From an uncultured Methanosarcinales archaeon (GTDB lineage: Archaea; Nanobdellota; Nanobdellia; Woesearchaeales; JAGWAF01): a DNA stretch of 64,000 nucleotides. How positions within the stretch are numbered: position 1 is the stretch's first letter; each line of letters opens with the position of its first letter. Below are positions 1-64,000 of this stretch, one piece after another. The DNA lies in assembly GCA_964597775.1 (NCBI GenBank), contig CAZQZJ010000001.1, forward strand, positions 6,033 through 70,032, given 5' to 3'. A model generated the notes under the pieces. It made no database searches, had not been told where the DNA came from, and worked only from the letters and a program-made list of their open reading frames with translations. The translations under genes and the position numbers were made by a program.

Positions 1-550
1 CCTATTGGTAATGGTAAAAAGATGTTGGAGATTGCAGCAGAACCGCTACTTGGTCCTTGTAATCTAGGTAATGTAACATAAAGATCATCTCCTTGTGATT
101 CAAAAGGAGGATAATCAACACTAATGCTTGTATAGTCTGATTGTATAAAAAGCGCTTTAGTGACTGGTACAAAAAGAAATTCTTTAGTTGCTTCGTCACC
201 AAATACAGAAAGATACTCAATAAATTGGGCATAGGTTTTTTCTTGCCATAGTTCTGGATGAGATATAAGCAGATCTGCTGCAGAATTTGATTGTTTTCTT
301 ACAAGATCTGGTAAGGTTGCAGGTAATGGGGTTTGTAGATAGACCATAAGTATGTAATGGTTTGTCCAGTCGTCTATACTTGAGCTTAGGGTGGTTGGTG
401 TAGCAATCCATAGTCCACTTGCTGCAAAAAGGATCATAAATCCTATAAAGACTATTGCTGTAGCAATAATTGCTGCGTAGTCCAAAAACCATCTGCTGAT
501 AAATCCTCTGGAATTGTTGATATTACTAAAAAATAATCTAGAGCGTATTT

Positions 551-1039
551 TCATGCTGGTTTCACCACTTTAATGGTTGCATCTGCTATTCGATCAGTTC
601 TGTCTCGTATAATAACAGGAACAGTGGTTATATTATAGTGAATACCTCCAGGTCCTGGTATGCTGATTTGTTCAATATATCGTCTAAACCAGTCTTTATT
701 GTAATAAAACACGTGATTTTCAATGGTTATTTCTGCTGCTATACTCTCTGGTTTTGAGTAACGAATATGGTTGAGTAATTCTTCTTCAAGATTTCTTAAG
801 CCAAGTTTTTCAGCATCGATAACTCCCATGCTTGGTCTGTTTGTAATTGGATCAATATAGATTAATGCTGGATCAGTTAGAATTCTGGCAGTGAGTAGTT
901 GCATCTGGGCATGGGTTGTATCTACCTCTGCTATGGTGTTATACATAATAATTGTTGTGATTCCTGTAATCACTGCAATAAGATAGATAAAGCTCCAAAT
1001 CCATCCAATAGTCCAGCTTGATAAGGTTCCTTTGCTCAT
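551..1039 (-). CDS. hypothetical membrane-anchored protein, distal gene of the amidase operon
   Basis: 162-aa ORF with an N-terminal hydrophobic helix (WTIGWIWSFIYLIAVITGITTII). Its start overlaps the stop of the upstream Amidase_3 gene by 4 nt (ATGA-type overlap). Confidence 0.4.
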   Translation of the reverse strand: MSKGTLSSWTIGWIWSFIYLIAVITGITTIIMYNTIAEVDTTHAQMQLLTARILTDPALIYIDPITNRPSMGVIDAEKLGLRNLEEELLNHIRYSKPESIAAEITIENHVFYYNKDWFRRYIEQISIPGPGGIHYNITTVPVIIRDRTDRIADATIKVVKPA

Positions 1040-2061
1040 TGTAATGCCTCAGTTGCATGTCTAATAGCTGTACCAAATGCTGCAGCGTGTTGTTGTAAAT
1101 ACGTTGTTTGTATTGGTGTATCCATACTTCCAAGTTCAATATAAACACCTACAGGTGTTGCTTCAAGAATATGTCTAGTATCATAAAGCTCAAGATGTGA
1201 TGGATCAATAGGAACAATCGCTGTGTGAGCAAGTCCTTCAATATCACTAAGGCTATTAATGATATTGCATGCAAGTGCTGCACTTTCAGATGCCTTGCTA
1301 CTTGTTGCATCGATATAAATCACTGCACTATATGAAATACTTCCTGTATGGATGCTGATAAGTGGTAGTTTAGCTTGTTGTATTGTGGCAATCCGTGCAG
1401 CTGGAGAAATGTACTGGTCAGTGGTTGTATCTCGTGTTGTTGGAAAATTGCCGAATTTGCCAAGTGACACTATTTTTCTTGTGATCTCTGCTTCATTACT
1501 AGGACCTTGTACTTCTCCAGTATCAATTTTGTTGAGACCATCAGAAAGTCCTCCGTGTCCTGGATCAATGATAGCAGCAGTAGGCTGATAGATAGGACAA
1601 CGTTGTTTTGCAAGTAATGGTTGTGTTGCAAAATCCTTAGTTGGTGTGATTGTAATGCTTTTTCCATTTTTGAGAAAAAAAATACTCTGTGGTTTAGATA
1701 AGATGCCTGTATTCAGATTGTAGAGTGAGGAAGAAGCATATGAGGAACGCATATCTCCAACATGTTGTTCTCCAGTCGGAGTAGAGATTACTTCAGTTGT
1801 GTGAATATCTGAACCTAGCTGGTACCAGAATCTGTTAAGGCTAATTGGATTGTAGTAGTAGGCAATATTAGATGGTATAGTGTTTATTATAGTCATGAGA
1901 AGTCCCATGTCTGTAGTGATGGCTAATTTGTCAAAGTAGGTGCTTTCATTTAATGGTTTGATAAAAAATCCAAAGAGTGCTGCGCCGATAGTAATGGCAA
2001 GAACAATTTCAAAAAGAACCATGGTGATGTCAAAGAGTTCGCTTTGTCCGCGTTTGTTCAT
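1036..2061 (-). CDS. membrane-anchored N-acetylmuramoyl-L-alanine amidase (Amidase_3 family) domain protein
   Basis: The N-terminus MNKRGQSELFDITMVLFEIVLAITIGAALFGFF is class-III-signal or TM-like. The C-terminal half shows the Amidase_3 hallmarks: IIDPGHGGLSDG (viDaGHGG.DpG), TRDTTTDQYISPAARIATIQQAKLPLISIHTGS (TRdsD...slfiSiHaNa) and VYIELGSMD (vLvElGFisN). Confidence 0.65.
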   Translation of the reverse strand: MNKRGQSELFDITMVLFEIVLAITIGAALFGFFIKPLNESTYFDKLAITTDMGLLMTIINTIPSNIAYYYNPISLNRFWYQLGSDIHTTEVISTPTGEQHVGDMRSSYASSSLYNLNTGILSKPQSIFFLKNGKSITITPTKDFATQPLLAKQRCPIYQPTAAIIDPGHGGLSDGLNKIDTGEVQGPSNEAEITRKIVSLGKFGNFPTTRDTTTDQYISPAARIATIQQAKLPLISIHTGSISYSAVIYIDATSSKASESAALACNIINSLSDIEGLAHTAIVPIDPSHLELYDTRHILEATPVGVYIELGSMDTPIQTTYLQQHAAAFGTAIRHATEALQ

Positions 2062-3587
2062 GTTTTTATGATCCCTTTGCAGCTGTTTTGCAGTTCTATG
2101 TCTGTCTTATTTTTTTCGCAAAGTATAGTAATAGCTTCCTGTAATGTAATGCGTTTATCTCCTATACTAAGATCAAAACTAGGTTGTTTGTTAATAAGAG
2201 TAGAATATTCTCTAAGAGATTCGCGTGGTTTATTTTGTTGTCCAAATGCATATCCAAGCTGAAACCTTGCATAGTTAAGCTGAGTACTAGAAGGATATAT
2301 GTTGATATAGTGTATTAGTTTTTCTGTAGCCATAGCCCATTTTTCAGTATCAAATGCAAGACTTGCGCGTAGATAATCAGCTTCTTCTGATGTTGGAAGA
2401 GCACGAACTTGTTCATGTATAGTTTGTATTAATTTTTTGACTCGTTGTTGTTCTGCAAGGTTTTGTGATTGTTGTAATTTTTTGATGTTATCCATGGCAA
2501 TTTGTAATGCTTGAATCTGTGATTCAATATTAGGTGATTGAGCTGCTTTAATCAGGAGTTCGACTGCATCAGCAAGAAGAATTGGTTGTGGATTTTTCAT
2601 ATCTTCTTGTTGTATTGTGGAGAGTTTGAGTTTTGGATAAAGGGTTGTGATGACAATTGGTGGTGATTGGCTAAAATCAAGAAGAGCTTGTGCAGCAATA
2701 GTGTACACTGATGAAACTGTTTCAGGTTCATCAGATCGAATTTTCCAGAATTGGTGTGCATCTGTAAAGAGTTGTTCATACTTTTTGCGTACTAAGAGAT
2801 TTTCAAAATCAGCTGGTTCAATCTGATATTTGATTCGAAGATAGTCTGCGCGTTTGGATTCTTCTTCGCGTGCAGCTCCAATCATGATATATGTTTTGTC
2901 TTTGATAATAACTTTTTCTATGTATACGTTGCGTGTGTTCCAAACAGGTGTTGTTTTTTCATTTGTTATTCTTGAGTGTCCTACTGTAGAAACTGTTGTG
3001 CACTGTCCCATGAGTATGGTGTCAGCTGGTCTAGGAAGATACTCAGGAACATAAAATTGAGTAAGGCTATCATCAGCAATACCTCTAAAATTGTCAAGAT
3101 ACTGCTCTTCTGGTTTGAGTTCTATGGTGCTAAAACCTGTTAAGCGATATGCTGGTGACCAGATAATTGTTATATTCTTTAATAAAACACATTGAGCAGG
3201 TTGGTCACGCTTGTGTACATCAACAATACAAAGACAGCTTATACCTTCCTGGCAAGTCTTTGGTCTATTGATATACAATGTTTTTCTACAATTTCCTCGA
3301 ACAAATGCTGTAGTTTTGCCAAATCCTACAAGGGTTAGTTCAGGATCAATAAAATATGGCATTGTTGTTGTAGCTACCTTGTTTTTATTGTTAAGAAGTT
3401 GTGTAACTGCAGTGCTAAGGCTTCTAAGGTTCTCAAGTGATGTTTGGTGTGGTGGTGCTGTTAAGATAGTAGCCACGTCTCCAGCAAAGAAGACAACCTT
3501 ACTAAATATAAAAAAGATTAGGACTAGCACAAGCATTTCTATATTTATTTCGATTATACCTAAAGAGTTTTTTCTTCTCAATTTCAT
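2058..3587 (-). CDS. hypothetical membrane-anchored protein with TPR-like C-terminus (first gene of the amidase operon)
   Basis: 509 aa with an N-terminal TM (MLVLVLIFFIFSKVVFFAG) and a C-terminal helical TPR-like segment. Its stop overlaps the amidase start by 4 nt. Confidence 0.45.
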   Translation of the reverse strand: MKLRRKNSLGIIEINIEMLVLVLIFFIFSKVVFFAGDVATILTAPPHQTSLENLRSLSTAVTQLLNNKNKVATTTMPYFIDPELTLVGFGKTTAFVRGNCRKTLYINRPKTCQEGISCLCIVDVHKRDQPAQCVLLKNITIIWSPAYRLTGFSTIELKPEEQYLDNFRGIADDSLTQFYVPEYLPRPADTILMGQCTTVSTVGHSRITNEKTTPVWNTRNVYIEKVIIKDKTYIMIGAAREEESKRADYLRIKYQIEPADFENLLVRKKYEQLFTDAHQFWKIRSDEPETVSSVYTIAAQALLDFSQSPPIVITTLYPKLKLSTIQQEDMKNPQPILLADAVELLIKAAQSPNIESQIQALQIAMDNIKKLQQSQNLAEQQRVKKLIQTIHEQVRALPTSEEADYLRASLAFDTEKWAMATEKLIHYINIYPSSTQLNYARFQLGYAFGQQNKPRESLREYSTLINKQPSFDLSIGDKRITLQEAITILCEKNKTDIELQNSCKGIIKT

Positions 3588-3703
3588 AGTATTCTTCTTC
3601 AGAAAAATGGTATATAAATGATTCCTTCTAAATGGTGTTGGTCAAAATGTGTCACTGGCTTTTTTATAGTATTTTTGGTGTACTTGTTTAGCTCCACAGG
3701 CAT

Positions 3704-3916
3704 GGCAGGAGCGCTGGCGTGGGACGCAACAAGGTCGCATTTCGACCTTGTGCACAGCGAAGCCGAAGGCTTCGATTGTGTCAAGATGCGAGCACTGTTT
3801 TAATGTAATGCGCAAATCCGACGAGGTTCCATGGAGGAGGATTTCTTAGCATAGTGATATGAAGTGCGAGCGACGTCCCATTTTTGCGCAAGCAAAAATA
3901 AGCCAGCGCTCCTGCC
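3704..3916. ncRNA. GC-rich structured element, candidate ncRNA of unknown class
   Basis: A sharp GC-rich island in an AT-rich genome. A 15-bp closing helix ggcaggagcgctggc (3704-3718) pairs with gccagcgctcctgcc (3902-3916). A nested helix gggacg/cgtccc and internal hairpins (caaggtcg..cgaccttg; cgaagcc-gaa-ggcttcg) are also visible. Only short overlapping ORFs on both strands lie here. Confidence 0.3.
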
Positions 3917-4027
3917 TTCAAAGAGGAGTTAAACAAGTACGTTTTTGGTTACGAGATAAAGACCCTTCTTTATAGGTATCTTCTTGGGATATACAACTTT
4001 TTAAATCTTAGAAATATCCTGAATACT

Positions 4028-4903
4028 ATGAACAAAACATTAACTCTTAGTCTCACTGGACTGCTCAGCTTATCACCACTTCTGGCAGAATCCCCTTACA
4101 TTCCTTCAGCAAAAACTCCGCTTATCTCTTCTTCTAGGTCTCTTGAAGCAAGGATTTTGCCACATGCCAAGATATGGCAGCTTCAACATGTCCCAAAGCT
4201 ATATCAGCCCACCACAGTTTATATTATTGCCCAAGAACATTTCCAAAAAGGGTTGAGTTTGGAAGGAAAAGAAATTCCCTACATCGAATCTCATCTTGCA
4301 CAAGTCCAGGCACAAATCTACAAAACCCTTGAGATTCTTGTCAGTCTTAATCATATACGTCTTATTATAGGTGAAGGGCTTCCGCCAGGGGTATATGATC
4401 CATTTGCCAACATAACCCCAGATCAAAGAAAGATTTTTTTATTAGAAAAACAAGAACACCTCTATGATCTCACACAAATTAATTACCTAACTAAGGTATT
4501 CAAACTTAATCCGCTGACTCTATCCTATCAGTTTTTTTCCCAAAACAATCCTGGTGTTATGGTTTATGGAATTAATGATGCTTCCCTTCTTACTAAAGGG
4601 TTTAGTTTAGACCGCGAATTCTTAGACTTTGCTAGAAAAGGGGAATTAGATAAAAGATCGCAAAAGAGAATGCAGGAAATTTCGCAAGAAACTAGTCGAT
4701 TAAATAAACAAAGGTCAGAACAAGCTGTACTAGAAGGGTTCAGTATAGCCAACCAACTCTTCAAGAGCAGGAAAATAATAAAAAAAGACCATATTCACGT
4801 TATCGGACTTGGGCATGTCAACGAAATGGCCAGAGTTTACGAAAAGATTGAATGTAATGTAGTTTTGATTATTCCGTTAGCCTGCAAGTATCTTTATGAA
4901 TGA
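4028..4903 (+). CDS. secreted hypothetical protein (signal peptide), atypical codon usage
   Basis: 291 aa with the signal-like N-terminus MNKTLTLSLTGLLSLSPLLAESP. Codons end in C far more often (ctc, ctg, ccc, ttc) than in neighbouring genes. Confidence 0.5.
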   Translation: MNKTLTLSLTGLLSLSPLLAESPYIPSAKTPLISSSRSLEARILPHAKIWQLQHVPKLYQPTTVYIIAQEHFQKGLSLEGKEIPYIESHLAQVQAQIYKTLEILVSLNHIRLIIGEGLPPGVYDPFANITPDQRKIFLLEKQEHLYDLTQINYLTKVFKLNPLTLSYQFFSQNNPGVMVYGINDASLLTKGFSLDREFLDFARKGELDKRSQKRMQEISQETSRLNKQRSEQAVLEGFSIANQLFKSRKIIKKDHIHVIGLGHVNEMARVYEKIECNVVLIIPLACKYLYE

Positions 4904-4945
4904 TAATGCAGCGCCTCTGCAACTGATATGGGCTTAATAAGTATC

Positions 4946-5452
4946 TTATGCAAATACAGATACTAGTGTAAATGGTTTTTTTGTGCATGGTATTGGATTA
5001 TCTATAAACATCTTTGAAGGGCTTATGCATTTGCCCTTCTCTACTTCTACAGTACACTTGTTTTTAGTACGTTCTGTTGGGTTAAGATCACATGCATCAG
5101 GCATGCCATCTTCATCTTTATCACATTGATTTGATCCTCTTGCTTGTTCAAGAGCAATCCCTGTCTTGCCTCCTCCAAGTTGTGGAAAAATACAAAAGTC
5201 ACAGCTATCTGGTGCACAGTCACCATCTTTATCTAGATTGCTAATTGCACAAAAACCATTAGTCTGAGTTAAACCTCCTTGAATTACGCAGGATGTATAT
5301 CTCTTTCCTGAATCAAATACAGAAAGTTGGGTTGAAATTGTGTTCGAAGGTTTTGTAAAAATATGAAAAAGAACAATCACAACAAGCATGCTAAGAACAA
5401 AAATTGCAATAGTCTCAATTGAGAGTCCTTGTCCTTTCTTGTATAGCATCAT
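4946..5452 (-). CDS. pilin-like protein (class III signal peptide) with thrombospondin-type-3-like Ca-binding motifs
   Basis: MMLYKKGQ|GLSIETIAIFVLSMLVVIVLF is the archaeal prepilin pattern KG(Q) followed by a hydrophobic helix. Motifs DKDGDCAPD and DKDEDGMPDACD follow, and the protein is Cys-rich. Confidence 0.55.
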   Translation of the reverse strand: MMLYKKGQGLSIETIAIFVLSMLVVIVLFHIFTKPSNTISTQLSVFDSGKRYTSCVIQGGLTQTNGFCAISNLDKDGDCAPDSCDFCIFPQLGGGKTGIALEQARGSNQCDKDEDGMPDACDLNPTERTKNKCTVEVEKGKCISPSKMFIDNPIPCTKKPFTLVSVFA

Positions 5453-5700
5453 ATCTTATCAAGACAGCAGGTTCTCTTTTTTGAGTCCACATCTGAACAC
5501 GAGTAGGATATAGCTTTAAGTTGACAATTCTTGATTTGTTCAGAATCCTGACATTCTCCTCCTTTTTCTTCGCATCCAGATAATCCTGTTGAGAATTTGC
5601 CAGTTTGTCTTGTGAGGATAATACCAATAACTAACAAAATAAGTAGAACCAGGACAGCGACTACAATTGTTGAGAGTGCGAGTTCTTGGGCTTTACGCAT
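5449..5700 (-). CDS. small Cys-rich pilin-like protein (class III signal peptide)
   Basis: MRKAQELALSTIVVAVLVLLILLVIGIIL at the N-terminus, followed by a short Cys-rich globular tail. Confidence 0.55.
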   Translation of the reverse strand: MRKAQELALSTIVVAVLVLLILLVIGIILTRQTGKFSTGLSGCEEKGGECQDSEQIKNCQLKAISYSCSDVDSKKRTCCLDKI

Positions 5701-5726
5701 AGAGATTAGGGAATTGTGGTGGTATT

Positions 5727-6064
5727 TTAAGGCTTCGAAAATATTTCGCGAAGAATATAATGTGGTTTAATAATTATAATAATTGGTATGATAAGGTCTG
5801 TTGCTGTTTTGCCATATTCATAGATTCTATTTCCAAAGATAATTATAATAAGAAGAAGTGCAAGTAGTCCAAGCACAAGATATCCAATGTAATCAGTTAC
5901 TAAAAAGCCTTGTTTCAAAAAAACCACCGCATGTTGCTAAATATTTTTTGAAAACCGCCTTGTTGATAAGAGAGTATAGCAAGAATAACAAGAAGCATTA
6001 CAAGCATGAGGATAATGTACATCATATTGTCAGTAAGAAAGTCTCCGCGTTTGTTAGGGATCAT
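5727..6064 (-). pseudogene. small two-TM pilin-like membrane protein interrupted by a homopolymer (T7) frameshift
   Basis: The minus-strand reading MIPNKRGDFLTDNMMYIILMLVMLLVILAILSYQQGGFQKIFSNMRWFF stops at a T7 run (plus-strand A7 at 5917-5923). With T8 the frame continues into ORF 5727..5927 (LKQGFLVTDYIGYLVLGLLALLLIIII...). The MIPNKR N-terminus resembles ORF 49821. Confidence 0.35.
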
Positions 6065-6276
6065 AGTATTGAATCCAATTATGGTGTCTGTTTATAATGT
6101 TTATTAAACATTCTTCTCAGGAAGTCTTCTCTGTCGATAAAGCAAGGCATATGAAAAAATGGGAGCGCCCATTTTTTTATTTCTCAAATGGGTTCATACC
6201 ACGATGCTCTGCATCGGATATATTTACCTATTTGAGATTAAAAAATACCCCTGGGCTCTGTCCAGGTTGGGATTTT

Positions 6277-7185
6277 TTATTTTTGACGTGAGATACCAAG
6301 TTCTGTGCAGCCTAATTGTTCAAGTTTTTGTTTGGTAAGTGGTACAAACCATGTTGATGCATACCATTGGTATGGGGTGTTTTTTAGATAGGCTAATACA
6401 GCTGCATATGCTGTGCTTCCTGTGGCTAGGATTCCTCCTGCTGTGGCAATGGTGAGTCCTGTTGTTGTACCTATAATTGGGATGACACTCATTATAAGGA
6501 TGCCTGCCTTGATCATGCCATATCCTGCAACCATGCCTGCTGCTCCTGGTGCTGCTGCTTCAAGATTTGTCATAAATATTTGAGTCATCTCGCCACGGCC
6601 TTTTGCATAGACAATGATTGTGGCATAGAGATCCTGTACTGCAGGGTCTATCATATCAGGTAGTTGTTTTCTGTTTTCCTCAATCTTATCAAGTTGCTGA
6701 CTTGTAAAAGTTGTATATCCACTAAGGTATTCTGCATAGGTGTGTTTGTTGTTTGGCATTTTGGTGGTGAGAAGATAGGTATTTAGTCCAGTAAGTGGTG
6801 TTGTTTTATCCTTAAATTCGATATAGGAACAAATTCCGCAATAGATGCCACTTCCTGCAAAAAGTTCTAGTTTGCCTTGGCCAAATCTACTCCAGCATGA
6901 TGTCATAGTTTGAGCAATGTCATATCGTGTTTTGTGCTGGGCTTCTTCAGATTGTATATCATTAATATACAGATTTTCAGTATCACAAGTAATTGCACTG
7001 CCAAAATCAAAGGATTTGGTGTGTAGCAGGGCTGCTTTGTAGATGCTATCCCGGCAGATCTCTGTTGGAATGCCAGATTCAACTGTTGAGAAAAGTTGGG
7101 ACCAATAGTAAATAGCAAGAAATAATGTGATAATTAAGATGATGATTCCAAGTGTTGTCTCATTGATGATATTTGCACGTTTCAT
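6277..7185 (-). CDS. pilin-like surface protein, paralog A
   Basis: The likely true start is the internal Met (MKRANIINETTLGIIILIITLFLAIYYW). It is paralogous to 7182..7940, sharing the conserved central Cys pair YCGICSYIEF / FCILCSRITT. Confidence 0.5.
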   Translation of the reverse strand: MKRANIINETTLGIIILIITLFLAIYYWSQLFSTVESGIPTEICRDSIYKAALLHTKSFDFGSAITCDTENLYINDIQSEEAQHKTRYDIAQTMTSCWSRFGQGKLELFAGSGIYCGICSYIEFKDKTTPLTGLNTYLLTTKMPNNKHTYAEYLSGYTTFTSQQLDKIEENRKQLPDMIDPAVQDLYATIIVYAKGRGEMTQIFMTNLEAAAPGAAGMVAGYGMIKAGILIMSVIPIIGTTTGLTIATAGGILATGSTAYAAVLAYLKNTPYQWYASTWFVPLTKQKLEQLGCTELGISRQK

Positions 7186-7940
7186 GCTAATGGCTCTGGT
7201 GTTTTTTGGTCTGGTAGTTGTTGATGAAACTCTGTGCAAGCAAGTAGTGGTATTTTAGTAGTTGGTAGAAATACTAGATGTGATTCAAATTTCTCTTGCA
7301 GTCTATTGATTGCAATTATATCATATGAGGTTTCTTTATTAATAGTTACTAGATCTGGTGCAGGGTTCTCGTTTGGAAATGGAAGTGTTTCTTGTTGTTG
7401 TGGATTAATAAAAAGGTGGTATAGTGCCTCAGTTCCCCATGTTGTGGAGAGGATTTGGGTATATGTTTGTTTGTGATTAGGTGGTGTTGTGCTGCGCAGG
7501 TATTGTTTTAGTTGTATGCTTGGTAGTGTGGTGCTTGTTGTAATGCGTGAGCAGAGAATGCAGAATGTGCCTGTGCCAATGCCTTGTGTTTGATATCCTA
7601 TCTTGTTGTTATTGCCATTTGTTTTATACCAGCATTCCCTAAGATGTTCTGCAATCCTAGATTTAATATTAAGGCTATCATCTCCTATAAGGGTTTCAAC
7701 ATGTGCTTCGCAGTTAATTCCTGGGTTTGATAATACTAGTTTTCCTGCTTTTCCTGCTGCTGTACTAATTTTGTTAAGATATTCAGTCTTAAGTCCTATA
7801 CTCAATTTGCATCGTGCATCTCTACTAATCTCTTCGTGGGACTGGGTGTATTTTTGGACCATGACAACTAAAGCAAGGATAATAATAAGGGGAACAATAA
7901 AATTAAGAAATGTGATTTGAACGGATTGCGCTTTCTTCAT
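7182..7940 (-). CDS. pilin-like surface protein, paralog B
   Basis: The N-terminus is MKKAQSVQITFLNFIVPLIIILALVVMV. It is a paralog of the downstream gene. Confidence 0.5.
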   Translation of the reverse strand: MKKAQSVQITFLNFIVPLIIILALVVMVQKYTQSHEEISRDARCKLSIGLKTEYLNKISTAAGKAGKLVLSNPGINCEAHVETLIGDDSLNIKSRIAEHLRECWYKTNGNNNKIGYQTQGIGTGTFCILCSRITTSTTLPSIQLKQYLRSTTPPNHKQTYTQILSTTWGTEALYHLFINPQQQETLPFPNENPAPDLVTINKETSYDIIAINRLQEKFESHLVFLPTTKIPLLACTEFHQQLPDQKTPEPLA

Positions 7941-8093
7941 AATACACCTGTTGTAAGTGTTTTGGTTTTAATGATGTTCCAAATCAACAGTAAGAAGATG
8001 ATAACCAGAATTGCCATGATAAGGTAAAATAGTGTAGATTCAGTCATTCCACGTTTTAACATACATAGACAATAAAAACAGGCTATTTAATTC

Positions 8094-8375
8094 TTACGAC
8101 CTTAGTTTGCAGCAGCAATGGGATCCTTCAGGTACATCGCTTATAAAGGCTGTAATCTCAGGAGTTTCGCTTGAGCAAGTTGTTGTCTGAACTGTACCTG
8201 AGGCATAACCACGATTTTCGCAGTTTGAATTGCATGTATTTTGTTCAACCTTGCTTACTCCAATGCCAAACTTGCCAAGTCTGCCAGTAAAGATAGCCAC
8301 AAGGACTACAAGTACAATAAGTGCTATTGCAGCAACAACAATGACTGTTACAGAAAGCTCCTGTGCCTTTTTCAT
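8094..8375 (-). CDS. small Cys-rich pilin-like protein (class III signal peptide)
   Basis: The N-terminus MKKAQELSVTVIVVAAIALIVLVVLVAIFTG is nearly identical to that of 5449..5700. Confidence 0.55.
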   Translation of the reverse strand: MKKAQELSVTVIVVAAIALIVLVVLVAIFTGRLGKFGIGVSKVEQNTCNSNCENRGYASGTVQTTTCSSETPEITAFISDVPEGSHCCCKLRS

Positions 8376-8441
8376 GAATTTTAACAGTATCCTAACTCTT
8401 ATATAAAGATTGGCATTTAAAAATTCGTTTTAAGCGAATTT

Positions 8442-8921
8442 TTACTCAGGATTTCTATCTTGCACCCATTCTGCATATTGTGGATTGCTCATAAAGTCTT
8501 GCTCTTTAATATCTTCGATTACATAGTGTGTAATCTTTTGTTTGATGCTAAACTGTGTTTCAAGTTGGTCAAAGAAGTGTTCAACCTCGCCTACATTAGT
8601 ATATATGCCTTCAAAGAGAAAGTCAAATCCGTTGTTTATTCTCCATAATGAATTAATGTTGGGGTGATGGAGTAGGTGTTGGCGTAGTGCATCTTTTTGG
8701 TTTTTATGGACGCTGATTAGGACGTATGCCTTTGTTGCAAATCCTAGCATGCCAAAATCAGCGATGATAGTATATTTTTTGATAAAGCGCGCTTTGAGTA
8801 GTCTTTCATAGAGGGTAGAAACTGGTATACCTGTTTTTTTGCTCATCTGGGTTAATTGCATACGTGCATTGTTGCGTAAATGGCATAAGATCATCGTGTC
8901 TTTTTTGTTCATGGTATTCAC
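8442..8921 (-). CDS. Lrp/AsnC family transcriptional regulator
   Basis: The HTH_AsnC N-terminus (ILCHLRNNARMQLTQMSKKTGIPVSTLYERL) is followed by a RAM-like C-terminal domain, 159 aa in all. Confidence 0.75.
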   Translation of the reverse strand: MNTMNKKDTMILCHLRNNARMQLTQMSKKTGIPVSTLYERLLKARFIKKYTIIADFGMLGFATKAYVLISVHKNQKDALRQHLLHHPNINSLWRINNGFDFLFEGIYTNVGEVEHFFDQLETQFSIKQKITHYVIEDIKEQDFMSNPQYAEWVQDRNPE

Positions 8922-9043
8922 CTCGTTGTTGGTAAGAATAGAATGTGCTCAGATACCTTATACTTTTTCAGTATATCTTATAAGATAGCTTATAGTTATA
9001 TATAACCAATATTATTATATACTTAGAAAATAGGTGATTAAAG

Positions 9044-9955
9044 ATGCAAAGACGAGCTATTCAATTAGCAAAAAATACTATTGTTATCTCTTTGCCATCC
9101 TCATGGATTAAACAAAAAGGAATTAAAAAAGGGGATGAGTTACGTGTGGAAGAAAGTGCAGGTTCTCTTGTTATTAGTACAGGCGCACAACAAGAGATAA
9201 AGAGACGAGTAGTAGATGCAACAGGTCTTACTGAGAGAACGCTGCGATGGGCTTTATCAGGATTACATAAACAAGGTGTTGATGAGATCGAAATCCAATA
9301 TGCCAACCCATTTACAGTACAGATAGTTCAGGATTTGATTCGAGACACCTTTCTTGGTTTTGCCTTGATTTCGCAAAAAGATAAGTCATTAGTTATTCGT
9401 CAGATCTCTCGTGATGCAGATGACCAATTTGATGTTGTGTTTAGAAGATCGCTGCTTGTAACCCTTTCTCTTACAGAAGGATTTGCTGATGCTCTGCAGC
9501 GCAAGGATTGGGAAGAGCTGACAAGTCTTGAATATCTGGAAAAAACAAATAATCAGCTTACTAATTTTTGTATACGTCTTATTCACAGAGGAGAAGCAGG
9601 TGCAGCTTATCCAATGATGTATCATACATTATTATGGAATATGGAAAAAATCGCTGATGAATACAAGCATATGATTCATAAGATTCCTAAAAAGCCTATT
9701 GTGCAAAGTCAGATAGTGCAGGCTATGAATGATACAGCAAGTCTATTGAGGTTATTCTATAACTGTTTTTATCAAGGTGATCTTAATAGTGTGAATGATG
9801 TTGCAGATAAGCGTGCTGCTCTGCAACACACTGTCCAAAACCTGTTGCATTCGCAACATGGATTTAGTAGGGATCTTGCACATCATACTCAGCAGGTTAT
9901 TACAAGAATTGGGGATCTTTGTTCATGTCTTGCTTCTATTCGAACCTATGGTTAA
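9044..9955 (+). CDS. AbrB/SpoVT-domain plus PhoU-like regulator
   Basis: The N-terminal swapped-hairpin motif (AIQLAKNTIVISLPSSWIKQKGIKKGDELRVEE) is followed by a helical PhoU-like region. This is the archaeal PhoU-homolog architecture. Confidence 0.45.
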   Translation: MQRRAIQLAKNTIVISLPSSWIKQKGIKKGDELRVEESAGSLVISTGAQQEIKRRVVDATGLTERTLRWALSGLHKQGVDEIEIQYANPFTVQIVQDLIRDTFLGFALISQKDKSLVIRQISRDADDQFDVVFRRSLLVTLSLTEGFADALQRKDWEELTSLEYLEKTNNQLTNFCIRLIHRGEAGAAYPMMYHTLLWNMEKIADEYKHMIHKIPKKPIVQSQIVQAMNDTASLLRLFYNCFYQGDLNSVNDVADKRAALQHTVQNLLHSQHGFSRDLAHHTQQVITRIGDLCSCLASIRTYG

Positions 9956-12900
9956 AGATGTGAGATAAGAGTATTTAATATCTGGGCTGCGCATTCTATA
10001 GTCGGATCTTTATCTCTATTAAGTGTTGTGATAATCTTTCCTGCGTTTTCAAGAATATCTTTTCGAAGTGATTGGTGGATAACACGGCTGCTCCATAGTC
10101 CAGACATGTAGAGTGATCGATAGTATACTGCTGCAATCAAGCTTTTTGTATATACTGGGAATGTTATTTTTTTAGCAAGTCGTGATGAATCATAGTAACA
10201 CCTGCCTATGGTTAGAATATCTTGTGAAGAAAGCTTTGAGTCAAAAAGGATAAGGCTTGCAATATCACAAGTCACTGGAAGTGTTTCATGTGCACTTCCC
10301 TTGTCAAGAGAGTATATCTTATTATTTTGAAGGATAAAATTATCTGGGTGAGCATCTTGATTTGGAGCTTGAGGTACAGTTTCAAGATATGGTTTGAGTT
10401 CATTCATCAAGGTAAGAGCCTGTTTCTTTATGTTGTGTGGAACATTAATGTCACTTATTCTTTTCTCCAATGATAAATTAATAGGTCTTGGTGTAGATGG
10501 TATCTTGATTTTGTGGAGTTGGGCTATAAAACGTGCAGCAGTAAGGTATTCATCTTGTTTAATTGTTCTTGATTTGATTCTTTCATACAAAGTTTCTCCT
10601 GGTATATAGGTTGTTACTAAAATTTGTTTTTCATTATGCTGCAAGACTCCGATAGGTTCTACAACATGATATTTTTCATCATAATCATCCTCATAATATG
10701 CCAGTGTGTTCTTGTATTCCTGCTTAGCCAGAACATCAGAATCATGTGTTTTAAATGCAAATGCGCGATTGATATACTCGCGTCCTGTATATACAAAAAC
10801 AGGATGTCCATGTTCCCCAAGCGAATCTCTTTGGAGTTTGGTATCAGTCATAATAAGTGATGCTGCATTCAGCAGATATTCAAGGCTTTTTTGTGGATTG
10901 GCATCTTTGAGTATTCTTCCTTGAAGTAGGTATACCTCTGTTTTAAGAGGGATGGTATCTATACATCGAGATGCTAGGTCAAGTGCTTCTTGGTTTTTTC
11001 CTAGTTGTAAAGCAAGAACCTCTGTTGATAAAAGTGCGCCGATGTCAGATGGATGTTCATTAATATATGCTTGAGTAGCTTGATACTGCTTTTGCCAAAT
11101 TCTCTGCGAATAAAAAGAAATAGCTAAGGAATTAAATTTGGTTGAGATACTAGCCTGTTCATAAAGAGTAAATGCATTCCCAAATTGGCCTGAATAAAAA
11201 GATAGAAGCGCTTGTCTAAAATTTCTCACAATTGGAAATTCCATAACCATATCATCTTCTGCTATAATTTTTGAGAGGTTTGGCAACGCCATGACCTGTT
11301 GATGTGATAAAAATAATGTAGACATTGAATAGAGTTTTGGCTTACGAAATACTCCCGCTATATTAACTAAATAATAAGTCAGGTATCCTATACATGGTGT
11401 GAAGAGAAGAGGTGCTATCCTTAGATCAGAGAAATTTAACAAAGACTGTATTGTGTAATCAATTTTATATGGTAAGTTTGAATAAAAAAAATAGGAAGAT
11501 GCTACAATAGAAGTAATAAATGGATATTCAGCCAATATATCTAAAGGTGTTGAACATATTCTAGTTAAAGTATTACAACGAAGAGATTCTCTCTGATCAT
11601 GTGGAAATCTCTGAAAACCTATCCATCCCAAAGTACAGAGGTACACCCCAAATAGAATTGAGATAAGATCTAGGTTGTTGAATGGATAATCAAGATTAGT
11701 ATAATTAATAATGCTATGTTGTCGCGTGTGTATATTTATAGATGCTATACCTTTGTATTTATCATCTTGCATACAGATTGCAGCTATCTGATTAGGAGAT
11801 ATCCATGATTGAAAGTATTCTTTATGGTTTGGCTGAGAAATTCGACGTATATGTTTATTTTCTAGGATTACAGATACATTTGCGTCTTCTGTATCCACCT
11901 CAATGATTCCTTCCTGAAAACAGATTGTTTTTGAGTCTGGTGAAAAAGAGATAATAGGAAAATTGACTGATTTGGCCATTTCAAGTTCGCGCAAACGAGT
12001 ACTTCTTTTATGCGGTTCATATATAATGATGTGCTCAAGTTTTTTTGAGTTAAGATCAAACAGCTCGATCTGATTTAGTCTGGTATAACGAGCATATCTA
12101 TTTCCATCAGGAGAACACGTAGATGGCGTGAGTGGTTCTGGAAGGTCTCTTATTTTTACAGGAGTATCTTTTTCAATTTTGTATAAAGCACCGTTAAAGA
12201 ACTCTGTCGAATTTCTTTGGTCCCATGACTCAAAAAAAATTCCTTTAGGTGTTGAAGCTATCATTCCAAGACTTCCTCTCACCTTGCAAAGATTCTTAGC
12301 ATATTCAAATGTTCTTAGGGTAATTGTTGATATATTACCTTCAATATAGCTACTAATCATCTCATGCTGATTTTTCCATATTGAATTAACTGGGTTTGGA
12401 AATGTTTGTGTTGCGAAGTTGTTAGTATTAAGAAATGTACCATGAGCAGAATCAGGATAACCATATATGAACAGTATAGACTGATCTGGAGAAAAGGATG
12501 TGTTGAAAAAGATGCTAGATCCACCAATAGTGATTCTTTTGTTATTATTAAGATCATAAAGAATATTCCTCTTTTTATGGGAATCATAGCTTAGTATATA
12601 ACTTCCTTTGCTTGAAACTTTAAGAACTTCTTCAAACTTTGCACAAGAGAATAATGGTGTGATATTTAATGGTGTAAATTTAGAAAGTGTATTTTCATAT
12701 TTTTCGTTTGATATGGTATCGAACAATGATTTTGACTTAACTTTAGTAATATGATGTGCAAAAAAGGTATCATAATTCTCAGTATATTGGCTTGTTTTAA
12801 ATGTTTGAATAAAAAGGTTTGCATAATTTCTCATGTTTGTGTATTTATCAAAAATTGAAGGAATGCCATACGAAAAACTTGCTATTATTCCTGTTGCAAT

Positions 12901-12957
12901 AAGTGCATACTTGATAGTTACTGCCTTTTTCTTAATCCTCTTCCATATTCTTCCCAT
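9952..12957 (-). CDS. large multi-domain membrane protein: N-terminal anchor, beta-propeller-like region, internal TM segments, TPR-like region, C-terminal APH/ChoK-like phosphotransferase domain
   Basis: 1001 aa. The C-terminus carries the HPDNFILQNNKIYSLDKGSAHETLPVTCDIASL kinase catalytic-loop motif (HxDxxxxN...D). There are PD40/WD-like repeats and hydrophobic stretches mid-protein. Confidence 0.5.
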   Translation of the reverse strand: MGRIWKRIKKKAVTIKYALIATGIIASFSYGIPSIFDKYTNMRNYANLFIQTFKTSQYTENYDTFFAHHITKVKSKSLFDTISNEKYENTLSKFTPLNITPLFSCAKFEEVLKVSSKGSYILSYDSHKKRNILYDLNNNKRITIGGSSIFFNTSFSPDQSILFIYGYPDSAHGTFLNTNNFATQTFPNPVNSIWKNQHEMISSYIEGNISTITLRTFEYAKNLCKVRGSLGMIASTPKGIFFESWDQRNSTEFFNGALYKIEKDTPVKIRDLPEPLTPSTCSPDGNRYARYTRLNQIELFDLNSKKLEHIIIYEPHKRSTRLRELEMAKSVNFPIISFSPDSKTICFQEGIIEVDTEDANVSVILENKHIRRISQPNHKEYFQSWISPNQIAAICMQDDKYKGIASINIHTRQHSIINYTNLDYPFNNLDLISILFGVYLCTLGWIGFQRFPHDQRESLRCNTLTRICSTPLDILAEYPFITSIVASSYFFYSNLPYKIDYTIQSLLNFSDLRIAPLLFTPCIGYLTYYLVNIAGVFRKPKLYSMSTLFLSHQQVMALPNLSKIIAEDDMVMEFPIVRNFRQALLSFYSGQFGNAFTLYEQASISTKFNSLAISFYSQRIWQKQYQATQAYINEHPSDIGALLSTEVLALQLGKNQEALDLASRCIDTIPLKTEVYLLQGRILKDANPQKSLEYLLNAASLIMTDTKLQRDSLGEHGHPVFVYTGREYINRAFAFKTHDSDVLAKQEYKNTLAYYEDDYDEKYHVVEPIGVLQHNEKQILVTTYIPGETLYERIKSRTIKQDEYLTAARFIAQLHKIKIPSTPRPINLSLEKRISDINVPHNIKKQALTLMNELKPYLETVPQAPNQDAHPDNFILQNNKIYSLDKGSAHETLPVTCDIASLILFDSKLSSQDILTIGRCYYDSSRLAKKITFPVYTKSLIAAVYYRSLYMSGLWSSRVIHQSLRKDILENAGKIITTLNRDKDPTIECAAQILNTLISHL

Positions 12958-12997
12958 TGGTAGGGTTATGGTATCTTATTTAAAAAAGAGTAAGATG

Positions 12998-15900
12998 TTA
13001 TGCTGTTATCACCAAACTCGGGCTAATGCTTCCCTTATTATTTAATATACCCTGGATCTTGATTCGTCCGTATCCTCCTCCTCCTGCTCTTGCATTCCAT
13101 CCTATTCCCCCAATGCCTCCTTGTGTTGCAATTGATGATGTTGCGTCAAGGCTTACATTTCCAATAAGATAGATTGAGCCTCCTGATCCTCCTCCTCCTC
13201 CAAATGCTCTTTTTTCAGATACTAGGCTTGAGTCATTTCCTTTGTCCCCATTTGCGTTTATCTGTGCTGAGCGTAGTTCAATAGTGTCTGCTATTAGTTT
13301 GATTCCTCCTCCTCCTGATCCTCCTTCTCCTCCAAAGGTTTGGATAGGTCCACTACAAGGGTTTCTACGTGTTGCCAATGTGCAGTGTTGCATGCTTGAT
13401 CCCCTGCCTCCTCCTGAGCCAAGTTCAAGTGTAGGTAAGTCTGGGTTTCCATAGGTTGTTCCTCCAGGTGCTGCTTGGGTTGATTCACCTTGGGTTGCGT
13501 GTCCTGCTCCTCCTCCGCCGCTGCAGAAATTATCATCATGTGTTGTGCCTGCACAGCCTTCGCAACAAAAGCTAGTTGGTGGATCGCTTCCAAGACCTGG
13601 TCCTGTGCCTGCAGTATGTCCTATGCCATTTGCTTGGATTTGAGTATGGTCAATAAGAATGTGTTTTGCAATAATAGTTAGTGTTCCACCTGTACTATTT
13701 GAAAATTGTTGTACTTGGATAAGTGTATTATTTCTAAGAATCACTTTATTGTATGGTCCTAATGTGCCGTTGAGGATAACATTTTGGTTATCAATGATAA
13801 GGTCTAGAAGGCATTGTTGTTGTTGAGTGGGTTTTGTGGATGTTGTTCCACAGTTATTATTGTCTGTGCAGATTCGTGTTTGTATGTTATTAAGGCATGT
13901 TCCAAAACTTGTGCATGACCAAGATTCTGTGCAGGTGCATGTCTCAATCTCTTCTGGTTTGTTTTTTGTTGTTCCACAATCATTAGTATCTGTACAGGTT
14001 CGTGTGCGTTTTCTGTTAGTTGGGCATGTTGTTGGTTGGAATGGTGTGCAACTCCATGATTCTGTGCATCGTGGACTTCCTGAGCAGCTAAATCTTGTTG
14101 CTGCATCTAGTCTATAGGTAGTAAAGGATTTTACATTGAATATAACAGTATCTTTAAGATTTGAGACTTGGCTGCACATATAGTTTGGGCATTCGACAAA
14201 CATGCCATTGTCATCAGCGTCTCGTCCTGGCATAGTGCCTTGTGCTTGTGAAGAATTCATACGCAGTATTGCGCTTGTATTAAGTCCTGGTGCATAGGTA
14301 GAATTAACAAAGATATGGTTCATTGTAAGGTTGATATAGGTAAGTAGTGGTACCTTGAGACTAAAGTTTGTTTTTGCTGTGTAATTAATAGATGATCGTG
14401 CCCATGATTCAATAAGTACAGGTGGTGGTGCTAAGGTGTTAGTGATTGTGGTGTTGAGTGTGTCTGTTAAATATAAAGATGTTCCGTGCATGTTTTCAAA
14501 TGTAATATCTGAGATAATATTATTTTTTCCAGTACTTAAATTGATTCCTAGCATAGATGATGTGATGTTGATATGATCAATTGAAAGGTTGGTTATGTTT
14601 GCAATCTGTAAAGCAATGCTAGTATTGGCTATACGCGTATCCTTCACTACCACATTTTGGCTATGAGAAATAACAATTCCTTCATTAGGATTAATGATAG
14701 TGTTATTAGCAAGGATAATTGTATTAGCATTACCTGTGATAAGAGTTCTAGAATTATTAAATATGTTGCCAAGAATAAATAGTTTTGAAAGATTTGATCC
14801 CCTAAGATCAAGAGCATATGCTCCTGTTTGAGTTAAGAGATTTGTATTACTAAGAAATGTGTTTGCTATGATGGTTGTGTTTTCTCTAAATCCGCTATTA
14901 CCAAAAGAAATCGCATATCTATCGCATCCAATGAAGATATTGTCTTGAATTAGGGTGTTGTTGATGTTTCTATTGCCTGGGATAAAATCCTCTATGCAAT
15001 CGCTTCCAGTGCCTGGTAAACTCGAGAATGAATTATTCTGGATAGTCAAACCAATAATATTTCCTGAGCCAAATGTAATTCCACGGTCTGTTGAATTACC
15101 CAAAATATTTCTCCGAATCATGGTGTTATTAAGCTCACCAGATAAAATCACAAAATTAGGCGAGCGAAGGATAGTATTATTCTCAAAAAGCGTGCTATTG
15201 GCTGCGCTAAGAGAAAGTGCTGAGCGAAAGTAGCCTCCAATGCCAACAACGCTAAAAAGATTGTCTGTGATTTGAGCCCCTATCATGGCGCCTAAAAGGT
15301 CGATACCTGTTGTGTCTATATTCAAGAAAGTGTTGTGTATCAATCTTGGTGCAAGAGTTTGTGCTGCATTAATAACAATTCCTGTTGTACAATTTGTAAA
15401 TCTGTTGTTGTTAATTATTAATGGCCCATTAATACTTAGGCTCAGGCATCCTCCTGCAATATTGCTTATGTTATTATCAGTAAATTGGAATAAGCCAGTA
15501 GTACTTCCCTGTCTTATGCCTGTAGAAACTTTGGTTCCAATAAAGGTATTATTCACGATAATATCATTGCCTTTAACTGAGAATATTCCATTTATTAGTG
15601 TGTTGTTAATAATAGTCCATTGACTGCCTAGTTCACAGAATATACTGCAGTTAATAGTATTATTGATGAGAAAACCACCAGGAGAGGTTATATTAAGACT
15701 CTTACTAATCACGTTATGAATTAATGATATAGTATCAAATCTTGAACCTTCTGAAATTGAGTCTATTCTGCTTAGTTGAATTATGTTATTATATGATGGA
15801 AAATTGTCATTTTTTTCTAGTGTAACAGAATCTGCTACAACATTTGAAATAATACTGTTGTTGACGTTTTTTCCAATAGAAATGCTTATGCTACTATTTT

Positions 15901-18900
15901 TGAGTTCGCAATTGCGAACAGTCACGTCTTTAAGATTGTCAGAAATATTTAGAAGTGTTCCTAAGCCATTTCCGCGAATGCTAAATCCATTGCAATCAAA
16001 AAATATATTGTCAGCTTTAAGAATAAAACACGAGCCATTCACAGACATATTTTGATTAAGGGTTATATTAGTAAAAATTGAACCGCAGCCAGTTTCCTGT
16101 GCAGAGTAGGTTGTGAAGTGTGTAACATCAAATTTGAATAAGCCTGCTGTGTTTGAGGTGTTTTGGCATATGGATTGTGGGCATGATGTGAAGATGTTGT
16201 CATCCTCAAAGTCTACAATTGGTTGTGGTGTTGTGTAGCTTAGGTTTAAGATGATAGTTCCGCTAGCATTAAGTTTTGGTTCTAGTGTGGTGTTTGCAAA
16301 TGCTTTGTTGTTTGAGATGTTGAATCGTGTTGTGTCTGCAAATTCTATGCCTGAATAATTAACTCGGTTAATCTGAATGCGTCCAAATTGGTTGGCTTTG
16401 GCTATGTTTGGGAACGGTTTGATGCTGGCATTGGTGATGTTGATGAAGTTCTGGAACTCTAGTGTGATGTTTCCTGTTGGTGCTGCTGCGTTTGAGCTGT
16501 TGGTGGCAGATAAGGTTCCATTGATAATAAGGCTGATGCTGGTGATGTTGATGTTTCCGCCTGATCCTCCAATTCCTGCTCCGTTTGCTGAGATTGATCC
16601 TGTGATATTGACTGTGCTTGCGTTGATAAAGATGCGGCTTGCCTTGCCTATTTTAGCGTTTGCAGTAATACTTCCACGAATATCCAGCGTGTTTGCAGTA
16701 ATACTAATGTTGCTTGGGATGCCAAAGCCGGCACCATTTGGGCTTTGTGGTTCGCCAATTAGTGTTCCATTGATAAGGATTTGGTTTGCTGTGATGCTAA
16801 ATAATGGGATTGTTATGGCATTTGCGAAATTTCTTGTGCCTCCAAAAAATCCGCCCATAATCGAATTTGTTGGTATAAGTAGGGATTCAGTGAGATTGAA
16901 TGTAATAGGTGGTGGAATAAATGTATGAGAATATTCATAAAATCCTAACCTGACACCATTCTTAAGCATTAGGCTTCTGCTATTTACAAAGAGTCCGACA
17001 AGAGTGCTGTTACCTTCAATAAAGATGCGTTGTGCACTAATAATTGCTGTTCCTGTGCCATTGTGGATAATACCTCCCATATGGTCTGTTCTATCTGCTG
17101 CTTGAAGATCTGGGGTAAGGTTAAGAATATCGACTGATAAATTGATTCCTGCGTTAATGGTTCTAATACGTGCCTTGTTTTTGATTGTGAGGTTTCCTAG
17201 ATTTATTGTTCCGTTGAGTATGCATGATCTGCCTTCAAGTACTGCTTGTTGTCCATTTGAGAACTCGCAAGATCGATGTGGCATAACAAGGTATGCAGGG
17301 TCTGTGGGGCTGGTTATATTAAGATTAGTAAAATTAAGAAAGATTGATCCATCAGGAGCAAATACTGCTATGCCAACTCCAATTGCTCCGACTGCTCTAA
17401 GTGATGAACTGATGTTGAGGAATTTTCCTGCAGTGAGGTTGATGATTCCTCCAGATCCTGATTCTGCTGCACCATATCCCCCATTTGTGTTTATGCTTCC
17501 ATTGATAGTGATGTTCTCAGTTGCAATGATATGGATTGCCCCTCCAGGTCGTCCTTCATAAAGTCCACCGCTGGATGTTGCCTGGCTATTAATTTGACCG
17601 CGAAGATCTAGATCATTAGCAATGATTGTGATGTTTCCTCCACTGCCAGGATAACTGCCTTCATGTCCATTAGACCTAATGGTTCCATTTATTTTAACAA
17701 AGTTTGCAATAATCTTGAAATCAAGTCCTCTTGTAAAATATGAGTTTATGTTATCTACTCCTCCTGGAAAGTTTCCAGCGATGCTTCCATCACTTTGAAC
17801 AAGAAGGTTTCCAGTCATGTTAATAATTGTTTGAGAAATAGTTTCAGTTCTTTTTGCCTGTCTTCTCCAGGTTGTTCTAAGTGTTATGTTTGGTGGGATG
17901 ATTAAGGTGTTGTTAAGGTTAAAGTTGATGCCTTGCAATGAGTTTTCGATCAAGTTATAAAACGGCTTATTAAGGTTGATTCCTCCTGCAGTTACTGTCA
18001 TGTTTCCGCTTCCATTGTGGCTAATCCCTCCTCCTGTAAGGTTGAGTGTATCAATGATGGTGAGGTTAAAGCTCTGGGCATCAGTAAAAAGTAAACCATC
18101 TCCTAGGATAGTTAGGTTATTGACTGTCATGTTTCCTGTTTGCATGCATCTGGTGTTGTTGATGATTGCTTGACTGCTTGGTGTTAAAAGGCAGTTCATT
18201 CCTGGAACAAGGTAATATGCTGGAGAAGTATAGGCTGATTGGGAAAGTGTGCTGTAATTAAGAAAGATTCTTCCATGCTCAACATATCGTGATGTTGCAT
18301 TAATACTTCCATTAATAATAAGTGTTGTTGCATTGATGTGGATAATCCCTCCTCCACTTCCAGTTCTATAAATTACAGGAACCATTTCCATAGCATAGAT
18401 TCTTCCTGTGAGGTTAAGGTATGATGTATTGATTCTGATGATTCCTCCTCCATAGGTATTACCAGAGTCAGATGCCTGTACTCCTGATGATGTGATTGTT
18501 CCTAAGATGTGGGTGCTATTGGACTGAAGCAAGATGGTTCCTGGTGCACCTATAACGTAAATATTGATATTATCATAGGATCTGCCATTTGCATTAATTG
18601 ATCCACTTACAAGAATGGTTGTTGCTGTGATATTGATGATGTTTCCTGCTGGTTTAGTTGTAGAGATTGATCTAGAGGTGATAATTCCAGTCTCGCTGAT
18701 ATTTAGCAATTCTCCAACAATGATGTCTATCCTTCCATGTTTTTCATCATCCCGAATTGTTCCTGCAACAATCATATTCTGACTCACATTAATTGTAATA
18801 TTTGCAGGAGTTGCATTAATCACCCCTGTTGATGTAATGGTAAGATTAACAAAATTCAAAGATCCATTAAGGAATTTGGTGGTAGTGATAATGCAGTTTG

Positions 18901-19207
18901 TTTTTTCATCGCCACTATCGCAAGAAAATGCGTTTTGTTGTTCATTGTTAAATATATTAAATCCAAATAGCTTAAAAGAAAACATTCCTGAGGGAGAGGT
19001 ATTGGTATTAGTAAATAAGGTTGATTGCAAGCGTGCTTCTCCAATTTGATCTTGGGTTTCTTGATATGGGTAGAATAATGAGATTAGAATAAGTAATAAG
19101 ACAATGCCTATTTCATATTGAGTTTGATGTATGTCTCTGCTTCTTACTCCTGATAATATTTTATTCTTTTTCATAGAGGATGGTCTATAAACTATTCCTT
19201 TTTCCAC
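12998..19207 (-). CDS. giant (about 2069 aa) surface protein with right-handed parallel beta-helix (pectate-lyase/NosD-like) repeats, Cys-rich CxESWxC modules and a Gly-rich C-terminal repeat
   Basis: The ORF-track start is a GTG. The likely start is the internal Met (MKKNKILSG...IGIVLLLILISLF) at about 19174. The protein contains many N-x-T/S-rich beta-helix rungs (NNTIINPNEGIVISHSQNVVVKDTRIANTSIALQIANITNLSIDHINITSS...). Repeated 40-aa modules (CTESWSCTPFQPTTCPTNRKRTRTCTDTNDCGTTKNKP) are shared with gene 19218..20282. The C-terminus is GGGGSGGSIYLIGN-like Gly-rich. Confidence 0.7.
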   Translation of the reverse strand: MEKGIVYRPSSMKKNKILSGVRSRDIHQTQYEIGIVLLLILISLFYPYQETQDQIGEARLQSTLFTNTNTSPSGMFSFKLFGFNIFNNEQQNAFSCDSGDEKTNCIITTTKFLNGSLNFVNLTITSTGVINATPANITINVSQNMIVAGTIRDDEKHGRIDIIVGELLNISETGIITSRSISTTKPAGNIINITATTILVSGSINANGRSYDNINIYVIGAPGTILLQSNSTHILGTITSSGVQASDSGNTYGGGIIRINTSYLNLTGRIYAMEMVPVIYRTGSGGGIIHINATTLIINGSINATSRYVEHGRIFLNYSTLSQSAYTSPAYYLVPGMNCLLTPSSQAIINNTRCMQTGNMTVNNLTILGDGLLFTDAQSFNLTIIDTLNLTGGGISHNGSGNMTVTAGGINLNKPFYNLIENSLQGINFNLNNTLIIPPNITLRTTWRRQAKRTETISQTIINMTGNLLVQSDGSIAGNFPGGVDNINSYFTRGLDFKIIANFVKINGTIRSNGHEGSYPGSGGNITIIANDLDLRGQINSQATSSGGLYEGRPGGAIHIIATENITINGSINTNGGYGAAESGSGGIINLTAGKFLNISSSLRAVGAIGVGIAVFAPDGSIFLNFTNLNITSPTDPAYLVMPHRSCEFSNGQQAVLEGRSCILNGTINLGNLTIKNKARIRTINAGINLSVDILNLTPDLQAADRTDHMGGIIHNGTGTAIISAQRIFIEGNSTLVGLFVNSRSLMLKNGVRLGFYEYSHTFIPPPITFNLTESLLIPTNSIMGGFFGGTRNFANAITIPLFSITANQILINGTLIGEPQSPNGAGFGIPSNISITANTLDIRGSITANAKIGKASRIFINASTVNITGSISANGAGIGGSGGNINITSISLIINGTLSATNSSNAAAPTGNITLEFQNFINITNASIKPFPNIAKANQFGRIQINRVNYSGIEFADTTRFNISNNKAFANTTLEPKLNASGTIILNLSYTTPQPIVDFEDDNIFTSCPQSICQNTSNTAGLFKFDVTHFTTYSAQETGCGSIFTNITLNQNMSVNGSCFILKADNIFFDCNGFSIRGNGLGTLLNISDNLKDVTVRNCELKNSSISISIGKNVNNSIISNVVADSVTLEKNDNFPSYNNIIQLSRIDSISEGSRFDTISLIHNVISKSLNITSPGGFLINNTINCSIFCELGSQWTIINNTLINGIFSVKGNDIIVNNTFIGTKVSTGIRQGSTTGLFQFTDNNISNIAGGCLSLSINGPLIINNNRFTNCTTGIVINAAQTLAPRLIHNTFLNIDTTGIDLLGAMIGAQITDNLFSVVGIGGYFRSALSLSAANSTLFENNTILRSPNFVILSGELNNTMIRRNILGNSTDRGITFGSGNIIGLTIQNNSFSSLPGTGSDCIEDFIPGNRNINNTLIQDNIFIGCDRYAISFGNSGFRENTTIIANTFLSNTNLLTQTGAYALDLRGSNLSKLFILGNIFNNSRTLITGNANTIILANNTIINPNEGIVISHSQNVVVKDTRIANTSIALQIANITNLSIDHINITSSMLGINLSTGKNNIISDITFENMHGTSLYLTDTLNTTITNTLAPPPVLIESWARSSINYTAKTNFSLKVPLLTYINLTMNHIFVNSTYAPGLNTSAILRMNSSQAQGTMPGRDADDNGMFVECPNYMCSQVSNLKDTVIFNVKSFTTYRLDAATRFSCSGSPRCTESWSCTPFQPTTCPTNRKRTRTCTDTNDCGTTKNKPEEIETCTCTESWSCTSFGTCLNNIQTRICTDNNNCGTTSTKPTQQQQCLLDLIIDNQNVILNGTLGPYNKVILRNNTLIQVQQFSNSTGGTLTIIAKHILIDHTQIQANGIGHTAGTGPGLGSDPPTSFCCEGCAGTTHDDNFCSGGGGAGHATQGESTQAAPGGTTYGNPDLPTLELGSGGGRGSSMQHCTLATRRNPCSGPIQTFGGEGGSGGGGIKLIADTIELRSAQINANGDKGNDSSLVSEKRAFGGGGGSGGSIYLIGNVSLDATSSIATQGGIGGIGWNARAGGGGYGRIKIQGILNNKGSISPSLVITA

Positions 19208-19217
19208 TATTTAAAAG

Positions 19218-20282
19218 CTAAGATTCCATGCATGTGCATGTTTCAATCTCTGCTGATTTGCTTAGGTTAGTTCCACATCTATTGGTATCAGTGCATGTAC
19301 GTGTTCGTTCTCTGCTAATAGGGCAAATAAGTGGTTCAAATCCTGTGCAAGTCCAGGATTCAGTGCATGGGATAGTGCAATTTTGTTGTGTTGCTGGTTT
19401 AGTTAGATTGGTTCCACAAGGTGTGTTGTCTGTGCAGTTTTTTGTTTGAAACCCTAAGTTACATGCACCAAATTCTGCGCATGTCCATGACTCATTGCAT
19501 ACGCATTGTTGGAATAACCCTGGTCGATTGTTTGTTGTGTTGCAAATGTTCATATCTGTGCAGTTTCTTGTTTGGCTGTTGATAGATGTGCAAATTCCAA
19601 ATGATTCACATTTCCATAGTTCAGCACATGGTGGAGTGCAAATCTCTTCAATAGCAGGTCTGCTGGCATTTGTTCTGCAATCATTAAGATCAATGCAATG
19701 TTTGTTCTGTATGCCATTAATGCATGTTCCAAGATTTGTGCAACTCCAGGATGGTGTACATGCTGTTTTTGCAAATGCTGTTATGAACATGTCACAGATT
19801 TGGATTTCAACATTGATACTTCCCCCACCAGGAAGGGGAATAGGTTGGCTAGCTGAATCGCGTTCTCCAGGACATGATTCTGGTGCGTCAATACTTCCAA
19901 AACTTCCTTGCGTAATACTTTCTACTTGTGGATTTCCTGTAATTTGGAGATAATATCCTTTTTTGATAGGAACAAGCGTATCCTTAAAGATGCGCTGAAA
20001 ATTACTGCGGGTAAATGCGCACGAGTCAAGGCCTCCACAATTTAAAAGTTGATCACTTGCACAATCTTGGAGAAGTGCGCCAAATGTTTTTTTTTGGCAA
20101 GCTGTGGTTTTAAGTAGGGTGCTTAGAAATGTTGTGGCAAGGCGTTTTTGCTCAAATCCTGCTTTGATGTCTTCTACTGGTTTGTTAATAATAGATAGTG
20201 CAAAGAGTACGCCAATGCTAACCAGGATGACGATAATAGTAAGTCCCATAATCTCCATTTGAGCTTGTTTTCTGTTATGCAT
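19218..20282 (-). CDS. pilin-like protein with class III signal peptide and 4-5 tandem Cys-rich CxESWxC...CTDxNxCGT modules
   Basis: The N-terminus MHNRKQAQMEIMGLTIIVILVSIGVLFALSI is followed by the repeats CTPSWSCTNLGTC..., CAELWKCESFGIC..., CNESWTCAEFGAC..., CTESWTCTGFEPLIC... The C-terminal module is nearly identical to a module inside the neighbouring giant protein. Confidence 0.6.
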   Translation of the reverse strand: MHNRKQAQMEIMGLTIIVILVSIGVLFALSIINKPVEDIKAGFEQKRLATTFLSTLLKTTACQKKTFGALLQDCASDQLLNCGGLDSCAFTRSNFQRIFKDTLVPIKKGYYLQITGNPQVESITQGSFGSIDAPESCPGERDSASQPIPLPGGGSINVEIQICDMFITAFAKTACTPSWSCTNLGTCINGIQNKHCIDLNDCRTNASRPAIEEICTPPCAELWKCESFGICTSINSQTRNCTDMNICNTTNNRPGLFQQCVCNESWTCAEFGACNLGFQTKNCTDNTPCGTNLTKPATQQNCTIPCTESWTCTGFEPLICPISRERTRTCTDTNRCGTNLSKSAEIETCTCMES

Positions 20283-20775
20283 AAATATTCACCTTAAGAA
20301 TAGCGAATTTGTATTTGTCAGTAAGTGGGTCGCGGATGTTGATAGGGATAAATGAGGGCATAATCGAATTTGTTTGAAGTGGTTTTTTTTCATATAAGAT
20401 GGTTATCTTTTTTTCTGGGAAGATTTCTTCTATGCTGACATTAGAATATCCAAAGGTTGAGAAATAATCATCTTTGATAGTCGCATTTTTTCGAAGAAGG
20501 TATGAAAAATTGGCAACTTTATATTCATCAAAGCATGTCTCTACTTGAACTGTTATTTTAGTGCAATCAAGTTCTGGGATAGTTGCAATTTTGTCAGAGA
20601 GTGTAATAGCTCTCTTTTCAAGAACGCGTTCATATTCTTTGGCTGCTTGTGTTTTGGCAACAAGAAAGTAAAATGATAGGCCAAATGCAATAAGGAAAAA
20701 GAAGATAAGAAGTACTGCTATTGTTTCAAACATTTGAATTTGTGCGTGTTTCATCGTTAATAGATTTCTGGGCAT
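20275..20775 (-). CDS. pilin-like protein (class III signal peptide)
   Basis: The N-terminus MPRNLLTMKHAQIQMFETIAVLLIFFFLIAFGLSFYF is a KH(A)Q motif followed by a hydrophobic helix. Confidence 0.5.
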   Translation of the reverse strand: MPRNLLTMKHAQIQMFETIAVLLIFFFLIAFGLSFYFLVAKTQAAKEYERVLEKRAITLSDKIATIPELDCTKITVQVETCFDEYKVANFSYLLRKNATIKDDYFSTFGYSNVSIEEIFPEKKITILYEKKPLQTNSIMPSFIPINIRDPLTDKYKFAILKVNIYA

Positions 20776-21875
20776 GAGCCACCAAAATATTCTTTAGATA
20801 GATTATTAATTTTGTTATAGAAATCAAGAATTTGTGTGCTATCTCTTCTTCGTGCTGCATGTGATAAACTGTTAAGGTTAATTACTACTTGATCATAACC
20901 TAGTTGACAGGTTGGGGTGTTAAGAGCTGCTGCTCTGATTGCATAAAGAGATGCAATGTTTGAAAGTTTATTATAGGCAGTATTCATATTACAGCTATAC
21001 TGGTCAGGGTGTTCGCTAAAAAAAGCTGCGATGAGATCACCTTCATTAATATAAGATGCTGTGATAGGTCCTAAATATTGTCCTCTTTTATTTTTATAAT
21101 AAAATGTTAGCTTTTTTGTTTCAGTATTAACCTCAAGGCAGGATATATCTTTTTCTTCGTTACGAAATTGGTTACATTGTCCACTATCAAAATAGATAAA
21201 CCGCGTTCTACCGCTTGATTGTCTTATGTTTTTTGCTAAGATTGCTGCAGTGCCAGTAGAAATATTAATGTTGATATTCCCTGGAAGAATAGAAAGAATT
21301 CTATCTATTTCTGGCGTCATGTGTGGTACTACAATAACATATTTAATGCGATTATTGGTGATTGCTAAAAAGTTGGTAACACGAAACGGTACTTTCCAAT
21401 CAAAGGCGTAAAGGATCATATTTGGTCCGCGAATAATTGGTGGTGAGAAGATTATAGTCTCTCCAAATGGTTTGTTTACTGCTCCAATGGATAATGTACA
21501 ACTGCAATCTTGTGTGCATGCAAACAGAACGTCGATTTCTGGAAATTCGATAAGTTGAGATGTTCCTTTTGAGGTTGATGCTTTGCTTGATATGGCAGTA
21601 AGATCTGAGATAATGCTTTCTGCTATAGATAGTTCATTTGCTGCCTTTTGTTTTTGGATAAATGCAAAAAAAGTGACTAGAATAATAGCTCCTGCAATAA
21701 GTGTAAAAAGCCAATTAAGTGGTACTTCTAGTTGGCCGCGAGATATTGGTTTGTATTTTTTTCTCTGGGTTCTGCAGGTTTGATGTTGATTAATTCCAAT
21801 TATTTTCATAGTGCTTGTTGTATAATGTTTTAATATGAATAAAATCATTAAGTATGGATTTATAAGAGATTCCAT
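20757..21875 (-). CDS. hypothetical membrane protein within the pilus/adhesin cluster
   Basis: 372 aa with a TM helix (LNWLFTLIAGAIILVTFFAFI). It overlaps both neighbours by 16-19 nt, indicating an operon. Confidence 0.45.
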   Translation of the reverse strand: MESLINPYLMILFILKHYTTSTMKIIGINQHQTCRTQRKKYKPISRGQLEVPLNWLFTLIAGAIILVTFFAFIQKQKAANELSIAESIISDLTAISSKASTSKGTSQLIEFPEIDVLFACTQDCSCTLSIGAVNKPFGETIIFSPPIIRGPNMILYAFDWKVPFRVTNFLAITNNRIKYVIVVPHMTPEIDRILSILPGNININISTGTAAILAKNIRQSSGRTRFIYFDSGQCNQFRNEEKDISCLEVNTETKKLTFYYKNKRGQYLGPITASYINEGDLIAAFFSEHPDQYSCNMNTAYNKLSNIASLYAIRAAALNTPTCQLGYDQVVINLNSLSHAARRRDSTQILDFYNKINNLSKEYFGGSCPEIY

Positions 21876-22375
21876 CTGCTAATCTTAGTACGATCTCCTA
21901 ATCCTTCAAGACGGAGTGATATAGTGGATGACTCAATTTTCTCAAAGCAAAGGAATTCAGGTGGGTCAATATCAATTGTTCCTATATTAATTGGTGTTTC
22001 AGAAAGTGGTTTTAAAAAGACATTTTGGTCTGCTCCGCTTGCTACTGCATCTGCCATGCGTGCGCTAATATTATAAAGTGGTTCAAGAGCTTTTTGGTTT
22101 CCTGTTGTTTGTGAGAGAAGGTCTTGTGTGTCGATAAAGCATATAGATGTGTATCCTGGACAGACTGACAAGTCTAGTTTTCGAACGCTTCCAAAGCTTG
22201 CACGAACTCGTTCAACTTGATTTTTAAGTGTGTTTTCCATATCAATAAGGCATACCTCTGATTTGACTGCTTGAAGTTTGCTAATTGCATTGTAGCCGTA
22301 AATAAGGATCATTGAGAATATGATTGCTCCAAGTACAAAGAGTAGTGCTTGTCCAATGACCTGGCCTTGTTTCAT
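21860..22375 (-). CDS. pilin-like protein (class III signal peptide)
   Basis: MKQGQVIGQALLFVLGAIIFSMILIYGY: KQGQ followed by a hydrophobic helix. Confidence 0.55.
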   Translation of the reverse strand: MKQGQVIGQALLFVLGAIIFSMILIYGYNAISKLQAVKSEVCLIDMENTLKNQVERVRASFGSVRKLDLSVCPGYTSICFIDTQDLLSQTTGNQKALEPLYNISARMADAVASGADQNVFLKPLSETPINIGTIDIDPPEFLCFEKIESSTISLRLEGLGDRTKISRWNLL

Positions 22376-25300
22376 TATGTTTTCTTTGTTCTTTTAAGTG
22401 TAGTTTGGGGCCTGAGCCATAATTCAGATTGTTTTTGGATCTTGTCTTTATTTTTTTCCCAATATGCTGCTGTAATGCGTAATTTTTTAAAGAGTTTTTC
22501 GCGCTCTTTTGCAGTTAATTTGCCTTGGCGAAGTAATGAGAGTTTTTCCTGGATATCTTTACGTTCCTCAGTTGTGAATCTTGAGAATGCTATTTCTTGT
22601 AGTGGTGTTAGTTGTGGTTGGTCTTTTTCTTGTGATTTTCTGAGTTGTGAAAAGATTGGGGATTCATGTTCTTCCATAGTTTTGGTAAGGTTGTCAAGTG
22701 TTTGGTATTCAATCTCTGTTTCTTTTTTCTTTGGTTGCTTTTCTAATGGTAAGGATTTGATATCTCGTTGAGCTGTTTGAATTGGTGTTTCTCCAGTAAT
22801 TTTTAGGACTGGTTTTGGTTGTTGTTGTATAATTCGTGGCATTGGTAGCGTACTGGTTTGTTTTCGTTGAGTATACCAATAATATGATCCAATTCCTCCA
22901 AGAAGTAGGAGGGCGATGATTGTTCCCCATAATGGCCAGTTAATAAGAGGAACTGAAAGCACGTTTGTTGGATCTGATCCAGCGCGAAGTTCTTTGCCGT
23001 CATTATATCCATCTCCGTCAGTGTCAGAATTTTGTGGGTCGATAAATCTGTTTTTTTCATGAAAGTATTTGTATTCTTCAAGATTGGTTAAGCCGTCTCC
23101 ATCTGGGTCAGATTTAGCATCATCTGAATTTTGTGGGTCAAGGCCATACTTCTTTTCAAAAAAGTCAGGAATGCCATCACCATCACTATCTTGTGGTGTT
23201 GAAGTGTCATCAACTGCATTGCTTCCTGCTTGGCTCTCTTCATAATCACTAAATCCGTCATTATCAGTATCTTTTTTATGAGGATCTATGTCCTGGCCTG
23301 TTTCCTTAAAATGGTTGTACTCTTCAAGGTTAGTCATTCCATCTTCATCAGGATCTGCAGTTGCGTCGTTTGCATCTTTTGGGTCAAGGCCATGTCGTTG
23401 TTCATACTCATCAGGTATGCCGTCAAGATCTGTGTCTTTTCCTCCAGCTCCTGGATAGTCATTTTCATTAGTAGGGTCTGTTCCAGCATTGATTTCATCT
23501 TTATCAGAAAATCCGTCTCCGTCAGTATCTTTTTTGTTAGGATTAATCTCTTTGCCAGTTTCTTTAAGGTATTTATATTCGTCAAGATTGGTTAGGCCAT
23601 CTCCATCAGGGTCTTCTTTAGCATCTGCATTATTATTTGGATCAAGTCCGTGTCTTTTTTCCCAGTCATCAGGCATGCCATCCTGATCACTGTCTTGATT
23701 GGTTGGTTTTGATTTGGGATCCAAAGGATCTGTGCCAACACCTATCTCAAGGCCGTCTGGTGCCTCATCTCCATCAGTGTCTCGTTTTTGGGGATCGATC
23801 TCTTTGCCAGTTTTTTTAAAGTATTGGTATTCTTCATCATTGGTAAGTCCATCGCCATCTGGGTCTTCTCCTGCATCAGGAACAGATGGGTTAAGATTGT
23901 GGCGGCGTTCATAATCATCAGGAATGCCGTCACCATCACTGTCCTTATTTTTGTCAACACATGTCTTGATGTCATTACTTCCACTGCTCTGACAGCTTAG
24001 TCCAGTTGCGCAGTCAGTGGAAGTGCTGCATTGCTTGCCTTCAATGCATTTGCTTGGGCATGCTCCTCCACAGTCTATATCACTTTCTCCACTGTCCAGT
24101 GCTTTGTTTTGGCATGGTGCTGGTTCTTGGCATATGCCTCTTTGTCCGCAGAATCCTGTGGAACAATCAGTATTGGAAATGCATGTCTTATTTGTGTTGC
24201 ATGTTGGACAGGTTCTGCCGCAATCAATATCAGTTTCATTGCCATTCTTAAGATTGTCATTACAGCTAGGAATGCCACAAATATTATGATCACATGATAC
24301 ACTAGTGCAATCACTATTTGATTTACATTTCTTTCCATCTTCGCAAGGAGTACAGCTGCCTCCGCAGTCAAGTGCTGTTTCTGTTCCATCTGTTTTGTTA
24401 TTAATGCATGTTGCAGGTCGCACGCTTGTATCAACAAGAATGCCATCAGATGCTAGAAAAGTTGAGTTTCGTTCTACAAAGTCTACTGCGCGTACATCAA
24501 AAAAGTAGCGTGTCTGGTTAGTTAGTTGAAGTCCGGTGATAATAACCTCTTTTTCTGGGTTGTTGTCTGCTGTGAGATTCTTTATTATCTTATTATTCTG
24601 ATCCCTAATTTGATATTCGTATCTGCGAACCCCAGAATCAGGGTCTGAACCATTGTAGATAACGCGTAGGCGATCCCGATCTGCAGTGAGTTGTGGGTTA
24701 GAGGATAGTGCATCATCTCGAACAAAGATCATGCGTGGTGGTTGTGTGTCAATGCCAAAAGGTGTTTGAATTGCTGCATTTTCTGGTTGTCCTCCAATGA
24801 CTGTTGCGCCGCCAGTTCTGCAAGTTGTATTAACAATATGTTTGCCTGGGCTAAATATCTGAGTAAGGAGGTGATTTTGAGTGAGTTGTCTTTCAACAAA
24901 AAGAAGTGTTTCATCACCAGTATAAGAACAGAGGCTATCTTTATTTGAGCCAATGGATATTATTGCACTCTCGCCTGCAAAGATTGTGTTTGGTGGTGTG
25001 TTGTCTTGCAGTTTAAATGTGGTGCTGGAATCTACTCTAAATGTTGTTTGTGCAGCAATTGGTCCAAGTCCTGATGCGCTTTTGCACGAAATAAAAAAAG
25101 TATAGGCGCTAAGTTGTGGAACCTCGATCTCAGCATTGTGTGTGGTGCTTGCAATAAGGTTAAATCCTGGGAAATTATGTTCCATGTTATCAAATTGGTT
25201 TGTGTTGTTTGAGAATTTGCAAAAAGTGTCTATGTTAGTTGTTGCTTTGAGTGTTGTCTTAAATGGACGTTGGATAATCGGGTTTGGATCTGCAAAAAAT

Positions 25301-28212
25301 TTTGTGATGACCGGAGGTTGATCTTGGACAATGAGGGTGAAATCCTCTCTTGTGTCCCTATTTTGGTTGTCTTTGCAACGGATAAGAAGAGGGAATCGTT
25401 TGTTTCTATTTTGTGGTCCGGAGATTATTTCATTGAAATTGAATTTGGTGTGGTGTACCCCGCTTGTTGTGTCAAACTCTTGCCATGATGTAAAATCTGT
25501 AGGAACAAAGACGCCAGGATTAAATAAGTATCTGCATGTGCTTTGAAAAAGTGTGTCTGCTAAAACATCAAAGGTAAAGTTTGGAGATGCTCCAAAAGGT
25601 GGTAGGACAAGTCTGATAGGGCTTGGATTTGCTGATACTATAAAATTAATATTAAATGTAAAGCGGTTTGCTGCAAGATCAGATCCTTTGATAACAAATG
25701 AGTTTGGTCCGTCAATGAGTTTGAGCAGTGCTGTATATATCCTATTTTGATTTGCAGAAGTGAAATTGGTTGTAAGTGATGTTTCTTCTATTCTACTGTT
25801 AAATAAATCAACAACCTGGTGAAGATTTGTTATGTTTTCAATAATAACTGGTTCTGTGAAATTGAGTAGGATGGTGTTTACTGATTTATTAAGTAGTGCT
25901 CCTTCAAGTGGTATAAGATTGGCAAAGGCGTTAATGCGTGGAGGTGTCAGATCTACAATAATACTGGTCAAATCAGACGTGTCCATTGGTGTGCCTTGGG
26001 TGTCACTTCCAAATACCTTAAAAGTGTAGCTTCCTTCGTTTAATGTTTGAATTGGAGAATATGTGAAATTGGTATTTGGAACAATGAGATTTTGTTGCGC
26101 ACCTATAATACGGCTAGGTGTTGATTGGATAAATTGTGAAACAGAGACTTGTGTGTTTTCGTTAAATGCAATGTTAATCTGTGGATTTGGATCGCTTGTA
26201 TGAAAGATGTTTCCAATCTTAATTGATTTGCTCACGTTTTTAGCATCTTGAAGAACAACTGGTCCTTGGCAGGATTTGCATGCAGTAAATGAAAATGTTT
26301 TTATTACCTCAAGATTATGATTAGGGTCTTCGCTAAAAAATCTGATGTTGTTTGTTCCCTCAGAAAGCTGTGCTTTAAACTCTTGCCCATCATTAAGTCC
26401 TAGATCATTAAGTAGAAGGTTGTCACTGGTGGTAGTTAGTGATGGTGTACATGGTTCTTTTCCCTCTGCAAACACACAGTACGTGGTTGGATTTAATTTT
26501 CCTGGAACCACTGCTTGAGTTGTTGTTGCATTAAAACGATCAAGCCTTGTGATATTAAGCGCATCAACTCTGCTTGGATTAAAATTACTAATTGAGATTA
26601 TAATGGTTTCTGGTGGAAAGTAATCAAGCTCGCAAGCGCGTGTTATACCACTTGAAAACCCGCTGCAGTCTCTAAAATCTCCTGGTGCATCGTCTATGGC
26701 ATTGGCATTTTTTGCGCATCTGTGTTGATCATTGAAGTCACAAACGCCAATATTGCATGGGTCAGAACTGCGAATGGTGATTTGGTTAAGATTGTTTTTT
26801 TGGATACCGACATTAGGTGCTGCGCATTCCTCTTTTGTATAATCTGGGCAGCTCACATCTTTGCAGCTTCTGCTTTTTTGGTCTTGGTTGCTAAAAAAGC
26901 ATGGGAATTTAGGTGTTGATAATGCCTCACTTCTTTCCTTTGTGCATGTATCAAAGATTTTGTTATTTACATCAAGGTTAGGTGCAAATGCAGTGCCGTT
27001 TACTTCGCATAAAAAGCAATTGTTTTGTTCAGTGTTAATGCAAACCCCAATTCCTATTGCTACAAAGACGTCCTTCCACTGGCAATTTTTGATACCGCAA
27101 TTATCTCTTGTGCATGTGTCTTTGCTTTTATAATCAAGGCATGCAAGATCTGATCTGCAAGGAAAGCAAAAGTCTATGAGTCGTGCGCTTTTATCATAAA
27201 AACAATATCTTGGATTTGTTGTCGCTCCTTCACATGCTTCAATAGAGATATTAAGCCCGAAATGTTGTGGAGAAACATTGCTGCATGGGTCTCTTTGAGT
27301 GCATTGTGGTGTGTTTTGGCGAACAATGCAGGTAGTTTCTGATGAGCATCGCAGGCGTTGCACAAGCAGATTCCTATCGGTGCAGGTGTATGCTGTGTTT
27401 GTTTTTGAAAAAAAGGTAATAGCAACCTGATCTTTGAATGCTTTTCTAAATTTGTCTGCAGTAGCTGGGGGAAGATACCCAAACTGTTTAAGATAGAATT
27501 CTTGTTCTTGGGTAGTGTAAAAACCAAGGCTAAGGCAGAATGGATCGCTGGTTGTTTTTCCATCGCATTCAAGATCTCCGCTGTATACTGTAGTTAGGGT
27601 AGGAACACTATTCCCAATGCCTTTGTATTGTGTGATGATTTGGTAGGTGTAGTTGTGATTATATTCAAGATTAGGATCAGCGTCAATAAACCCATTTTCA
27701 TTTCCAGAAATTACTCTGCTTGTGCTAAGATCGCGTTCTGTGCAAACGTTTCCAGAACATCGTGCAACTGAAAATGAATTGACAAATGAGGTGCAATTGG
27801 ATTTCCATGTAAGCTCGATTTCACGTTTTCCTTTAATTGGTGTAGAGGTTAGTTCAAAGACAGGTGGTTTAAAATCTGGATTTCCGCACACAAAGCTAAC
27901 ATTGATAAGTTCAGGAACCACGGTTGCAGTTTTGCATGCTTGCAAACAGATTTCTGAAAGTTTTACTGGTGGTGTGATATTTGTTGGCTGTACAAATGTG
28001 AAGTTTCGAGCTGTATCACATTTTGTTTCTTCAAGAAGAGATCCACTCTGTGCTGTACCATTAGAAAGGCAACAGCAGCCATTTCTTACTGCTGCAGAAC
28101 CAAACATTGGAAAGAGTAGTAGTAAGATGCTTACTAAAAAGAGTGTAATAAGAACTAATGTTCCTGATTTAATGTGCTGTTTTTTCTCTTGTTTTCTTGC
28201 TTCCATAGTCAT
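22375..28212 (-). CDS. giant (about 1945 aa) cell-surface protein: N-terminal signal, Ig/PKD-like and Cys-knot modules, about 10 thrombospondin-type-3 Ca-binding repeats, C-terminal TM anchor and charged cytoplasmic tail
   Basis: The N-terminus is LVLITLFLVSILLLLFPMFGSAAV. Repeated DxDxDG motifs are present (DSDGDGIPDDYE, DTDGDEAPDG, DPDGDGLTNLEEYKYL, DTDGDGFSDKDE, DTDNDGFSDYEE, DTDGDGYNDGKE). Cys-rich modules include CGGSCTPCEDGKKCKSNSDCTSVSC. The C-terminal TM is WPLWGTIIALLLLGGIGSYYWY. Confidence 0.7.
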   Translation of the reverse strand: MTMEARKQEKKQHIKSGTLVLITLFLVSILLLLFPMFGSAAVRNGCCCLSNGTAQSGSLLEETKCDTARNFTFVQPTNITPPVKLSEICLQACKTATVVPELINVSFVCGNPDFKPPVFELTSTPIKGKREIELTWKSNCTSFVNSFSVARCSGNVCTERDLSTSRVISGNENGFIDADPNLEYNHNYTYQIITQYKGIGNSVPTLTTVYSGDLECDGKTTSDPFCLSLGFYTTQEQEFYLKQFGYLPPATADKFRKAFKDQVAITFFSKTNTAYTCTDRNLLVQRLRCSSETTCIVRQNTPQCTQRDPCSNVSPQHFGLNISIEACEGATTNPRYCFYDKSARLIDFCFPCRSDLACLDYKSKDTCTRDNCGIKNCQWKDVFVAIGIGVCINTEQNNCFLCEVNGTAFAPNLDVNNKIFDTCTKERSEALSTPKFPCFFSNQDQKSRSCKDVSCPDYTKEECAAPNVGIQKNNLNQITIRSSDPCNIGVCDFNDQHRCAKNANAIDDAPGDFRDCSGFSSGITRACELDYFPPETIIISISNFNPSRVDALNITRLDRFNATTTQAVVPGKLNPTTYCVFAEGKEPCTPSLTTTSDNLLLNDLGLNDGQEFKAQLSEGTNNIRFFSEDPNHNLEVIKTFSFTACKSCQGPVVLQDAKNVSKSIKIGNIFHTSDPNPQINIAFNENTQVSVSQFIQSTPSRIIGAQQNLIVPNTNFTYSPIQTLNEGSYTFKVFGSDTQGTPMDTSDLTSIIVDLTPPRINAFANLIPLEGALLNKSVNTILLNFTEPVIIENITNLHQVVDLFNSRIEETSLTTNFTSANQNRIYTALLKLIDGPNSFVIKGSDLAANRFTFNINFIVSANPSPIRLVLPPFGASPNFTFDVLADTLFQSTCRYLFNPGVFVPTDFTSWQEFDTTSGVHHTKFNFNEIISGPQNRNKRFPLLIRCKDNQNRDTREDFTLIVQDQPPVITKFFADPNPIIQRPFKTTLKATTNIDTFCKFSNNTNQFDNMEHNFPGFNLIASTTHNAEIEVPQLSAYTFFISCKSASGLGPIAAQTTFRVDSSTTFKLQDNTPPNTIFAGESAIISIGSNKDSLCSYTGDETLLFVERQLTQNHLLTQIFSPGKHIVNTTCRTGGATVIGGQPENAAIQTPFGIDTQPPRMIFVRDDALSSNPQLTADRDRLRVIYNGSDPDSGVRRYEYQIRDQNNKIIKNLTADNNPEKEVIITGLQLTNQTRYFFDVRAVDFVERNSTFLASDGILVDTSVRPATCINNKTDGTETALDCGGSCTPCEDGKKCKSNSDCTSVSCDHNICGIPSCNDNLKNGNETDIDCGRTCPTCNTNKTCISNTDCSTGFCGQRGICQEPAPCQNKALDSGESDIDCGGACPSKCIEGKQCSTSTDCATGLSCQSSGSNDIKTCVDKNKDSDGDGIPDDYERRHNLNPSVPDAGEDPDGDGLTNDEEYQYFKKTGKEIDPQKRDTDGDEAPDGLEIGVGTDPLDPKSKPTNQDSDQDGMPDDWEKRHGLDPNNNADAKEDPDGDGLTNLDEYKYLKETGKEINPNKKDTDGDGFSDKDEINAGTDPTNENDYPGAGGKDTDLDGIPDEYEQRHGLDPKDANDATADPDEDGMTNLEEYNHFKETGQDIDPHKKDTDNDGFSDYEESQAGSNAVDDTSTPQDSDGDGIPDFFEKKYGLDPQNSDDAKSDPDGDGLTNLEEYKYFHEKNRFIDPQNSDTDGDGYNDGKELRAGSDPTNVLSVPLINWPLWGTIIALLLLGGIGSYYWYTQRKQTSTLPMPRIIQQQPKPVLKITGETPIQTAQRDIKSLPLEKQPKKKETEIEYQTLDNLTKTMEEHESPIFSQLRKSQEKDQPQLTPLQEIAFSRFTTEERKDIQEKLSLLRQGKLTAKEREKLFKKLRITAAYWEKNKDKIQKQSELWLRPQTTLKRTKKT

Positions 28213-28239
28213 TAATAAAAAAGGTACAATTATCTTTTT

Positions 28240-29664
28240 TTAAGTAACCTCAATATGATTGTTGAATCGAAGATCTTGCCAATCATCTAGTTCACCATCG
28301 CTTGCTTTTATACTAATTTGGATCATTTGTGCTTGTGGATTTTCCTGTAATTGTAGCCATTTAAGTGTTTCCTTTCCAATTAGTGTTTCTGCTTGGGTGT
28401 ATTCAATTGCTGTAGGATATTCAATTTTATAATAGAAAGTGACTTGGTTATCATCAGGGTCTAGTGCTTGAAGTGGTATGCAGATTTCCTGATCTGGCTT
28501 GCATCCAGCTCCATTAGTAATGCAAAATTGATTATTGTGGATAGTAATCTTTGGAGCAGAGTAGTCATCTTGATGAATTGATCCGCAGATATTAAAAGTG
28601 TTGAGCTTGCGATGTGTGGAATCATTTAGTAAGAATAATGCTGGTGGTCTGTTTTTTATGGCAAAACGAAGTTCATATGGTTGATCCAAAATGTTGCTAT
28701 GAGGATCTTTTGCAATGAGAATAGAGTCAAGTCCAAAAATATTTGGTTTGCGTTCAACTGTGATATTCTCTATTTGTTTTTCTGTAATATTAAATGCAAG
28801 ATCGCTTGTATCTGAATCAACAAGATATGAGGTATAGGTAATAAGCTGGCCTAAACGAACAGGATAATCTACTACAAATGTGCGAATCATTGCCTCTGCT
28901 CCTGTGGCTGTGTTGGTAATGTTGATTGGATATTCAAGTTGTACAAGTGTTGATGCAGTGTTAATAACAACAGAAAGATTCGGGTCTCCTTTACTAATCT
29001 TAAGGTTTTTAGTGGTGAAATAGCTCCAATCAATACAGCTTAGGGTTTTGGTTTGGATATAGGTTTCAAGTTGTTCTTGCATACTAATAGTGAATAGTTT
29101 GGGAAGGTGTGTTAGTAGGTTATATCCAGTAAGTGCATTAGTAGAGAAGATTGGTGTGGGTTGTGGCTGGCATACATCTGCTCCAGTTTCAAGATCAAGG
29201 CTGCATTCTTTTGCTGGTTGGTATTCAGGAAAACCATCCCAAGGGTATAAAGGGGGTTCGGTTTGATAAGAGAATATATCAGTTCCAATGCTTCCTTGTG
29301 CAGGAACAACAGCATAAGGAACATTATTTTTATCATAAACAAGATAGTTTTTGCCAAGGTCGTTTTTGGTATAATCTAAACTTGATCCTCCTTGACTGCG
29401 GTAGATAATTCCGCCTTGTTTTCCTGCAATGAAGAGTCCTGTTCTGGATGAAAGGTCTAAACAATCCAAAATATATTTTTTAAGTGGGATAATTTCTGTT
29501 TCAGAAAGCTGTTGTTTTGCAAGGTTTTGTTCCATGCTTTTTTTTTGAATGTTTTGACTAAAATAAAAAACTATTCCAAAAAGGAGAAGAATAAGTATGC
29601 ATAGGATCATAATACTACTGATTTGTGATCTTTTTGTCCATGTGGTTTTGTGAATTGGGTTCAT
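28240..29664 (-). CDS. membrane-anchored extracellular hypothetical protein
   Basis: The probable start is the internal Met (MNPIHKTTWTKRSQISSIMILCILILLLFGIVFYF). It forms a co-directional operon with the giant proteins. Confidence 0.5.
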   Translation of the reverse strand: MNPIHKTTWTKRSQISSIMILCILILLLFGIVFYFSQNIQKKSMEQNLAKQQLSETEIIPLKKYILDCLDLSSRTGLFIAGKQGGIIYRSQGGSSLDYTKNDLGKNYLVYDKNNVPYAVVPAQGSIGTDIFSYQTEPPLYPWDGFPEYQPAKECSLDLETGADVCQPQPTPIFSTNALTGYNLLTHLPKLFTISMQEQLETYIQTKTLSCIDWSYFTTKNLKISKGDPNLSVVINTASTLVQLEYPINITNTATGAEAMIRTFVVDYPVRLGQLITYTSYLVDSDTSDLAFNITEKQIENITVERKPNIFGLDSILIAKDPHSNILDQPYELRFAIKNRPPALFLLNDSTHRKLNTFNICGSIHQDDYSAPKITIHNNQFCITNGAGCKPDQEICIPLQALDPDDNQVTFYYKIEYPTAIEYTQAETLIGKETLKWLQLQENPQAQMIQISIKASDGELDDWQDLRFNNHIEVT

Positions 29665-29668
29665 GGTA

Positions 29669-32584
29669 TCAGATTCGTAATTTTGCTGTAAAGTCTCTCC
29701 ATATGTCTCTAAGATTGCCAAAATTGCTTGTGCTAAAGGCAATAAAACTCATGCTGGAATTGGTAAAGAGGCAGTCACGATTCAAATCTGAGTTGATCCT
29801 TGCATTAATAAGATCACAACTATTTTTGCCTGCTCGATCAGAAACATTGAGATTAATGTATCTTGCTCCAATATAATCTAAAGGAATTAGATTAAACCTG
29901 CTTTTTTCAAGAAATGCAAATAAATCCTTAGAAGCAACACGACTAATATAGATTGTGTCAAAGAGTGATGTTGTTGAGAAAAATCCTTGCTGATCAGCAA
30001 GCTGTGTTCGATTGCTAAACTCCACAAGATTAGAAAATCTGGTTTTAATAAAAGAGTCTCTTTGCGTGGTAAGTTCTAGGATATCGCTAGAGCTAAGTGT
30101 GCCTGTTGGTGTAAAAATAATGCTGTTAAGGTTTTGATTGTAATAAATACCGCTGCTGCATGAAGCAAAGCGATTTTCTGTAAAAGCTGTGTTGCAAAAG
30201 CGTGAGGATTTGCCAAGTGCTGTAAGAAAACTCTGTGTTGTGTCATTAATAGGTATATTAATGCTTACTCCAAATGCAACACCTTTGTTGTATCGTAGTA
30301 CGCAGAATTGATTTACGCAAGGAATAGATATATCATTTATTTTACAGTTTTCGCCTAGATACCTCTGAACAGGTCCTGCATTAGGAAAGGTTTCATATCC
30401 AACAAAGTTGAGAACCTCACCAAAATTATCGCAAAAAATACTGTAATTACGTCGCGATTGGGATTCTGCAAAATCAAGTAAGTATTCAGCAAGAATCTTT
30501 GTTCTGCTTGTCCAGTTTCCACGGTCACAGTAGTATTGTTTAATTGACTGTCCATTTGCAATGCAAGCAGGTTCTTGTTTAGGAATAGTTGTAAATGCAG
30601 TTTCTGGTTTATCATTATTGCTCAGGTTTCCAGCAGGATTGTATAAGCATTGTGTTTCTTCTGGACAAAATCCTGCTGCACTATTATCTGGAGTAGTTTT
30701 GATATCTTGTTTAATCCATTCACCGCCAATGCAGCGAAATCCGCCAGTAGTGCTTGGTTTAGTATCATTACGCTGATCATCAACGCATTTAATTCCTGAA
30801 AAACATTGATTCTGTGAACAGCATTCTGTAGTGATAGCAGTTGCATTAAGGTTAGGTGTTAATTGATCTCGAACTATAGAAGGAACGCTTCGTGGAAAGA
30901 GTTTATTTTGTTTTTGAACAAATGACCATGATCCGTTAAAGGAGCAGTAAAGATTGACATTTGCTGTGCGAGTGACATTATATGCAAGAGTGCAGCGGTT
31001 TGTATCGTTAATAAGTTGTTTATGTGTAAAATTATCTTTAATTAGTAAAAGTCCTGGGTTGGTTTCATTAAGTTGGCAGCCAAAGAACTGGCCAAGGAGT
31101 GCAAGCACGCTGCTATTTGTTTTATTGATTATAAATCCATTGCGTGCAAATGTGGAATTATAGCATGCGCCACTCTGGTCTTCAATATAATTTGGAGGAT
31201 CTGGATCATTATAGAATTCATTTATATCTTCTGCTTCTGAACAGCATTTAGTTCCTGTCCAACGTAGTCCAGCAGCAATGCATGTTAAAGAATCTTTGGT
31301 GTCAAGATCCTTTGTCCATTCAGCATCTTTGCTACAGTATAATGTTGGAGAGTCTCGATCTTGGCTAATACTTATTTTTAGAAAAGACGCAGCTCCAATA
31401 GCTCCCGAAGGGCCTGTATTGATAAAAAGTTCAATTGCATTAATCTGAACAAATCCAGTTCTGCGTTCTACTTTGTTATCAAGTGTGCAGCTTAAAACAG
31501 AGTTTTGTGTATCATAATCAAGGATAAGTGTATGTACTTCATTAGGTTTAAAGCTGCTGATGTCAAAACTTGTTTGGATAATGGTTGTTCCTGCAGTATT
31601 AAAACATCCAAGAGTAGTTCCTCTTTTTTCAATAGAGAGATATTTTTCTGGAGTTTCTTTTGCAAAGAAAAAAAAGCGATTAAGATCCTCAGATCCAGCC
31701 CATGTGTTTGTAAAGGTGAGTACAATATGTCCTTTGCTATTGTTATAATTGCCTAATGTACTGGTTTGTATAGTGTCTGTTGGACCAAGTGTTGCTGCAA
31801 AAAGCTCGCCTACAACATGATTTTCTCCAAGCATAGCGCTTCTTCCATTCTTTGTATTATAAGATCGATCATCTCCATTGCATTCGAGAATGGTTTGATA
31901 GGTGTCATTATTCTGAGGAGTGTCTTCTGCACAAAGGTACGAATGTGAAGCATAACGAAAACCTGGTTTACTGATATTGATAAGATTAAAGGTACCATAA
32001 TTGGATTTTATATTGCTTAGTAATCCGCAAGCAAGAAAGTCTGTGCCAGTAGAAACCACTTGAGCCTTGCCACAGTTGATATTAACAATGTCTGCTTTAT
32101 GTTTATTAAGTTCTACAAATTCCCAGTTTTCAGGTGTTGTAGAAGGGTTTGCACACAGCTCGTTACTAAATCTTTTTCCACAATTAGCTTCTGGGTGAGC
32201 ACCACAACAGGTAGCTGCGGGATTTGAAAAATTGACAGTCTTATTGCCAAAACAAATAGGAAGATCGATAAAGTTGTTTCCTCTGCAATACTGTTCAGTA
32301 TCCCAATTAACCTTGTGCGCATCTGAGATAATCTCTTGTGTACTATCAGATGATCCGCCTACCTTAAAATTAAGAAGATATTGACCTTCTTGTGTACACA
32401 CCTTATTTGCTATATCAATCGGAATCCGGCACTGTGCATTGCCAAGACACTCATCTGTTTGAATAGCTACTGAATTGTTATCAGGAAAAATAAGGCTTAA
32501 AATTCCGGTTTGAGCATTGACTAAGGAAGTGAATGCTAAAACAATGGTAATAATAAAAACAGATGTTATAATAATGGTACGCAT
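29669..32584 (-). CDS. large (971 aa) secreted Cys-rich surface protein
   Basis: The signal peptide is MRTIIITSVFIITIVLAFTSLVNA. The sequence has many Cys residues and is N/T/S-rich, consistent with a glycosylated surface protein. Confidence 0.6.
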   Translation of the reverse strand: MRTIIITSVFIITIVLAFTSLVNAQTGILSLIFPDNNSVAIQTDECLGNAQCRIPIDIANKVCTQEGQYLLNFKVGGSSDSTQEIISDAHKVNWDTEQYCRGNNFIDLPICFGNKTVNFSNPAATCCGAHPEANCGKRFSNELCANPSTTPENWEFVELNKHKADIVNINCGKAQVVSTGTDFLACGLLSNIKSNYGTFNLINISKPGFRYASHSYLCAEDTPQNNDTYQTILECNGDDRSYNTKNGRSAMLGENHVVGELFAATLGPTDTIQTSTLGNYNNSKGHIVLTFTNTWAGSEDLNRFFFFAKETPEKYLSIEKRGTTLGCFNTAGTTIIQTSFDISSFKPNEVHTLILDYDTQNSVLSCTLDNKVERRTGFVQINAIELFINTGPSGAIGAASFLKISISQDRDSPTLYCSKDAEWTKDLDTKDSLTCIAAGLRWTGTKCCSEAEDINEFYNDPDPPNYIEDQSGACYNSTFARNGFIINKTNSSVLALLGQFFGCQLNETNPGLLLIKDNFTHKQLINDTNRCTLAYNVTRTANVNLYCSFNGSWSFVQKQNKLFPRSVPSIVRDQLTPNLNATAITTECCSQNQCFSGIKCVDDQRNDTKPSTTGGFRCIGGEWIKQDIKTTPDNSAAGFCPEETQCLYNPAGNLSNNDKPETAFTTIPKQEPACIANGQSIKQYYCDRGNWTSRTKILAEYLLDFAESQSRRNYSIFCDNFGEVLNFVGYETFPNAGPVQRYLGENCKINDISIPCVNQFCVLRYNKGVAFGVSINIPINDTTQSFLTALGKSSRFCNTAFTENRFASCSSGIYYNQNLNSIIFTPTGTLSSSDILELTTQRDSFIKTRFSNLVEFSNRTQLADQQGFFSTTSLFDTIYISRVASKDLFAFLEKSRFNLIPLDYIGARYINLNVSDRAGKNSCDLINARINSDLNRDCLFTNSSMSFIAFSTSNFGNLRDIWRDFTAKLRI

Positions 32585-32671
32585 GCGTGATAACCTGGTT
32601 TAGAGGATATATAAATATATAGGATGCGCTTTACGAAAAGATTATTATAGTCGCATGTCAGTAATTAGTCT

Positions 32672-33004
32672 ATGGATGGGATTAATGTATTTGAAGATGG
32701 TGCATGCAAAAGATTAGATATTAAGACTTCAATCTATCCACTTAAAGTGGTAGTAACAACAGCATACACATTTCTTGATCGTGCATTTATCCTTCTTGAT
32801 GGTGATCCCAAATCAACAATCATTGTGCATCTCCAAGCCAAAAAGGAAGGAGATGCTGCTAATCTGCTTGTTAAAGAATTTCAAAACGCCCTACTTGGAT
32901 ATGCACATTTTCAATTAGTATCTGATGAAAATAGGAAGATACGAGAAATGATTGTGTATCGTGCATTGATGACTATGGAGCATGAGGTTACTCATGCAAA
33001 ATAA
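32672..33004 (+). CDS. small hypothetical protein upstream of the radical-SAM maturase (possible accessory or RRE-like partner)
   Basis: 110 aa. It overlaps the next small ORF, which in turn overlaps the rSAM start (ATGA), indicating a tight operon. Confidence 0.35.
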   Translation: MDGINVFEDGACKRLDIKTSIYPLKVVVTTAYTFLDRAFILLDGDPKSTIIVHLQAKKEGDAANLLVKEFQNALLGYAHFQLVSDENRKIREMIVYRALMTMEHEVTHAK

Positions 33005-33200
33005 GATCGTTGTGCATCTGAATCATATGTTCTATGATCCTTTTATTATTGAGGAGGTCATAAAGGTGTGTGATGTAACAATATCACAAGAAGGAGGGTA
33101 TTGTGTGGTAAGTTGTGATGATACGCCTCAAGCGCGTATCATGCTTAAGAATATACCTAATAAGGTATTATTTGCAATCAAACAAGGTAGTATTCAATGA
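32982..33200 (+). CDS. small hypothetical protein (72 aa) in the rSAM operon
   Basis: Translationally coupled between 32672..33004 and 33197..34639. Confidence 0.3.
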   Translation: MRLLMQNKIVVHLNHMFYDPFIIEEVIKVCDVTISQEGGYCVVSCDDTPQARIMLKNIPNKVLFAIKQGSIQ

Positions 33201-34639
33201 ATTCGCTTCCTGTTATTGGAATGAATGTGTATCGCGCTCGTCAGATAAAAGATAAGGTGCTTATCACAACTGATTCAGGTGCATGGTTATTTCTTGAGCA
33301 GAATGAATTTGAACTGCTTAAATCAAAAAATCTTACTCCTGAAATCTTAGATAAATTAACAACTGCCCGTATCTTGCTTACAACACAGAATATGTCTCAA
33401 GAAGTCGATGCGTATCAAAGAAAAAAAGCATTTTTGTATCAAGGAACTTCTCTTCATATTGTTGTTGTGACACTGCGTTGTAATCAGAGCTGTGTGTATT
33501 GTCATAGTGCATCGCGGCCAATGTTAGAATCAAAATTTGATATGACCAAAGAAACAGCTACAAAGGTTGTTGATTTTATTTTTCAGAGTCCTGCTCCTTC
33601 TGTAGATATTGAATTTCAAGGAGGTGAGCCACTAGCAAATTTTGAGGTTATTAAATATATTACTGAATATGCACAAGAGCTGTCAAAAAAAGGAGGTAAG
33701 CGTGTTCAGTTTACTATGACTTCAAATCTGATTTTTTTAGATGATGAAAAATTAGATTATCTTATTTGTAATAATATTTCTGTATGTACCTCGCTTGATG
33801 GTCCTAGGATTGTTCATGAGAAAAATAGGGGATTTTATGCACCTCTTATGCGACAGATTGAGCGTGTAAATAATGAGTATAGAAAAAGAGGTATGAATCA
33901 CCATATCAATGCTTTATGTACTATAACCAGGTTTGCTCTGGCTTATCCAAAAGAGATTATTGATGAGTATAAAAGGTTAGGGATGAGTGAGATTCATTTG
34001 CGTTTTCTCAATGAATTAGGAACTGCGCAAGAACAGTGGGAACATATTAAGTACAGTTCTGAGGAGTTTATTCTTTTTTGGAAGCAGGCCTTGGATTATA
34101 TTCTTGAGATCAATAAGCAAGGAACTGTATTTGTTGAAAGAGGAGCCAAGATAATGTTGCAAAAGATTTTAAGTGCTGATGATCCTAATTATGCTGAGAT
34201 GCGTTCTCCTTGTGGTGCTGCAACAGGTCAAATTGCTTATATGTATGACGGATCAGTGTATACCTGTGATGAAGGAAGAATGGTAAAAGAGGGTGTTTTC
34301 TTAATAGGTGATACAAGAAAGCATGCCTACAAAGAAGTGCTTACTTCAAGTCCTGTGTTAACATTAATGGGTGCGTCAAATAATGATAATTTTATTTGTG
34401 ATACTTGTGCATATAAACCTTGGTGTGGTATATGTCCTGTATTAAATTATGTAGAACAAGGTTCAATTATTGCCAGGATTTCTGAAACTTCAAGACATAA
34501 AATCTACCTTGCACAATTTGATTTTCTCTTTGAAAAATTGCTTAGCGATCCAGAAGCTACGCAGATATTTAAGCGTTGGGTTGAGCAAAGTGGATATAGA
34601 GTTACTCAACCAATTTTAGATCCGAAAGAAGTCTGTTAA
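33197..34639 (+). CDS. radical SAM enzyme with C-terminal SPASM/twitch Cys cluster (peptide-modifying maturase, anSME-like)
   Basis: It has the CNQSCVYC CxxxCxxC motif (LRCNQSCVYCHS), a GGEPL motif (IEFQGGEPLANF) and the C-terminal Cys cluster CDEG...CDTCAYKPWCGICP. Confidence 0.75.
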   Translation: MNSLPVIGMNVYRARQIKDKVLITTDSGAWLFLEQNEFELLKSKNLTPEILDKLTTARILLTTQNMSQEVDAYQRKKAFLYQGTSLHIVVVTLRCNQSCVYCHSASRPMLESKFDMTKETATKVVDFIFQSPAPSVDIEFQGGEPLANFEVIKYITEYAQELSKKGGKRVQFTMTSNLIFLDDEKLDYLICNNISVCTSLDGPRIVHEKNRGFYAPLMRQIERVNNEYRKRGMNHHINALCTITRFALAYPKEIIDEYKRLGMSEIHLRFLNELGTAQEQWEHIKYSSEEFILFWKQALDYILEINKQGTVFVERGAKIMLQKILSADDPNYAEMRSPCGAATGQIAYMYDGSVYTCDEGRMVKEGVFLIGDTRKHAYKEVLTSSPVLTLMGASNNDNFICDTCAYKPWCGICPVLNYVEQGSIIARISETSRHKIYLAQFDFLFEKLLSDPEATQIFKRWVEQSGYRVTQPILDPKEVC

Positions 34640-34699
34640 TTTTTGAAGGATTAATTTTTGAAGGATAGATTTTTATATGTGATCTGAGAATAAGATGCT

Positions 34700-35008
34700 A
34701 TGAAACAAGAGTTCTCATCTATGATAATATCATTTATGCTTGATGAAGATGGTAGGATTGATAAGCACAAGCTTATGCAGCTAGGTGCAGTGCTCTCAGC
34801 TGCTGGGTTAAGTTCTGGTATTGCTCATGCTCAATTGTCATGTCCATCTTGTGGTCCTGCTTGTGGAACCTCGTGTCATTCAAATTGTGCAGGTATTCGT
34901 TCAGAACAAGGAATGCATATTGGTCAACATGCGCATAATATTGAACAAGGTGGTTCTTGTCCTCCTCCTGGTGGAGGTGGTGGAGGAGGGGGTGGTGGGT
35001 ACTGTTAA
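34700..35008 (+). CDS. Cys-rich small ORF with poly-Gly tail; candidate precursor peptide (RiPP-like) for the adjacent rSAM/SPASM enzyme
   Basis: 102 aa. Leader-like MKQEFSSMIISFMLDEDGRIDKHKLMQLGAVLSAAGLSSGIAHAQ is followed by SCPSCGPACGTSCHSNCAG...SCPPPGGGGGGGGGGYC. It lies 60 nt downstream of the rSAM gene on the same strand. Confidence 0.45.
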   Translation: MKQEFSSMIISFMLDEDGRIDKHKLMQLGAVLSAAGLSSGIAHAQLSCPSCGPACGTSCHSNCAGIRSEQGMHIGQHAHNIEQGGSCPPPGGGGGGGGGGYC

Positions 35009-35038
35009 GGTTTTATAGAAGTGCTGTATTCTTAGAGT

Positions 35039-36046
35039 ATGATCCTTGGAATTGATATTGGTGGCAAGCATGTAAGAGGTGTTTTTCTTTTGAATGATCA
35101 AGTTGTTGGTCATACTGTTGTTGTGGCTCCAGCTTGTTTTGGTGAACGTGAATTAGTATATATACCAGCGCTTGAGCAAATACGAGATGCGCTTGGAATT
35201 GCTTTGGTAGATCATCTTCTTGTTCTCTCAACTGCTACGCTTAGTTCTGGATTTACTAAAGGTCTTACGCTAATATGTGAGGCTGTGGAAAATATCTTTG
35301 GTAATCCTTGTCTGCATTTTTTAGGTAATGATGGAAAATTCTATAATAAGACTGATGCGCTTAAGAATCCAGAAAAGGTATGCTGCACAGAATATTGGGG
35401 CACTATCACTTTTTGTAGTAGATTAACTCAAGAAAAAAAGTATGTATTAGTAGATATGGGAACACAGTCAACAACGATTCTTCCTGTGATTAATGGATCA
35501 ATTCCTACGAGTATAGAATGCACACCGCATGCTGCGTTTAGAGATGGTTTACTAATCATGATGGGTATGATTGGTACGCATGTTTATTCAGTGGTTTCTT
35601 CAGTGCAGTGGAATGGATATCACATGCCTATTAATGATTATACTCCTTTATTGATGTGTGATCTCTACTTTTATGAAGGTATCCTAAAAAGCGAGGAGTA
35701 TATATTATACCGTGAGTTGTCGATGGATCAGATCCATCATTTCCTGTGTAATCTGGTGTTAGTTGATTTCTTAACTGTTGATAAGGCAAAGACTCATGAG
35801 CTTGCTAAGCAGATTATTGAAAAGCAAGAGGGGATCATTTCTCAACATGTGGAAAATGTGTGTTCTGGATTTAGTTTGGATACTGTTATCGTAACAGGAC
35901 GTGGAGAAGGGGTTGTGCATGGTGCATTAAAAGGATGGAATAAAAAGGTGATATATATTGGTGATCTTCGTCCTGATGTTGCAAATAATGTTCCCCTTAT
36001 AGGAGCAGTGTATAGTTTACATGATCACCTAAATGAGTTAAGATAG
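35039..36046 (+). CDS. ASKHA-fold (actin/hexokinase-like) ATPase family protein, specific function unclear
   Basis: The N-terminal phosphate-1 motif MILGIDIGGKHVRGVFL resembles BadF/BadG/BcrA/BcrD and type-III PanK-like starts. 335 aa. Confidence 0.4.
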   Translation: MILGIDIGGKHVRGVFLLNDQVVGHTVVVAPACFGERELVYIPALEQIRDALGIALVDHLLVLSTATLSSGFTKGLTLICEAVENIFGNPCLHFLGNDGKFYNKTDALKNPEKVCCTEYWGTITFCSRLTQEKKYVLVDMGTQSTTILPVINGSIPTSIECTPHAAFRDGLLIMMGMIGTHVYSVVSSVQWNGYHMPINDYTPLLMCDLYFYEGILKSEEYILYRELSMDQIHHFLCNLVLVDFLTVDKAKTHELAKQIIEKQEGIISQHVENVCSGFSLDTVIVTGRGEGVVHGALKGWNKKVIYIGDLRPDVANNVPLIGAVYSLHDHLNELR

Positions 36047-37686
36047 GTGTGTTGGTAAAGATAGAGTGCCTCAATTGCAAATGCTGTTGTAATCTCTTTA
36101 GAGCCATAATAATAAAGACTGTAACCATACCACACGTGTTTATTCCAAGAGCCGTCAGGTTTTTGTTTTTTACGCAATAAAGAAGCTGCGCAATCGATTT
36201 GTGGTCCTGTATAATTTAGTCTGATAAGAGAACCAAGTGCTATTGCAGTATCCAAATCATTGCCAAACGAACAGTCTTTTTTTTGTGTTTGTAATATGTT
36301 GTTAATGATTTTCTCTTTTAAATTATCAAGACATGAAGATTCTATTTCTGATACACGTGATAATGAATCATAAAGAGATAGGGGTGTTAGATAATAGTGT
36401 GAGCATGATTTGTTAGTTATTGAAGAAGATAGGTAAGTGCAGAGATTGGGTGTTGATGTTTTAAGATAGTTGAAAACATTTGCATTTACAACACAGTCGA
36501 TATCATTCCCTTGATGATTGAACCAGGTGTAGAATCTTCCTTCATTATCTGTATAATTAAATAATATCTCGGTGATGTTGATAAGAGTATAATTGTATTT
36601 TTTAAGAATCCTTGCTGATGCAATAGTATCATCTGCATCAGGAGGAACTTTGTAATAGTGTTTGCTTTTTTTAGTCCAGTATTTCCATAATCCATCTTCT
36701 TCTTTATGTAAAACAAGATATGCTACACCTTTTTGAATTATGTCTGATTGAACAGGTAATTGGGATAATGATTCCAGTATAATGGCTGTTGGAAAGATAG
36801 CATAATCCTCAAAGCAAAAGATAAGGTAAGGGTCATAGCAAATATTATTTCTAAAGCTTCCATCCTCCTGCTGATGCGTTGCAAGGAATTGGATTCCTGC
36901 ATTAATCTGTTCATCGATGGTTCCCTGATTTGATATCAAAGGAGTTTCCTGATTTGATATCAAAGGAAGAGATAATGTAAGAAGAGCGCCAACCATCATC
37001 CACGGTGCAAATCGCATCTTTGTGTTGTGTGTGTTAAGGATGATAATATTGGTTAGATAACCTAAAAGAATAAGGAGAATAGTTAATAATAAGAATGATT
37101 GTGTAATAGGAATAAAGAGTAATGTATAGACAAATAATCCTGCATTGATGATAAGCATAATGGTTTTGTTTATATAAGAAATAGTGAATAATAAAAGAAT
37201 GATAAGCAATAAGGATAGATAAAATGGTATAGGGATATTGTAAGAAAGTCCGCTAATTCCAATAACTCCAAAGAAGATTGTTATTGCATTTTCTGGTAAT
37301 GGATAGTGTAGTTTTCTGTATTGGATATGGCACATGCTTTTGATAACAAGATAGGTGTATGCAGGAATAATCATGGCTGCAAGAAGTTGCAGAGGGGTTA
37401 CAAAAGAGGTATATTGTGTATGGATTAGAAGGATAGCATTATAGAGGGTAAAGAGTTTGGCATCTCCACCTCGCCAAAAGTTAAGTAGGTATAAAAAAAA
37501 TGAGCCGAGAAAACAGGCTGCTAGAATCAGCAACATGCTAAGATTAAGACGTCCATAAAAATAGAGCATACTAGCTGTTATAAGTGAAAAAAAAGAGATT
37601 GTATAATTTTTAATTTTGTGATAATAATGATCTTCATATGAAGTGATTATACCTAAGATTACTACTAATATTAGTGGAAGATTCAT
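36025..37686 (-). CDS. A24-family prepilin/preflagellin peptidase (PibD/FlaK-like) fused to a C-terminal prenyltransferase/squalene-cyclase-type alpha/alpha-toroid repeat domain
   Basis: The N-terminal polytopic domain has conserved Asp motifs (ITSYEDHYYHKIKN; FWRGGDAKLF, compare the GxGDxKL motif of A24 peptidases). After about 260 aa of TM helices come the repeats AGIQFLATHQQEDGSF, KGVAYLVLHKEEDGLWKYW, DADDTIASARIL and LLRKKQKPDGSWN, typical of SQHop_cyclase/prenyltransferase repeats. Confidence 0.6.
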   Translation of the reverse strand: MNLPLILVVILGIITSYEDHYYHKIKNYTISFFSLITASMLYFYGRLNLSMLLILAACFLGSFFLYLLNFWRGGDAKLFTLYNAILLIHTQYTSFVTPLQLLAAMIIPAYTYLVIKSMCHIQYRKLHYPLPENAITIFFGVIGISGLSYNIPIPFYLSLLLIILLLFTISYINKTIMLIINAGLFVYTLLFIPITQSFLLLTILLILLGYLTNIIILNTHNTKMRFAPWMMVGALLTLSLPLISNQETPLISNQGTIDEQINAGIQFLATHQQEDGSFRNNICYDPYLIFCFEDYAIFPTAIILESLSQLPVQSDIIQKGVAYLVLHKEEDGLWKYWTKKSKHYYKVPPDADDTIASARILKKYNYTLINITEILFNYTDNEGRFYTWFNHQGNDIDCVVNANVFNYLKTSTPNLCTYLSSSITNKSCSHYYLTPLSLYDSLSRVSEIESSCLDNLKEKIINNILQTQKKDCSFGNDLDTAIALGSLIRLNYTGPQIDCAASLLRKKQKPDGSWNKHVWYGYSLYYYGSKEITTAFAIEALYLYQHTYLNSFR

Positions 37687-38292
37687 CTATGTTTCCCTAG
37701 CAAATGATCCTGTAGTATGAAGCATTGTTTTTGCTGTGTCAGTAGCTACACCAATGGAAAGAAGAAACTTGTGAAGGTCATGTGGGCTGCGCATGTGAAT
37801 TGGAAAATGTGCAAAGCTTGCTAAAAGCATAGGTGTTTCATATTTTCTGCAGAGTTTGATGTTTTGCAGTATTCGTCCAAGAATAATGCTGCGTTGTGGT
37901 GGATCTGCCAAAAGTAAGGATTCGAAACTATATCCTATTACAATCTTTTTTTTGGTAAGAATGTTGCAGAGAACATGGTTAAGCCCAGATGCGCGATGGT
38001 GGATATAATCGCGTCGCTGTTTTATCTCAAGATCATAAAGAATATGAAAACCTCCTTGTTCAATATCAGATCGATCATCACCTGTGCTTTGGTGAATAAT
38101 AATAGGTGCTTGACGATTCGTGCTTGCCCATAAAAGAGTAAAATTCTTTTGGAATTTTGTCCTGAGCTGTTGCAGTTGCTGTGCTTCACTTGGGTTCTTA
38201 TAAAAAAAACAAAGTCCCCTCCAGCCTAGACACTGTGCCATGGCAACAAATTCGTGCTCATTGTGGTTTGGGAAAACAATATCGATATGCAT
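37687..38292 (-). CDS. rnp3: RNase P protein component 3 (Rpp30 family)
   Basis: 201 aa. The C-terminal signature ASFAHFPIHMRSPHDLHKFLLSIGVATDTAKTMLHTT matches the Rpp30 motif (SSAAERPLEIRGPYDV..LGL..SDAK in human Rpp30). The N-terminus MHIDIVFP...EFVAMAQCLGWRGLCFF matches fxDL..lv..A..LGYsvvAi. Confidence 0.6.
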   Translation of the reverse strand: MHIDIVFPNHNEHEFVAMAQCLGWRGLCFFYKNPSEAQQLQQLRTKFQKNFTLLWASTNRQAPIIIHQSTGDDRSDIEQGGFHILYDLEIKQRRDYIHHRASGLNHVLCNILTKKKIVIGYSFESLLLADPPQRSIILGRILQNIKLCRKYETPMLLASFAHFPIHMRSPHDLHKFLLSIGVATDTAKTMLHTTGSFARET

Positions 38293-38447
38293 ATCTTGGG
38301 AATAATTATTGTGCTTTATATGGCTTGGGGTGAACGCAGTTTCTCATGCCTACTTCTTGGCTCATGGCGAATCTGCTGTTCAAGCAGTTACAAGAGTATC
38401 TCATACCTGCTTTTGTAAAGGATGCTAAAAAAAGATATCATGAAAAA

Positions 38448-38630
38448 AGAAATAAAGAAATTACCTGAAAACTGACCATCCCACCACCCCCCCCTCGCTT
38501 CGTTCACTCCGCAGCAAGCTGCTTGGTATTGGTCAGTTTTCTTGCTTGCGTGACCAGCAATTTCTAATTTCAGAATTGTGTTGTACAACCATAGCAGAGC
38601 TACGAAGTATTGAACCCAATTCTGAAATAA
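38448..38630. repeat. intergenic repeat family R1, copy 1 (two perfectly conserved hairpins)
   Basis: About 90% identical to 45308..45480. Hairpin 1 is gaaaactgacca...tggtcagttttc (12-bp stem). Hairpin 2 is atttcagaat...attctgaaat (10-bp stem). The GC-rich loop is cttcgcttcgttcactccgcagcaagctg. Confidence 0.55.
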
Positions 38631-38684
38631 TGTTTATGGAGAATCCTGTGATATTTAATTTTTTATAATATTTTAAAGTATATT

Positions 38685-39575
38685 TCACACGTTTCGTGTG
38701 TGGATCATGATAGCGCAGGTCTTGCATGTTATTCCGCTTGTAGGTTCTCCACAATGCTGGCACGCATTAATCTGTTTATGAGAAGTGTACATTTCTTTAA
38801 GCATTGGAAGAAGGGATAAGAAATGGTTAATAATATTATATTTGATATTTGGATGTGTTATTTCTAAAGTATTAAGTTGGTCTTTTATATGTCTACGATA
38901 GGCATCAGTTGAACATGGGCAGTGGCCATAGGCAACAGGAAACTTCATGAGTTTAGAATATCTCTCAACCTCTGTATTGCGAATAAAATATAATGGTTTT
39001 ACTCTGGGAACAAATCGTGTATCCTTATGATTGCCAACTCGTGGTCCTAATCGTGCAGAAAGTTGGAGTGTGTTGCGAAGATAGTTCATCATAATAGCCT
39101 GGCATTCATCATCCATATTGTGTCCAGTAACTACTACATCAGCATTAAGATTGCGAGTATGGAGATTGATAAGATAACGTCTTGGTACGCCGCAGACAGT
39201 GCAGGATTTGACATTAAGCCCTTGTTGATTAAGGGTGTCTCGTAGATAACATACTGAGTATCCAAATTCAGTATAAAAATCCTTTGCTACTAAAGGGATA
39301 TCATATTGTTCACAAAACTTAGTAATATTAGTAAGATTTTGTTCAGTGTAACATCCAATATGCGTGTCAATAGTGAGTGCTGTGATTTTATATCCTAATT
39401 TTTTGAGAATGTAAAGAATTGTTGTTGAATCCTTGCCTCCACTTGCTGCAACAAGAATCTTCTTTGTGTTAGTCAGGAGTTGAAATTGGTCAATGGTATT
39501 TTTAACGCGTTCTTCAAATGCATAAACAAAGTCTGAATCATCTGCATTTAAGAAAAGGGGCGTGATCAATGACAT
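38685..39575 (-). CDS. PP-loop ATPase, tRNA thiolation enzyme (TtcA/NcsA-like)
   Basis: It has the SGGKDS PP-loop (ILVAASGGKDSTTILYIL) and C-terminal CxxC...CxxC (CQHCGEPTSGITCKTC). 296 aa. Confidence 0.6.
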   Translation of the reverse strand: MSLITPLFLNADDSDFVYAFEERVKNTIDQFQLLTNTKKILVAASGGKDSTTILYILKKLGYKITALTIDTHIGCYTEQNLTNITKFCEQYDIPLVAKDFYTEFGYSVCYLRDTLNQQGLNVKSCTVCGVPRRYLINLHTRNLNADVVVTGHNMDDECQAIMMNYLRNTLQLSARLGPRVGNHKDTRFVPRVKPLYFIRNTEVERYSKLMKFPVAYGHCPCSTDAYRRHIKDQLNTLEITHPNIKYNIINHFLSLLPMLKEMYTSHKQINACQHCGEPTSGITCKTCAIMIHTRNV

Positions 39576-39707
39576 GTGTGGTATAGAATAACCTTATTAT
39601 TATAAACATTCGTTGTACAAACGCGATATGTTTAAATATCTATAAAATATGGAAAATGGTTCGATGCCAATCCTTTTTGGATTGAAAAAATCTTCTCCAT
39701 TGGCAGT

Positions 39708-40109
39708 GTGAGTGAAGCAGATAGTTATAATTTATTTCATAAGATAATAAGGAAAAAAGAGGTGATTGGTGTGGAAAAACGCTGCCAGGTTTGTGATGAA
39801 GGGATATCAAATCCATTGTGTTCGCATTGTTTAGAAGAGGGATCTGCACAGTTTTTGGCTGATTATAAGCCAACCTTGGTTCCTTTGTTGCGTGCACGTC
39901 AGAGTATGTTTAGTGTATTTGTCGAGCCAGCATCAGTATGTATCAACTGCAAGGATGAGATGAAGGTCTGTCCGCATTGTTATTGTAAAGAGGTTGCCTT
40001 GTGGTTGTATGAAGACTATCCAGATATAGCGCAGCGATTTGTGCAGGTGTTTAATTATGATCTCAAAGCTCATGTTAATAAGCAAGAGTTTAGATTATTG
40101 CACGCGTAA
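39708..40109 (+). CDS. zinc-ribbon (4x CxxC) hypothetical protein
   Basis: CQVCDEG...CSHC...CINCKDEMKVCPHCYC. 133 aa. Confidence 0.4.
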   Translation: MSEADSYNLFHKIIRKKEVIGVEKRCQVCDEGISNPLCSHCLEEGSAQFLADYKPTLVPLLRARQSMFSVFVEPASVCINCKDEMKVCPHCYCKEVALWLYEDYPDIAQRFVQVFNYDLKAHVNKQEFRLLHA

Positions 40110-41225
40110 TTAAAGTGCTTTTAGTGTCTTATAAATCGAGGTGATATACTTAATAGTGTAGTCAATTTCTTCTTTTGTATTTTGAACACCTAGACTAAAA
40201 CGTAGTGATTGATGAATTTGAATAGGGGATATTCCCATTGCAATAAGAACATGGCTTGGTGTAAGAGTGTGTGAATCACAAGCAGATCCTAATGAACACG
40301 CAATGTCTTTGTCATCAAGTTGTTTGTACATAGCTTGTGCATCAATGCCTGGAAAGGTTAGATTCATAATATGGGATAATCTATTAGTGGGGTGTCCATT
40401 AAGGACAAGATTAGGAATTGCACAACGTAGTGATTCAAGAAAATAAGTGCTAAGATCTTTAAGATGTTTGATTTTCTCTATGCTAAATGTTTGTACTGCT
40501 GCTGCAAATCCTACAGCGCAAGCATGGTTTGGAGTTCCAGAGCGTCTTCCTCCTTCTTGTCCACCACCAAATAGTTGGGGTTGTGCATGTACACCATCAC
40601 GAATATAAAGCGCACCGATGCCTTTTGGTCCGTTGATCTTGTGTGCTGATAATGTGATAAGATCTGCAGATGATGCTTGTAATGAAGATTTGCTATAGCT
40701 TTGAGAAGCATCAGTGTGAAAAAGAATGCTGTGTTCTTTACAAATTTTATAAATAGTGTTAATTGGTTGAAATACCCCAGTCTCATTGTTTGCATGGGCA
40801 ATAGAAACAAGTGCTGTGTTAGTTTTAATTGCTTGTATCACATCTTTGGGATCAACAAGTCCATATGAGTCTACAGAAAGTATTGTAACCTCGCAATTAT
40901 TGTTTAGCATATTCTTGGCTGGTGCAAGAATTGAGCTGTGTTCTGTTGTTGTGATAATAATGTGTGGTCTTGGTTTAGTAAATGCAATATTAAGTGCAAG
41001 ATTATTGGATTCTGTTCCTCCAGAAGTAAAAATAATTTCGTGAGGTGATGCATTAAGGGATTGTGCAAGAATATTTCGTGCCCAGGAGAGTTGTTTTGCT
41101 GCTTCTAATCCAAATTGGTGAGTGCTAGAAGGGTTGCCAAAACAAGTTGAATAGCAAGGGATCATGGATGTAATTACATCTGGATCAATTGGGGTACTTG
41201 CAGCATTATCTAAATAAACTTTCAT
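40110..41225 (-). CDS. cysteine desulfurase (class V aminotransferase, IscS/NifS/SufS-like)
   Basis: It has the PLP-lysine motif SAHKINGPKGIGALYIR and the active-site region SSGSACDSH-like (CSLGSACDSHTLTPSHVLIAMG). 371 aa. Confidence 0.8.
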   Translation of the reverse strand: MKVYLDNAASTPIDPDVITSMIPCYSTCFGNPSSTHQFGLEAAKQLSWARNILAQSLNASPHEIIFTSGGTESNNLALNIAFTKPRPHIIITTTEHSSILAPAKNMLNNNCEVTILSVDSYGLVDPKDVIQAIKTNTALVSIAHANNETGVFQPINTIYKICKEHSILFHTDASQSYSKSSLQASSADLITLSAHKINGPKGIGALYIRDGVHAQPQLFGGGQEGGRRSGTPNHACAVGFAAAVQTFSIEKIKHLKDLSTYFLESLRCAIPNLVLNGHPTNRLSHIMNLTFPGIDAQAMYKQLDDKDIACSLGSACDSHTLTPSHVLIAMGISPIQIHQSLRFSLGVQNTKEEIDYTIKYITSIYKTLKAL

Positions 41226-41247
41226 AGTATTAGTGATTTAAATAACC

Positions 41248-41255
41248 TTTATAAA
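41248..41255 (+). promoter_or_regulatory. archaeal TATA box (tttataaa) about 23 nt upstream of the L34e ATG (leaderless transcript likely)
   Basis: The ccTTTATAAAtc motif at the canonical distance from the start codon. Similar boxes precede pheS and pan. Confidence 0.35.
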
Positions 41256-41277
41256 TCAGTCCTGGTTTCTCGAAGAT

Positions 41278-41541
41278 ATGGTTCGAGGATCTCAAAAATC
41301 AGGAACATACCGTAGAGTCATGCGTAGAACACCTGGTGGAAGAACAGTGTTGCGATTCCTTCCGCGAAATCCAAAAGTTGCATCATGCAGAAGTTGTGGA
41401 CAGGTTCTTCATGGTACTCCAAGAAAGCGGCCAAGAGAATTGTCTCGTCTTGCAAAAACGCAGCGCAGGCCTCAACGCCCATTTGGTGGTGTACTATGTT
41501 CTGCATGTTCACGTAAGACAATTATTGAGCATTCAAGATAA
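41278..41541 (+). CDS. rpl34e: ribosomal protein L34e
   Basis: MVRGSQKSGTYRRVMRRTPGGRTVLRF...CRSCGQVLHG...CSAC matches the L34e zinc-ribbon family. 87 aa. Confidence 0.75.
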   Translation: MVRGSQKSGTYRRVMRRTPGGRTVLRFLPRNPKVASCRSCGQVLHGTPRKRPRELSRLAKTQRRPQRPFGGVLCSACSRKTIIEHSR

Positions 41542-41611
41542 GAGTAATATGAATATTAAGATGATTACACTCCTGCTAATGTGCGGTGACGCTTAGCATG
41601 GATAAGGAGGT

Positions 41612-41941
41612 ATGAACATGATTGGAATTGGACAAGTGTGTGTTAAGATTGCTGGTAGAGATGCTGGTAAAAGATGTGTAGTTATAGATATGATAAATGC
41701 ACAGTATGCGCTAATTGATGGAGAAACTCGTCGAAGAAAATGTAATATTATCCATCTTGATCCTACTCTGGAACACTTAGATATTGAACAAAACGCACCA
41801 CGTGATGATCTTGTTGAATTATTTAAAAAAAAGGGTTGGGTAGTTAGGGATTCAAAACCAGATCAAAAGCCTGCACGGCCAGTGCGGGTTCGTAAAGAAA
41901 AACCAAAGAAGGAAGTAACAAAAGAAGAGAAAAAAGGTTGA
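41612..41941 (+). CDS. rpl14e: ribosomal protein L14e (KOW domain)
   Basis: IGQVCVKIAGRDAGKRCVVIDMI has the KOW motif. The C-terminal tail is Lys-rich. An SD-like ggaggt lies upstream. Confidence 0.7.
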   Translation: MNMIGIGQVCVKIAGRDAGKRCVVIDMINAQYALIDGETRRRKCNIIHLDPTLEHLDIEQNAPRDDLVELFKKKGWVVRDSKPDQKPARPVRVRKEKPKKEVTKEEKKG

Positions 41942-41942
41942 A

Positions 41943-42110
41943 ATGAAAAAATGGGAGCGCCCCTTTTGAACCCCTTTCTGCCTCGCTTACTCGGTGACCT
42001 CTGTTGAGGTAACCGTATCTTATTCGGCTGTGAAGTTGTATGGATGTGGTTACCATCATATCCAAACTCACCAAATTCAAACTCGCTGCGCTCGAGTTCC
42101 TTTCTGCTGA
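41943..42110. repeat. intergenic repeat family R2, copy A (atgaaaaaatgggagcgcccctttt ... ctcgagttcctttctgctg)
   Basis: Shares its 5' about 35 nt and 3' about 30 nt with 57271..57363. The central part holds an extra palindromic insert (ggtaacc...ggttacc). The 5' motif also occurs at 6151..6172. Confidence 0.4.
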
Positions 42111-42116
42111 TACCTT

Positions 42117-42122
42117 TTTATA
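42117..42122 (+). promoter_or_regulatory. archaeal TATA box (tttata) 23 nt upstream of the pheS ATG
   Basis: ccttTTTATAgata immediately upstream of the start. Confidence 0.35.
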
Positions 42123-42144
42123 GATATACTAAACTCATAAGCTT

Positions 42145-43662
42145 ATGAATATCAAAGAGCTTATCAACACTCTTCACCCATTAGAACGCAAGATTCTTCC
42201 TTTTCTTAAGCAAGGACAAACAGTTCATGATCTTATCAACTTGAGTGGTATGCAGGAAGTTGAGATTCTTCGTGCACTCCATTGGCTTGAAAATAAGGAT
42301 GTTCTTCACACCAAAAGCACACTTGCTGAATTTGTGAGCCTTGATAAGAATGGTGAACAGTATGCAAAAACAGGGCTTCCAGAGTGTATACTTCTTCATT
42401 TTCTTAAAAAAGGATCTTGTAATATTGCGCAAATAAAGAGTCAAACTAATCTTGATGATGAGGAGTTACAAGCTGCAGTTGGTGCACTTCGAAAGCGTAT
42501 GCTTATTCTCTTTGATTCTGACAAGAAGATAGGGTTAACTCCAGCAGGATTGTCAGTAAAAGAGCTTATGGAGGATCAGTTTCTTTCAAGATTATTAAGG
42601 CAAGGTCCTGTTGATATAAGTACGCTTTTGCCGCATGAAAAACATGCGCTTGAATTGCTTAAGAAACGTAAAGAGATTATTAAATGTAAGATAATCAAAA
42701 AAATTGAGTTTACTTTTACAGAGGTTGGAAGAGAATTATTGTCAGTAGACTTGATTTTTGAAAATGTTATTGATTCCATTACACCTGGCATGCTTGCTCA
42801 GGGTGGTTGGAAAAATAAAACTTTTAGATCATATGATGTTGTTATGAATGTGCCACAATTAAATTTTGGTAGGCGACATCATTATCTTAGTTTTCTTGAT
42901 GATGTTCGCAAGAGATTCATTGCTCTTGGTTTTACTGAGATGAGTGGTCCTCTTGTTGAAAGCGAATTTTGGGATATGGATGCTTTGTTTATGCCTCAGT
43001 TTCACTCTGCGCGTGATATCCATCAAGCATATTATATTAAAGAACCTGCATATGGTGAAGTAGATCCAAAGATCCTTAAACGTGTAAAAGAAGCTCATGA
43101 AAATGGGGGTATACCTAATAGTAAGGGTTGGAAGTACAGATTTGATGTACAAAGAACCAAGCAATTGCTTTTGAGAACGCAGGGTACAGCATGTTCAGCA
43201 CGCATGCTTGCCTCAAAAAATCTTATGATTCCAGGCAAATATTTTGGTATTGCAAAATGTTTTCGATATGATGTTATTGATGCAACCCATCTCCCAGATT
43301 TTTTTCAAACTGAAGGTATTGTTGTTGAAGAAGGGCTTAATTTTCAACATCTCAAGGGGCTTCTTAAGCTCTTTGCAGAGGAATTTGCAAAGACAAGTGA
43401 TATTCGTGTTAAACCAGGTTATTTTCCCTTTACTGAACCAAGTTGTGAGTTATATGCGAAACATCCAGAACTTGGATGGATTGAGCTTGGAGGTGCAGGT
43501 ATCTTTCGTCCAGAGCTTACTTCAGCTCTTGGTGTTAGCGTTCCAGTTATAGCTTGGGGTCTTGGAATTGATCGTATTGGTATGTTTAATATGGGTGTTA
43601 AAGATATTCGTACACTTTATACTTCTGATCTTTCTATACTGCGTAATATAAAGGTGGTCTAG
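42145..43662 (+). CDS. pheS: phenylalanine--tRNA ligase alpha subunit (archaeal type)
   Basis: Class II aaRS motifs are present (FDVVMNVPQLNFGRRHHYLSF...FMPQFHSARD, GGAGIFRPEL...GLGIDRI). 505 aa with an N-terminal winged-helix extension typical of archaeal or eukaryal PheS. Confidence 0.85.
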   Translation: MNIKELINTLHPLERKILPFLKQGQTVHDLINLSGMQEVEILRALHWLENKDVLHTKSTLAEFVSLDKNGEQYAKTGLPECILLHFLKKGSCNIAQIKSQTNLDDEELQAAVGALRKRMLILFDSDKKIGLTPAGLSVKELMEDQFLSRLLRQGPVDISTLLPHEKHALELLKKRKEIIKCKIIKKIEFTFTEVGRELLSVDLIFENVIDSITPGMLAQGGWKNKTFRSYDVVMNVPQLNFGRRHHYLSFLDDVRKRFIALGFTEMSGPLVESEFWDMDALFMPQFHSARDIHQAYYIKEPAYGEVDPKILKRVKEAHENGGIPNSKGWKYRFDVQRTKQLLLRTQGTACSARMLASKNLMIPGKYFGIAKCFRYDVIDATHLPDFFQTEGIVVEEGLNFQHLKGLLKLFAEEFAKTSDIRVKPGYFPFTEPSCELYAKHPELGWIELGGAGIFRPELTSALGVSVPVIAWGLGIDRIGMFNMGVKDIRTLYTSDLSILRNIKVV

Positions 43663-45333
43663 ATGCCAACTATTGACTGCTCACTTAAGGATATCAATTA
43701 TCTCATTGGAAAGAAACTCTCTATTAAAGCTATTGAAGAGCTACTTGTTTATGCAAAAGCTGAGATTGAATTCTTTGATAATATTGACACGTTGCGTATC
43801 AAATTTGAAGATACAAATCAACCATACTTGTGGAGCACAGAGGGTATGGCACGGCTCTTTAGGGGCATTCTTAACATCAAAACAGGAATTGGTGATTACA
43901 CAGCAAAGCCAAGTAAGGATAAGATTATCATTGATAAAAGTGTACAGCATATAAGGCCTTATATTGCAGCATTCAGCGCATCAGGCCCGGCAATTACTGA
44001 TGCTTTTATTAGACAACTTATTCAATTCCAGGAAAAACTTTGTGAAGGATATGGAATGAAACGTAGGAAAGTAAGTATTGGTGTCTATCGTTACAAAGAT
44101 ATCACATTTCCAGTTACGTACAAAACTGTCGTTCCTACATCAATCAAGTTTATTCCTCTTGGAGGTACTAAACCTCTTAATTTGACTGAAATACTTAAAT
44201 TGCATCCAACTGGACAATCGTATGCTTGGATTCTTGATAACTGTGCAATGTATCCGCTTCTTATTGATGCTAGAAATGCTGTTCTCTCATTTCCTCCAAT
44301 TATTAATTCAGATCATCTTGGTAAGATTAAAGTAGGTGATACAGATCTTCTTGTGGAACTTACTGGAATAGATCTTGATGCATTGCATCTTGTTTGTAAT
44401 ATTCTTGCTGCAGCATTTGTTGATCGTGGATGGTATGTGTCTAGTATCAAAACTGTGTATGATAACTATGTAGATATCACCCCATCATTTAAAACAGAAA
44501 CAATAATGCTTGAGCCAGCAAGTGTTTTCTCTTCCTTAGGTATTAATCTTACTTCGCCAGAACTTGTTAAACTCCTTGAACGCATGCGTTATGGAACTAG
44601 GGGAAAACGTGTAATCATTCCTAGTTATAGAGGAGATGTCATGCATCCTATTGATGTTATTGAAGATGTTGCTATTGCTTATGGATATAATAATATTCCA
44701 AATAAACCACTCCAAACATATACTGTTGGTGAGAGTAAGTCTACTGTTAAGTTCATTGACGCGTGTCGAGATGTGCTTGTTGGTATGCAGTTTCAGGAGA
44801 TACTTAGTCCGATTCTTTCATCAAAAGCATTGCTTTATACTAAGATGAATCATCCAGATAATGGTACTGTTGAACTTAGGGAGTATAAATCAGAAAATTA
44901 TAGTGTGCTGCGTACATGGATTCTTCCATTGCTTATGGATTGTATATCACAAAATAAGCATAATACCACTCCGCAGTGCATTTTTGAAACTGGCGAGGTA
45001 TCGAATAGGAAAGGTAAAACGATTATTGATTCTAATCATTTTGCATTTGCAATGGCTGATGCAAATGTAGATTATACTAAAGCAAAGCAAGTTGTTGATG
45101 CCTTGATGCGCGCACTTGATATTTCTTATAGTACTTCTCCTGCACTTCATCCTTCTTTTACTCCAGGAAGATGTGCAGAGATTCTTGTTCAGGGGGAATC
45201 TTTTGGTTATGTAGGTGAAATTTATCCTGGTGTTCTTGACACATTTGAGATTCGTACGCCTGTTGTTGGATCTGAAATTAATCTTACAAAACTCTTTGAT
45301 AAAAAAAAAATAAAGAAGTTGCCTGAAAACTGA
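43663..45333 (+). CDS. pheT: phenylalanine--tRNA ligase beta subunit (archaeal type)
   Basis: 556 aa, starting 1 nt after the pheS stop. B3/4 and B5 domain layout. The 3' end overlaps repeat R1 copy 2. Confidence 0.85.
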   Translation: MPTIDCSLKDINYLIGKKLSIKAIEELLVYAKAEIEFFDNIDTLRIKFEDTNQPYLWSTEGMARLFRGILNIKTGIGDYTAKPSKDKIIIDKSVQHIRPYIAAFSASGPAITDAFIRQLIQFQEKLCEGYGMKRRKVSIGVYRYKDITFPVTYKTVVPTSIKFIPLGGTKPLNLTEILKLHPTGQSYAWILDNCAMYPLLIDARNAVLSFPPIINSDHLGKIKVGDTDLLVELTGIDLDALHLVCNILAAAFVDRGWYVSSIKTVYDNYVDITPSFKTETIMLEPASVFSSLGINLTSPELVKLLERMRYGTRGKRVIIPSYRGDVMHPIDVIEDVAIAYGYNNIPNKPLQTYTVGESKSTVKFIDACRDVLVGMQFQEILSPILSSKALLYTKMNHPDNGTVELREYKSENYSVLRTWILPLLMDCISQNKHNTTPQCIFETGEVSNRKGKTIIDSNHFAFAMADANVDYTKAKQVVDALMRALDISYSTSPALHPSFTPGRCAEILVQGESFGYVGEIYPGVLDTFEIRTPVVGSEINLTKLFDKKKIKKLPEN

Positions 45334-45480
45334 CCATCCCACCCTTCGCTTCGTTCACTCCGCAGCAAGCTGTGTGGTATTGGTCAGTTTTCTAGATTCG
45401 CGACAGGCAATTTCTAATTTCAGAATCGTGTTGTGCAACCGTAGCAGAGCTGTGGGGTATTGAACCCAATTCTGAAATAA
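45308..45480. repeat. intergenic repeat family R1, copy 2
   Basis: It starts within the last about 25 nt of pheT (aaataaagaagttgcctgaaaactgacc). It has the same two perfect hairpin stems as copy 1. Confidence 0.55.
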
Positions 45481-45486
45481 AGAAAC

Positions 45487-46290
45487 TCACTTTATAGGCT
45501 TCATATTTTTCCAGGCATTATCAAAAAGTGCCTCAACAGCAGATGAGAAAAAAGGAGTATTAACCCACACACCAATATCATAAGTAGGATGAACATCTTT
45601 ATCATCAAGAACCATGAAAACCATTTCTTTTCCATCAATAATAGTAAACCGTGCACGTGCATCAGTGTGCCTTATTTCTGCATAAGGCGATAATTCGTTT
45701 AACACTGTTTTGGAATCCTTACCAAATGGCGCTGCAATGCGAATACGCACTCCTTTTTTCTTAAGTTTTTCAAAGACTGATTTAAGCGAATCAGATTTGC
45801 GTAGCAAACCTTGCGTTGTGGTCATAAGTGTTACGCTTTTTTGCGCGTTTTTGATTGAAAGTTCAAGATGTGCATACAGGTTTTGCCTTCCGCGTAGCGA
45901 GCCTGAGAGTTCTGTAGGGTCTATGAGCTCAACGCCTTGATTATGAAGTGCAGAGAGTTCTTCAATAACATCTGTGTTTTTGAGTTCTTCGAGTCTTTTA
46001 ACACGTTCTTCTGCCTCTGTTTTAGTATTTTTCTTGACACGTTCTACAACCTCTGATGGTGGAACTGCAATATATTTTATTGGTTTGCCAAGTTTCATAA
46101 TTACAAATCCGCGTTTTTCAAGCGATTCAAGCACATCGTATGCTCTGGATCTTGGAACATCAGCAATATCTGAAAGTTCGCCTGCTGCAGAAACTCCTCG
46201 AGACAAAAGCGCAGCCCAGATTTTGACTTCGTATAAATTCAGATTAAAGAGTCGGCGTAGTTTTGATAAAAATTCGTCTTTGACAAGCAT
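45487..46290 (-). CDS. TrmB-family transcriptional regulator
   Basis: The N-terminal wHTH (LYEVKIWAALLSRGVSAAGELSDIADVPRSRAYDVLESLEKRGFV) is followed by a C-terminal effector domain. 267 aa. Confidence 0.7.
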   Translation of the reverse strand: MLVKDEFLSKLRRLFNLNLYEVKIWAALLSRGVSAAGELSDIADVPRSRAYDVLESLEKRGFVIMKLGKPIKYIAVPPSEVVERVKKNTKTEAEERVKRLEELKNTDVIEELSALHNQGVELIDPTELSGSLRGRQNLYAHLELSIKNAQKSVTLMTTTQGLLRKSDSLKSVFEKLKKKGVRIRIAAPFGKDSKTVLNELSPYAEIRHTDARARFTIIDGKEMVFMVLDDKDVHPTYDIGVWVNTPFFSSAVEALFDNAWKNMKPIK

Positions 46291-46467
46291 GGTGATGATT
46301 CCCCCTTTCTTGATTAAGTGGTCGTACGTTGTGGTATTATTAATATATTTCTGTTTTTGTTATATGTTGTTGTTGTTTTATGATTAAATATCAAACTTCT
46401 ACTTGGTAGTAATGATCACCTCACACCTATTTAAGGGTTGCTCCTGCAAAGCTATTTATAGACGAAA

Positions 46468-47442
46468 ATGATGATTTTATTAATGGATATGATTCGCACT
46501 ATTTATAAAAAGGCACAGCAAAACCCGGCAAAGATTATTTTTCCAGAATCAGATGACAAGAGAATATGTAAAGCAGTAGAAATCATTGCTGCAAAAGGAT
46601 TGGCTCATCCAATCCTCCTTGACTCTTTCCCATCAATTATCAAGATTCCTAAGAGTTTGCAAAATAAAATAACAATTATTGGTACTGATTTGTCTACTAG
46701 AAAAAAGTGTTGTGATCTGCTTGTAAGATTACGCAAGCATAAAGGAATGAGTAAGGAACAAGCAAGTAAATTATGTCAAGATAGGTTATGGCTTTCAATG
46801 TTGTTATTGCAGCAACAACGTGCTGATGCTTTGATTGCAAGTGCACAATATACAACTGCGCAAACCATGCGCGCAGCACTTAAAATAATTGGGTCACGAG
46901 AAAAAGTAACAAGCTGTTTTTTGATGTTGGTAAAAAAGAAGCCGTATCTCTTTGCTGATCCATCAGTGGTCATTGATCCAACAGCAGAGGAGTTAGCAAG
47001 AATTGCGATCATGGTTGGAAACTTTGCTAAGAAATTAGGAATGCATCCTAAAATAGCTATGTTATCATTTTCAACGCATAATTCTGCGCAACACCTTTTT
47101 GTTGATAAAATAGTGCAAGCAACTAAATTAGTCAAAAAGTATGATTCGAGTTTTGTTGTTGATGGTGAAATTCAAGTTGATGCTGCGATTGTTCCTTCAG
47201 TTGCACAGATAAAATGTCCAGATTCGCCGCTTAAAGGTTGTGCAAATGTGCTTATTTTTCCTGATATTAATGCAGGGAATATTGGGTATAAATTGGTAGA
47301 ACGATTAGGTAATGCACAGGCAATAGGGCCGATTATTTTAGGTCTTAATAGGCAGGTTAATGTATTGTCACGAGGGTGTAGTGTTAAAGATATTGTTGAT
47401 CTTGCTGCAATAAGCAGTGTTCAAATTGGGATGTGGTCTTAA
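46468..47442 (+). CDS. pta: phosphate acetyltransferase (short Pta/PtaB-type phosphate acyltransferase)
   Basis: It has the C-terminal GxNRxVNVLSRGCSVKDIVDLAAI motif and a middle motif ALIASAQYTTAQTMRAALKIIG. The probable real start is the internal Met (MIRTIYKK) given a tttata box at 46455. Confidence 0.7.
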   Translation: MMILLMDMIRTIYKKAQQNPAKIIFPESDDKRICKAVEIIAAKGLAHPILLDSFPSIIKIPKSLQNKITIIGTDLSTRKKCCDLLVRLRKHKGMSKEQASKLCQDRLWLSMLLLQQQRADALIASAQYTTAQTMRAALKIIGSREKVTSCFLMLVKKKPYLFADPSVVIDPTAEELARIAIMVGNFAKKLGMHPKIAMLSFSTHNSAQHLFVDKIVQATKLVKKYDSSFVVDGEIQVDAAIVPSVAQIKCPDSPLKGCANVLIFPDINAGNIGYKLVERLGNAQAIGPIILGLNRQVNVLSRGCSVKDIVDLAAISSVQIGMWS

Positions 47443-48527
47443 TGCTTCTAGTTCTTAATGTTGGTTCGTCATCTATTAAATATGCTGTTTTTGAGCAGAG
47501 AAGAAAAAAGATATGTGGCAATATTGAGCAAATTGGTGAAGTATTAACCTATGAACAAGGAATAAATGCCATTGTCTCAATCCTTGATAAGAACAAGATA
47601 TCTTTTAATTTGATTACTCATATTGCACATAGGATTGTTCATGGAGGTCCATTACGCAAACCAACAATCCTTACCAAAGGTATTGTAAAAATGTTAGAAC
47701 GGTTTGTAGAATGTGCACCTCTGCATGAAGCGCCAGAATTAAAAATTGTTAAATGGTGTCTTATTCATAGTCTTGCTGATAATATTGGTGTGTTTGATAC
47801 TTCTTTTCATGAAACAATTTTGCAAGAAAATAGCATGTACGCCTTACCAAAAGATATGTGTCAGAAGTATGGATTTCGCAGGTATGGATTTCATGGGCTA
47901 TCTCACCAATCTATGATAGAACGTGCATCTCGTATATTAGGAAAAATTCCAGAGAATATGGTAAGTTGCCATCTTGGTTCTGGTTCATCAATAACTGCAA
48001 TCAAGCGCGGATTATCCTTTGATACTTCTATGGGTATGACTCCTCTAGAAGGAGTTGTTATGTCAAGCCGTTGCGGAAGTATTGATCCATCAATACCTCT
48101 CTTGGTAATGGAGCATGAAAAACGCTCTGCAAAGGAAATGTTACGTATACTCAATGAACAATCTGGATTTTTTGCACTCACAGGGCAAAAAGATATTCGG
48201 GAGATCTATAAACTGCACACGAAAGAAGCAGAGATTGCATTAAAATTGTTTTCACTGCAAATAACAAAATATATTGGAGCATATGCTGCTGAGATGGGTG
48301 GTCTTGATGTGATCTCATTTTCAGGTGGAATTGGAGAGCACCAATGGCAGCTTCGAGAAAGTGTCTTAGCTCCTTTGGAGTGGCTTGGTGTTCAGATTAA
48401 TAAGGAGCATAATAAGATTAATAATGAAACTGTTTCATCTGCGAATTCTCGGATTAGCATCTTTGTATTCCCTGCAAATGAAGAAGAGATGATAGCTAAG
48501 GACGCATTCACATTAATTTCTAAGTAA
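47433..48527 (+). CDS. ackA: acetate kinase
   Basis: LVLNVGSSSIKYAVFE at the N-terminus, FHGLSH and ITAIKRG motifs. It overlaps pta by 10 nt, indicating an operon. Confidence 0.75.
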   Translation: MVLMLLVLNVGSSSIKYAVFEQRRKKICGNIEQIGEVLTYEQGINAIVSILDKNKISFNLITHIAHRIVHGGPLRKPTILTKGIVKMLERFVECAPLHEAPELKIVKWCLIHSLADNIGVFDTSFHETILQENSMYALPKDMCQKYGFRRYGFHGLSHQSMIERASRILGKIPENMVSCHLGSGSSITAIKRGLSFDTSMGMTPLEGVVMSSRCGSIDPSIPLLVMEHEKRSAKEMLRILNEQSGFFALTGQKDIREIYKLHTKEAEIALKLFSLQITKYIGAYAAEMGGLDVISFSGGIGEHQWQLRESVLAPLEWLGVQINKEHNKINNETVSSANSRISIFVFPANEEEMIAKDAFTLISK

Positions 48528-48717
48528 AGAGAATTGTCAAAAGTTCGCACCCACCAATGATCGCGCTGCTGCGCTCAACACCAATGACATGCTCATCCTG
48601 CTGGATTCGGGGTGCTCACAAGCGAACCTTTGACTCCAGAATGGAACCGATGTCCGAACCACCAGTGAGGACACCCAATGGAATGAGTGCATTGAAAACT
48701 TATAGTGCAGAGAGGGG

Positions 48718-49782
48718 TTATTCAAATTTCTTTTTATAGCGTAGAATTGCCGCAATCCCCCCTATTCCATTGAGTTTTCTACCAGCTTCATGTGCGTCTG
48801 AGATAATACGAATATATCCATTTCCATGCTCTACAGCGCGCATGATGCGATCAAGATCTGGATAGGTTTTTGTTTCTCGTTTAATTTTGATAAATGATTC
48901 AGTGATAAGCAATTGTTGTATTGCGTTCTGTTGGGCAAATGCCAAAACCTCATTCCATCCATAAACTGCTTTGCCATCGGTAGCAAGTTCAGTAAAAAGA
49001 GATTCTACATCACGGATTTCAAGTGCGATTCTGTATGTACAAAGAACTGTTTTGGTTTCATCACGTTTAAGTATCTCATCAATTCCGTTAAGACTTACTG
49101 ATGATGCAGTTGCCATAATTATTTTTTTCTTAAGATCCAAAGGAAGTATTTTTGCAAAATCTTCTTTAAAAAATGCTGGACTTGCAAGAATAATGCGATC
49201 AGGATTAAAACGCTGATTATAAACACGCAATTGAGTGGATAGTTCAGTATAGAAATCCTTAATCTTTTCTACTCGATCTTTTTTAACAGCTTCCCCCCTC
49301 AGATGCAAAAGCACTTCTACTCCTGTAGTTGTCATACGTGCAATATATGCTTCATCACGATCATGGAGCACTATGAAAATAGGTGCTGGTTTGCTATTAC
49401 AAGATTCTTCAATCTTTTGAAGATGGTATGATAGCCATTCTTGCTTTTGAATAAGGATTTGTTCATGAAGATCAAGTTTGATGCTGTGATGCACTCCCCT
49501 AGGTAATTCTTCTGAGCCTCCAATAATAATACCAGAAATGCGAAGAATATCTCCTGCAAGCTCAATATTTTCAACACAGAGTTGAACAATGACTGATTTT
49601 TTAACAGTTGCTGATGTCTCGTCTCCAACCTTCATTTTTCTGTAGGTATGTGCCTCAACAGTATCTCCAGGATCAATAATTGTGGAAAGATACCATAAAT
49701 CTTCTGTTGTATCAGGAGCTAACTTAAGCTGTTTTGTCTTTGGATGAAAGTATAGTTTACGCATAGTTCTGAGAATGCCCAA
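48718..49782 (-). CDS. pelA: Pelota/Dom34 ribosome-rescue factor
   Basis: 354 aa. The N-terminal Sm-like domain and eRF1-like domains 2 and 3 are present (MRKLYFHPKTKQLKLAPDTTEDLWYLSTIIDPGDTV...). Confidence 0.8.
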   Translation of the reverse strand: MGILRTMRKLYFHPKTKQLKLAPDTTEDLWYLSTIIDPGDTVEAHTYRKMKVGDETSATVKKSVIVQLCVENIELAGDILRISGIIIGGSEELPRGVHHSIKLDLHEQILIQKQEWLSYHLQKIEESCNSKPAPIFIVLHDRDEAYIARMTTTGVEVLLHLRGEAVKKDRVEKIKDFYTELSTQLRVYNQRFNPDRIILASPAFFKEDFAKILPLDLKKKIIMATASSVSLNGIDEILKRDETKTVLCTYRIALEIRDVESLFTELATDGKAVYGWNEVLAFAQQNAIQQLLITESFIKIKRETKTYPDLDRIMRAVEHGNGYIRIISDAHEAGRKLNGIGGIAAILRYKKKFE

Positions 49783-49820
49783 AGGTTTAAATATTCTCCT
49801 GACGGTGAGGAATCTCCATA

Positions 49821-50984
49821 ATGATACCTAATAAAAGAGCGCAGCCAGCAAATGAGGCATGGGTACTTGTTGGTCTCATCACCCTTTTACTAGTATTTTA
49901 TATCCTATTCCTGCCACCAGCAGATAGAAAGAAACTACTTGAGGAAACACCAACAACTGCACAAGGGTTGGCAAATTCCACATTAATTGTAGAACATGTT
50001 GGGCTTCTCGAATCTCACGAACCTACAATTGAGCATGGTATTCCACCAAGCCACATTTTTGAGGCAAAAAAGGCTGTGGTTTTAGAATCCTTCAACCCTT
50101 TTTTTATAAAAAAAGGGTGGTTTACACAAAGAAATGAAAACCTTTCATTTCTTATACCTGATTTAGAACATACAGATAATGTGGTATTAGCATTTGATGC
50201 ACCAGCACATGTTGGCATCTTAACACTTAAATTAAATGGCAGAGTCATTTTCGAATCAGCAATAACACGATCACCTGCACCTATCCGAATCAGAAAAGAT
50301 TGGTTGCAAAAAGAAAATTCGCTTGAATTTGTTGTGAACAATGTTGGTTTTGCTTTTTGGCGTGTAAATCAGATATCTTTTGATAATATCAAGATACTTG
50401 GGGATGTTACAGATATTTCTCGGCAAAAATCTCAAAATGTGTTTGCGATTTCACCAGAAGAGAAGAGAAATTTGCTTATAGCAAAGTTGTTGTATACATC
50501 TGATTGTAAGGAGCATGATGTTAGTCCTTTGATGATATTGGTTAATAATCAGCGTGTGTTTTCTGGTATACCAGATTGTGGTGGGAAGAATCAAATAGAG
50601 ATAAGTGGAACTGTATTTGAAGAAGGTGTTAATACCTTGACATTCCAAACAAATCAAGGCGATTATTATCTTTCAAATATGAAATTAATCACTGCACTTA
50701 AGAAGACAAAGGCTTATATTAACTATTTTGATATATCTCAAGAATTGTTTAGTAGTGTTCAGAGTGGTACTGCTAGGGTAATGCTTGAGATAGATTTTGT
50801 TGATGATCAGAAACCAAAAAGTGCTCAGCTTAATATTAATGGACACGTAACCTATATTGATCAGATTGAGCCATTTTATGTAAGAAATCTTAATACATTC
50901 ATACTCTTAGGTTATCGAAATTATATTGAGATAGTTCCTGATACTTCAATAAGTATTCCACAACTTCGTATTGTGGTTAAGTAG
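49821..50984 (+). CDS. membrane-anchored extracytoplasmic hypothetical protein
   Basis: The N-terminus MIPNKRAQPANEAWVLVGLITLLLVFYILFL has the same MIPNKR motif as the frameshifted small gene at 5727-6064. 387 aa. Confidence 0.5.
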   Translation: MIPNKRAQPANEAWVLVGLITLLLVFYILFLPPADRKKLLEETPTTAQGLANSTLIVEHVGLLESHEPTIEHGIPPSHIFEAKKAVVLESFNPFFIKKGWFTQRNENLSFLIPDLEHTDNVVLAFDAPAHVGILTLKLNGRVIFESAITRSPAPIRIRKDWLQKENSLEFVVNNVGFAFWRVNQISFDNIKILGDVTDISRQKSQNVFAISPEEKRNLLIAKLLYTSDCKEHDVSPLMILVNNQRVFSGIPDCGGKNQIEISGTVFEEGVNTLTFQTNQGDYYLSNMKLITALKKTKAYINYFDISQELFSSVQSGTARVMLEIDFVDDQKPKSAQLNINGHVTYIDQIEPFYVRNLNTFILLGYRNYIEIVPDTSISIPQLRIVVK

Positions 50985-50990
50985 GGTAAC

Positions 50991-52670
50991 ATGGCACAAG
51001 TAATGCCTGCTCAAGAATCAACATCTACTGGATTTCTTATACTTTGCTTAGCTGCAATAGGGATAGTATATATCTCTTATCTTGGTGGTGGTATTCCAGT
51101 CATGATGTTGGTTGCTGCACTCGGTCTTATCCTTACTCTTGTATTTGGAACTGCATCCTATTTTGCACTTGGATGTGCAATTATTGTTCATGTTATAGAT
51201 GCCATTCTCGGATTTGATCGCTCCTCATTTACTGCAGAGTTCCTAATTGTATATTTGTTAATGTTTTTGATAGCTTTATGGGTCTATGGTCTTGGTGAAA
51301 ATGGTAGGAATATGGGTGTGTTTGCATTAGTATCTTTTCTTTCTTTCTTGTTACCATTTGTCAAAGGATTGCTCTCAAAACTAATTCCAAATGTGTTTAG
51401 CGTCTATATTGATGGTATTATTCTCTTTGCTCCAATCTGGGTGTGCTTCTTGCTTCTAACGCGTTTAGAGCTACGACAGGTTGGTATGCTGTATATTAGT
51501 CTGTGGATTGTAATATTTAGTATTAATTTTAGTTATGTGGCAGGAACGCAAGGAATTAGTAGTTTTGCAAAATTAGGACTAACTGCTGATGTTATCGATG
51601 TTTCTAAACCAATAGGTATCTTATGGAGTAATACAGTGCGATCCTTTTGGTATGCATATACAAGATCAAAGGGATTAATATTAGGATTTTCAGATACAGT
51701 TTCATCTGGATTTGAACGTCAGATCCAAGAAGCAATAGGTGGGCAACAAGAGCAAGAAAAAAAGTTTGTAGGGCTTACTATTGTAGATATTGCATCGCTT
51801 GCAGGTGTACCACTTCTTGAAGGTGAGCCCATAACTGTTATAGCACGGCTCAAAGCAGGGGTGTTAGATCAGGAGATTCCGGTTGTGTTACAATGCGAGG
51901 CAACAAAGACAAGTGAAAAGGGAATACAACGTATTAGAGGAGAAGTAAGGCCTCAAGAGCGACTTACTATCTATTCTGAATATGATGATGATACTGATTG
52001 CAGTTTTTCATCCTTGTCAAAAGGGTCATATGATGTTTCAATGTCTGCGCTTTATGATTTTGAGACTATAGGTTCTGTGTCTCATTATGTGATTAGTAGC
52101 GAATTATTTGCAGCATTAACCAAACGCGCAAGAAAAGAAGGTTCAGATCCAAACAATCTTTTTTTCAGTCAGTATGGTCTTGCTTCTCTTGGTGATTCAA
52201 TCTCAACAGGAGGTCCAGTGCTTGTAGCGTTATCTGTTGGTAAGCCTGTGTTGGTTATTGATGATACTAATCCGTCAGAGCACATATTAAAAGTAACCAT
52301 TCGCAATCTATGGGAAGGTTCGATTAAGACGTTAAAAGAGTTGATTATTGTGACACCCAAAGGGTTTGAGATTAGGGATGTTGCTGGTAAGGATCCAAAA
52401 GGTGAAATCCTGCAGAGTTCCTGCAATGAGATTCCTTTTGCACGGTGTGATGATGAACAGAGTGTGGCATATCGTGTTCCAATAAAAGCTACTGGAATAA
52501 AAAGTATACAAAATATTCGAGTTTATCTTACGCCTTCAAGTACACAAGATATCCTTACTGGTATTTATACAATTAAGACATTTAAGGTGATTGCTGATTA
52601 TACATACCAAATTGAAAAAAGCACGAGTTTAATAGTAAAAGAAGAAGCAAAAGAAGTGTCACAGGTATGA
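50991..52670 (+). CDS. polytopic membrane protein (about 6 TM) with large C-terminal soluble domain
   Basis: 559 aa with hydrophobic helices through about residue 190. It starts 7 nt after the previous gene and its stop overlaps the next gene, so it sits in an operon. Confidence 0.5.
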   Translation: MAQVMPAQESTSTGFLILCLAAIGIVYISYLGGGIPVMMLVAALGLILTLVFGTASYFALGCAIIVHVIDAILGFDRSSFTAEFLIVYLLMFLIALWVYGLGENGRNMGVFALVSFLSFLLPFVKGLLSKLIPNVFSVYIDGIILFAPIWVCFLLLTRLELRQVGMLYISLWIVIFSINFSYVAGTQGISSFAKLGLTADVIDVSKPIGILWSNTVRSFWYAYTRSKGLILGFSDTVSSGFERQIQEAIGGQQEQEKKFVGLTIVDIASLAGVPLLEGEPITVIARLKAGVLDQEIPVVLQCEATKTSEKGIQRIRGEVRPQERLTIYSEYDDDTDCSFSSLSKGSYDVSMSALYDFETIGSVSHYVISSELFAALTKRARKEGSDPNNLFFSQYGLASLGDSISTGGPVLVALSVGKPVLVIDDTNPSEHILKVTIRNLWEGSIKTLKELIIVTPKGFEIRDVAGKDPKGEILQSSCNEIPFARCDDEQSVAYRVPIKATGIKSIQNIRVYLTPSSTQDILTGIYTIKTFKVIADYTYQIEKSTSLIVKEEAKEVSQV

Positions 52671-53665
52671 ATATCTTACACAATTTAGTATCAGTGCTAT
52701 TATCTAGGGTTAGTAAAAAAGTAGCGATGTTAATCTCAGGTAGAAGCTTTCTATTTGTTATGGTGTTTATTATATTTGCTGGATGTGATTCTTTAAGCAG
52801 AGTTGCTGGACCAACTGCAGTACAAGTTCATACAGGAACTCAAGGATTAGAAGCAAATTTTGTTGCAAATACCCCTCCACTACAACTCTTTGAGCAAACG
52901 CCCTTTAACCTACTTCTTGAGGTTAGTAATAAAGGAGCCAATGATCTTGAGAATGTAGCATTTAGTATTAGTACAAACCCCCAACTTGTACTCTTGCGTA
53001 ATCCAGATGAACAACGCGTAATTCAACTAGCAGGAAGATCAAGAATAAATCCTAATGGAGAAAAAATAATTCTTAATATCAAAGCACAAACTCAAAAGGT
53101 AAGTGGAACAAGTGGTGTTTCTGTGCCAATCTCAACAAGTTTTTGTTACCAGTATCAGACCAAGGCTTCACCATTTATTTGTGTTGATACAGATCCTACG
53201 AATCAGCGACAATTAAAAAAATCATGTGATGCACAGGAGGTAAGTTTAGGAAATGGACAAGGAGGTCCAGTATCTGTAACCCGTGTTATACCATCATTAT
53301 ATCTTTCTGATCTTGGTGATCGTGTAAATCTTCGTATTAAAATCTTTATTGCAAATCAAGGAAACGGAGAGATTATTGACACATCGCAAATTGAAAATTA
53401 TTGCGCTGGCCATCCAAGTAAAGATGTGTTTAATCGTGTGAGTATTCGTGCACAATTCCAGGATCAAGTGTTACAATGTAATAAAGAGATCTTGACACTC
53501 AAGCGCGAAAATGAGGATGAGAATTATATAGAGTGTGAATTGCCACAAGGAATCAATGTTCGTCTTGCACCATTCTTAACACCAGTTTCTATAATATTAG
53601 AATATGGATATACATTTACTGTATCAAGAACAATGACTATTCTCCCAAGAGAAATGTTTATATAA
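52667..53665 (+). CDS. secreted/lipoprotein-like protein, paralog 1 of 3 (CYxY...C family)
   Basis: Lipobox-like FIIFAGCDS. Conserved motifs are shared with 53688..54623 and 54969..55922 (FCYQYQTKASPFICVDTDP; GNGQGGPVSV). Confidence 0.55.
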   Translation: MNILHNLVSVLLSRVSKKVAMLISGRSFLFVMVFIIFAGCDSLSRVAGPTAVQVHTGTQGLEANFVANTPPLQLFEQTPFNLLLEVSNKGANDLENVAFSISTNPQLVLLRNPDEQRVIQLAGRSRINPNGEKIILNIKAQTQKVSGTSGVSVPISTSFCYQYQTKASPFICVDTDPTNQRQLKKSCDAQEVSLGNGQGGPVSVTRVIPSLYLSDLGDRVNLRIKIFIANQGNGEIIDTSQIENYCAGHPSKDVFNRVSIRAQFQDQVLQCNKEILTLKRENEDENYIECELPQGINVRLAPFLTPVSIILEYGYTFTVSRTMTILPREMFI

Positions 53666-53687
53666 CCAATCGTCGTGGTTCTATTGT

Positions 53688-54623
53688 ATGCAAAAGCAGT
53701 ATATCTTAATAGTATTTCTTGTCCTACTTGTTTCCTGTATAGGTGGTGGAAGAAAGGAAACAAAGACGTTTGCTGAATTTCGAACTGGAAGTGAAGGTGT
53801 ACGAATGGAATTTCTATCAAATCTGCCTCCACCTCGACAATATGATGATCAAGATTTTAATATACAACTTAAGGTAACCAATGCTGGAGCCTATGATGTA
53901 GGATTAGCCACAGACCGGGTCTATATATCTGGTTTTGATCCTAGTATTATTACAGGGATCTCAACATTTGGAGAACCAATTCCACAATTACAAGGTAAAA
54001 CACAATTCAATCTTCAAGGACAATATGGATTTGTAAATTTTAAAGGTATGCCTAGGTCATTGCGTTCAAAAAATATTGACAAATTTCCATTTCCAATCAT
54101 TGCAACAGCATGTTATAACTATCATAGCACTGCTCAGGGAAATGTCTGCATTGATCCAGATCCTTTTTCAGCAACACTAAAACAAAAAGCATGCACACCT
54201 ATAAGTGTAAGTATGGGTGGAACTCAAGGTGGACCAATAGCTGTCCAAGGTGCAACAGTAGAATCTAGTCCTGGGAGAATACGATTCCGTATTGATATAG
54301 CTAATGTAGGTAATGGTTTAGTGTATAAATTTGGGCCTGAATTCTCGCAAAAATGTTCCCCCTATGATCAACGAGGTCTTTCATTTAATGAAGTAGATGC
54401 AGTACGACTTGATCGCGTAGAGGTTTCAGGAACAAATATACTTCCCTCATGCAAACCTTTAGATCAGGGATATGTACGATTATTCAATAATCGTGCCAGT
54501 ATTGAATGTGAATTTATCCTTCCACGTGCTGTAGCTGCCTACGTAAGTCCGCTCCTTGTTGATTTGAGTTATGGATATCAGCAATCTATTCAAAGACAAG
54601 TAGAGATTGTAGCCTCTCAGTAG
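53688..54623 (+). CDS. secreted/lipoprotein-like protein, paralog 2 of 3
   Basis: MQKQYILIVFLVLLVSCIGGG lipobox. Motifs ACYNYHSTAQGNVCIDPDP and GGTQGGPIAV. Confidence 0.55.
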   Translation: MQKQYILIVFLVLLVSCIGGGRKETKTFAEFRTGSEGVRMEFLSNLPPPRQYDDQDFNIQLKVTNAGAYDVGLATDRVYISGFDPSIITGISTFGEPIPQLQGKTQFNLQGQYGFVNFKGMPRSLRSKNIDKFPFPIIATACYNYHSTAQGNVCIDPDPFSATLKQKACTPISVSMGGTQGGPIAVQGATVESSPGRIRFRIDIANVGNGLVYKFGPEFSQKCSPYDQRGLSFNEVDAVRLDRVEVSGTNILPSCKPLDQGYVRLFNNRASIECEFILPRAVAAYVSPLLVDLSYGYQQSIQRQVEIVASQ

Positions 54624-54624
54624 G

Positions 54625-54945
54625 CTCTGTAGAAAGTCACTGTCGGCAGCCTGAGTTCAACCGTATCACTAAAGGAGATTAGCATCGACAATGAGGTTGC
54701 AACAAAGTCACGCAGCGGCTTTGTGCACCACAAGAATTTGGTATACTGCACTCCTATGAATTTTTTGTGTTAATGCAATACTCGAAGCATTAACACCTTT
54801 TTCATATTCCTTAACTATCCAAACCCTCTTCTTAAAAGTTAACTTATTCATTTTACCTCACCCCTCGAAGAGGTAAAATCACGACTTTAATAGACAACTA
54901 CACTTGTCTAGCTAAATCGTGATAGCATAACAGAGCCCTCTCAGT
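54625..54945. other. highly structured 320-bp spacer between paralogs 2 and 3 (candidate structured RNA)
   Basis: A perfect 10-bp hairpin gtgttaatgc-aatactcgaa-gcattaacac and a hairpin tacctc-acccctcgaa-gaggta share the loop motif ctcgaa. aaatcacgac pairs with atcgtgat. Terminal ggctctg pairs with cagagcc. No ORF is present. Confidence 0.25.
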
Positions 54946-54968
54946 AGAAACATTTTTATATCAATCTC

Positions 54969-55922
54969 GTGGGTACGAACAGTATGATTTCAATGCGACT
55001 TATTATCTTGTTCTGTGTTGTACTCATGCTTGCTGCATGTCAAAAAGAAACAAATCAAGGTTTAAGCACGCCTTTTATTGGAGGATTGAGTGGTTTTTCT
55101 GTAGGATTCCAAGCCGATGCACCTCCAAAAGAGGTATATGATGGTGGTAGATTTCCTTTTGCAGTGGTGGTCAAGATTCAAAACATTGGCGAATTTTTAG
55201 TGCCAAAAGATAAGGTAAAAGTGTCTCTTAGTGGTATTGATCCTGTTGAGTTTGGTCTAAACCCTAATGATTTAATAAAGTCTCCTGGAGATGATATGCT
55301 GCCTCGTCGTAAAGATGCAGGTGGTAATATACTTGAATCTAATCCTTTTTTTCTTGAGTTTAAAAATTTGAACCATGTTCGTAGAATTACTGGTTCTGCA
55401 CTGGATTTCCCACTACGTGCTGAAGTTTGTTATAATTATGGAACAATTGCCACAAGTAAGTTATGCAGTCGCAAAAATGTTTTAAATCCAACACCAGGAG
55501 GTATTTGTACTATTAATGAAGAAAAAAAGGTTGCTAATTCAGGAGCACCAGTTCAAATCGTCTCGTTACAAGAATCAACACGGGCTCAGGATAAAGTAGC
55601 ATTTACATTTAAGATCCAGCATGTTGGTACAGGTTTTCTGTATCGCAAACTAACAGGATGTGAGAAATCATCGATCCGAGCCACAGAACAAAAGGTATTT
55701 GTAAATGTGAGAGAGCCTGCCTCTGGTGTGGAATGTGTAGGATTATCGAGTAATTCAGTTCCAAATCAAGGTGAAGTAACTCTTTTTGATGGGTCCAACA
55801 CAGTAACCTGTACTATGACATTGCAACGTCCTGGCGATTTCGAATTCCCAGTAACTATTGATTTAAATTATGATTATGAAGATACTACTGAAACAAACCT
55901 TTTAGTAAAGCGTTCTGAATAA
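54969..55922 (+). CDS. secreted/lipoprotein-like protein, paralog 3 of 3
   Basis: MRLIILFCVVLMLAACQKE lipobox. Motifs EVCYNYGTIATSKLC and SGAPVQIVSL. Confidence 0.55.
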   Translation: MGTNSMISMRLIILFCVVLMLAACQKETNQGLSTPFIGGLSGFSVGFQADAPPKEVYDGGRFPFAVVVKIQNIGEFLVPKDKVKVSLSGIDPVEFGLNPNDLIKSPGDDMLPRRKDAGGNILESNPFFLEFKNLNHVRRITGSALDFPLRAEVCYNYGTIATSKLCSRKNVLNPTPGGICTINEEKKVANSGAPVQIVSLQESTRAQDKVAFTFKIQHVGTGFLYRKLTGCEKSSIRATEQKVFVNVREPASGVECVGLSSNSVPNQGEVTLFDGSNTVTCTMTLQRPGDFEFPVTIDLNYDYEDTTETNLLVKRSE

Positions 55923-55957
55923 GTAAGGTTTTAAAATGAGCTAGGTTTCTGCTTTGT

Positions 55958-56920
55958 ATGGAGATATTATCTATCTGGACTGAAAAATATAGACCAAAGG
56001 AATTTTCTGATATATATGGTCAAGAAGAGATTATATCAAAGATAAGGGCCTTTGTTGAACAAAAAAATATGCCACATCTGCTCTTTGTAGGCCCTGCAGG
56101 TGTTGGTAAAACGTCGCTTGCCTTGGTCATCGCAAAGAAACTATTTGGAGACCTATGGCATGATAATCTTTTGGAATTAAATGCCTCTGATGAAAGAGGA
56201 ATTGATGTTGTTCGTGTAAAAGTAAAGGATTTTGCCAGAACAAGATCTATAGGTAATACTCCCTTTAAGATTATTCATTTAGATGAGTGTGATGCATTAA
56301 CAAAGGAAGCCCAGCAAGCATTAAGAAGAATTATGGAAAACTATGCTCAAACCTGTAGATTTATTTTAAGCGCAAATTATTCATCAAAAATACTTGATCC
56401 GATTCAATCACGTTGTGCCGTATTCAGATTTAAACCGCTTCAAAAGGATGATATCCTGCATGTTATTAATTATATTGCTGCTCAAGAAGGCTTGATCTTA
56501 ACTAATGATGTGCGAGAAGCATTTGTGCAAGTTTGTCAAGGAGATTGTAGACGCTTGGAGAATATTATGCAGTCTTGTGCTGCAGTAAACAAAGAACTTA
56601 CAACTGATACAGTATTCTCAATGTCCTCTGTTGCTAAACCTAAAGAAATGCAAGAAGTATTAAATCTTGCATTACAAAATAAGTTTATTGATGCAAGAAA
56701 AAGGCTCTTTGAAGTACTCCAACAATACTCTTTATCAGGCATTGATGCTATTAAACAGATTGAGCATGAGATTTGGGAGCTTGATATTTCAGATAAAAAG
56801 AAAGTAGAATTAATTGATAAGTGTGGAGAGATTGAGTTTCGAATGGTTGAAGGATCTGATGAAATACTTCAAATTGAAGTCTTTTTAGCCCAAGTCGCTG
56901 CTGTTGGGCTTAGTAATTAG
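55958..56920 (+). CDS. rfcS: replication factor C small subunit
   Basis: Walker A FVGPAGVGKTSLA, DEAD-like HLDECD and SRC motif (ILDPIQSRCAVFRF). 320 aa. Confidence 0.85.
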   Translation: MEILSIWTEKYRPKEFSDIYGQEEIISKIRAFVEQKNMPHLLFVGPAGVGKTSLALVIAKKLFGDLWHDNLLELNASDERGIDVVRVKVKDFARTRSIGNTPFKIIHLDECDALTKEAQQALRRIMENYAQTCRFILSANYSSKILDPIQSRCAVFRFKPLQKDDILHVINYIAAQEGLILTNDVREAFVQVCQGDCRRLENIMQSCAAVNKELTTDTVFSMSSVAKPKEMQEVLNLALQNKFIDARKRLFEVLQQYSLSGIDAIKQIEHEIWELDISDKKKVELIDKCGEIEFRMVEGSDEILQIEVFLAQVAAVGLSN

Positions 56921-57237
56921 ATGATATCCTCCTCAGAAATAACCATAAAATCTCCAATAGCAATAACTGAGGAAAATGGTACTAGAAGATTTCCTTCTTT
57001 GTCCTTTTCAAGTTCAAGTTTTTCACAATAAGAGGTAGGATTAACAAGAACCATATGAATTAATTCTCCTGAACGCGTTTCAAAAATAATATCTCCAACC
57101 TCACCAAAACGTTTACCTGTTTTGGATACGATAGTCTTACCAATAATCTGTTTTGAGAACTTTTTATCCTCTTCAGCCATGCCTGGGACGTTGTCAAGGT
57201 GCGTATTTAAACCTTTCTGTATGTATTGAAAGATCAT
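56917..57237 (-). CDS. PRC-barrel domain protein
   Basis: 106 aa. IIGKTIVSKTGKRFGEVGDIIFETRSGELIHMVL is typical of the PRC-barrel fold. Confidence 0.5.
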   Translation of the reverse strand: MIFQYIQKGLNTHLDNVPGMAEEDKKFSKQIIGKTIVSKTGKRFGEVGDIIFETRSGELIHMVLVNPTSYCEKLELEKDKEGNLLVPFSSVIAIGDFMVISEEDII

Positions 57238-57270
57238 TTACTAACAAGGGATGACATTTTGTAAAAAAAG

Positions 57271-57363
57271 ATGAAAAAAGGAGGAGTGCCCCTTTTGAAC
57301 CCTCTTTTTCGTCTTCGCTTCTAGTCAAATTTAAAACCACTGCTCTCGAGTTCCTTTCTGCTG
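57271..57363. repeat. intergenic repeat family R2, copy B
   Basis: atgaaaaaaggaggagtgccccttttgaaccc ... ctcgagttcctttctgctgg, with local hairpins ggtct..agacc and ggcc-cga-ggcc just downstream. Confidence 0.4.
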
Positions 57364-57496
57364 GTCTTTCGCTATGCTCAGACCAAGCAGTATTCTTGGT
57401 ACAAAAACTTAAGTTGGCCCGAGGCCGACATTAAGCATTTTTTATAACCACTTATTAATGACTTATTATTAATGTTAATAAAGATCACAAGTAATC

Positions 57497-57504
57497 TTTA
57501 TAAA
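57497..57504 (+). promoter_or_regulatory. archaeal TATA box (tttataaa) 24 nt upstream of the pan ATG
   Basis: tcTTTATAAAgt at the canonical spacing for a leaderless mRNA. Confidence 0.35.
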
Positions 57505-57527
57505 GTTCTATTCTGTGTAGTTTTTGG

Positions 57528-58667
57528 ATGACAACGCAGGAAGATTACGATAAAATTGCCTATTCCTATGCATCAAATCTGTCTGGGTTAGAGGAAGAAA
57601 ATAGATTTCTCAAAGAAACAGTAGATAATCTAAAACAAGAAATTGAGCGATATAGAAAAAAGCCATTGCTTGTGTGTAAAATTAAAGAGATGCATGATGA
57701 TTCTGCTATTGTACGTCTTCCTAATGGAAATGAATTTCTCGTTGGGGTTGCACCAGAAGCTGTAAGTTGCATTAGCGGTGACACTGTATTAGCTGAACAG
57801 AAAAACTTGACTATTGTCCAAAAGATTAACTCACCAAAGCGTTTTGAAGTAGAAAAATTTGTAATAATAGAAAAGCCTACTATTGACTGGTCCCATATTG
57901 GAGGATTACAAGATCAGGAGCGTGAAATTCGTGAGGTTATCGAATTACCATTACTTAAACCAGAACTATTTCGCAAAATTGGTATTCATCCTCCAAAAGG
58001 AATTTTGTTATATGGTCCACCAGGCACAGGAAAAACATTGCTTGCAAAAGCTGTTGCTTCATCAACAAGTTCAACATTTATTGAGATTGTTGGATCTGAA
58101 TTAGTGCAAAAATTTATTGGTGAAGGAGCAAAGATGGTAAAAGAAGTATTTGATCTTGCAAGAGAAAAATCTCCGTCAATCATTTTTATTGATGAAATTG
58201 ATGCACTTGCTGCAACAAGACTTGATGTTGGAACCTCTGGTGAGCGAGAGGTTCAGCGAACATTTATGCAATTACTTGCTGAAATTGACGGATTCAAATC
58301 TTTAGATAATGTAAAAATTATTGGATGTACCAATAGAAGAGATATACTTGATCCTGCTATTATTCGCCCTGGCCGTTTGGATCGCTTAATTTATGTCCCA
58401 CATCCAGATTATGATGGTAGATTAGAAATCTTGAATATTCATTCTAAACACATGAATCTTGATAAATTGGTGAATAAAGAAGTGCTTGCAACTGATATGA
58501 ACCGATTTTCTGGTGCTGAGATAAGATCTGTTTGCACTGAAGCTGGTTATTTTGCAATTCGAAGAAATAAAACAAAAATTATGATGGGAGATTTTCTAGC
58601 TGCCATTGCAAAGATCAAGGAAGAACAACTTGCTGAATCTGATGAGTATAAGAGTATGTTTGGATAA
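57528..58667 (+). CDS. pan: proteasome-activating nucleotidase (AAA+ ATPase)
   Basis: The N-terminal coiled coil and OB region are followed by AAA Walker A GPPGTGKTLLAKAVA, Walker B IIFIDEIDA and a second region of homology. 379 aa. Confidence 0.85.
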   Translation: MTTQEDYDKIAYSYASNLSGLEEENRFLKETVDNLKQEIERYRKKPLLVCKIKEMHDDSAIVRLPNGNEFLVGVAPEAVSCISGDTVLAEQKNLTIVQKINSPKRFEVEKFVIIEKPTIDWSHIGGLQDQEREIREVIELPLLKPELFRKIGIHPPKGILLYGPPGTGKTLLAKAVASSTSSTFIEIVGSELVQKFIGEGAKMVKEVFDLAREKSPSIIFIDEIDALAATRLDVGTSGEREVQRTFMQLLAEIDGFKSLDNVKIIGCTNRRDILDPAIIRPGRLDRLIYVPHPDYDGRLEILNIHSKHMNLDKLVNKEVLATDMNRFSGAEIRSVCTEAGYFAIRRNKTKIMMGDFLAAIAKIKEEQLAESDEYKSMFG

Positions 58668-58783
58668 TATTCACGACATCTTTATAACTTCTAAGAACAT
58701 TGTAGAAAAGTGCACAATGACCGTGTGAACACCCGATGAGGCCTTGCCAATGATAAACGGATGTAACTGGGGAGTGCACTTAT

Positions 58784-59638
58784 TTATTTTAGTGCATGTA
58801 GCTCAATACAGATGCGATACACGTGAGGTTTGTAAGCTCCACATTTAACAACACGTATAAGGATGCATGGTTTTCCTAGTTTGCTGCATATATTCTTTAT
58901 TCGTTCTGCTTCATGGAGAAAATAGTCCTCATGAGCAAAGGAATAGATATGAAGATATCCTTTTGGTGCAAGTGCTGGTATTGCTATCTCTAAAAAATCC
59001 ATAGCAGATTTAGGTAGGGCCATTATAACGCGATTAAAAAGTCCTAGTTTAGGAACAACGTTTCTAACATCACCAAGATAGTTGGTAATCTGTTTGAATT
59101 TGTTGATACGTTTATTTTCTTCTGCATAGGTATGTGCTATTGGGTTAGATTCCACACCAACTATTTTTACATTTGGTTGATTACGTGAAATCACAAGAGG
59201 ATATGGTCCACATCCGCTAAACATTACAAGAACGCGTTCATTTGGTTGTACAAGTTTGGCAATACGAAGACGATCAGAAGAAAGACGAGGGCTGAAATAT
59301 ACCTTTTCTGCATGGAGCACAATATGAACACCGTTCTCAATATAGTGTGCTTCTTTACTTTTTTTCCCTGCAATAATCTTTAGTTTTTGTTTGCGATAAA
59401 TTCCTAAACGAGTGCCTACTTTTTTACAAACTGTTAGGATATGAGGATTGAGATTAAGAATGGTTTGGCCGATTATCTTCTCTTTTTTTTCAATTTCTTT
59501 AGGAATTTCAATAATGATAAGATTACCCAGAGTATCGTAACTTCTTGGAATATGTTTCTGTTCACTTTTACTTAATTTGTCCTTAACTGCTTCAAACAAA
59601 CTATAATGTTTTTGTGTTGCCATATTACCTAAAATCAA
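58784..59638 (-). CDS. tRNA (guanine37-N1)-methyltransferase, Trm5/TYW2 family
   Basis: Class I SAM-MTase motifs are present (VLVMFSGCGPYPLVI; NLP-like ALPKSA). 284 aa. Confidence 0.65.
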   Translation of the reverse strand: MILGNMATQKHYSLFEAVKDKLSKSEQKHIPRSYDTLGNLIIIEIPKEIEKKEKIIGQTILNLNPHILTVCKKVGTRLGIYRKQKLKIIAGKKSKEAHYIENGVHIVLHAEKVYFSPRLSSDRLRIAKLVQPNERVLVMFSGCGPYPLVISRNQPNVKIVGVESNPIAHTYAEENKRINKFKQITNYLGDVRNVVPKLGLFNRVIMALPKSAMDFLEIAIPALAPKGYLHIYSFAHEDYFLHEAERIKNICSKLGKPCILIRVVKCGAYKPHVYRICIELHALK

Positions 59639-60665
59639 AGATTGATTTTTGATTATGGAATGCTACTGATGCTTCAAGCTCTTTAATTGTTTTTTCTACA
59701 CGATCCAAAGAAAAACCATGTTCATCAATAAGAAATGAACGAAGCCTATTAAAAGATGGCTTTTTCCATATAATATTATAATCATCAGTAACAGGCATTG
59801 TCTTAAATGTATCAAAAATCTCCTTCCAATGATGATGAGAATGCTTATCAAAATCAACATCCTTAAAAAGTTCATCAAAATGTTCTCCGTGCATCTTTAC
59901 AAGCCTCAAGGCTGTTTTTGGACCTATACCTTTAACACCCCCTTTGTTATAATCTGTCCCGATAAGTATAGCTACCGCAATAAGCTGATCAGTAGTAATT
60001 CCCATAACCTTGAGGTTTTGATTAAGATCAATAAGTTTTGGTTGAATAGGTATGGTTCCTAATTTTGCAGTTCTCTTTCTTCTGCCTGTTGCAGAAAGAT
60101 TTTGAATTAGACGATCACATCCATATAATAATGAATCAAAATCTTGGCTCACTGAAGCCCATGTTACTCCTTTTTTTACTAGATGTGCTGATTGTGCTTC
60201 TCCTTCGCTTGGGGCTTGAATCCAAGGAATACCAAGTACATCAAGAAGGGATTTTGCATCAGTAATCATTTCTTGCGTTAGGTAAGTGGTTCTTGATGCA
60301 TATTTTTTCATTAAGAGTGTCTCCTTAGATAAGACTGCTTGATTATACATTGTTTTGGCTTGTTCTTTTAACTCCTGCCGTCTAAGTCTTTCTTCTTCTT
60401 TAATTAGTGGTGGTTTTCCATCAAATACAAAGATAAGTTTAATTCCTTTATTCATCAAATGTGTAGATCGAAAGAAGAGTCCGATAAGATGCGAGGTGAT
60501 ATGTCCATTCGAATTAGTAAATAGGTTACCATCAGGTTGGCGGATTGTTGTTAAAAATTGATAGAGTATGTTAAATCCATCTACTGAAAGTGTTCGCATG
60601 CTAAGTTCTTCTGTACTAATTTCCTTCTGGATAAGAATATCTTTAAGTGCAACTCCCATGTTCAC
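59625..60665 (-). CDS. fen: flap endonuclease 1
   Basis: MGVALKDILIQKEISTEELSMRTLSVDGFNILYQF has the XPG-N signature. The I domain and H3TH follow. 346 aa. Confidence 0.85.
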   Translation of the reverse strand: MNMGVALKDILIQKEISTEELSMRTLSVDGFNILYQFLTTIRQPDGNLFTNSNGHITSHLIGLFFRSTHLMNKGIKLIFVFDGKPPLIKEEERLRRQELKEQAKTMYNQAVLSKETLLMKKYASRTTYLTQEMITDAKSLLDVLGIPWIQAPSEGEAQSAHLVKKGVTWASVSQDFDSLLYGCDRLIQNLSATGRRKRTAKLGTIPIQPKLIDLNQNLKVMGITTDQLIAVAILIGTDYNKGGVKGIGPKTALRLVKMHGEHFDELFKDVDFDKHSHHHWKEIFDTFKTMPVTDDYNIIWKKPSFNRLRSFLIDEHGFSLDRVEKTIKELEASVAFHNQKSIFDFR

Positions 60666-61561
60666 AACACTTTAACAATTAATCCTTTTAATTCTTTACT
60701 AATCATCCCTTCTGCTTTCTTTGTTAGTTCACCAGTAGTAATAAGAAGTCCTGGTAGTTTATGGTAACTTGCTTGAACATGAAGTATAGATAAGTCATTT
60801 TCAGATATTCTTTTTTTGTTGCTTGCATGGCAATAAAATTGAACAATCCCTACAAGGCTTGGAATATGAAGAATATATTCATGACAAGTATTTTTCTTAA
60901 TTATTTTTTCTTGATCAATAACAATCTTATTGTCTAAGAAAAATTGTTCAACAAGAGAATGAAATGGTTCGTTTCTCTTTTTTTTATCTTGTGTAAAAAT
61001 TGTTTTAAGAGGTGATGTTGGCTCTTCTTGGTTAGTTTCTGTAGCTACTGCTGGATGTGGTGTTAGGGAGGAAGGTTGGGGTTTTTCATGTGTCTCTGAA
61101 ATAGAATCAAATACATTTTTTGATACCATGATCTCTCTGATTTTAAGTTCTGCATCAGCATCAGACAACAAAAACCATTTATAAAATGTCTCTGTTGATG
61201 TCTGTGTTTTTACTGTGAGTGGAATAGCAAAATCTTTAATTACTTTAAGTGTGTATCGCAGAAGTGGTTCAGAATCTGCCTCTTGTATAACACCTTGTGC
61301 TTCAAGTCTAGTTACTGTTTTTTGTTCAGTTGCATCAAGATGTTGAATATAATGAATAAGTTTGTGTTCTTGTCCTGGTAAATAATAAAGTGGTGACCCT
61401 CCAATTTTTACAGAACTGACCTTTACTTTGCCACGACTGCTTAATTCTGAAAGAACAGCGCTTGTCATCATAATGTTTTGATTTATTTCCTTGCTTATAT
61501 GTGCTGGAATAACAGGACCTTTTCGCTGAATCAGCTCAAGAACAGTATCTGTGATAACCAT
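60662..61561 (-). CDS. hypothetical protein with N-terminal winged-helix-like domain
   Basis: 299 aa, translationally coupled to fen. No confident family assignment was possible by eye. Confidence 0.35.
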   Translation of the reverse strand: MVITDTVLELIQRKGPVIPAHISKEINQNIMMTSAVLSELSSRGKVKVSSVKIGGSPLYYLPGQEHKLIHYIQHLDATEQKTVTRLEAQGVIQEADSEPLLRYTLKVIKDFAIPLTVKTQTSTETFYKWFLLSDADAELKIREIMVSKNVFDSISETHEKPQPSSLTPHPAVATETNQEEPTSPLKTIFTQDKKKRNEPFHSLVEQFFLDNKIVIDQEKIIKKNTCHEYILHIPSLVGIVQFYCHASNKKRISENDLSILHVQASYHKLPGLLITTGELTKKAEGMISKELKGLIVKVL

Positions 61562-61605
61562 ATTAGATAGATTATACCTTAATTATAAAAGGCTTTGTGG
61601 AAAAA

Positions 61606-62160
61606 TTATGGTCTGATCCATTTAACTTCATAATAAGTGACATCTCCTTCATCATCAACAATACCTATAAGAAGTCTTTTACGTGTAGAGTGTGCAACAC
61701 GATTTTTAGCTGAGAATTCATACCAAGTAAACACAGAACTCTCTTGTTGTGGGAATACTACCCATTTTGCATGATCCTCACCAGGTTTAATTCCTCGATC
61801 GTATACACGAAAATCTGCCCCGAATTTTAATGCGGTTTTTACAATATATCCCCTATCGCGTAAATCTTTAAAAACACAATATCTAGTCCAGAATAAATCG
61901 TCTTTCTTCTGAATATATTTAAGAAAACTTTCTGGAGTGACCTTCTTTTTCCCATGTAAGATTGTTATTCTCTTTTTCTCAAGTAGATAAAGGGCTTCAG
62001 GATGTGATAATTGTAATATTCCGTTATCAAGTAATGCGCCATAACAAGATTGTTCATATAATTCTTTAGCACGATCAGTTGCGTCAGTAAGAACCCTATC
62101 ACCAAGAAATCGCGCAGAAACGACTTCTTTAGTGGTGTTCTTATCCACTAATGTTGTCAT
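61606..62160 (-). CDS. endA: tRNA-splicing endonuclease (tRNA-intron lyase) EndA
   Basis: YCVFKDLRDRGYIVKTALKFGADFRVY closely matches the catalytic-domain consensus of archaeal EndA (Y..YRDLRERGYIVKTGFKFG..FRVY). 184 aa. Confidence 0.85.
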   Translation of the reverse strand: MTTLVDKNTTKEVVSARFLGDRVLTDATDRAKELYEQSCYGALLDNGILQLSHPEALYLLEKKRITILHGKKKVTPESFLKYIQKKDDLFWTRYCVFKDLRDRGYIVKTALKFGADFRVYDRGIKPGEDHAKWVVFPQQESSVFTWYEFSAKNRVAHSTRKRLLIGIVDDEGDVTYYEVKWIRP

Positions 62161-62196
62161 ATTAATTTAGTATGCCGAATATTTATAAAGGTTGGC

Positions 62197-63111
62197 TTGA
62201 TAGGTGAAGAAATGGAGCTTACTTTCCTAGGCACATCATGTATGGTTCCTACAAAAGAGAGGAATGTGTCTAGTTTTTATCTTTCATTTAGAAATGAAGG
62301 TATACTTTTTGATTGCGGTGAAGGAACACAACGACAAATGAATATTGTAGGTATTAAAAGAACATCAGTGACAAGGATTCTTCTTAGCCATTGGCATGGG
62401 GATCATGTTTCTGGTTTAATTGGTTTAATCCAAACATTAGGTAATGAGGAAAACACTCCAACACTGCATGTGTATGGGCCTCAAGAAACAAAATTACGTA
62501 TGGCTCATTTATTTAATACATGTATATTTGGGAATAAGATAGATATTATTGTTCATGAAGTTCATCCAAAACAATTAGAAAAGATTGAAGACTGTGCTGA
62601 ATTTGAGATATGGGCTGCACCACTGAATCATTCTATTCCTTGTATAGGATATATATTTGTTGAAAAAGACCGTCATAATATTGACAAGAAAAAGATGAAT
62701 ATTTTAGGGATTAAAGAAGGGCCACATGTTGCAGAGCTCAAAGCTGGAAAGTCGATTGTGTATAACAAAAAAAAGATTTATCCGAAAGATATGTTAATCA
62801 CAATTCCAGGAAAACGAGTTGCCTACATTGCTGATACAGCAGTCTGTAAGTCGACAATGGATCTTGCGAATCATGCTGATATATTAGTATGTGAATCAAC
62901 GTATTCTCATACGCATCAAGAGAAAGCAGAAAAATATTGTCATCTTACTGCCACACAAGCTGCGCAGATTGCATCACAATCAGATGCAAAAAAATTGTAT
63001 CTTACTCATTTTTCACAAAGATATGGTGGAATAAACCAGATAGAAGAAGATGCAAAAACTATTTTTCCAAATAGCATATGTGCAAGGGATTTCTTGCGTG
63101 TTACCATATGA
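62197..63111 (+). CDS. rnz: ribonuclease Z (tRNA 3' processing, metallo-beta-lactamase fold)
   Basis: HxHxDH motif (LLSHWHGDHVSGLIGLIQTL). 304 aa. The overall RNase Z short-form layout is present. Confidence 0.8.
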   Translation: MIGEEMELTFLGTSCMVPTKERNVSSFYLSFRNEGILFDCGEGTQRQMNIVGIKRTSVTRILLSHWHGDHVSGLIGLIQTLGNEENTPTLHVYGPQETKLRMAHLFNTCIFGNKIDIIVHEVHPKQLEKIEDCAEFEIWAAPLNHSIPCIGYIFVEKDRHNIDKKKMNILGIKEGPHVAELKAGKSIVYNKKKIYPKDMLITIPGKRVAYIADTAVCKSTMDLANHADILVCESTYSHTHQEKAEKYCHLTATQAAQIASQSDAKKLYLTHFSQRYGGINQIEEDAKTIFPNSICARDFLRVTI

Positions 63112-63512
63112 ATCAAAAAGCAAAAGGTACAAATGCTGAACGTGAGCTTATTCATATGTTTTGGAAATCTGGATGGGTGGCTGCTAGGGTTGCCGGATCT
63201 GGTTCTATGAGTTATCCATCACCTGATATTATTGCTGCTAAATATCCAAGAATTATTGTTATTGAAGCAAAAGTGACTTCACAAACAAGGCAATATATTT
63301 ACAAGGAAGATATCAAAGGATTGCAAATGTTTGCATCGGTTATGAATGCAGAGCCATGGATAGCTGTAAAATTTAATCAGATTGGTTGGTATTTTATAGG
63401 GTCATCTAGATTTGATAACATAGAAAAACCTTTTTCTTTATGTGCAGAAGATATGAAAATAAGAGGACTGCTTTTTGATGAGGTTCTCCAAGATAGTGGG
63501 CAAGGTTTATAA
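63078..63512 (+). CDS. hjc: Holliday junction resolvase Hjc
   Basis: KGTNAERELIHMFWKSGWVAARVAGSGS...EAK matches the Hjc nuclease motifs (E..D..EAK). 144 aa. Confidence 0.8.
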   Translation: MCKGFLACYHMNQKAKGTNAERELIHMFWKSGWVAARVAGSGSMSYPSPDIIAAKYPRIIVIEAKVTSQTRQYIYKEDIKGLQMFASVMNAEPWIAVKFNQIGWYFIGSSRFDNIEKPFSLCAEDMKIRGLLFDEVLQDSGQGL

Positions 63513-63536
63513 AGCTCTTATGACGTTTATAAATAA

Positions 63537-64000
63537 TGAAAGGTTCTATTAAAATTACACCAAAAGTGGTAGAGCAAGTTATCTCTGAAGTGGCTGGAAA
63601 AGACACGTTAAAGATAGTTAAGGCGTTGAAGGGAAAAAAGAATATTTCTGAGTTTAAACTTGCACATGATATTGCTGAAGAGATTAACACAACAAGAAAT
63701 ATGTTATACAGGTTATATAATGCGAATTTGGTAAGTTTCACGCGGAAAAAAGATAAGACAAAAGGATGGTATATTTATTATTGGACATTTAATACTCCAA
63801 GAGTAAAGGATTTAGTTGGTACTCTAAAGAAAAAAAGATTAGATATGCTACGCGAGCGTCTTGATCGCGAAAAAGCATCACATTTTTATGCGTGCCTTAG
63901 CCGTTGTATCAGGCTAGATTTTGAACAAGCAACTGATTTTGGTTACAAATGCCCTGAATGTGGTAAATTACTAAACCAAGAAGATAATACAGATATTATT
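63537..64000 (+). CDS. tfe: transcription factor E alpha subunit (TFE), 3' end beyond the window
   Basis: An ATG at 63537 opens a frame that runs to the window edge. The winged helix (KITPKVVEQVISEVAGKDTLKIVKAL...EFKLAHDI) is followed by a zinc ribbon (CPECGK). Confidence 0.65.

Follow-up and report, generated by a model that had tools for sequence, protein, structure and literature searches.

A pilin-like Amidase_3 protein family in a conserved operon of DPANN archaea: a putative surface device directed at bacterial cell walls

DPANN lineages make up about half of archaeal diversity, and those in culture live on archaeal hosts. Elsewhere, the murein hydrolases flagellar FlgJ, T4SS VirB1 and phi29 gp13 (M23) are mounted on a filament or needle and open the wall locally. 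The Sulfolobus 'bindosome', reportedly described by Zolghadr and colleagues in 2007, is said to consist of sugar-binding proteins with class III signal peptides that form an oligomeric surface assembly and are not filament pilins, these nutrient-binding proteins having a dedicated Bas assembly system.

Murein hydrolases are already known from archaea, including Woesearchaeales, through reports published in 2021-2025. Strock et al. 2025 found archaeal peptidoglycan hydrolases (PGHs) to be prominent in Nanoarchaeota and read them as acting on bacteria (PMC12352652); their set, which includes Woesearchaeales LysM+Amidase_3 and LysM+SLT proteins (S2 table), has a patchy, HGT-like spread and Sec/Tat signals and is viewed as a set of secreted weapons (PMC12352652). 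To count as a modular PGH there, a protein must have a catalytic PGH domain and, in addition, one or more recognised Pfam domains for cell-wall binding (PMC12352652). For giant SLT surface proteins of Woese- and Pacearchaeota, attachment to or degradation of bacterial walls has been proposed (PMC8204110; PMC9723730). The case for these archaea living on bacteria has hitherto rested only on such isolated lytic-transglycosylase genes. Modular type IV pilins, such as S. sanguinis PilB and PilC, are described from a survey of bacteria only (Raynaud et al. 2021, PMC8179133). A literature search found no description of the pilin-like amidase family or operon reported here.

The material was a 64,000-nt stretch of DNA (the window) from a minute groundwater DPANN archaeon without a bacterial-type cell wall, with the gene 2 region as the main subject. 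The original prediction had placed a membrane-anchored amidase in a three-gene operon; by ORF and sequence reading, the operon instead comprises at least five genes linked by ATGA overlaps, including that between genes 1 and 2, extends past the window start, and lies within a conserved block of approximately 15 genes. Its features are listed below, a slash marking the end of the basic leader.

3611..3618, minus strand: TATA-box-like element TTTATATA, centred 27 nt upstream of the gene-1 ATG (sequence reading)
2058..3587, minus strand: gene 1, 509 aa (ORF); N-terminal basic stretch and hydrophobic helix, C-terminal TPR-like region at aa ~380-470
1036..2061, minus strand: gene 2, 341 aa; pilin-like N-terminus, conserved N-module and Amidase_3 domain
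1960..2061, minus strand: gene 2 aa 1-34, leader and helix, candidate class III / prepilin-type signal
1585..1959, minus strand: gene 2 aa 35-159, family-specific N-module; helix 42-61, then beta-sheet 66-140
1039..1584, minus strand: gene 2 aa 160-341, Amidase_3 catalytic domain
551..1039, minus strand: gene 3, 162 aa; MSKG/T... and hydrophobic helix
1..554, minus strand: gene 4, first 184 of 201 codons inside the window; ...NSRG/F... and hydrophobic helix
past the window start: gene 5, 395 aa, MKKA/F...
4946-5452, minus strand: 168-aa protein, MMLYKKG/QGLSIE..., upstream cluster member sharing the N-terminal pattern
5449-5700, minus strand: 83-aa Cys-rich protein, MRKA/QELALSTIVV..., upstream member of the conserved cluster
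6277-7185, minus strand: ~302-aa protein, MK[KR]A and hydrophobic helix, paralogous to the 252-aa protein
7182-7940, minus strand: 252-aa protein, MK[KR]A and hydrophobic helix, paralogous to the ~302-aa protein
8094-8375, minus strand: 93-aa Cys-rich protein, MK[KR]A and hydrophobic helix, further cluster member
8442..8921, minus strand: AsnC/Lrp-type HTH regulator, upstream border of the cluster, kept in L006, L009 and L011

The TATA-like element is a candidate promoter of archaeal type, from which the operon would be transcribed as a leaderless mRNA. Matches of gene 1 to TPR/YbgF/BamD-type models are weak and under cutoffs, and its orthologue in the related locus L011 has clear TPR Pfam matches.

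Gene 2 almost certainly encodes an Amidase_3 homologue with an intact site. Its score against PF01520 (28.4 bits against a gathering score of 27, E 2e-6, profile positions 2-168 of 174) is marginal alone but bears out the predicted identity in an archaeon, and a profile built from 80 family members matches AmiC-type proteins of bacteria at 1e-12 to 1e-14 and, at 6e-18 to 3e-16, Amidase_3 chains of solved structure, the C-terminal domain having the Amidase_3 alpha/beta fold. A single-sequence phmmer search against the PDB gave only E values of at least 0.03, with the Glu misaligned. The zinc ligands that had been predicted are present in the alignment as an H-E-H triad, His169 (1555-1557), Glu190 (1492-1494) and His238 (1348-1350), aligned with the GHGG His, the E-x-x-x-x-x-x-I-A Glu and the S-I-H His of Cwp6, LytH and 4rn7; the catalytic Glu309 (1135-1137), in YIELGS, aligns with LLELGY / LIECGF. 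The N-module (motif FEK..LA.D.AL...PGN) ends at the conserved Cys155 (1597-1599), which pairs with Cys265 (1267-1269), and this pair is kept in 136 of 141 members (96%). By sequence, the N-module had no match in the PDB, nor, when searched alone, in a database of 5.8 G proteins. Since PF01520 was the sole domain detected in gene 2 by Pfam, with LysM, SPOR, PG_binding, SH3 and AMIN domains absent, the protein falls outside the modular PGH definition of Strock et al., which includes a binding domain. With its N-terminal hydrophobic helix, also as predicted, the protein very probably displays its catalytic domain outside the cytoplasm, and peptidoglycan is a likely ligand or substrate.

Searches with the single sequence found one non-self match among 5.8 G proteins, and a GTDB scan with a four-sequence alignment matched two genomes; exhaustive profile searching recovered approximately 341 divergent cluster representatives of fixed architecture. 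Gene order and chromosomal position of the block, which adjoins RPA and RadA, are kept across distant relatives, and on these sequence comparisons the amidase family is an old, syntenic and vertically inherited lineage. Gene 1 orthologues of 650-711 aa occur in L008, L009 and L011 (BLAST 1e-65 to 1e-85) and gene 4 orthologues in L008, L009, L012, L007 and L013, while the gene 3 partner lies directly downstream of the amidase gene in all loci (BLAST 1e-40 to 1e-6) and is fused to the amidase in P0120 of L012, where gene 2 aa 444-617 match gene 3 at 1e-8 to 3e-42. The gene 5 slot carries an SLT domain (73 bits) in one locus, L011, and Peptidase_M23 (47-57 bits) in three others, and the N-module of the window's gene 5 is homologous to the N-termini of the SLT- and M23-bearing proteins of L007 and L011-L013. 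Short cluster proteins are also kept across loci: the 83-aa and 168-aa proteins have homologues at equivalent positions in L006, L007, L008, L009 and L011, and the ~302-aa protein matches a 300-aa protein of L007 at 6e-28. Two further candidate assignments did not hold. A reading of the window's gene 5 as a hidden degenerate M23 was unsupported, as hhalign covered the N-terminal 125 residues only, and the equation of the window's 1001-aa and 303-aa genes with the 1000-aa and 304-aa genes of L006 was dropped because the large pair had no BLAST similarity. In relatives, the extended C-terminus of gene 1 shows a LAS/M15-like motif, which is kept as a lead although neither Pfam nor the PDB backs it.

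The proposal that bacterial walls are the target gains from the SLT and M23 domains found in the same operon slot of distant relatives, as the presence of three hydrolase families specific to murein within a single conserved operon of archaea makes bacterial peptidoglycan the likely target, which also agrees with proposals for Woese- and Pacearchaeota (PMC8204110, PMC9723730, PMC12352652). The gene content suggests that archaea carrying the operon latch onto or attack bacteria.

The gene 2 protein begins MNKRG/QSELFDITMVLFEIVLAITIGAALFGFF (MNKRG/QSELF...), a basic leader ending in KRG and followed by a hydrophobic helix of ~25 residues with a buried Glu18. Approximately 91% of the family begin with [KR][KR][G/A] and a hydrophobic helix (columns K/R 91%, R/K 89%, G/A 92%), the motif fitting 136 of 150 family members as against 25 of the 96 bacterial Amidase_3 proteins that served as controls. 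Gln is frequent at +1, as it also is in Methanococcus-type pilins. An AF2 model from an 80-sequence family alignment has a helix at 3-39, and its predicted N-terminal helix of ~56 residues, followed by a beta-sheet, may correspond to a pilin layout. The N-terminal motif is common to approximately ten neighbouring small proteins, among them Cys-rich ones of 78-94 aa, the size of major pilins. The term 'membrane-anchored' therefore holds as regards the hydrophobic helix but is probably too simple for an N-terminus that fits an archaeal class III (prepilin-type) signal. Class III processing of the gene 2 protein is probable on this pattern, and its building into a real filament is possible but doubtful.

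The favoured account, to which a probability of roughly 0.55 is assigned, is that gene 2 encodes a surface zinc-dependent N-acetylmuramoyl-L-alanine amidase of a DPANN (Woesearchaeota-type) family, which with at least four co-translated partners forms a murein device. Transcription of the five genes would be driven by the TATA box that lies 27 nt ahead of gene 1, with translation presumably coupled through the ATGA overlaps seen in the sequence. Each product would begin with a short basic leader, [KR][G/A] at its end, and continue in a hydrophobic helix. A class III (prepilin-type) signal peptidase would probably cut off the leader, and the helix would anchor each protein in the membrane or, together with its partners, in a pilus- or pseudopilus-like assembly, the C-terminal domains lying outside. 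The motif, together with the conserved disulfide pair and the prediction of a long N-terminal helix with beta-sheet, suggests this processing and assembly step. The exposed Amidase_3 domain would bind bacterial peptidoglycan, its presumed substrate, and cut the peptide stem off the glycan at the archaeon-bacterium contact, and in relatives gene 5 of the apparatus would add a lytic transglycosylase (SLT) or M23 endopeptidase. The operon overall would be a contact-dependent device that binds and opens bacterial walls, for attachment or feeding. With catalytic residues lost in about half of the family, catalysis is not a role shared by all members; what is conserved at the core is probably recognition of, or adhesion to, the wall, lysis being an addition. 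A fuller version is offered only tentatively and is somewhat unlikely as a whole: an ancestral, vertically inherited surface apparatus of Woesearchaeota-type DPANN archaea, made up of approximately ten prepilin-like proteins, the larger of which carry exchangeable murein-specific modules, active or degenerate (Amidase_3 on gene 2, SLT or M23 on gene 5). In episymbiosis with, or predation on, bacteria it would serve as a pilus tip or a pseudopilus that opens the wall and adheres to it.

It is unlikely that the N-terminus is a plain type II anchor, that is, an uncleaved signal anchor in a membrane-bound complex, with an amidase that would still target bacterial walls at the contact zone. The positive-inside rule alone could explain basic residues before a transmembrane helix; neither the 64-kb window nor, in L006, L007 and L011-L013, the DNA up to 10 kb from the operon yielded a prepilin peptidase, assembly ATPase or platform protein; and curated class III and archaeal pilin models (Pfam, NCBIfam) matched neither gene 2 nor its neighbours even at E<=5. 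These models are short and lineage-biased, so the absent match weakens the class III claim but does not exclude it. Counting against a plain anchor is the 92% conservation of G/A right after two basic residues, which prepilin peptidases need and a topology signal does not, together with the frequent Gln at +1, the recurrence of the motif on neighbouring proteins and the putative pilin layout of the model. It is distinctly unlikely that the Amidase_3 fold serves mainly for ligand binding, as the Amidase_2 fold does in non-catalytic PGRPs, and that the window copy, with its residues intact, is chiefly an adhesin. Within the family, the metal triad is intact in 58% and the full H-E-H-E set in only 52%, against 96% for the disulfide pair; the catalytic Glu is missing in relatives such as P0002 and P0007, the L007 amidase is degenerate, and L006 retains the operon with an R-E-R-E amidase and no other hydrolase. 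However, all four residues are kept at 34-41% overall identity by the window protein and throughout its subclade (P0009, P0011, P0013), which indicates selection on catalysis there, and distant members beside active SLT or M23 domains keep them too; judged by these residues, the window copy is of the catalytically intact type.

An enzyme directed at the archaeon itself or at an archaeal host, remodelling an envelope polymer such as a pseudomurein-like or other glycopeptide layer as bacterial division amidases do with LytM and TPR partners, is improbable. Amidase_3 with a degenerate or active M23 and a TPR protein does mirror the bacterial AmiB-EnvC and LytH-ActH modules, and the archaeal hosts of cultured DPANN would suit such a role, but pseudomurein is without the MurNAc-L-Ala bond, SLT, M23 and Amidase_3 combined are murein-specific, and no Mur ligase, MraY, MurG or PBP genes were found in the 64-kb window. 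The core-like, vertical operon at a fixed chromosomal position, set against patchy weaponised PGHs (PMC12352652), also favours it, whereas no archaeon has ever been found to contain murein, and the enzymes that cross-link and recycle it are absent from archaea (PMC10117817). A recently acquired, diffusible antibacterial weapon or defence gene, such as a secreted bacteriocin-like lysin from a bacterial donor, is very improbable, although bacteria-killing archaeal PGHs of bacterial origin are documented (PMC12352652) and the Amidase_3 domain has a bacterial distribution. Identity between the gene 2 domain and its closest bacterial counterparts does not exceed 27%, against 35-47% inside the family, and with the vertical, syntenic character of the family this makes a traceable bacterial donor, which a phylogeny had been expected to reveal, unlikely; the NJ tree, of seven bacterial domains aligned end to end and without support values, shows only the absence of a close donor. 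The 341 divergent representatives with fixed architecture and synteny beside RPA and RadA also speak against such a weapon, as do the absence of any known wall-binding domain and of a cleavable Sec or Tat signal pattern in the gene 2 protein, whose long hydrophobic helix argues for retention and against secretion. The suggested defence role was rejected, as PADLOC had no match for genes 2-5 and one insignificant coiled-coil match for gene 1. A viral endolysin or provirus remnant is exceedingly improbable and was likewise rejected: Amidase_3 is common among endolysins and one IMG/VR contig encodes a weak relative (27% identity) of the catalytic domain only, but tblastn against 50,697 phage genomes had no match, PHROG matched none of the five operon proteins, and the genes sit among housekeeping genes in an order kept in many genomes.

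If the fuller version of the murein device were true, it would be the first defined molecular machine of archaeon-on-bacterium parasitism, with active/inactive switching of the module tracking host range. The locus is a more specific handle than isolated genes, combining a co-translated operon, a fixed position, up to three murein hydrolase families and one unusual N-terminus, and it offers assay constructs, a marker gene set to predict bacteria-interacting DPANN lineages and active and dead variants that form a natural series. The divergent amidases, should they prove active, would also provide new antibacterial enzymes; an inert or self-directed amidase would overturn a widely repeated inference on these archaea.

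Compared with bacterial Amidase_3 enzymes (CwlV 1jwq, C. difficile 4rn7, LytH 7tj4, CwlD 7rag, AmiA/B/C), gene 2 is at most 27% identical and belongs to an archaeal host without murein; it has a prepilin-like leader and a beta-sheet module Cys-linked to the catalytic domain where the bacterial enzymes have AMIN, SH3, CWB or LysM targeting domains, and, unlike them, approximately half of its family is catalytically degenerate. With the PGHs of Strock et al. it shares a murein-hydrolase catalytic domain in archaea, but the gene 2 family has no binding domain, a pilin-like N-terminus and a syntenic, vertical multi-gene operon. The giant SLT proteins have lineages and a proposed role in common with the amidase operon, and the L011 gene-5 protein carries an SLT domain; the reports on them (Castelle 2015/2021; Vigneron 2022) concern single large proteins, the amidase family, M23 variants, N-terminal motif and operon being undescribed there. 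Prepilin-type signals on functional surface proteins are reported for the 'bindosome' and proposed here, where the proteins are hydrolases with assembly genes not found nearby. FlgJ, VirB1 and phage tail lysins target either the wall of the cell that makes them or the host of a phage, whereas the operon belongs to an archaeon without murein. Modular type IV pilins would have in common with gene 2 a class III-type leader, a helix, a small pilin-like module, a C-terminal functional domain, pilin gene neighbours and an expected position at the filament tip. Gene 2 differs from them in its archaeal leader, [KR][GA] with no G/FTLxE, in a pilin fold and filament that are only predicted, and in its grafted module, an enzyme for another organism's wall.

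In the 341-aa product of gene 2, the C-terminal half contains IIDPGHGGLSDG, TTRDTTTD, ISIHTGS and YIELGS, the motifs from which an Amidase_3 murein amidase had originally been predicted, and the assignment was upheld by a Pfam match to PF01520 (E 2e-6, profile positions 2-168 of 174) at 28.4 bits, just over the gathering score of 27; there was no match in NCBIfam. The zinc ligands H169, E190 and H238 are all retained along with E309, and the catalytic domain (approximately 180 aa) matches CwlV in size and lacks a blocking insert of the AmiA/B/C type. This establishes the Amidase_3 homology, the fold and an intact active site; amidase activity is predicted. That the carrier is an archaeon is borne out by genes in the window for FEN-1, a two-subunit archaeal PheRS (alpha subunit labelled ‘MAG: ... 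[Nanoarchaeota archaeon]’ at NCBI), a PAN-like AAA ATPase, RFC, aRF1, RNase P p30 and a tRNA-splicing endonuclease, with RadA just outside. Also in the window, at 46468-48527 on the plus strand, a phosphotransacetylase gene (PTA_PTB, 326 bits) adjoins one for acetate kinase (324 bits); together they make up a Pta-AckA acetate pathway of bacterial type, uncommon among archaea.

The original prediction placed the amidase in a three-gene operon, and the three ORFs are present exactly as located, with an ATGA start/stop overlap at both junctions. Longer contigs that represent this genome (L001-L003; 0.2-um-filtered Hainich groundwater, ENA ERZ1292639) show two further genes, of 201 aa and 395 aa, beyond gene 3, again with 4-nt overlaps, and the operon is therefore a unit of five genes, not three, presumably coupled in translation.

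Genes of the operon within the window
3587-2058, minus strand, gene 1, ORF of 509 aa
2061-1036, minus strand, gene 2, ORF of 341 aa
1039-551, minus strand, gene 3, ORF of 162 aa
554 to the window edge (open), minus strand, gene 4, 201 aa in full

The centre of a TTTATATA box falls 27 nt ahead of the ATG of gene 1, a spacing that would be expected for an archaeal promoter with a leaderless transcript. Between the gene-1 start (3587) and a divergent gene (4028) lies a strongly structured GC-rich element (3690-3930; up to 58% GC against approximately 37% for the window), with folding z-scores of -10.0 on the minus and -8.3 on the plus strand, closed by a perfect, single-copy 15-bp inverted repeat, GGCAGGAGCGCTGGC (3704-3718/3902-3916). 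It has no Rfam match even at E<=1 and contains no tRNA, and it is missing from the related locus L009, in which 57 nt separate the flanking genes; it is a candidate unclassified ncRNA or small inserted element.

When 5.8 billion proteins were searched with a word index, a sole non-self relative of the gene-2 protein was recovered (P0002, 25% identity); an exhaustive HMMER search with a two-sequence profile recovered 341 cluster representatives, 86 of them at E<=1e-10. Almost all have lengths of 300-380 aa and matched from end to end, so they form a genuine family of fixed architecture. The gene-2 protein begins MNKRG-QSELFDITMVLFEIVLAITIGAALFGFF, and the family alignment has K/R (91%), R/K (89%) and G/A (92%) at positions 3-5, most commonly as KRG, KKG or KKA, followed by a hydrophobic helix of approximately 25 residues with a semi-conserved Glu/Gln/Asp, Gln being the most frequent +1 residue. 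By a simple rule, this motif fits 136 of 150 family members versus 25 of 96 bacterial Amidase_3 proteins. Basic residues and G/A preceding a hydrophobic helix are typical of archaeal class III (prepilin-type) signals, as in FlaFind-type motifs and Methanococcus pilins, and the family N-terminus follows this pattern. The predicted model of gene 2 (helices 3-39 and 42-61, then beta-sheet 66-140) is consistent with a pilin-like module. The N-terminal pattern is shared by all four of the remaining operon products and by approximately five upstream neighbours, among them Cys-rich proteins of 78-94 aa, the size of major pilins. Pilins of modular design are already known from bacteria (Raynaud 2021, PMC8179133).

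Gene order was compared across eight independent loci in related genomes (L005-L009 and L011-L013). Wherever contigs were long enough, the conserved cluster starts with an AsnC-type regulator, short Cys-rich proteins and proteins of approximately 250-310 aa, continues through genes 1 to 5 and ends with RPA, YdjM, RadA and TRAM. Gene 1 has an N-terminal helix across loci, with a TPR region in several, and genes 3, 4 and 5 have homologues across loci. At L012 a single reading frame joins the amidase to gene 3 (P0120, 10001-11854, 617 aa, in a cluster of five sequences from several assemblies), with aa 444-617 matching at E 1e-8 to 3e-42. This natural Rosetta-stone link suggests a joint function for the two proteins. 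One caveat is that the fused part still has a hydrophobic helix of its own, a puzzling topology; an indel at the ATGA overlap is a possible alternative cause.

Around the cluster, an AbrB/MazE-type (SpoVT-AbrB) N-terminal domain protein of approximately 303-314 aa adjoins the AsnC-type regulator on the upstream edge of the cluster in both the window (9044-9955, plus strand) and the distant L011 (2151-3095), and these two proteins may act as a conserved pair of regulators for the cluster. The otherwise conserved pilin-like cluster is split by a gene on the opposite strand (4028-4903, plus strand), whose 291-aa product has a Sec-type signal peptide (MNKTLTLSLTGLLSLSPLLAES...); it has no Pfam match, and L008 and L009 have no counterpart at that position. 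Just upstream of the cluster are two giant predicted surface proteins on the minus strand, of 2069 aa with right-handed beta-helix/NosD repeats (12998-19207) and of 1945 aa (22375-28212), which combines Ig-like domains with bacterial TSP3 repeats (117 bits); a TSP3 giant also adjoins the cluster in L013, and both window proteins may be part of the same cell-contact region. The L009 record (CAYHWL010000001.1) bears the title ‘uncultured Methanosarcinales archaeon’, which is probably a wrong taxonomic label on a TPA MAG, as L009 carries the full Woesearchaeota-type cluster, syntenic with the window, and an amidase 37% identical to that of the window.

The N-terminal module of gene 5 is common to all loci (hhalign 93.7%; BLAST), with a variable downstream part.

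Downstream domain of gene 5 and state of the amidase active site, by locus
L011: SLT lytic-transglycosylase domain, 73.2 bits, AQES...GLMQ intact; amidase intact
L013: Peptidase_M23, 54 bits, HxxxD and HxH intact; amidase intact
L012: Peptidase_M23, 46.7 bits, HxxxD and HxH lost (degenerate); amidase intact
L007: Peptidase_M23, 56.7 bits, HxxxD and HxH intact; amidase degenerate
Window, L008, L009: no recognisable hydrolase domain in gene 5, second hydrolase absent; amidase intact
L006: no recognisable hydrolase domain in gene 5; no competent hydrolase whatever

One conserved archaeal operon thus carries three unrelated murein-specific hydrolase families, all with the same N-terminal pattern, and this is the strongest evidence pointing to peptidoglycan as the ligand. 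Gene-1 orthologues in L008 (3750-5774), L009 (6052-8004) and L011 (7819-9954) are 140-200 aa longer than that of the window, with motifs in the C-terminal extension resembling LAS/M15 (VanY-type) murein peptidases (NGHVAGMAVDV...YDEAPTHF; in L011 ...NAVDYH...GLGIYPTWNSKGFHLDNR) that have no Pfam or PDB sequence support; if real, the extension would add a fourth murein-hydrolase type.

Active sites have been lost in many members, H-E-H-E being present in only 74 of 141 and the metal triad in 82, and across loci the operon scaffold is more conserved than its chemistry. Wall recognition or adhesion (or surface-structure assembly) is the more likely common denominator, with lysis variable. Within the subclade of the window amidase, the full active site is kept at 34-41% identity, which implies selection for catalysis there. 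The domain identity, active-site residues, operon structure, synteny and joint occurrence of SLT and M23 are demonstrated; we infer the topology, processing and complex formation of these products, together with their substrate and biological role.

In decreasing order of weight, the alternatives begin with a plain signal anchor in place of a pilin-like signal, which has perhaps one chance in four and would leave the remainder of the model intact, and a chiefly non-catalytic adhesin, somewhat less probable. It is rather unlikely that the target is a polymer of the cell itself or of an archaeal host; core-like inheritance and a divisome-like composition would fit this, but archaea lack murein and its recycling enzymes (PMC10117817), and all three hydrolase families are murein-specific. 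A diffusible weapon or defence gene, acquired by recent transfer, is very improbable, given that bacterial domains are at most 27% identical to that of the family and that there was no PADLOC match, and a viral endolysin is less probable still. The original observation is partly confirmed, its features being real and its operon extent wrong, and the original interpretation is partly supported: the Amidase_3 identity and active-site residues stand, and the proposed defence role has no support.

Its core idea is not new. Modular PGHs occur in approximately 5% of archaeal genomes, prominently in Nanoarchaeota, and two haloarchaeal PGHs kill a bacterium (Strock et al. 2025, PMC12352652); giant SLT proteins have been proposed for attachment to, or predation on, bacteria by Woese-/Pacearchaeota (Castelle et al. 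2021, PMC8204110; Vigneron et al. 2022, PMC9723730); and some family members, such as MBI4449162.1 (Candidatus Woesearchaeota), are already auto-annotated ‘N-acetylmuramoyl-L-alanine amidase’. Within the searchable literature, nothing was found joining class III signal peptides, archaea and amidases, and amidase-bearing pilins are unmentioned in a 2026 survey of archaeal type-4 filaments and a 2019 archaeal ‘dark matter’ paper; the prepilin-like architecture, family size, half-degenerate sites and SLT/M23-swapping operon look undescribed there. The finding is unsurprising in principle, and it makes the long-standing question of whether these DPANN archaea live on bacteria directly testable with defined genes. 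Among known systems, the intact amidase and degenerate M23 of L012 resemble bacterial pairs of an amidase and a LytM activator, and the supplementary table of Strock et al. (PMC12352652) lists Woesearchaeales LysM+SLT proteins and one LysM+Amidase_3 protein, whereas the gene-2 family differs in having no known wall-binding domain, which their PGH definition requires.

Follow-up and report, generated by a model that had tools for sequence, protein, structure and literature searches.

A conserved gene island of pilin-like and giant surface proteins in a DPANN archaeon

Gene content of the island

The window analyzed here is a 64-kb stretch of DNA from a DPANN archaeon (a MAG from Hainich groundwater, entered at NCBI as "Nanoarchaeota archaeon"). 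It carries on its minus strand an island of 24 genes, from about position 550 to 32584, which comprises approximately 16 pilin-like proteins together with giant surface proteins. In 14–16 of the 24 genes, a short basic stretch and a [K/R]-[G/A/S] pair, usually followed by Q, precede a hydrophobic helix of about 20 residues. An initial annotation had described class-III-signal-like proteins interleaved with large surface proteins at 4946–32584, and this is borne out as a coherent locus: every ORF named there was found on the minus strand, and the junctions between them are tight or overlapping. Its left end was drawn too short, as the locus reaches at least 551, and the extension adds 509-aa, 341-aa (Amidase_3), and 162-aa genes; two further genes (201 and 395 aa) continue this left-hand module beyond the window start. 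Because the genes lie on the minus strand, the positions listed earlier as starts (4946, 5449, 6277, 7182, 8094, 19218, 20275, and 21860) are actually 3′ ends. Three tiny ORFs had been missed (7937–8047, 5915–6064, and 5727–5927, of 36, 49, and about 50–66 aa). Relatives were counted by tblastn in 94 related loci, and gene order was tabulated for 40 loci. Features below are on the minus strand unless stated, and a slash in an N-terminus follows the small residue.

The right-hand end encodes a secreted, Cys-rich protein of 971 aa (40 Cys; signal of Sec type, …SLVNA/Q; 29669..32584), which has relatives in 22 of the 94 related loci and no family in Pfam or NCBIfam. Next to it lies the gene for a 474-aa class-III-like protein bearing the N-terminal motif (…TKRS/QISSIMILCILILLLF; 28240..29664; relatives in 27 of 94 loci), whose ORF runs to 29742, the Met at 29664 being the likely start. 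In many loci, a class-III-like gene of ~400–460 aa lies directly upstream of the giant gene, which here (22375..28212) encodes a 1945-aa type I membrane protein. It consists of a Sec signal, a GCCC motif, a large ectodomain, 11 membrane-proximal TSP3 Ca-binding repeats (residues 1424–1741), a TM helix, and a cytoplasmic tail of ~170 aa; the TSP3 repeats and C-terminal TM anchor ascribed to it earlier were both recovered (TSP3_bac, 2.7e-34). Relatives occur in 69 of 94 loci, and 40 of 48 TSP3-bearing giants share this architecture. The giant is conserved, its divergence rate equals that of its neighbors, and it is not a hypervariable adhesin. This conserved protein, with its cytoplasmic tail, is not a filament subunit.

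A conserved set of four pilin-like genes follows. The first encodes a 171-aa protein (MKQG/QVIGQALLFVLGAIIF; 21860..22375; relatives in 68 of 94 loci), and the second, of 350 aa (…ISRG/QLEVPLNWLFTLIAGAIIL; 20757..21809, within an ORF running to 21875), is the marker family of the locus, a relative being encoded by at least 184 GTDB species genomes; its AF2 model is poor (pLDDT 60) and gave no fold match. The third, of 166 aa (MKHA/QIQMFETIAVLLIFFFL; 20275..20775), again has the N-terminal motif and has relatives in 86 of 94 loci. The fourth, of 354 aa (…RKQA/QMEIMGLTIIVIL; 19218..20282), carries the Cys modules reported earlier, namely four C-terminal modules of ~44 aa that recur, at up to 69% identity, in the 2069-aa protein. 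Its N-domain is kept in 74 of 94 loci. Among the homologues listed, lengths are ~155–200 aa, and the homologue in a close relative (locus L011) is only 164 aa, which leaves no room for Cys modules. The four-gene set adjoins the giant TSP3-bearing protein in ~30 of the 40 tabulated loci.

The adjacent right-handed beta-helix giant (12998..19174), listed earlier as a 2069-aa protein and here read as ~2058 aa, does match Beta_helix (PF13229, 2e-8), with a weak NosD match. It has 96 N-X-S/T sequons, two Cys modules at residues 1711–1802, and an ambiguous N-terminus (HQTQYEIGIVLLLIL). There are no relatives among the 94 related loci; it is an insertion, and the only component specific to this genome. 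Beyond it are a 1001-aa protein (9952..12957) that has a hydrophobic segment at its N-terminus and weak kinase-like (APH) similarity in its C-terminal region (no PDB sequence match; relatives in five of the 94 loci, among them the closely related L011 and L017), and two proteins of regulator type. A 303-aa AbrB/MazE-type DNA-binding protein (9044..9955, plus strand; MazE_antitoxin, 5e-5), divergent from the operon, is likely a local regulator; it occupies the same place in L011 and L099 and has relatives in 19 of the 94 loci. The position of a 156-aa Lrp/AsnC-type regulator (8442..8912; HTH_24 and AsnC_trans_reg) is likewise conserved (relatives in 17 of 94 loci).

A 93-aa Cys-containing pilin-like protein (MKKA/QELSVTVIVVAAIALIVLVVLVAIFTGRLG; 8094..8375), a candidate major subunit, has its own TATA-like box and a T-run behind its stop codon. 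Its family numbers at least 174 proteins, named "hypothetical protein" or not at all at source, and none of the members listed carries a Pfam domain. In the family alignment, KKAQG-S-N and IIIAAIALIVLVVLVAIFTGRLG are nearly invariant and the Cys-containing head is variable; the ~25-residue helix is nearly invariant although the proteins are only 40–50% identical overall. The AF2 model (pLDDT 79) has a 36-residue N-terminal helix (9–44) and a small head, and a PDB search with the family profile returned a single entry, 8REY, an archaeal filament subunit aligned over its N-terminal helix at a non-significant E-value of 0.28. A 36-aa hydrophobic peptide (7937..8047), whose stop overlaps the next gene's start (ATGA), has a 36-aa counterpart at the matching position in L011. 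It is followed by 252-aa (MKKA/QSVQITFLNFIV; 7182..7940; 35% identity to an L011 gene) and 302-aa (MKRA/NIINETTLGIIILI; 6277..7185; relatives in 18 of 94 loci) pilin-like proteins, paralogues that both have the motif. Two tiny pilin-like ORFs come next: one of 49 aa (MIPNKRG/DFLTDNMMYIILMLVMLLVIL; 5915..6064), which by eye resembles a 49-aa pair in L011 and 46–52-aa genes of L008, L013, L015, and L097, with no BLAST match to these look-alikes, and one of at most 66 aa with an uncertain start codon (…LKQG/FLVTDYIGYLVLGLLALLL; 5727..5927). An 83-aa Cys-containing paralogue of the 93-aa gene (5449..5700) is 35% identical to it and 56% identical to an 80-aa protein of L011. The 168-aa pilin-like protein (…YKKG/QGLSIETIAIFVL; 4946..5452) has 10 Cys and, as had been claimed, a TSP3-like motif; its L008 counterpart gives a weak TSP_3 match.

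Inside the window, the left-hand module consists of three proteins: (i) a 509-aa protein (2058..3587) that starts with either an anchor or a class-III-like signal and is weakly TPR-like at its C-terminus, 30% identical to a 650-aa protein of L011; (ii) a 341-aa pilin-like protein (MNKRG/QSELFDITMVLF; 1036..2061) fused to an Amidase_3 (MurNAc-L-Ala amidase) domain; and (iii) a 162-aa protein (MSKG/TLSSWTIGWIWSFIYLIAV; 551..1039). The Amidase_3 match reaches 28.4 bits, with the cut-off at 27, the top PDB sequence matches are AmiC-type amidases, and the DPGHGG and SIH motifs align. The His motifs are kept in the L011 orthologue and lost from distant orthologues, and the L099 counterpart has an unmarked Amidase_3 match.

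N-terminal signals, motor genes, and a putative peptidase

Some 14–16 co-oriented genes encode proteins with N-termini resembling the EppA/DUF361 type of archaeal class III signal. The prepilin-type N-termini proposed for eight small proteins are present in each, as a basic stretch, [KR][GAS], and a hydrophobic helix; the residue after the small one is Q in seven of the eight and N in the eighth (6277). Q at +1 is a documented feature of EppA-processed DUF361 proteins (PMC2910488). The proposed set was incomplete, since the 500-aa and 372-aa proteins (the full ORFs 28240..29742 and 20757..21875) have class-III-like N-termini too. When N-terminal motif plus hydropathy was scored for genes in 1–32584 against the rest of the window, 15 of 24 were positive inside and 1 of 29 outside (Fisher p = 2.6e-6). 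The 1945-aa giant is counted among these 15 and is read as Sec-type. The same motif occurs in most proteins tabulated from five related loci plus the window, and in most genes across the 40 tabulated loci. Curated pilin, archaellin, and class-III-signal profiles (Pfam, NCBIfam) gave no matches at E <= 1, even with 74 family members, and fold searches were uninformative, with no pilin fold match. In line with the FlaFind check suggested in the initial annotation, a FlaFind-type regular expression was applied; it matches none of the locus's pilin-like proteins.

The absence of ATPase and platform genes claimed for the cluster extends to the entire window, where Pfam finds no T2SSE/T2SSF-type gene. 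A secretion-type ATPase Walker motif is absent from the window and from 1.4 Mb of related loci, and every related locus fetched is free of motor genes within 10 kb of the marker. In archaea, standalone pilin loci separate from motor genes are known (bioRxiv 10.64898/2026.04.22.720090), and one study reports that most of its Woesearchaeota MAGs carry flaI, flaJ, and flaK (PMC11606122).

A processing peptidase had been placed at 36025–37686, ~3.4–3.5 kb from the island. This gene (36025..37686) encodes a 553-aa protein in which a polytopic membrane domain of ~245 aa is fused to a prenyltransferase/squalene-cyclase-like toroid domain. Support for the assignment is weak: the membrane domain has two FlaK-like Asp motifs (IITSYED19 and RGGD75AKL) and aligns collinearly with FlaK 3S0X (z = 4.1, with none of 2000 shuffles reaching the score). 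It has no Pfam, NCBIfam, PDB sequence, or BLASTP support; the homologues listed, the protein itself aside, all match the toroid domain only; and the gene is not present near related loci, its adjacency to the island not being conserved. The protein is a possible class III signal peptidase, with an uncertain link to the island.

Conservation and interpretation

The island is widely conserved and syntenic in Woesearchaeota/Nanoarchaeia. The core order in the 40 tabulated loci is [~450 aa][giant TSP3 protein][~170][~350][~160][~165], which answers the earlier question of conserved versus hypervariable in favor of conserved gene order, with the TSP3 giant diverging like its neighbors. The combination, put forward earlier as undescribed, is not idiosyncratic: this order recurs in many of these tiny groundwater archaea, and the marker in at least 184 GTDB species genomes. 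The locus members indeed lack a curated family, and no curated family or paper found describes the island.

The island probably encodes the structural (non-motor) parts of an adhesive surface apparatus resembling type IV filaments, with the motor encoded elsewhere. A host-attachment role is a plausible candidate, suggested by the TSP3, beta-helix, and pilin-like peptidoglycan amidase proteins and the DPANN lifestyle. An A24-type peptidase, possibly the 553-aa protein, would cut the precursors before Q, and the subunits would be polymerized by an ATPase and a platform whose genes lie elsewhere in the genome. The short proteins could build the shaft, and the four-gene set may act as a priming or tip complex, like bacterial minor pilins. 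Ca-dependent adhesion, to either a partner cell or a surface, would be the task of the TSP3 giant, joined in this genome by the beta-helix giant, and the amidase would act on a peptidoglycan wall.

Alternatively, though with a clearly smaller chance, these could be uncleaved N-terminal signal-anchor (type II) envelope proteins of a lineage-specific envelope or contact patch with neither filament nor motor, in which the K/R-G/A/S start is ordinary positive-inside topology and the TSP3 giant is perhaps an S-layer or envelope protein. The lack of motor genes within 10 kb of the marker, the lack of pilin profile and fold matches, and a giant that is membrane-anchored, conserved, and syntenic, as expected of a structural envelope protein, all fit this reading, as does the resemblance to S-layer proteins noted for accessory proteins at archaeal type IV filament loci (bioRxiv 10.64898/2026.04.22.720090). 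However, generic anchors do not maintain a near-invariant 25-residue helix at 40–50% overall identity, nor an unchanging small residue with Q behind it; the 46–52-aa proteins, with little beyond motif and helix, fit filament subunits, not anchors; and no giant matches an S-layer family (Pfam/NCBIfam).

Quite improbable is a pseudopilus-type machine (type II secretion or competence-like), in which the pilin-like proteins would form the short piston or DNA-uptake fiber of a genome-reduced archaeon, exporting the giants or importing DNA or nutrients, and adhesion would not be the main role. The four-gene set with one larger member resembles GspH-I-J-K or minor-pilin sets, and DPANN archaea lack many biosynthetic pathways, both of which favor such a machine. 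Yet the giants have Sec-type signals and a TM anchor and therefore need no dedicated secretion system, their TSP3 and beta-helix domains are typical of adhesion proteins, and Pfam/NCBIfam find no nuclease, ComEC-like channel, or DNA-binding domain in the locus. There is doubt over some start codons, and gene finders did not call three tiny ORFs, but that the island as a whole is chance or an annotation artefact (spurious ORFs, or a fortuitous grouping of unrelated membrane proteins) is barely credible given homologues in the same order over dozens of divergent genomes, the strong motif enrichment (p = 2.6e-6), and a base composition uniform across the whole window.

Comparison with known systems

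For the filament-like apparatus favored here, a close parallel is the Epd pili of Methanococcus maripaludis (archaeal type IV filament "system 1"; EppA-processed DUF361 pilins), system 1 being reported in some DPANN (bioRxiv 10.64898/2026.04.22.720090). Both have class III signals (class-III-like in the island) with Q at +1, several minor pilin-like proteins with a very short major subunit (a candidate one in the island) lacking a large globular domain, and a dedicated peptidase, putative here, that is distinct from FlaK. In contrast, the epd cluster has an ATPase and two platform genes, whereas the fetched loci show no secretion-type ATPase motif within 10 kb of the marker; the island proteins have no exact match to the motif QXSXEXXXL and, unlike Epd pilins, no DUF361/Class_IIIsignal Pfam match; and the island has ~15–20 class-III-like genes plus conserved giants.

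The bacterial type IVa minor-pilin/PilY1 operon (fimU-pilVWXY1E) and the GspH-K pseudopilins share with the island four pilin-like genes of which one is larger, and in fimU-pilVWXY1E, as here, the set adjoins a large Ca-binding non-pilin surface protein apart from motor genes. The role proposed for the set, here as in the bacterial case, is a priming or tip complex presenting an adhesin. No sequence or fold similarity of the island to these sets was detected; the organism is an archaeon, and its giant, a type I membrane protein built of TSP3 repeats, a TM helix, and a cytoplasmic tail, is not a beta-propeller tip protein. At the repeat level, the 1945-aa protein matches the NCBIfam families MtsD (7.6e-21), Amuc_1099_fam (3.5e-17; 63 bits against a cut-off of 50), and CglD (2.1e-15). 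These are TSP3-repeat cell-surface proteins (MtsD and CglD from Myxococcus), with names that refer to cohesion, gliding-adhesion, or pilus-like system proteins. These matches span the TSP3 repeats only (Amuc_1099: 32 of 321 profile positions), nothing curated matches outside them, and they are not evidence of orthology.

Saccharibacteria (CPR bacteria) are ultrasmall, genome-reduced episymbionts that are reported to bind their hosts by pilin-based filaments (PMC9894109, PMC11623550); these are type IV pili of bacterial machinery with identified motor genes and genetic proof of function, and the likeness is one of lifestyle only. In the Sulfolobales bindosome, enzymatic or binding domains stand behind a class III signal and helix (bioRxiv 10.64898/2026.04.22.720090). 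The cargo domains of the island are different, and it has no substrate-binding-protein or ABC-transporter context; the arrangement itself is shared by its pilin-like Amidase_3, TSP3-, and Cys-module-bearing proteins.

N-terminal design of the island proteins

The island, a set of minus-strand genes at about 550-32584, encodes pilin-like proteins together with giant surface proteins. Every gene of the reported locus lies on one strand, as the initial annotation claimed for the small ones; because this is the minus strand, the coordinates that it took for starts of the small genes are actually their 3′ ends. Tight or overlapping junctions, also described there, are present at 5449/5452, 20275/20282 and 22375/22375, as well as at 7182/7185 given the 302-aa start and at 29664/29669 given the 474-aa start. 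Prepilin-type N-termini had been ascribed to eight small proteins and are present in all eight, namely (with a slash at the presumed cleavage point) those of 83 aa (MRKA/QELALSTIVVAVLVLL), 93 aa (MKKA/QELSVTVIVVAAIALIV), 252 aa (MKKA/QSVQITFLNFIV), 168 aa (…YKKG/QGLSIETIAIFVL), 354 aa (…RKQA/QMEIMGLTIIVIL), 166 aa (MKHA/QIQMFETIAVLL), 171 aa (MKQG/QVIGQALLFVLG), and 302 aa (MKRA/NIINETTLGIIILI). The picture of larger proteins interleaved with these holds only in part, as the 350-aa protein (372-aa ORF; …ISRG/QLEVPLNWLFTLIAG) and the 474-aa protein (500-aa ORF; …TKRS/QISSIMILCIL) are themselves class-III-like, that is, they carry a basic N-terminal stretch, a small residue usually followed by Q, and then a hydrophobic helix. 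Similarly, genes of this design continue to the left of 4946, the proposed boundary, where they encode proteins of 341 aa (MNKRG/QSELFDITMVLF), 509 aa, and 162 aa (MSKG/TLSSW…).

Three tiny minus-strand ORFs were overlooked by the initial annotation and by the gene callers, one of which called a gene of 79 aa on the other strand instead. They lie at 5915-6064 (49 aa, MIPNKRG/DFLTDNMMYIILMLV…), 5727-5927 (up to ~66 aa), and 7937-8047; the last of these encodes a hydrophobic peptide of 36 aa, and its stop codon overlaps the start codon that follows (ATGA). Counterparts of similar size occupy the same positions in five related loci from other genomes (L008, L011, L013, L015, and L097), and proteins of 46-52 aa with little beyond a signal and a helix are recurrent in such loci.

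The class III signal was assessed by pattern, not with a trained predictor. Its layout, a short basic n-region and a small residue at -1 ahead of a ~20-aa helix, is found in 14-16 proteins of the locus vs. one elsewhere in the window, well in keeping with the "at least eight" originally counted, and the same N-terminal pattern recurs in related loci. A combined motif and hydropathy test scored 15 of the 24 genes in 1-32584 as positive, vs. one of the 29 other window genes (Fisher p = 2.6e-6); among the 15 is the 1945-aa giant, which is read as Sec-type from its relatives. Ten of the locus proteins have Gln directly after the small residue, and E or D is found at +2 to +6, outside the exact QXSXEXXXL spacing. 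None of the pilin-like proteins here matches a FlaFind-like regular expression, [KRDE][GA][ALIFQMVED][ILMVTAS]x3, since they have E, G, S, or Q among positions +2 to +4. No locus protein matches the pilin, archaellin, or class III signal profiles (Pfam Pilin_N, Class_IIIsignal, and Arch_flagellin, and the NCBIfam equivalents), and 74 members of the 93-aa family searched against Pfam at E ≤ 1 gave no pilin-type profile, only non-specific transmembrane (TM) matches.

The sole positive outside the locus is a 387-aa protein (49821-50984; MIPNKRA/QPANEAWVLVGL…), which is the first gene product of a second small surface-protein cluster at 49821-55922 on the plus strand. Next in this cluster is a 559-aa protein that has five TM segments near its N-terminus and matches nothing in Pfam even at E ≤ 10. 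It is followed by three lipobox-like paralogs (332, 311, and 317 aa), neighboring pairs of which are 23-25% identical.

One of the short proteins, that of 93 aa, represents a family comprising at least 174 clusters; the members listed carry no Pfam domain and are unnamed or called "hypothetical protein" in their sources. In the family alignment, KKAQG-S-N and IIIAAIALIVLVVLVAIFTGRLG are nearly invariant, while the head varies around conserved Cys residues, a conservation pattern that resembles that of a major pilin. AF2 predicts a 36-residue helix and a small head (pLDDT 79). The family profile has one match among PDB sequences, a non-significant one (E = 0.28) to the N-terminal helix of the Cuniculiplasma filament subunit 8REY; fold searches with predicted models gave no informative match, and for the 350-aa family (AF2 on 7 sequences, pLDDT 60) the Foldseek result was without meaning. 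A TATA-like CTTTATATAA lies ~25-30 nt upstream of the 93-aa gene's ATG (8376-8410), and a T-run, TGTTTTTATTG, lies just past its stop (8060-8093). Together, these elements suggest that the 93-aa gene is a separate, possibly leaderless transcription unit, and they would fit a separately and strongly expressed subunit.

Conservation of the island across related genomes

The 350-aa protein served as the marker for related loci. Only 7 relatives were known at first because a word-index search had been used, and the idea of a very rare family was rejected when scanning the GTDB species genomes by pattern raised the number to at least 184 genomes; 80 of these loci were fetched. Gene order is kept in L006, L008, L011, L013, L015, L097, and L099 and in 40 tabulated GTDB loci. 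Its core consists of a class-III-like protein of ~400-460 aa, a giant of 950-3158 aa with TSP3 motifs, and four further class-III-like proteins of ~160-190, ~340-370, ~160, and ~160-180 aa; there follow short (~85-115 aa), ~250-400-aa, and tiny (45-55 aa) pilin-like genes and then a distal module. The TSP3 giant is frequently preceded by a second giant. The island has a fixed place in the genome: in fully read loci, it ends at an RPA gene (tRNA_anti-codon/Rep_fac-A_C), with YdjM and RadA next where the flank suffices.

When the window proteins were compared by tblastn with 94 related loci, relatives of the 166-aa protein were found in 86, of the 354-aa protein (N-domain) in 74, of the 1945-aa TSP3 giant in 69, and of the 171-aa protein in 68. 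Less widespread are the 474-aa (27 loci), 971-aa (22), MazE-like (19), 302-aa (18), AsnC-like (17), and 1001-aa (5) proteins, and the 2069-aa beta-helix giant has relatives in none. Identity to the orthologs in L011, a close relative, is highest for RPA (70%), the 93-aa protein (69%), the AsnC-like protein (63%), and YdjM (58%), followed by the 83-aa (56%), 166-aa (55%), 171-aa (52%), 354-aa (49%), and 350-aa (48%) proteins and the TSP3 giant (47%), and it falls from 41 to 25% for the distal proteins and the 1001-aa protein. A hypervariable adhesin island was considered and rejected: the TSP3 giant (47%) is close to its neighbors (48-55%), only the beta-helix giant is unique, and foreign composition is absent. 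The comparative analysis proposed in the initial annotation thus shows a conserved island instead of a hypervariable cassette, and the pattern of conservation and divergence indicates that the island is old and vertically kept, with fast-evolving ectodomains. What this genome adds is the beta-helix giant and, in the 354-aa protein, an extension with Cys modules; the L011 ortholog of the 354-aa protein is only 164 aa long. On the opposite strand within the island, a 291-aa protein with a signal-like N-terminus (4028-4903, plus strand) has no relative in the 94 related loci and no Pfam match, and is therefore, like the beta-helix giant, a genome-specific insertion.

The surrounding genes are those of an archaeal genome according to Pfam, including RNase P p30, RFC, the PAN proteasomal ATPase, FEN1, and tRNA-intron endonuclease, as well as aRF1/eRF1, PheRS alpha and beta, and Pta-Ack. 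G+C content is 34-40% over the whole window, with no compositional island, and tRNA and Rfam scans of the window returned no tRNA gene and no Rfam match. Exact protein matches occur in groundwater assemblies from Hainich (ENA ERZ1292634 and ERZ1292639) and in an NCBI MAG, "Nanoarchaeota archaeon" (locus tags AABX52_03530 and AABX52_03565), and nearly all homologs carry the labels Woesearchaeota, Nanoarchaeia, or Nanoarchaeota, which places the organism in the Woesearchaeota group of DPANN archaea. The titles of the records for L018, L021, L022, L024, and numerous further GTDB loci read "uncultured Methanosarcinales archaeon", and that of one record "Candidatus Binatia bacterium"; on loci of the Woesearchaeota type, these titles are probably placeholder names or reflect mis-binned contigs.

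Large surface proteins and their modules

The 1945-aa protein was described as bearing TSP3 repeats and a C-terminal TM anchor, and both are borne out (TSP3_bac, 2.7e-34; PF18884, 117 bits against a cut-off of 25). Its Sec-type signal is followed by a GCCC motif; the DxDxDGxxDxxE repeats, 11 in number, occupy residues 1424-1741, immediately ahead of the TM helix WGTIIALLLLGGIGSYYWY, and ~170 aa beyond this helix form a charged tail. The plan recurs in 40 of 48 TSP3-bearing giants: a Sec signal, often GCC(C), and TSP3 repeats that immediately precede a C-terminal TM helix, beyond which the tail spans 125-290 aa. S-layer families in Pfam and NCBIfam do not match the TSP3 giant. For the 2069-aa protein, the proposed beta-helix fold is supported by Pfam, which predicts it in four stretches (PF13229 Beta_helix, 2e-8; 34.4 bits, cut-off 25.9); a NosD match is weak. 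The protein also contains 96 N-X-S/T sequons and, at residues 1711-1802, two copies of a ~44-aa module with six Cys. Four copies of the same module form the C-terminus of the 354-aa protein, where Cys modules had been noted. The module (consensus CTESWxCTxF…C…RxCTDxNxCGT…KP…C; positions 19218-19750 and 13800-14080, minus strand) has no Pfam match, and its presence in these adjacent genes, at up to 69% identity, suggests recent module exchange. As for the other large proteins, the 971-aa protein has a Sec signal and 40 Cys, and the 1001-aa protein has only a weak, C-terminal kinase-like (APH) match.

Modules are also joined to pilin-like N-termini. The 168-aa protein has a TSP3-like motif, and in the 341-aa protein, a class-III-like N-terminus is followed by an Amidase_3 domain (PF01520) that scores barely above its cut-off (28.4 vs. 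27 bits). All three PDB sequence matches of the 341-aa protein are amidases, and in the best of them (AmiC, 4BIN; E = 0.029) DPGHGG and SIH align in register. Both His motifs are retained in the L011 ortholog and are degenerate or lost in distant orthologs; the L099 counterpart has an unmarked Amidase_3 match. Since the locus has such a pilin-like Amidase_3 protein, some lineages might, speculatively, target partners with a peptidoglycan wall, i.e., bacteria, on which the apparatus would act through the predicted amidase.

Assembly, interpretation, and comparison with known systems

The statement that the cluster lacks FlaI/PilB and FlaJ/TadC genes can be extended, as the T2SSE/FlaI and T2SSF/FlaJ families are absent from all proteins of the 64-kb window and from 7 kb past its left end. 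Across 1.4 Mb of related loci, no ORF contains the secretion-ATPase Walker A motif GxTGSGK[ST]; P-loop ORFs that reach 350 aa or more encode just an MCM-like protein and PAN. Hence, none of the fetched loci has the motor within 10 kb of the marker. Elsewhere, one study reports flaI, flaJ, and flaK for most of its Woesearchaeota MAGs (PMC11606122).

A processing peptidase had been assigned to 36025-37686 (minus strand), outside the island. The 553-aa product is a fusion of a polytopic membrane domain (residues 1-245) and a prenyltransferase/squalene-cyclase-like toroid (~250-553). The membrane domain carries FlaK-like Asp motifs and matches no family profile. Specifically, IITSYED19HYYHKIKNY and RGGD75AKLF coincide in a global alignment with IIASVQD18FRSREIEDY and GGGD79GKM of FlaK (PDB 3S0X), pairing D19 with D18 and D75 with D79, at a score (z = 4.1) that none of 2000 shuffles equaled. 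The membrane domain has no Pfam match even at E ≤ 10, NCBIfam matches only the toroid region, phmmer against the PDB returned nothing relevant, and BLASTP against FlaK was not significant. Of 1291 relatives, all 149 others listed align to the toroid only, and most are standalone proteins of ~340 aa; joining a FlaK-like membrane domain with two Asp to a toroid appears to be unique to this protein. Judged from these motifs, the 553-aa protein is a probable A24-type peptidase. Its proximity to the island may be coincidental, because nothing similar, such as a membrane ORF with GxGDxK, is found near related loci.

Between the island and this gene lies a plus-strand cassette (32672-36046). Its products are an HxsD-like protein of 110 aa (precomputed PF27806), a 480-aa radical SAM/SPASM enzyme, a Cys/His/Gly-rich peptide of 102 aa with the C-terminus …CHSNCAGIRSEQGMHIGQHAHNIEQGGSCPPPGGGGGGGGGGYC, and a Hydantoinase_A-like protein. 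It looks like a peptide-maturation system of the His-Xaa-Ser type or a RiPP-like one.

We lean toward reading the island as a type IV filament locus. According to this model, precursors would insert via their hydrophobic helix, an A24-type peptidase would cut them before Q, and a PilB/FlaI-type ATPase and platform encoded elsewhere would assemble the subunits. The shaft would consist of the 83- and 93-aa proteins, perhaps with the tiny ones, and the conserved 171/350/166/354-aa set could form a priming or tip complex, by analogy with the bacterial minor pilins beside PilY1. Ca-dependent adhesion would come from the two giants, that with TSP3 repeats (type I) and that with the beta-helix, together with the 971-aa protein, and the internal Lrp/AsnC and AbrB/MazE-like genes may regulate the island. 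The main rival holds that the class-III-like segments are uncleaved signals anchoring envelope proteins. In favor of pilins are the signal design with Q at +1, the conservation pattern and AF2 model of the 93-aa family, and the recurrent tiny proteins; against them are the lack of matches to curated profiles, the FlaFind-like pattern, the uninformative fold searches, and the unlinked motor. We consider the rival rather unlikely. A further scheme, which we regard as improbable, departs from a classical pilus altogether: a lineage-wide, conserved Woesearchaeota envelope machine in which a bundle of ~15-20 pilin-like subunits, a giant Ca-binding type I membrane protein whose tail couples to the cell interior, and a pilin-tethered peptidoglycan amidase would dock onto and breach the wall of a bacterial host; its assembly would depend either on a distant motor or on no dedicated PilB-type ATPase at all.

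The island offers a concrete, testable, and lineage-conserved candidate gene set for DPANN partner recognition and attachment. To our knowledge, Woesearchaeota have no cultivated representative. Cryo-TEM has revealed pili-like appendages that link ultrasmall groundwater cells to their hosts (PMC7906910). Archaeal pilins are often encoded apart from the core machinery and are under-counted in profile-based searches (bioRxiv 10.64898/2026.04.22.720090). Those pilin-like and giant proteins of the island that have source names are all "hypothetical", and none is in a curated pilin family; these families would therefore escape surveys of archaeal type IV filaments that rely on profiles. A literature search, which was not exhaustive, found no paper on this locus.

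The closest known system is Epd/EppA (system 1) of Methanococcus, in which the DUF361 proteins cleaved by EppA have a hallmark signal design with Q at +1 (PMC2910488). Ten island proteins likewise have Q in this place, but the exact QXSXEXXXL spacing of the EppA/DUF361 pilins and a Class_IIIsignal Pfam match are absent from the island proteins. The island is further distinguished by ~15-20 class-III-like genes in a row, by the lack of an adjoining motor gene in every fetched locus, by members outside all curated families, by pilin-like proteins bearing Amidase_3, TSP3, or Cys modules, and by the four-gene set's fixed partner, a conserved giant of the type I membrane class that has TSP3 repeats and a cytoplasmic tail. 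In its organization, the closest analog is the bacterial minor-pilin/PilY1 operon, and the four-gene set with its giant Ca-binding membrane protein would provide a useful comparison for that paradigm.

What the first reader, a model, noticed from the sequence alone, without database searches (positions are those of the whole stretch)
12998..20282. Shared 40-aa Cys-rich module (CxESWxC...CTDxNxCGT...KP) and nucleotide-level repeats between a pilin-like gene and the neighbouring 2069-aa beta-helix protein
The 354-aa pilin-like protein (19218-20282) consists of tandem copies of a module containing 6 Cys (for example CTESWTCTGFEPLICPISRERTRTCTDTNRCGTNLSKSAEIETC). The same module occurs twice inside the giant protein (CTESWSCTPFQPTTCPTNRKRTRTCTDTNDCGTTKNKPEEIETC...). 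DNA similarity is strong enough that spurious antisense ORFs at 13827-14117 and 19228-19449 share peptide strings (VQVHVSIS, LVSVQVRVR). This suggests module shuffling or recombination between adjacent surface genes. I do not recognise the module as a named domain.
Basis: seen in the sequence. Interest (0 to 1): 0.55.

Follow-up and report, generated by a model that had tools for sequence, protein, structure and literature searches.

The report
Unnamed thrombospondin-like cysteine repeat, DPANN surface proteins
Two neighbouring surface-protein genes of an ultrasmall groundwater archaeon share copies of a small disulfide-stapled repeat that no domain database names, although it is common in DPANN archaea and CPR bacteria and looks like a shortened relative of the thrombospondin type-1 adhesion repeat of animals and malaria parasites.

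Summary
The 354-aa protein (19218-20282, -) carries four tandem 43-45-aa six-Cys modules plus a 4-codon stub of a fifth. The adjacent 2058/2069-aa beta-helix protein carries two. There are no other copies in the window.

The module matches nothing in Pfam, NCBIfam or PDB sequences. A profile of the six copies nevertheless finds 4659 protein clusters, with 1-15 copies each and mostly with signal peptides. They are almost all from DPANN archaea and Patescibacteria. It is therefore a widespread, unnamed extracellular repeat.

AlphaFold2 models it confidently (pLDDT 94.7). Paired loss of Cys7 and Cys22 indicates disulfides. Longer natural variants grow by +3/+2/+2 residues in three segments, and they link the family to thrombospondin type-1 repeats (hhalign 87%; Foldseek top hit properdin; Pfam TSP_1 below threshold).

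"Recombination between neighbours" is only weakly supported. One module pair (P4/B1) has 74% nucleotide identity against 65±2.7% expected. The 150-nt block has sharp edges, and the gene's TAG stop aligns with a Trp codon. Three assemblies are identical across the modules, so the exchange is old.

I infer that both proteins have pilin-like N-termini and display the modules as a rigid stalk or adhesive element.

The parts
19218..20282 (-). Gene for the 354-aa protein. It has a pilin-like N-terminus, a Cys-containing middle region that could not be modelled, and four tandem modules plus a stub at the C-terminus.
   Evidence: ORF. It is identical to NCBI 'MAG: hypothetical protein AABX52_03555 [Nanoarchaeota archaeon]'. 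AF2 model: helix 2-32 at pLDDT 76-88, residues 59-142 below 50, modules at 82-96.
20187..20282 (-). N-terminal leader plus hydrophobic helix (MHNRK-QAQMEIMGLTIIVILVSIGVLFAL). It looks like a class-III (prepilin-type) signal.
   Evidence: Read from the sequence and predicted as a long helix. No pilin HMM hit, so this part is an inference.
19629..19760 (-). Module P1 (aa 175-218)
   Evidence: 72.3 bits
19500..19628 (-). Module P2 (aa 219-261)
   Evidence: 70.9 bits
19368..19499 (-). Module P3 (aa 262-305)
   Evidence: 68.1 bits
19233..19367 (-). Module P4 (aa 306-350). It is the 45-aa 'F-x-P-x-x-C-P ... R-x-R-T-R-T-C' subtype and the closest relative of B1.
   Evidence: It is 69% aa and 74% nt identical to B1.
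19218..19232 (-). Stub of a fifth module, TGC ATG GAA TCT TAG (C-M-E-S-stop). It aligns with TGC ACA GAA TCT TGG (C-T-E-S-W), the start of B2 in the giant gene. Similarity ends immediately after it.
12998..19207 (-). Gene for the giant surface protein. The longest ORF is 2069 aa from a GTG. The public gene call is 2058 aa starting at the ATG at 19174. Layout: beta-helix repeats, then two modules, then a Gly-rich C-terminal region.
   Evidence: Pfam Beta_helix E = 2.1e-8, above its threshold. Domain layout read.
19064..19126 (-). N-terminal motif of the giant protein, QTQYEIGIVLLLILISLFYPY. It resembles QAQMEIMGLTIIVIL of the 354-aa protein and looks like a second class-III-type signal.
   Evidence: Read from the sequence. 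Inference only.
13934..14068 (-). Module B1 (aa 1714-1758 of the 2069-aa ORF), same subtype as P4
   Evidence: (61.3 bits)
13811..13933 (-). Module B2 (aa 1759-1799), canonical length
   Evidence: 68.7 bits. AF2 model of this copy has pLDDT 94.7.
20275..22375 (-). Three further small genes (166, 363/372 and 171 aa). Each has a short basic leader, then (G/A)Q, then a hydrophobic helix. They overlap or abut each other and the 354-aa gene, so the arrangement is operon-like.
   Evidence: Gene spacing is -1, 11, -19 and -8 nt. No family hits.
13827..14117 (+). Antisense ORF across B1/B2. It is spurious and is the reverse reading of the repeat.
19228..19449 (+). Antisense ORF across P3/P4. It is spurious and is the reverse reading of the repeat.

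Best explanation
The repeated unit is one copy of a widespread extracellular protein domain that no database names. Its canonical form is 42 aa: C-x-[E/P]-x-W-x-C-x-x-W-x-x-C-x-N-G-x-Q-T-R-x-C-x-D-x-N-x-C-G-T-x3-K-P-x3-Q-x-C. It is characteristic of DPANN archaea and Patescibacteria (CPR).

Structure. It folds as a thin three-segment mini-domain held by three disulfides. Cys7-Cys22 is supported by the data. Cys1-Cys28 and Cys13-Cys41 are inferred. The domain is built on the same grammar as the thrombospondin type-1 repeat (TSR): an aromatic/Trp-bearing first strand, an Arg-bearing second strand and a third strand, stacked in layers that can be added or removed.

This window. The window comes from a Nanoarchaeota MAG from Hainich groundwater. 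The module sits four times (plus a truncated fifth) at the C-terminus of a small protein with a prepilin-like N-terminus. It sits twice in the neighbouring giant beta-helix protein, between the helix body and a Gly-rich C-terminal region. That giant protein has a very similar N-terminus. Both genes lie in a co-oriented cluster with three more pilin-like genes and other giant secreted proteins.

Likely working (inferred). After export, and possibly prepilin-type processing, the two proteins are displayed on or at the tip of a type-IV-pilus-like fibre or on the cell surface. Linkers between modules are only 1-3 residues, so the tandem modules would form a stiff, disulfide-stapled stalk or adhesive surface. 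This would help the episymbiont contact a host cell or substrate, much as TSR arrays do in properdin or in apicomplexan TRAP/MIC2.

Origin of the sharing. The two genes share the module through ordinary domain duplication and shuffling. One block (P4 plus stub, matching B1 plus the start of B2) has a common DNA ancestor, but the event is old. It is not ongoing recombination.
For: Shown:
- Six copies, and only six, occur in the window.
- The family is large. A profile of the six copies finds 4659 proteins at E ≤ 1e-3 and 932 at E ≤ 1e-10 among 1.84e9 representatives, with up to 15 matched stretches per protein.
- Column statistics on 650 instances define the motif.
- Of 146 hits that start with Met, 84% have an N-terminal hydrophobic segment and 22% have a C-terminal TM-like segment. 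Linkers between modules are most often 3 residues and often 0-2.
- Taxonomy. Nearly all are DPANN (Woese-, Pace-, Aenigmat-, Nano-, Micr-, Iain-, Undin- and Nanohal-archaeota) or Patescibacteria. The same pattern found 0 hits in IMG/VR.
- No Pfam, NCBIfam or PDB-sequence match, even for canonical multi-copy proteins.
- Disulfides. 59 modules lack Cys7 and Cys22 together, against 1 lacking Cys7 alone. Three modules lack Cys1 and Cys28 together.
- Fold. AF2 gives pLDDT 94.7 for one module. The four modules score 82-96 within the full protein.

TSR link:
- Four of the top five Foldseek PDB hits for the single module are TSR-containing chains, but all have E > 1.
- For the four-module model the top hit is properdin 1w0r_A at E = 1.3e-3, followed by C6, Sema5A TSR3-4 and Unc5A.
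- Natural length classes of the inter-Cys segments are (5,8,12), (8,10,14) and (11,13,16). All three segments grow together.
- The long variants match the module profile at hhalign probability 99.4%.
- The long variants match a profile of seven TSP-1/properdin TSRs at 87%, score 29.3. In 150 column-shuffled controls the score was 10.2 ± 2.3 with a maximum of 19.6.
- Pfam TSP_1 is the only domain family that aligns nearly full-length to the long variants (E = 0.029, profile positions 2-44 of 49). The score is below Pfam's threshold.

Old shared ancestry of P4 and B1:
- The homology block is 150 nt with sharp edges, and the TAG stop aligns with TGG.
- Nucleotide identity is 74.1% against 65.0 ± 2.7% expected.

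Genomic setting and reproducibility:
- The genes are arranged like an operon.
- The two N-termini are similar, QAQMEI against QTQYEI.
- The sequence is reproducible across three assemblies.
Against: - The window's own copies do not reach TSP_1 in any test. They give no Pfam hit. hhalign of the canonical profile against TSRs gives only 6.6%, within about 2 sd of the shuffled controls.
- Five of the six window copies have Phe, and one has Leu, where 94% of family members have the second Trp.
- The inferred disulfide pairing (2-4, 1-5, 3-6) differs from the 1-5, 2-6, 3-4 pairing I recall for TSP-1 TSRs.
- All Foldseek E-values are at or above 1e-3.
- I had no coordinates, so I could not inspect layers or disulfides in the models.
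- The long variants were found with a pattern that required R-T-R-T-C, so their frequency is biased.
- No pilin HMM matches any of the five N-termini. I found no pilus ATPase or prepilin peptidase among the window ORFs I scanned.
- The globular part of the 354-aa protein could not be modelled.
- There are no expression or binding data. The adhesion or stalk role is an inference from architecture and analogy.
Confidence: 0.6

Rival explanations
1. Ongoing or recent recombination (gene conversion) between the two adjacent genes shuffles modules to vary the surface, as in contingency or antigenic-variation loci.
For: The genes are adjacent. The 150-nt P4/B1 block has sharp edges exactly at module borders, and the stub ends at TAG where B2 has TGG. 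The DNA identity excess is z = 3.35. In 10 of 120 unrelated loci, two or more module-bearing ORFs lie within 8 kb.
Against: The block is still 26% diverged at the DNA level, and third-position identity is only 62%. The other 14 module pairs show no significant excess. The 69% protein identity of P4/B1 is about the same as their identity to same-subtype modules from unrelated organisms. Three assemblies from replicate samples are identical across all modules.
Confidence: 0.08
2. The resemblance to thrombospondin type-1 repeats is convergent. The module is an independent prokaryotic invention of a small disulfide-rich beta mini-domain and has no common ancestry with TSRs.
For: The canonical profile against TSRs gives hhalign 6.6%. 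The window copies give no Pfam TSP_1 hit. The Cys spacing and inferred pairing differ from TSRs. Foldseek E-values are ≥ 1e-3. Short Cys/Trp/Arg-rich motifs can recur by chance or through the same structural constraint.
Against: The long variants give 87% hhalign probability, with a score far above the shuffled controls. TSP_1 is the only Pfam family that aligns nearly full-length. TSR proteins dominate the top structural hits for both models. The three segments grow together by +3/+2/+2, which matches the WxxW/RxR layer rule of TSRs.
Confidence: 0.3
3. The Cys-rich unit is a metal-binding or redox module (a Zn or Fe-S ligand set) rather than a disulfide-stapled structural repeat.
For: Six invariant Cys lie within about 42 aa, and the organism lives in groundwater. 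This context comes from the sample name and is not further tested.
Against: Cys are lost in pairs: 59 modules lack Cys7 and Cys22 together, against 1 lacking Cys7 alone. There are no CxxC or CxxH ligand motifs. Of the carrier proteins, 84% have export signals. AF2 models the domain confidently without a metal.
Confidence: 0.04
4. The repeat is an assembly artefact or mis-join of a repetitive region.
For: None found.
Against: Two other assemblies from replicate filters match the window at 99.99% over 21 kb, including both genes. The copies are too diverged (49-74% nt identity) to cause repeat collapse.
Confidence: 0.01

Closest known systems
Thrombospondin type-1 repeat (TSR; Pfam TSP_1 PF00090), as in thrombospondin-1, properdin, complement C6-C9, Sema5A, UNC5 and apicomplexan TRAP/MIC2/CSP
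   Same: Both are small (about 40-60 aa), extracellular and six-Cys, and both occur in tandem arrays in adhesive or surface proteins. Both have an aromatic/Trp-bearing first strand and a '...Q-x-R-x(R-x)-C' second strand. In the module family, length variants add layers in all three strands together. TSR proteins are the best structural hits. Long variants reach hhalign 87% against TSRs. TSP_1 gives a sub-threshold, nearly full-length Pfam alignment.
   Different: The module is shorter (42 aa). An extra Cys lies between the two Trp, and the 'C-S-V-T-C-G' turn of TSRs is absent. The tail D-x-N-x-C-G-T...K-P is conserved and unlike TSRs. The inferred disulfide pairing differs from the one I recall for TSRs. 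The module fails Pfam's threshold. The window's copies have Phe or Leu in place of the second Trp. The module occurs in DPANN and CPR, whereas TSP1 is treated as an animal-type adhesion domain that apicomplexans acquired by transfer (PMC3417536).
Sets of minor pilins plus a large tip adhesin in bacterial type IV pili (FimU/PilVWX + PilY1), and archaeal class-III-signal surface proteins. Both are recalled from memory and are used as an analogy only.
   Same: The window has a run of four small co-oriented, overlapping genes, each with a short basic leader, a Q and a hydrophobic helix. They are followed by a giant protein with the same kind of N-terminus.
   Different: No pilin, PilY1 or class-III-signal HMM matches. 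I found no assembly ATPase, platform protein or prepilin peptidase in the window ORFs I scanned.
Other prokaryotic Cys-rich extracellular repeats in the libraries searched. Examples recalled from memory are the myxococcal cysteine-rich repeat, EGF-like and TNFR-like families, and the Bacterial TSP3 repeat of the neighbouring gene.
   Same: They have the same general role, as disulfide-rich tandem repeats in secreted proteins. The neighbouring 1945-aa protein carries TSP3_bac repeats.
   Different: None of these families matches the module at E ≤ 10 in Pfam or E ≤ 0.1 in NCBIfam.

Membership tests
Thrombospondin type-1 repeat (Pfam TSP_1, PF00090) | Sequence scores at or above the Pfam gathering threshold (21.6 bits) | tested here: not met
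   The window modules give no hit at E ≤ 10. Canonical multi-copy proteins give no hit. Long variants from other loci reach 15.0 bits (E = 0.029) and 10.1 bits.
Thrombospondin type-1 repeat (Pfam TSP_1, PF00090) | WxxW(xxW) on the first strand and RxR on the second strand (Trp-Arg ladder) | tested here: inconclusive
   The canonical module has W5-x-C-x-x-W10 and a single R20. Long variants have W-x-x-W-x-x-C and R-x-R-x(R). The window copies have W5 only, with F or L at position 10. P4 and B1 have R-x-R-x-R.
Thrombospondin type-1 repeat (Pfam TSP_1, PF00090) | Six Cys paired 1-5, 2-6, 3-4 (group-1 TSR pairing, recalled from memory of the TSP-1 TSR structure 1LSL) | tested here: not met
   The co-loss pattern indicates Cys7-Cys22, which is a 2-4 pairing (59 joint losses against 1 single loss). 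It hints at a 1-5 pairing (3 joint losses), which leaves 3-6. Only the 1-5 pair would correspond. I could not inspect model coordinates.
Thrombospondin type-1 repeat (Pfam TSP_1, PF00090) | Elongated three-stranded layered fold | tested here: inconclusive
Thrombospondin type-1 repeat (Pfam TSP_1, PF00090) | Profile-profile similarity to bona fide TSRs | tested here: inconclusive
   The canonical profile gives 6.6%. The long-variant profile gives 87%, score 29.3, against a shuffled maximum of 19.6. The long variants match the canonical profile at 99.4%. The TSR profile had only 7 sequences.
Archaeal type IV pilin-like protein (class III signal peptide) | Short charged leader, a cleavage-site-like (K/R)(G/A)-Q and/or Q-x-x-x-E motif, then a hydrophobic helix of about 20 residues at the extreme N-terminus | tested here: met
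   Read directly from the sequence: MHNRK-QAQMEIMGLTIIVILVSIGVLFAL, and similar N-termini in the three upstream small genes and the giant protein. The helix is predicted at 2-32. The motif definition is recalled from memory.
Archaeal type IV pilin-like protein (class III signal peptide) | Match to a curated pilin or class-III-signal model | tested here: not met
   No Pfam or NCBIfam hit for the full proteins or for the isolated N-termini at E ≤ 10.
Archaeal type IV pilin-like protein (class III signal peptide) | Processing by a prepilin peptidase and assembly by a pilus ATPase and platform | not testable with these tools
   No such genes were seen among the window ORFs scanned. The rest of the genome was not available.
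   No Pfam family matches at E ≤ 10 for the module arrays.
Right-handed parallel beta-helix (giant protein body) | Pfam Beta_helix above threshold | tested here: met
   PF13229 scores E = 2.1e-8, 34.4 bits against a 25.9-bit threshold, in four stretches.

The most novel reading that the evidence does not exclude
The module family is a true prokaryotic branch of the thrombospondin type-1 repeat superfamily. It is abundant in, and largely specific to, the ultrasmall episymbiotic DPANN archaea and CPR bacteria. In these organisms it is mounted on pilus-associated proteins and giant adhesins to grip host cells. This would be a direct parallel to the TSR adhesins of apicomplexan parasites, and perhaps a clue to where the 'animal-type' TSR came from.
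Probability: 0.3. Interest if true: 0.72.

Novelty: new variant of a known kind. Interest (0 to 1): 0.45.

Why it matters
DPANN archaea and CPR bacteria are thought to live attached to other cells, yet the proteins that make the contact are mostly unannotated.

This repeat occurs in thousands of their secreted proteins and is absent from Pfam and NCBIfam. Giving it a profile would annotate a large block of 'hypothetical' surface proteins. It would also flag candidate attachment proteins, such as the pilin-like and beta-helix pair in this window.

If the link to thrombospondin type-1 repeats holds, it extends a domain regarded as animal/apicomplexan (PMC3417536) deep into prokaryotes. It would also suggest testable ligands, such as glycans or charged polymers on host envelopes.

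The local point about sharing between neighbours is ordinary domain shuffling.

Tried and rejected
Searches and tools that gave nothing or were unavailable:
- The search for homologous proteins with the 100-module alignment gave only 4 candidates and no hit, so that search was wasted.
- The full 354-aa protein has no homologue other than itself and one module in P0002.
- The giant protein has only two partial relatives.
- The neighbouring 1001-aa protein has no relative in the JGI metagenome contigs. Copy-number variation in related genomes therefore could not be examined.
- The IMG/VR pattern scan found 0 hits.
- PHROGs on the P0002 contig L003 was uninformative.
- Pfam on the isolated N-termini gave no pilin family.
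- Four of the five literature searches found no description of this repeat. The fifth yielded only PMC3417536, which gives the general view of TSP1 domains.

Results I set aside:
- hhalign of the 44-aa 'P..CP' subtype against TSRs gave an out-of-register alignment at 56%, which I disregard.

Readings I rejected:
- EGF or TNFR identity.
- Assembly artefact.
- Coding potential of the antisense ORFs.
- Read-through of the TAG stop. The frame after it runs only 9 more codons, with no module-like sequence.


Full report
**What is in the sequence**

The window is chromosomal DNA of a DPANN archaeon. The 354-aa product is identical to NCBI 'MAG: hypothetical protein AABX52_03555 [Nanoarchaeota archaeon]'. 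Two further assemblies from Hainich groundwater well H51 carry the same locus.

The 354-aa ORF (19218-20282, minus strand) ends with four head-to-tail modules of 43-45 aa, at aa 175-350. The adjacent 2069-aa ORF (12998-19207; the public gene call is 2058 aa) carries two modules, at aa 1714-1799. An HMM of the six copies scores each at 61-72 bits. Nothing else in the six-frame translation of the window exceeds 7 bits.

Every copy has six Cys, one invariant Trp, a D-x-N-x-C-(G/N/R)-T core and, in five of the six copies, a (K/R)-P (P4 has K-S).

The window matches the two other assemblies at 99.99% over 21 kb. The three SNPs lie outside the modules. The repeat is therefore real and fixed in this population.

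**DNA-level similarity**

The repeat finder reports a 149-nt pair, 13921-14069 against 19220-19368, at 75% identity. I aligned the modules codon by codon and compared the observed nucleotide identity with the expectation from the amino-acid alignment plus the window's codon usage.

Only P4-B1 stands out, at 74.1% against 65.0 ± 2.7% expected (z = 3.35). The other 14 pairs have z ≤ 2.3.

The P4/B1 block has sharp borders. Identity rises from about 0.2 to 0.8 exactly at the first Cys codon. It falls back right after a 5-codon stub, TGC ATG GAA TCT TAG in the small gene against TGC ACA GAA TCT TGG (the start of B2) in the giant gene. The small gene's stop codon therefore sits where the next module's invariant Trp codon would be, one transition away.

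This shows that P4 plus the stub and B1 plus the start of B2 descend from one piece of a tandem array. The 26% DNA divergence and the lack of variation between assemblies show that the event is old.

P4 and B1 also belong to a distinct 44/45-aa subtype (W-x-C-x-x-[WF]-x-P-x-x-C-P...) that is common elsewhere. I found 31 instances of it. Members from unrelated contigs are 64-67% identical to P4 and B1, against 69% between P4 and B1 themselves.

They are the mirror image of the repeat and nothing more.

**What the module is**

It matches nothing in Pfam, NCBIfam or the PDB sequences, even at E ≤ 10.

A profile of the six copies, searched against 1.84 billion cluster representatives, finds 4659 proteins at E ≤ 1e-3, 932 at E ≤ 1e-10 and 101 at E ≤ 1e-30. 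They carry 1 to 15 matched stretches each. Canonical multi-copy members also have no Pfam or NCBIfam match over the repeat. Where a source names them, the name is 'hypothetical protein'.

From 650 instances the consensus is C-x-[E/P]-x-W-x-C-x-x-W-x-x-C-x-N-G-x-Q-T-R-x-C-x-D-x-N-x-C-G-T-x3-K-P-x3-Q-x-C. The window's copies are a minority variant, with Phe (5 copies) or Leu (1 copy) at position 10. In the family that position is Trp in 94% of instances and Phe in 4.5%.

The carrier proteins are extracellular. Of 146 hits that start with Met, 84% begin with a hydrophobic segment and 22% end in a TM-like anchor, often right after the last module. P0153, a distant relative of the giant protein, is one example. 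The architectures around the repeat are very diverse and include CARDB, S-layer, PG_binding and beta-helix domains. Linkers between consecutive modules are short, most often 3 residues and often 0-2.

A degenerate DNA pattern for Q-T-R-x-C-x-D-x-N-x-C-G-T was scanned over one genome per GTDB species. I estimated about one chance match. They are overwhelmingly DPANN: Woese-, Pace-, Aenigmat-, Nano-, Micr-, Iain-, Undin- and Nanohal-archaeota. A minority are Patescibacteria. A few TPA bins are labelled Gammaproteobacteria or Methanosarcinales, and I did not check those labels.

In 10 of the 120 loci, two or more module-bearing ORFs lie within 8 kb. Neighbouring genes that share the module are therefore not unusual. 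The same pattern has no hit in 2.9 million IMG/VR contigs.

**Structure and the thrombospondin link**

With 100 diverse module sequences as the alignment, AlphaFold2 models B2 at pLDDT 94.7, with short strands at 5-7, 17-19/22-24 and 38-40. In the full 354-aa protein the four modules are modelled at pLDDT 82-96.

Cys are lost in pairs. Fifty-nine modules lack Cys7 and Cys22 together, against one lacking Cys7 alone. Three modules lack Cys1 and Cys28 together. This pattern argues for disulfides, with a 2-4 pairing, probably 1-5, and by elimination 3-6. It argues against metal ligation.

Foldseek against the PDB gives weak but one-sided results:
- For the single module, four of the five best hits are TSR-containing chains (sMAC chain 7nyc_C, C8 alpha twice, Toxoplasma MIC2), all at E > 1.
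- For the four-module model, the best hit is properdin (E = 1.3e-3, 278 aligned columns). Complement C6, Sema5A TSR3-4 and Unc5A follow.

A pattern scan of metagenome contigs then turned up longer natural variants of the module. Measured between Cys, the three segments come in the classes (5,8,12), (8,10,14) and (11,13,16). All three strands grow together, by +3/+2/+2 and then +3/+3/+2 residues. Each step adds a W-x-x unit to the first segment and an R-x unit to the second. This matches the Trp-every-third, Arg-every-second layer rule that I recall for TSRs.

These long variants match the module profile at hhalign probability 99.4%. They match a profile of seven TSRs at 87%, score 29.3. I verified those seven TSR sequences against PDB entries of thrombospondin-1 and properdin. 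In 150 controls with shuffled TSR columns, the score was 10.2 ± 2.3 with a maximum of 19.6. Pfam TSP_1 is the only domain family that aligns nearly end to end with them. It stays below threshold, at E = 0.029 and 15 bits against a 21.6-bit cutoff.

The canonical profile and the window's own copies do not reach TSRs directly (6.6%; no Pfam hit).

My reading is that the module works like a shortened TSR and is probably a distant relative. It is not a member of TSP_1 by any curated threshold, and its disulfide pattern differs.

**The locus and the likely mechanism**

The two genes lie in a co-oriented minus-strand run, in this order:
- a 971-aa secreted protein;
- a 431/500-aa membrane protein;
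- a 1945-aa protein with TSP3_bac repeats and a C-terminal anchor;
- three small genes of 171, 363 and 166 aa;
- the 354-aa gene;
- the giant gene;
- a 1001-aa membrane protein with a weak, sub-threshold match to the APH kinase-like family.

Spacings from the 1945-aa gene to the 354-aa gene are -1, 11, -19 and -8 nt. The next two gaps are 43 and 40 nt.

All four small proteins start with a short basic leader, a (G/A)-Q and a hydrophobic helix. The giant protein starts '...RDIH-QTQYEIGIVLLLILISLF', which is strikingly like 'MHNRK-QAQMEIMGLTIIVILVSI' of the 354-aa protein. These look like class-III (prepilin-type) signals. No pilin model matches them, and I saw no pilus machinery in the parts of the window I scanned. 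'Pilin-like' therefore remains an inference.

The steps that are shown:
- the domain family exists and is exported;
- disulfide pairing is indicated by paired Cys loss;
- tandem linkers are short;
- the genes are arranged like an operon.

The steps that are inferred:
- the small protein and the giant beta-helix protein are displayed on or at the tip of a pilus-like fibre or on the cell surface;
- their module arrays act as stiff, stable spacers and/or binding surfaces for contact with a host cell or substrate.

**Comparison and novelty**

The closest known kind is the TSR. The locus layout recalls the minor-pilin-plus-tip-adhesin sets of bacterial type IV pili, but only as an analogy.

Sharing a repeat between neighbouring surface genes is ordinary domain shuffling. 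The new points are these:
- a repeat present in thousands of DPANN/CPR surface proteins has no name in the libraries searched;
- it can be tied, through natural length variants, to the thrombospondin type-1 build, a domain otherwise regarded as animal-type (PMC3417536).

I rate it a new variant of a known kind, of moderate interest.

**Limits**

- The TSR profile was small.
- The long variants were collected with a biased pattern.
- No related genomes were found for a copy-number comparison.
- No expression or binding data exist.

Noticed in passing
window 19064-19126 (-) compared with 20187-20282 (-): The giant beta-helix protein and the 354-aa protein have near-parallel N-termini, H-QTQYEIGIVLLLIL against K-QAQMEIMGLTIIVIL. 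The 2058-aa protein may itself carry a prepilin-type signal, which would make it a giant 'pilin-like' adhesin.
   Followed up: partly
window 23947-24369 (-), aa 1282-1425 of the 1945-aa protein (22375-28212): This region holds three copies of a different Cys-rich unit (D-x-D-C-G-G/R-x-C-x2-3-C...C-x-S-x-x-D-C...). They lie just upstream of the TSP3_bac (thrombospondin type-3-like, calcium-binding) repeats. The protein has 72 Cys, and I did not identify the unit. The same cluster thus holds both type-3-like and type-1-like 'thrombospondin' repeats.
   Followed up: no
L125, L133, L139, L141, L144 and other loci (metagenome contigs; L139 and L144 are from the same Hainich H51 well): These loci carry long variants of the module (48 and 56 aa) with W-x-x-W-x-x-C and R-x-R-x-R-x-C. 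In L133, L141 and L144 (less clearly in L139) a conserved unannotated C-terminal domain follows ('...YPQYHYG[YF]D...NKN.WANG[IV]L[VL]HLGDP.PV').
   Followed up: partly
L003 (ENA BAEC19-1 scaffold_5980), P0002 at 7224-8189: The nearest outside relative of modules P4 and B1 sits in a 321-aa membrane-anchored protein. Its contig is packed with small co-oriented unannotated genes, including a Bac_DNA_binding protein and an HNH/homing endonuclease. It may be a mobile element or virus. P0002 also has a 'W-S-A-W-S-T-C' TSR-like stretch right after the module. PHROGs was uninformative.
   Followed up: partly
window 13001-13810 (-), last ~270 aa of the giant protein: The C-terminal region after the modules is Gly-rich (runs of GGGGSGG, GGIGGIG). 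It repeats the 'G-G-x-I-x-L/I-x-A' pattern seen in the N-terminal beta-helix units. It has no family hit.
   Followed up: no
window 14069-14300 (-) and aa ~1040-1110 of the giant protein; also P0152 and P0153: A recurring 'cap' unit ends each beta-helix block ('N-I-S-x-N-K-A-F-x-N-[ST]-T...D-x-[EA]-D-D-[GN]...C...F-x-V-[TK]-[HS]-F-T-[TG]-Y-[SR]'). It lies directly before the two modules, and it is shared with the only two distant relatives found.
   Followed up: no
window 9952-12957 (-): This 1001-aa multi-pass membrane protein has a weak C-terminal match to the APH/kinase-like family (E = 0.0023, below threshold). It lies immediately downstream of the giant gene. The JGI metagenome scan found no relative.
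   Followed up: partly
window 29669-32584 (-): This 971-aa secreted protein heads the cluster. It has a sub-threshold match to the Ephrin cysteine-rich domain (E = 9.5e-4, 19.6 bits against a 27-bit threshold). It is another unassigned Cys-rich surface protein.
   Followed up: no
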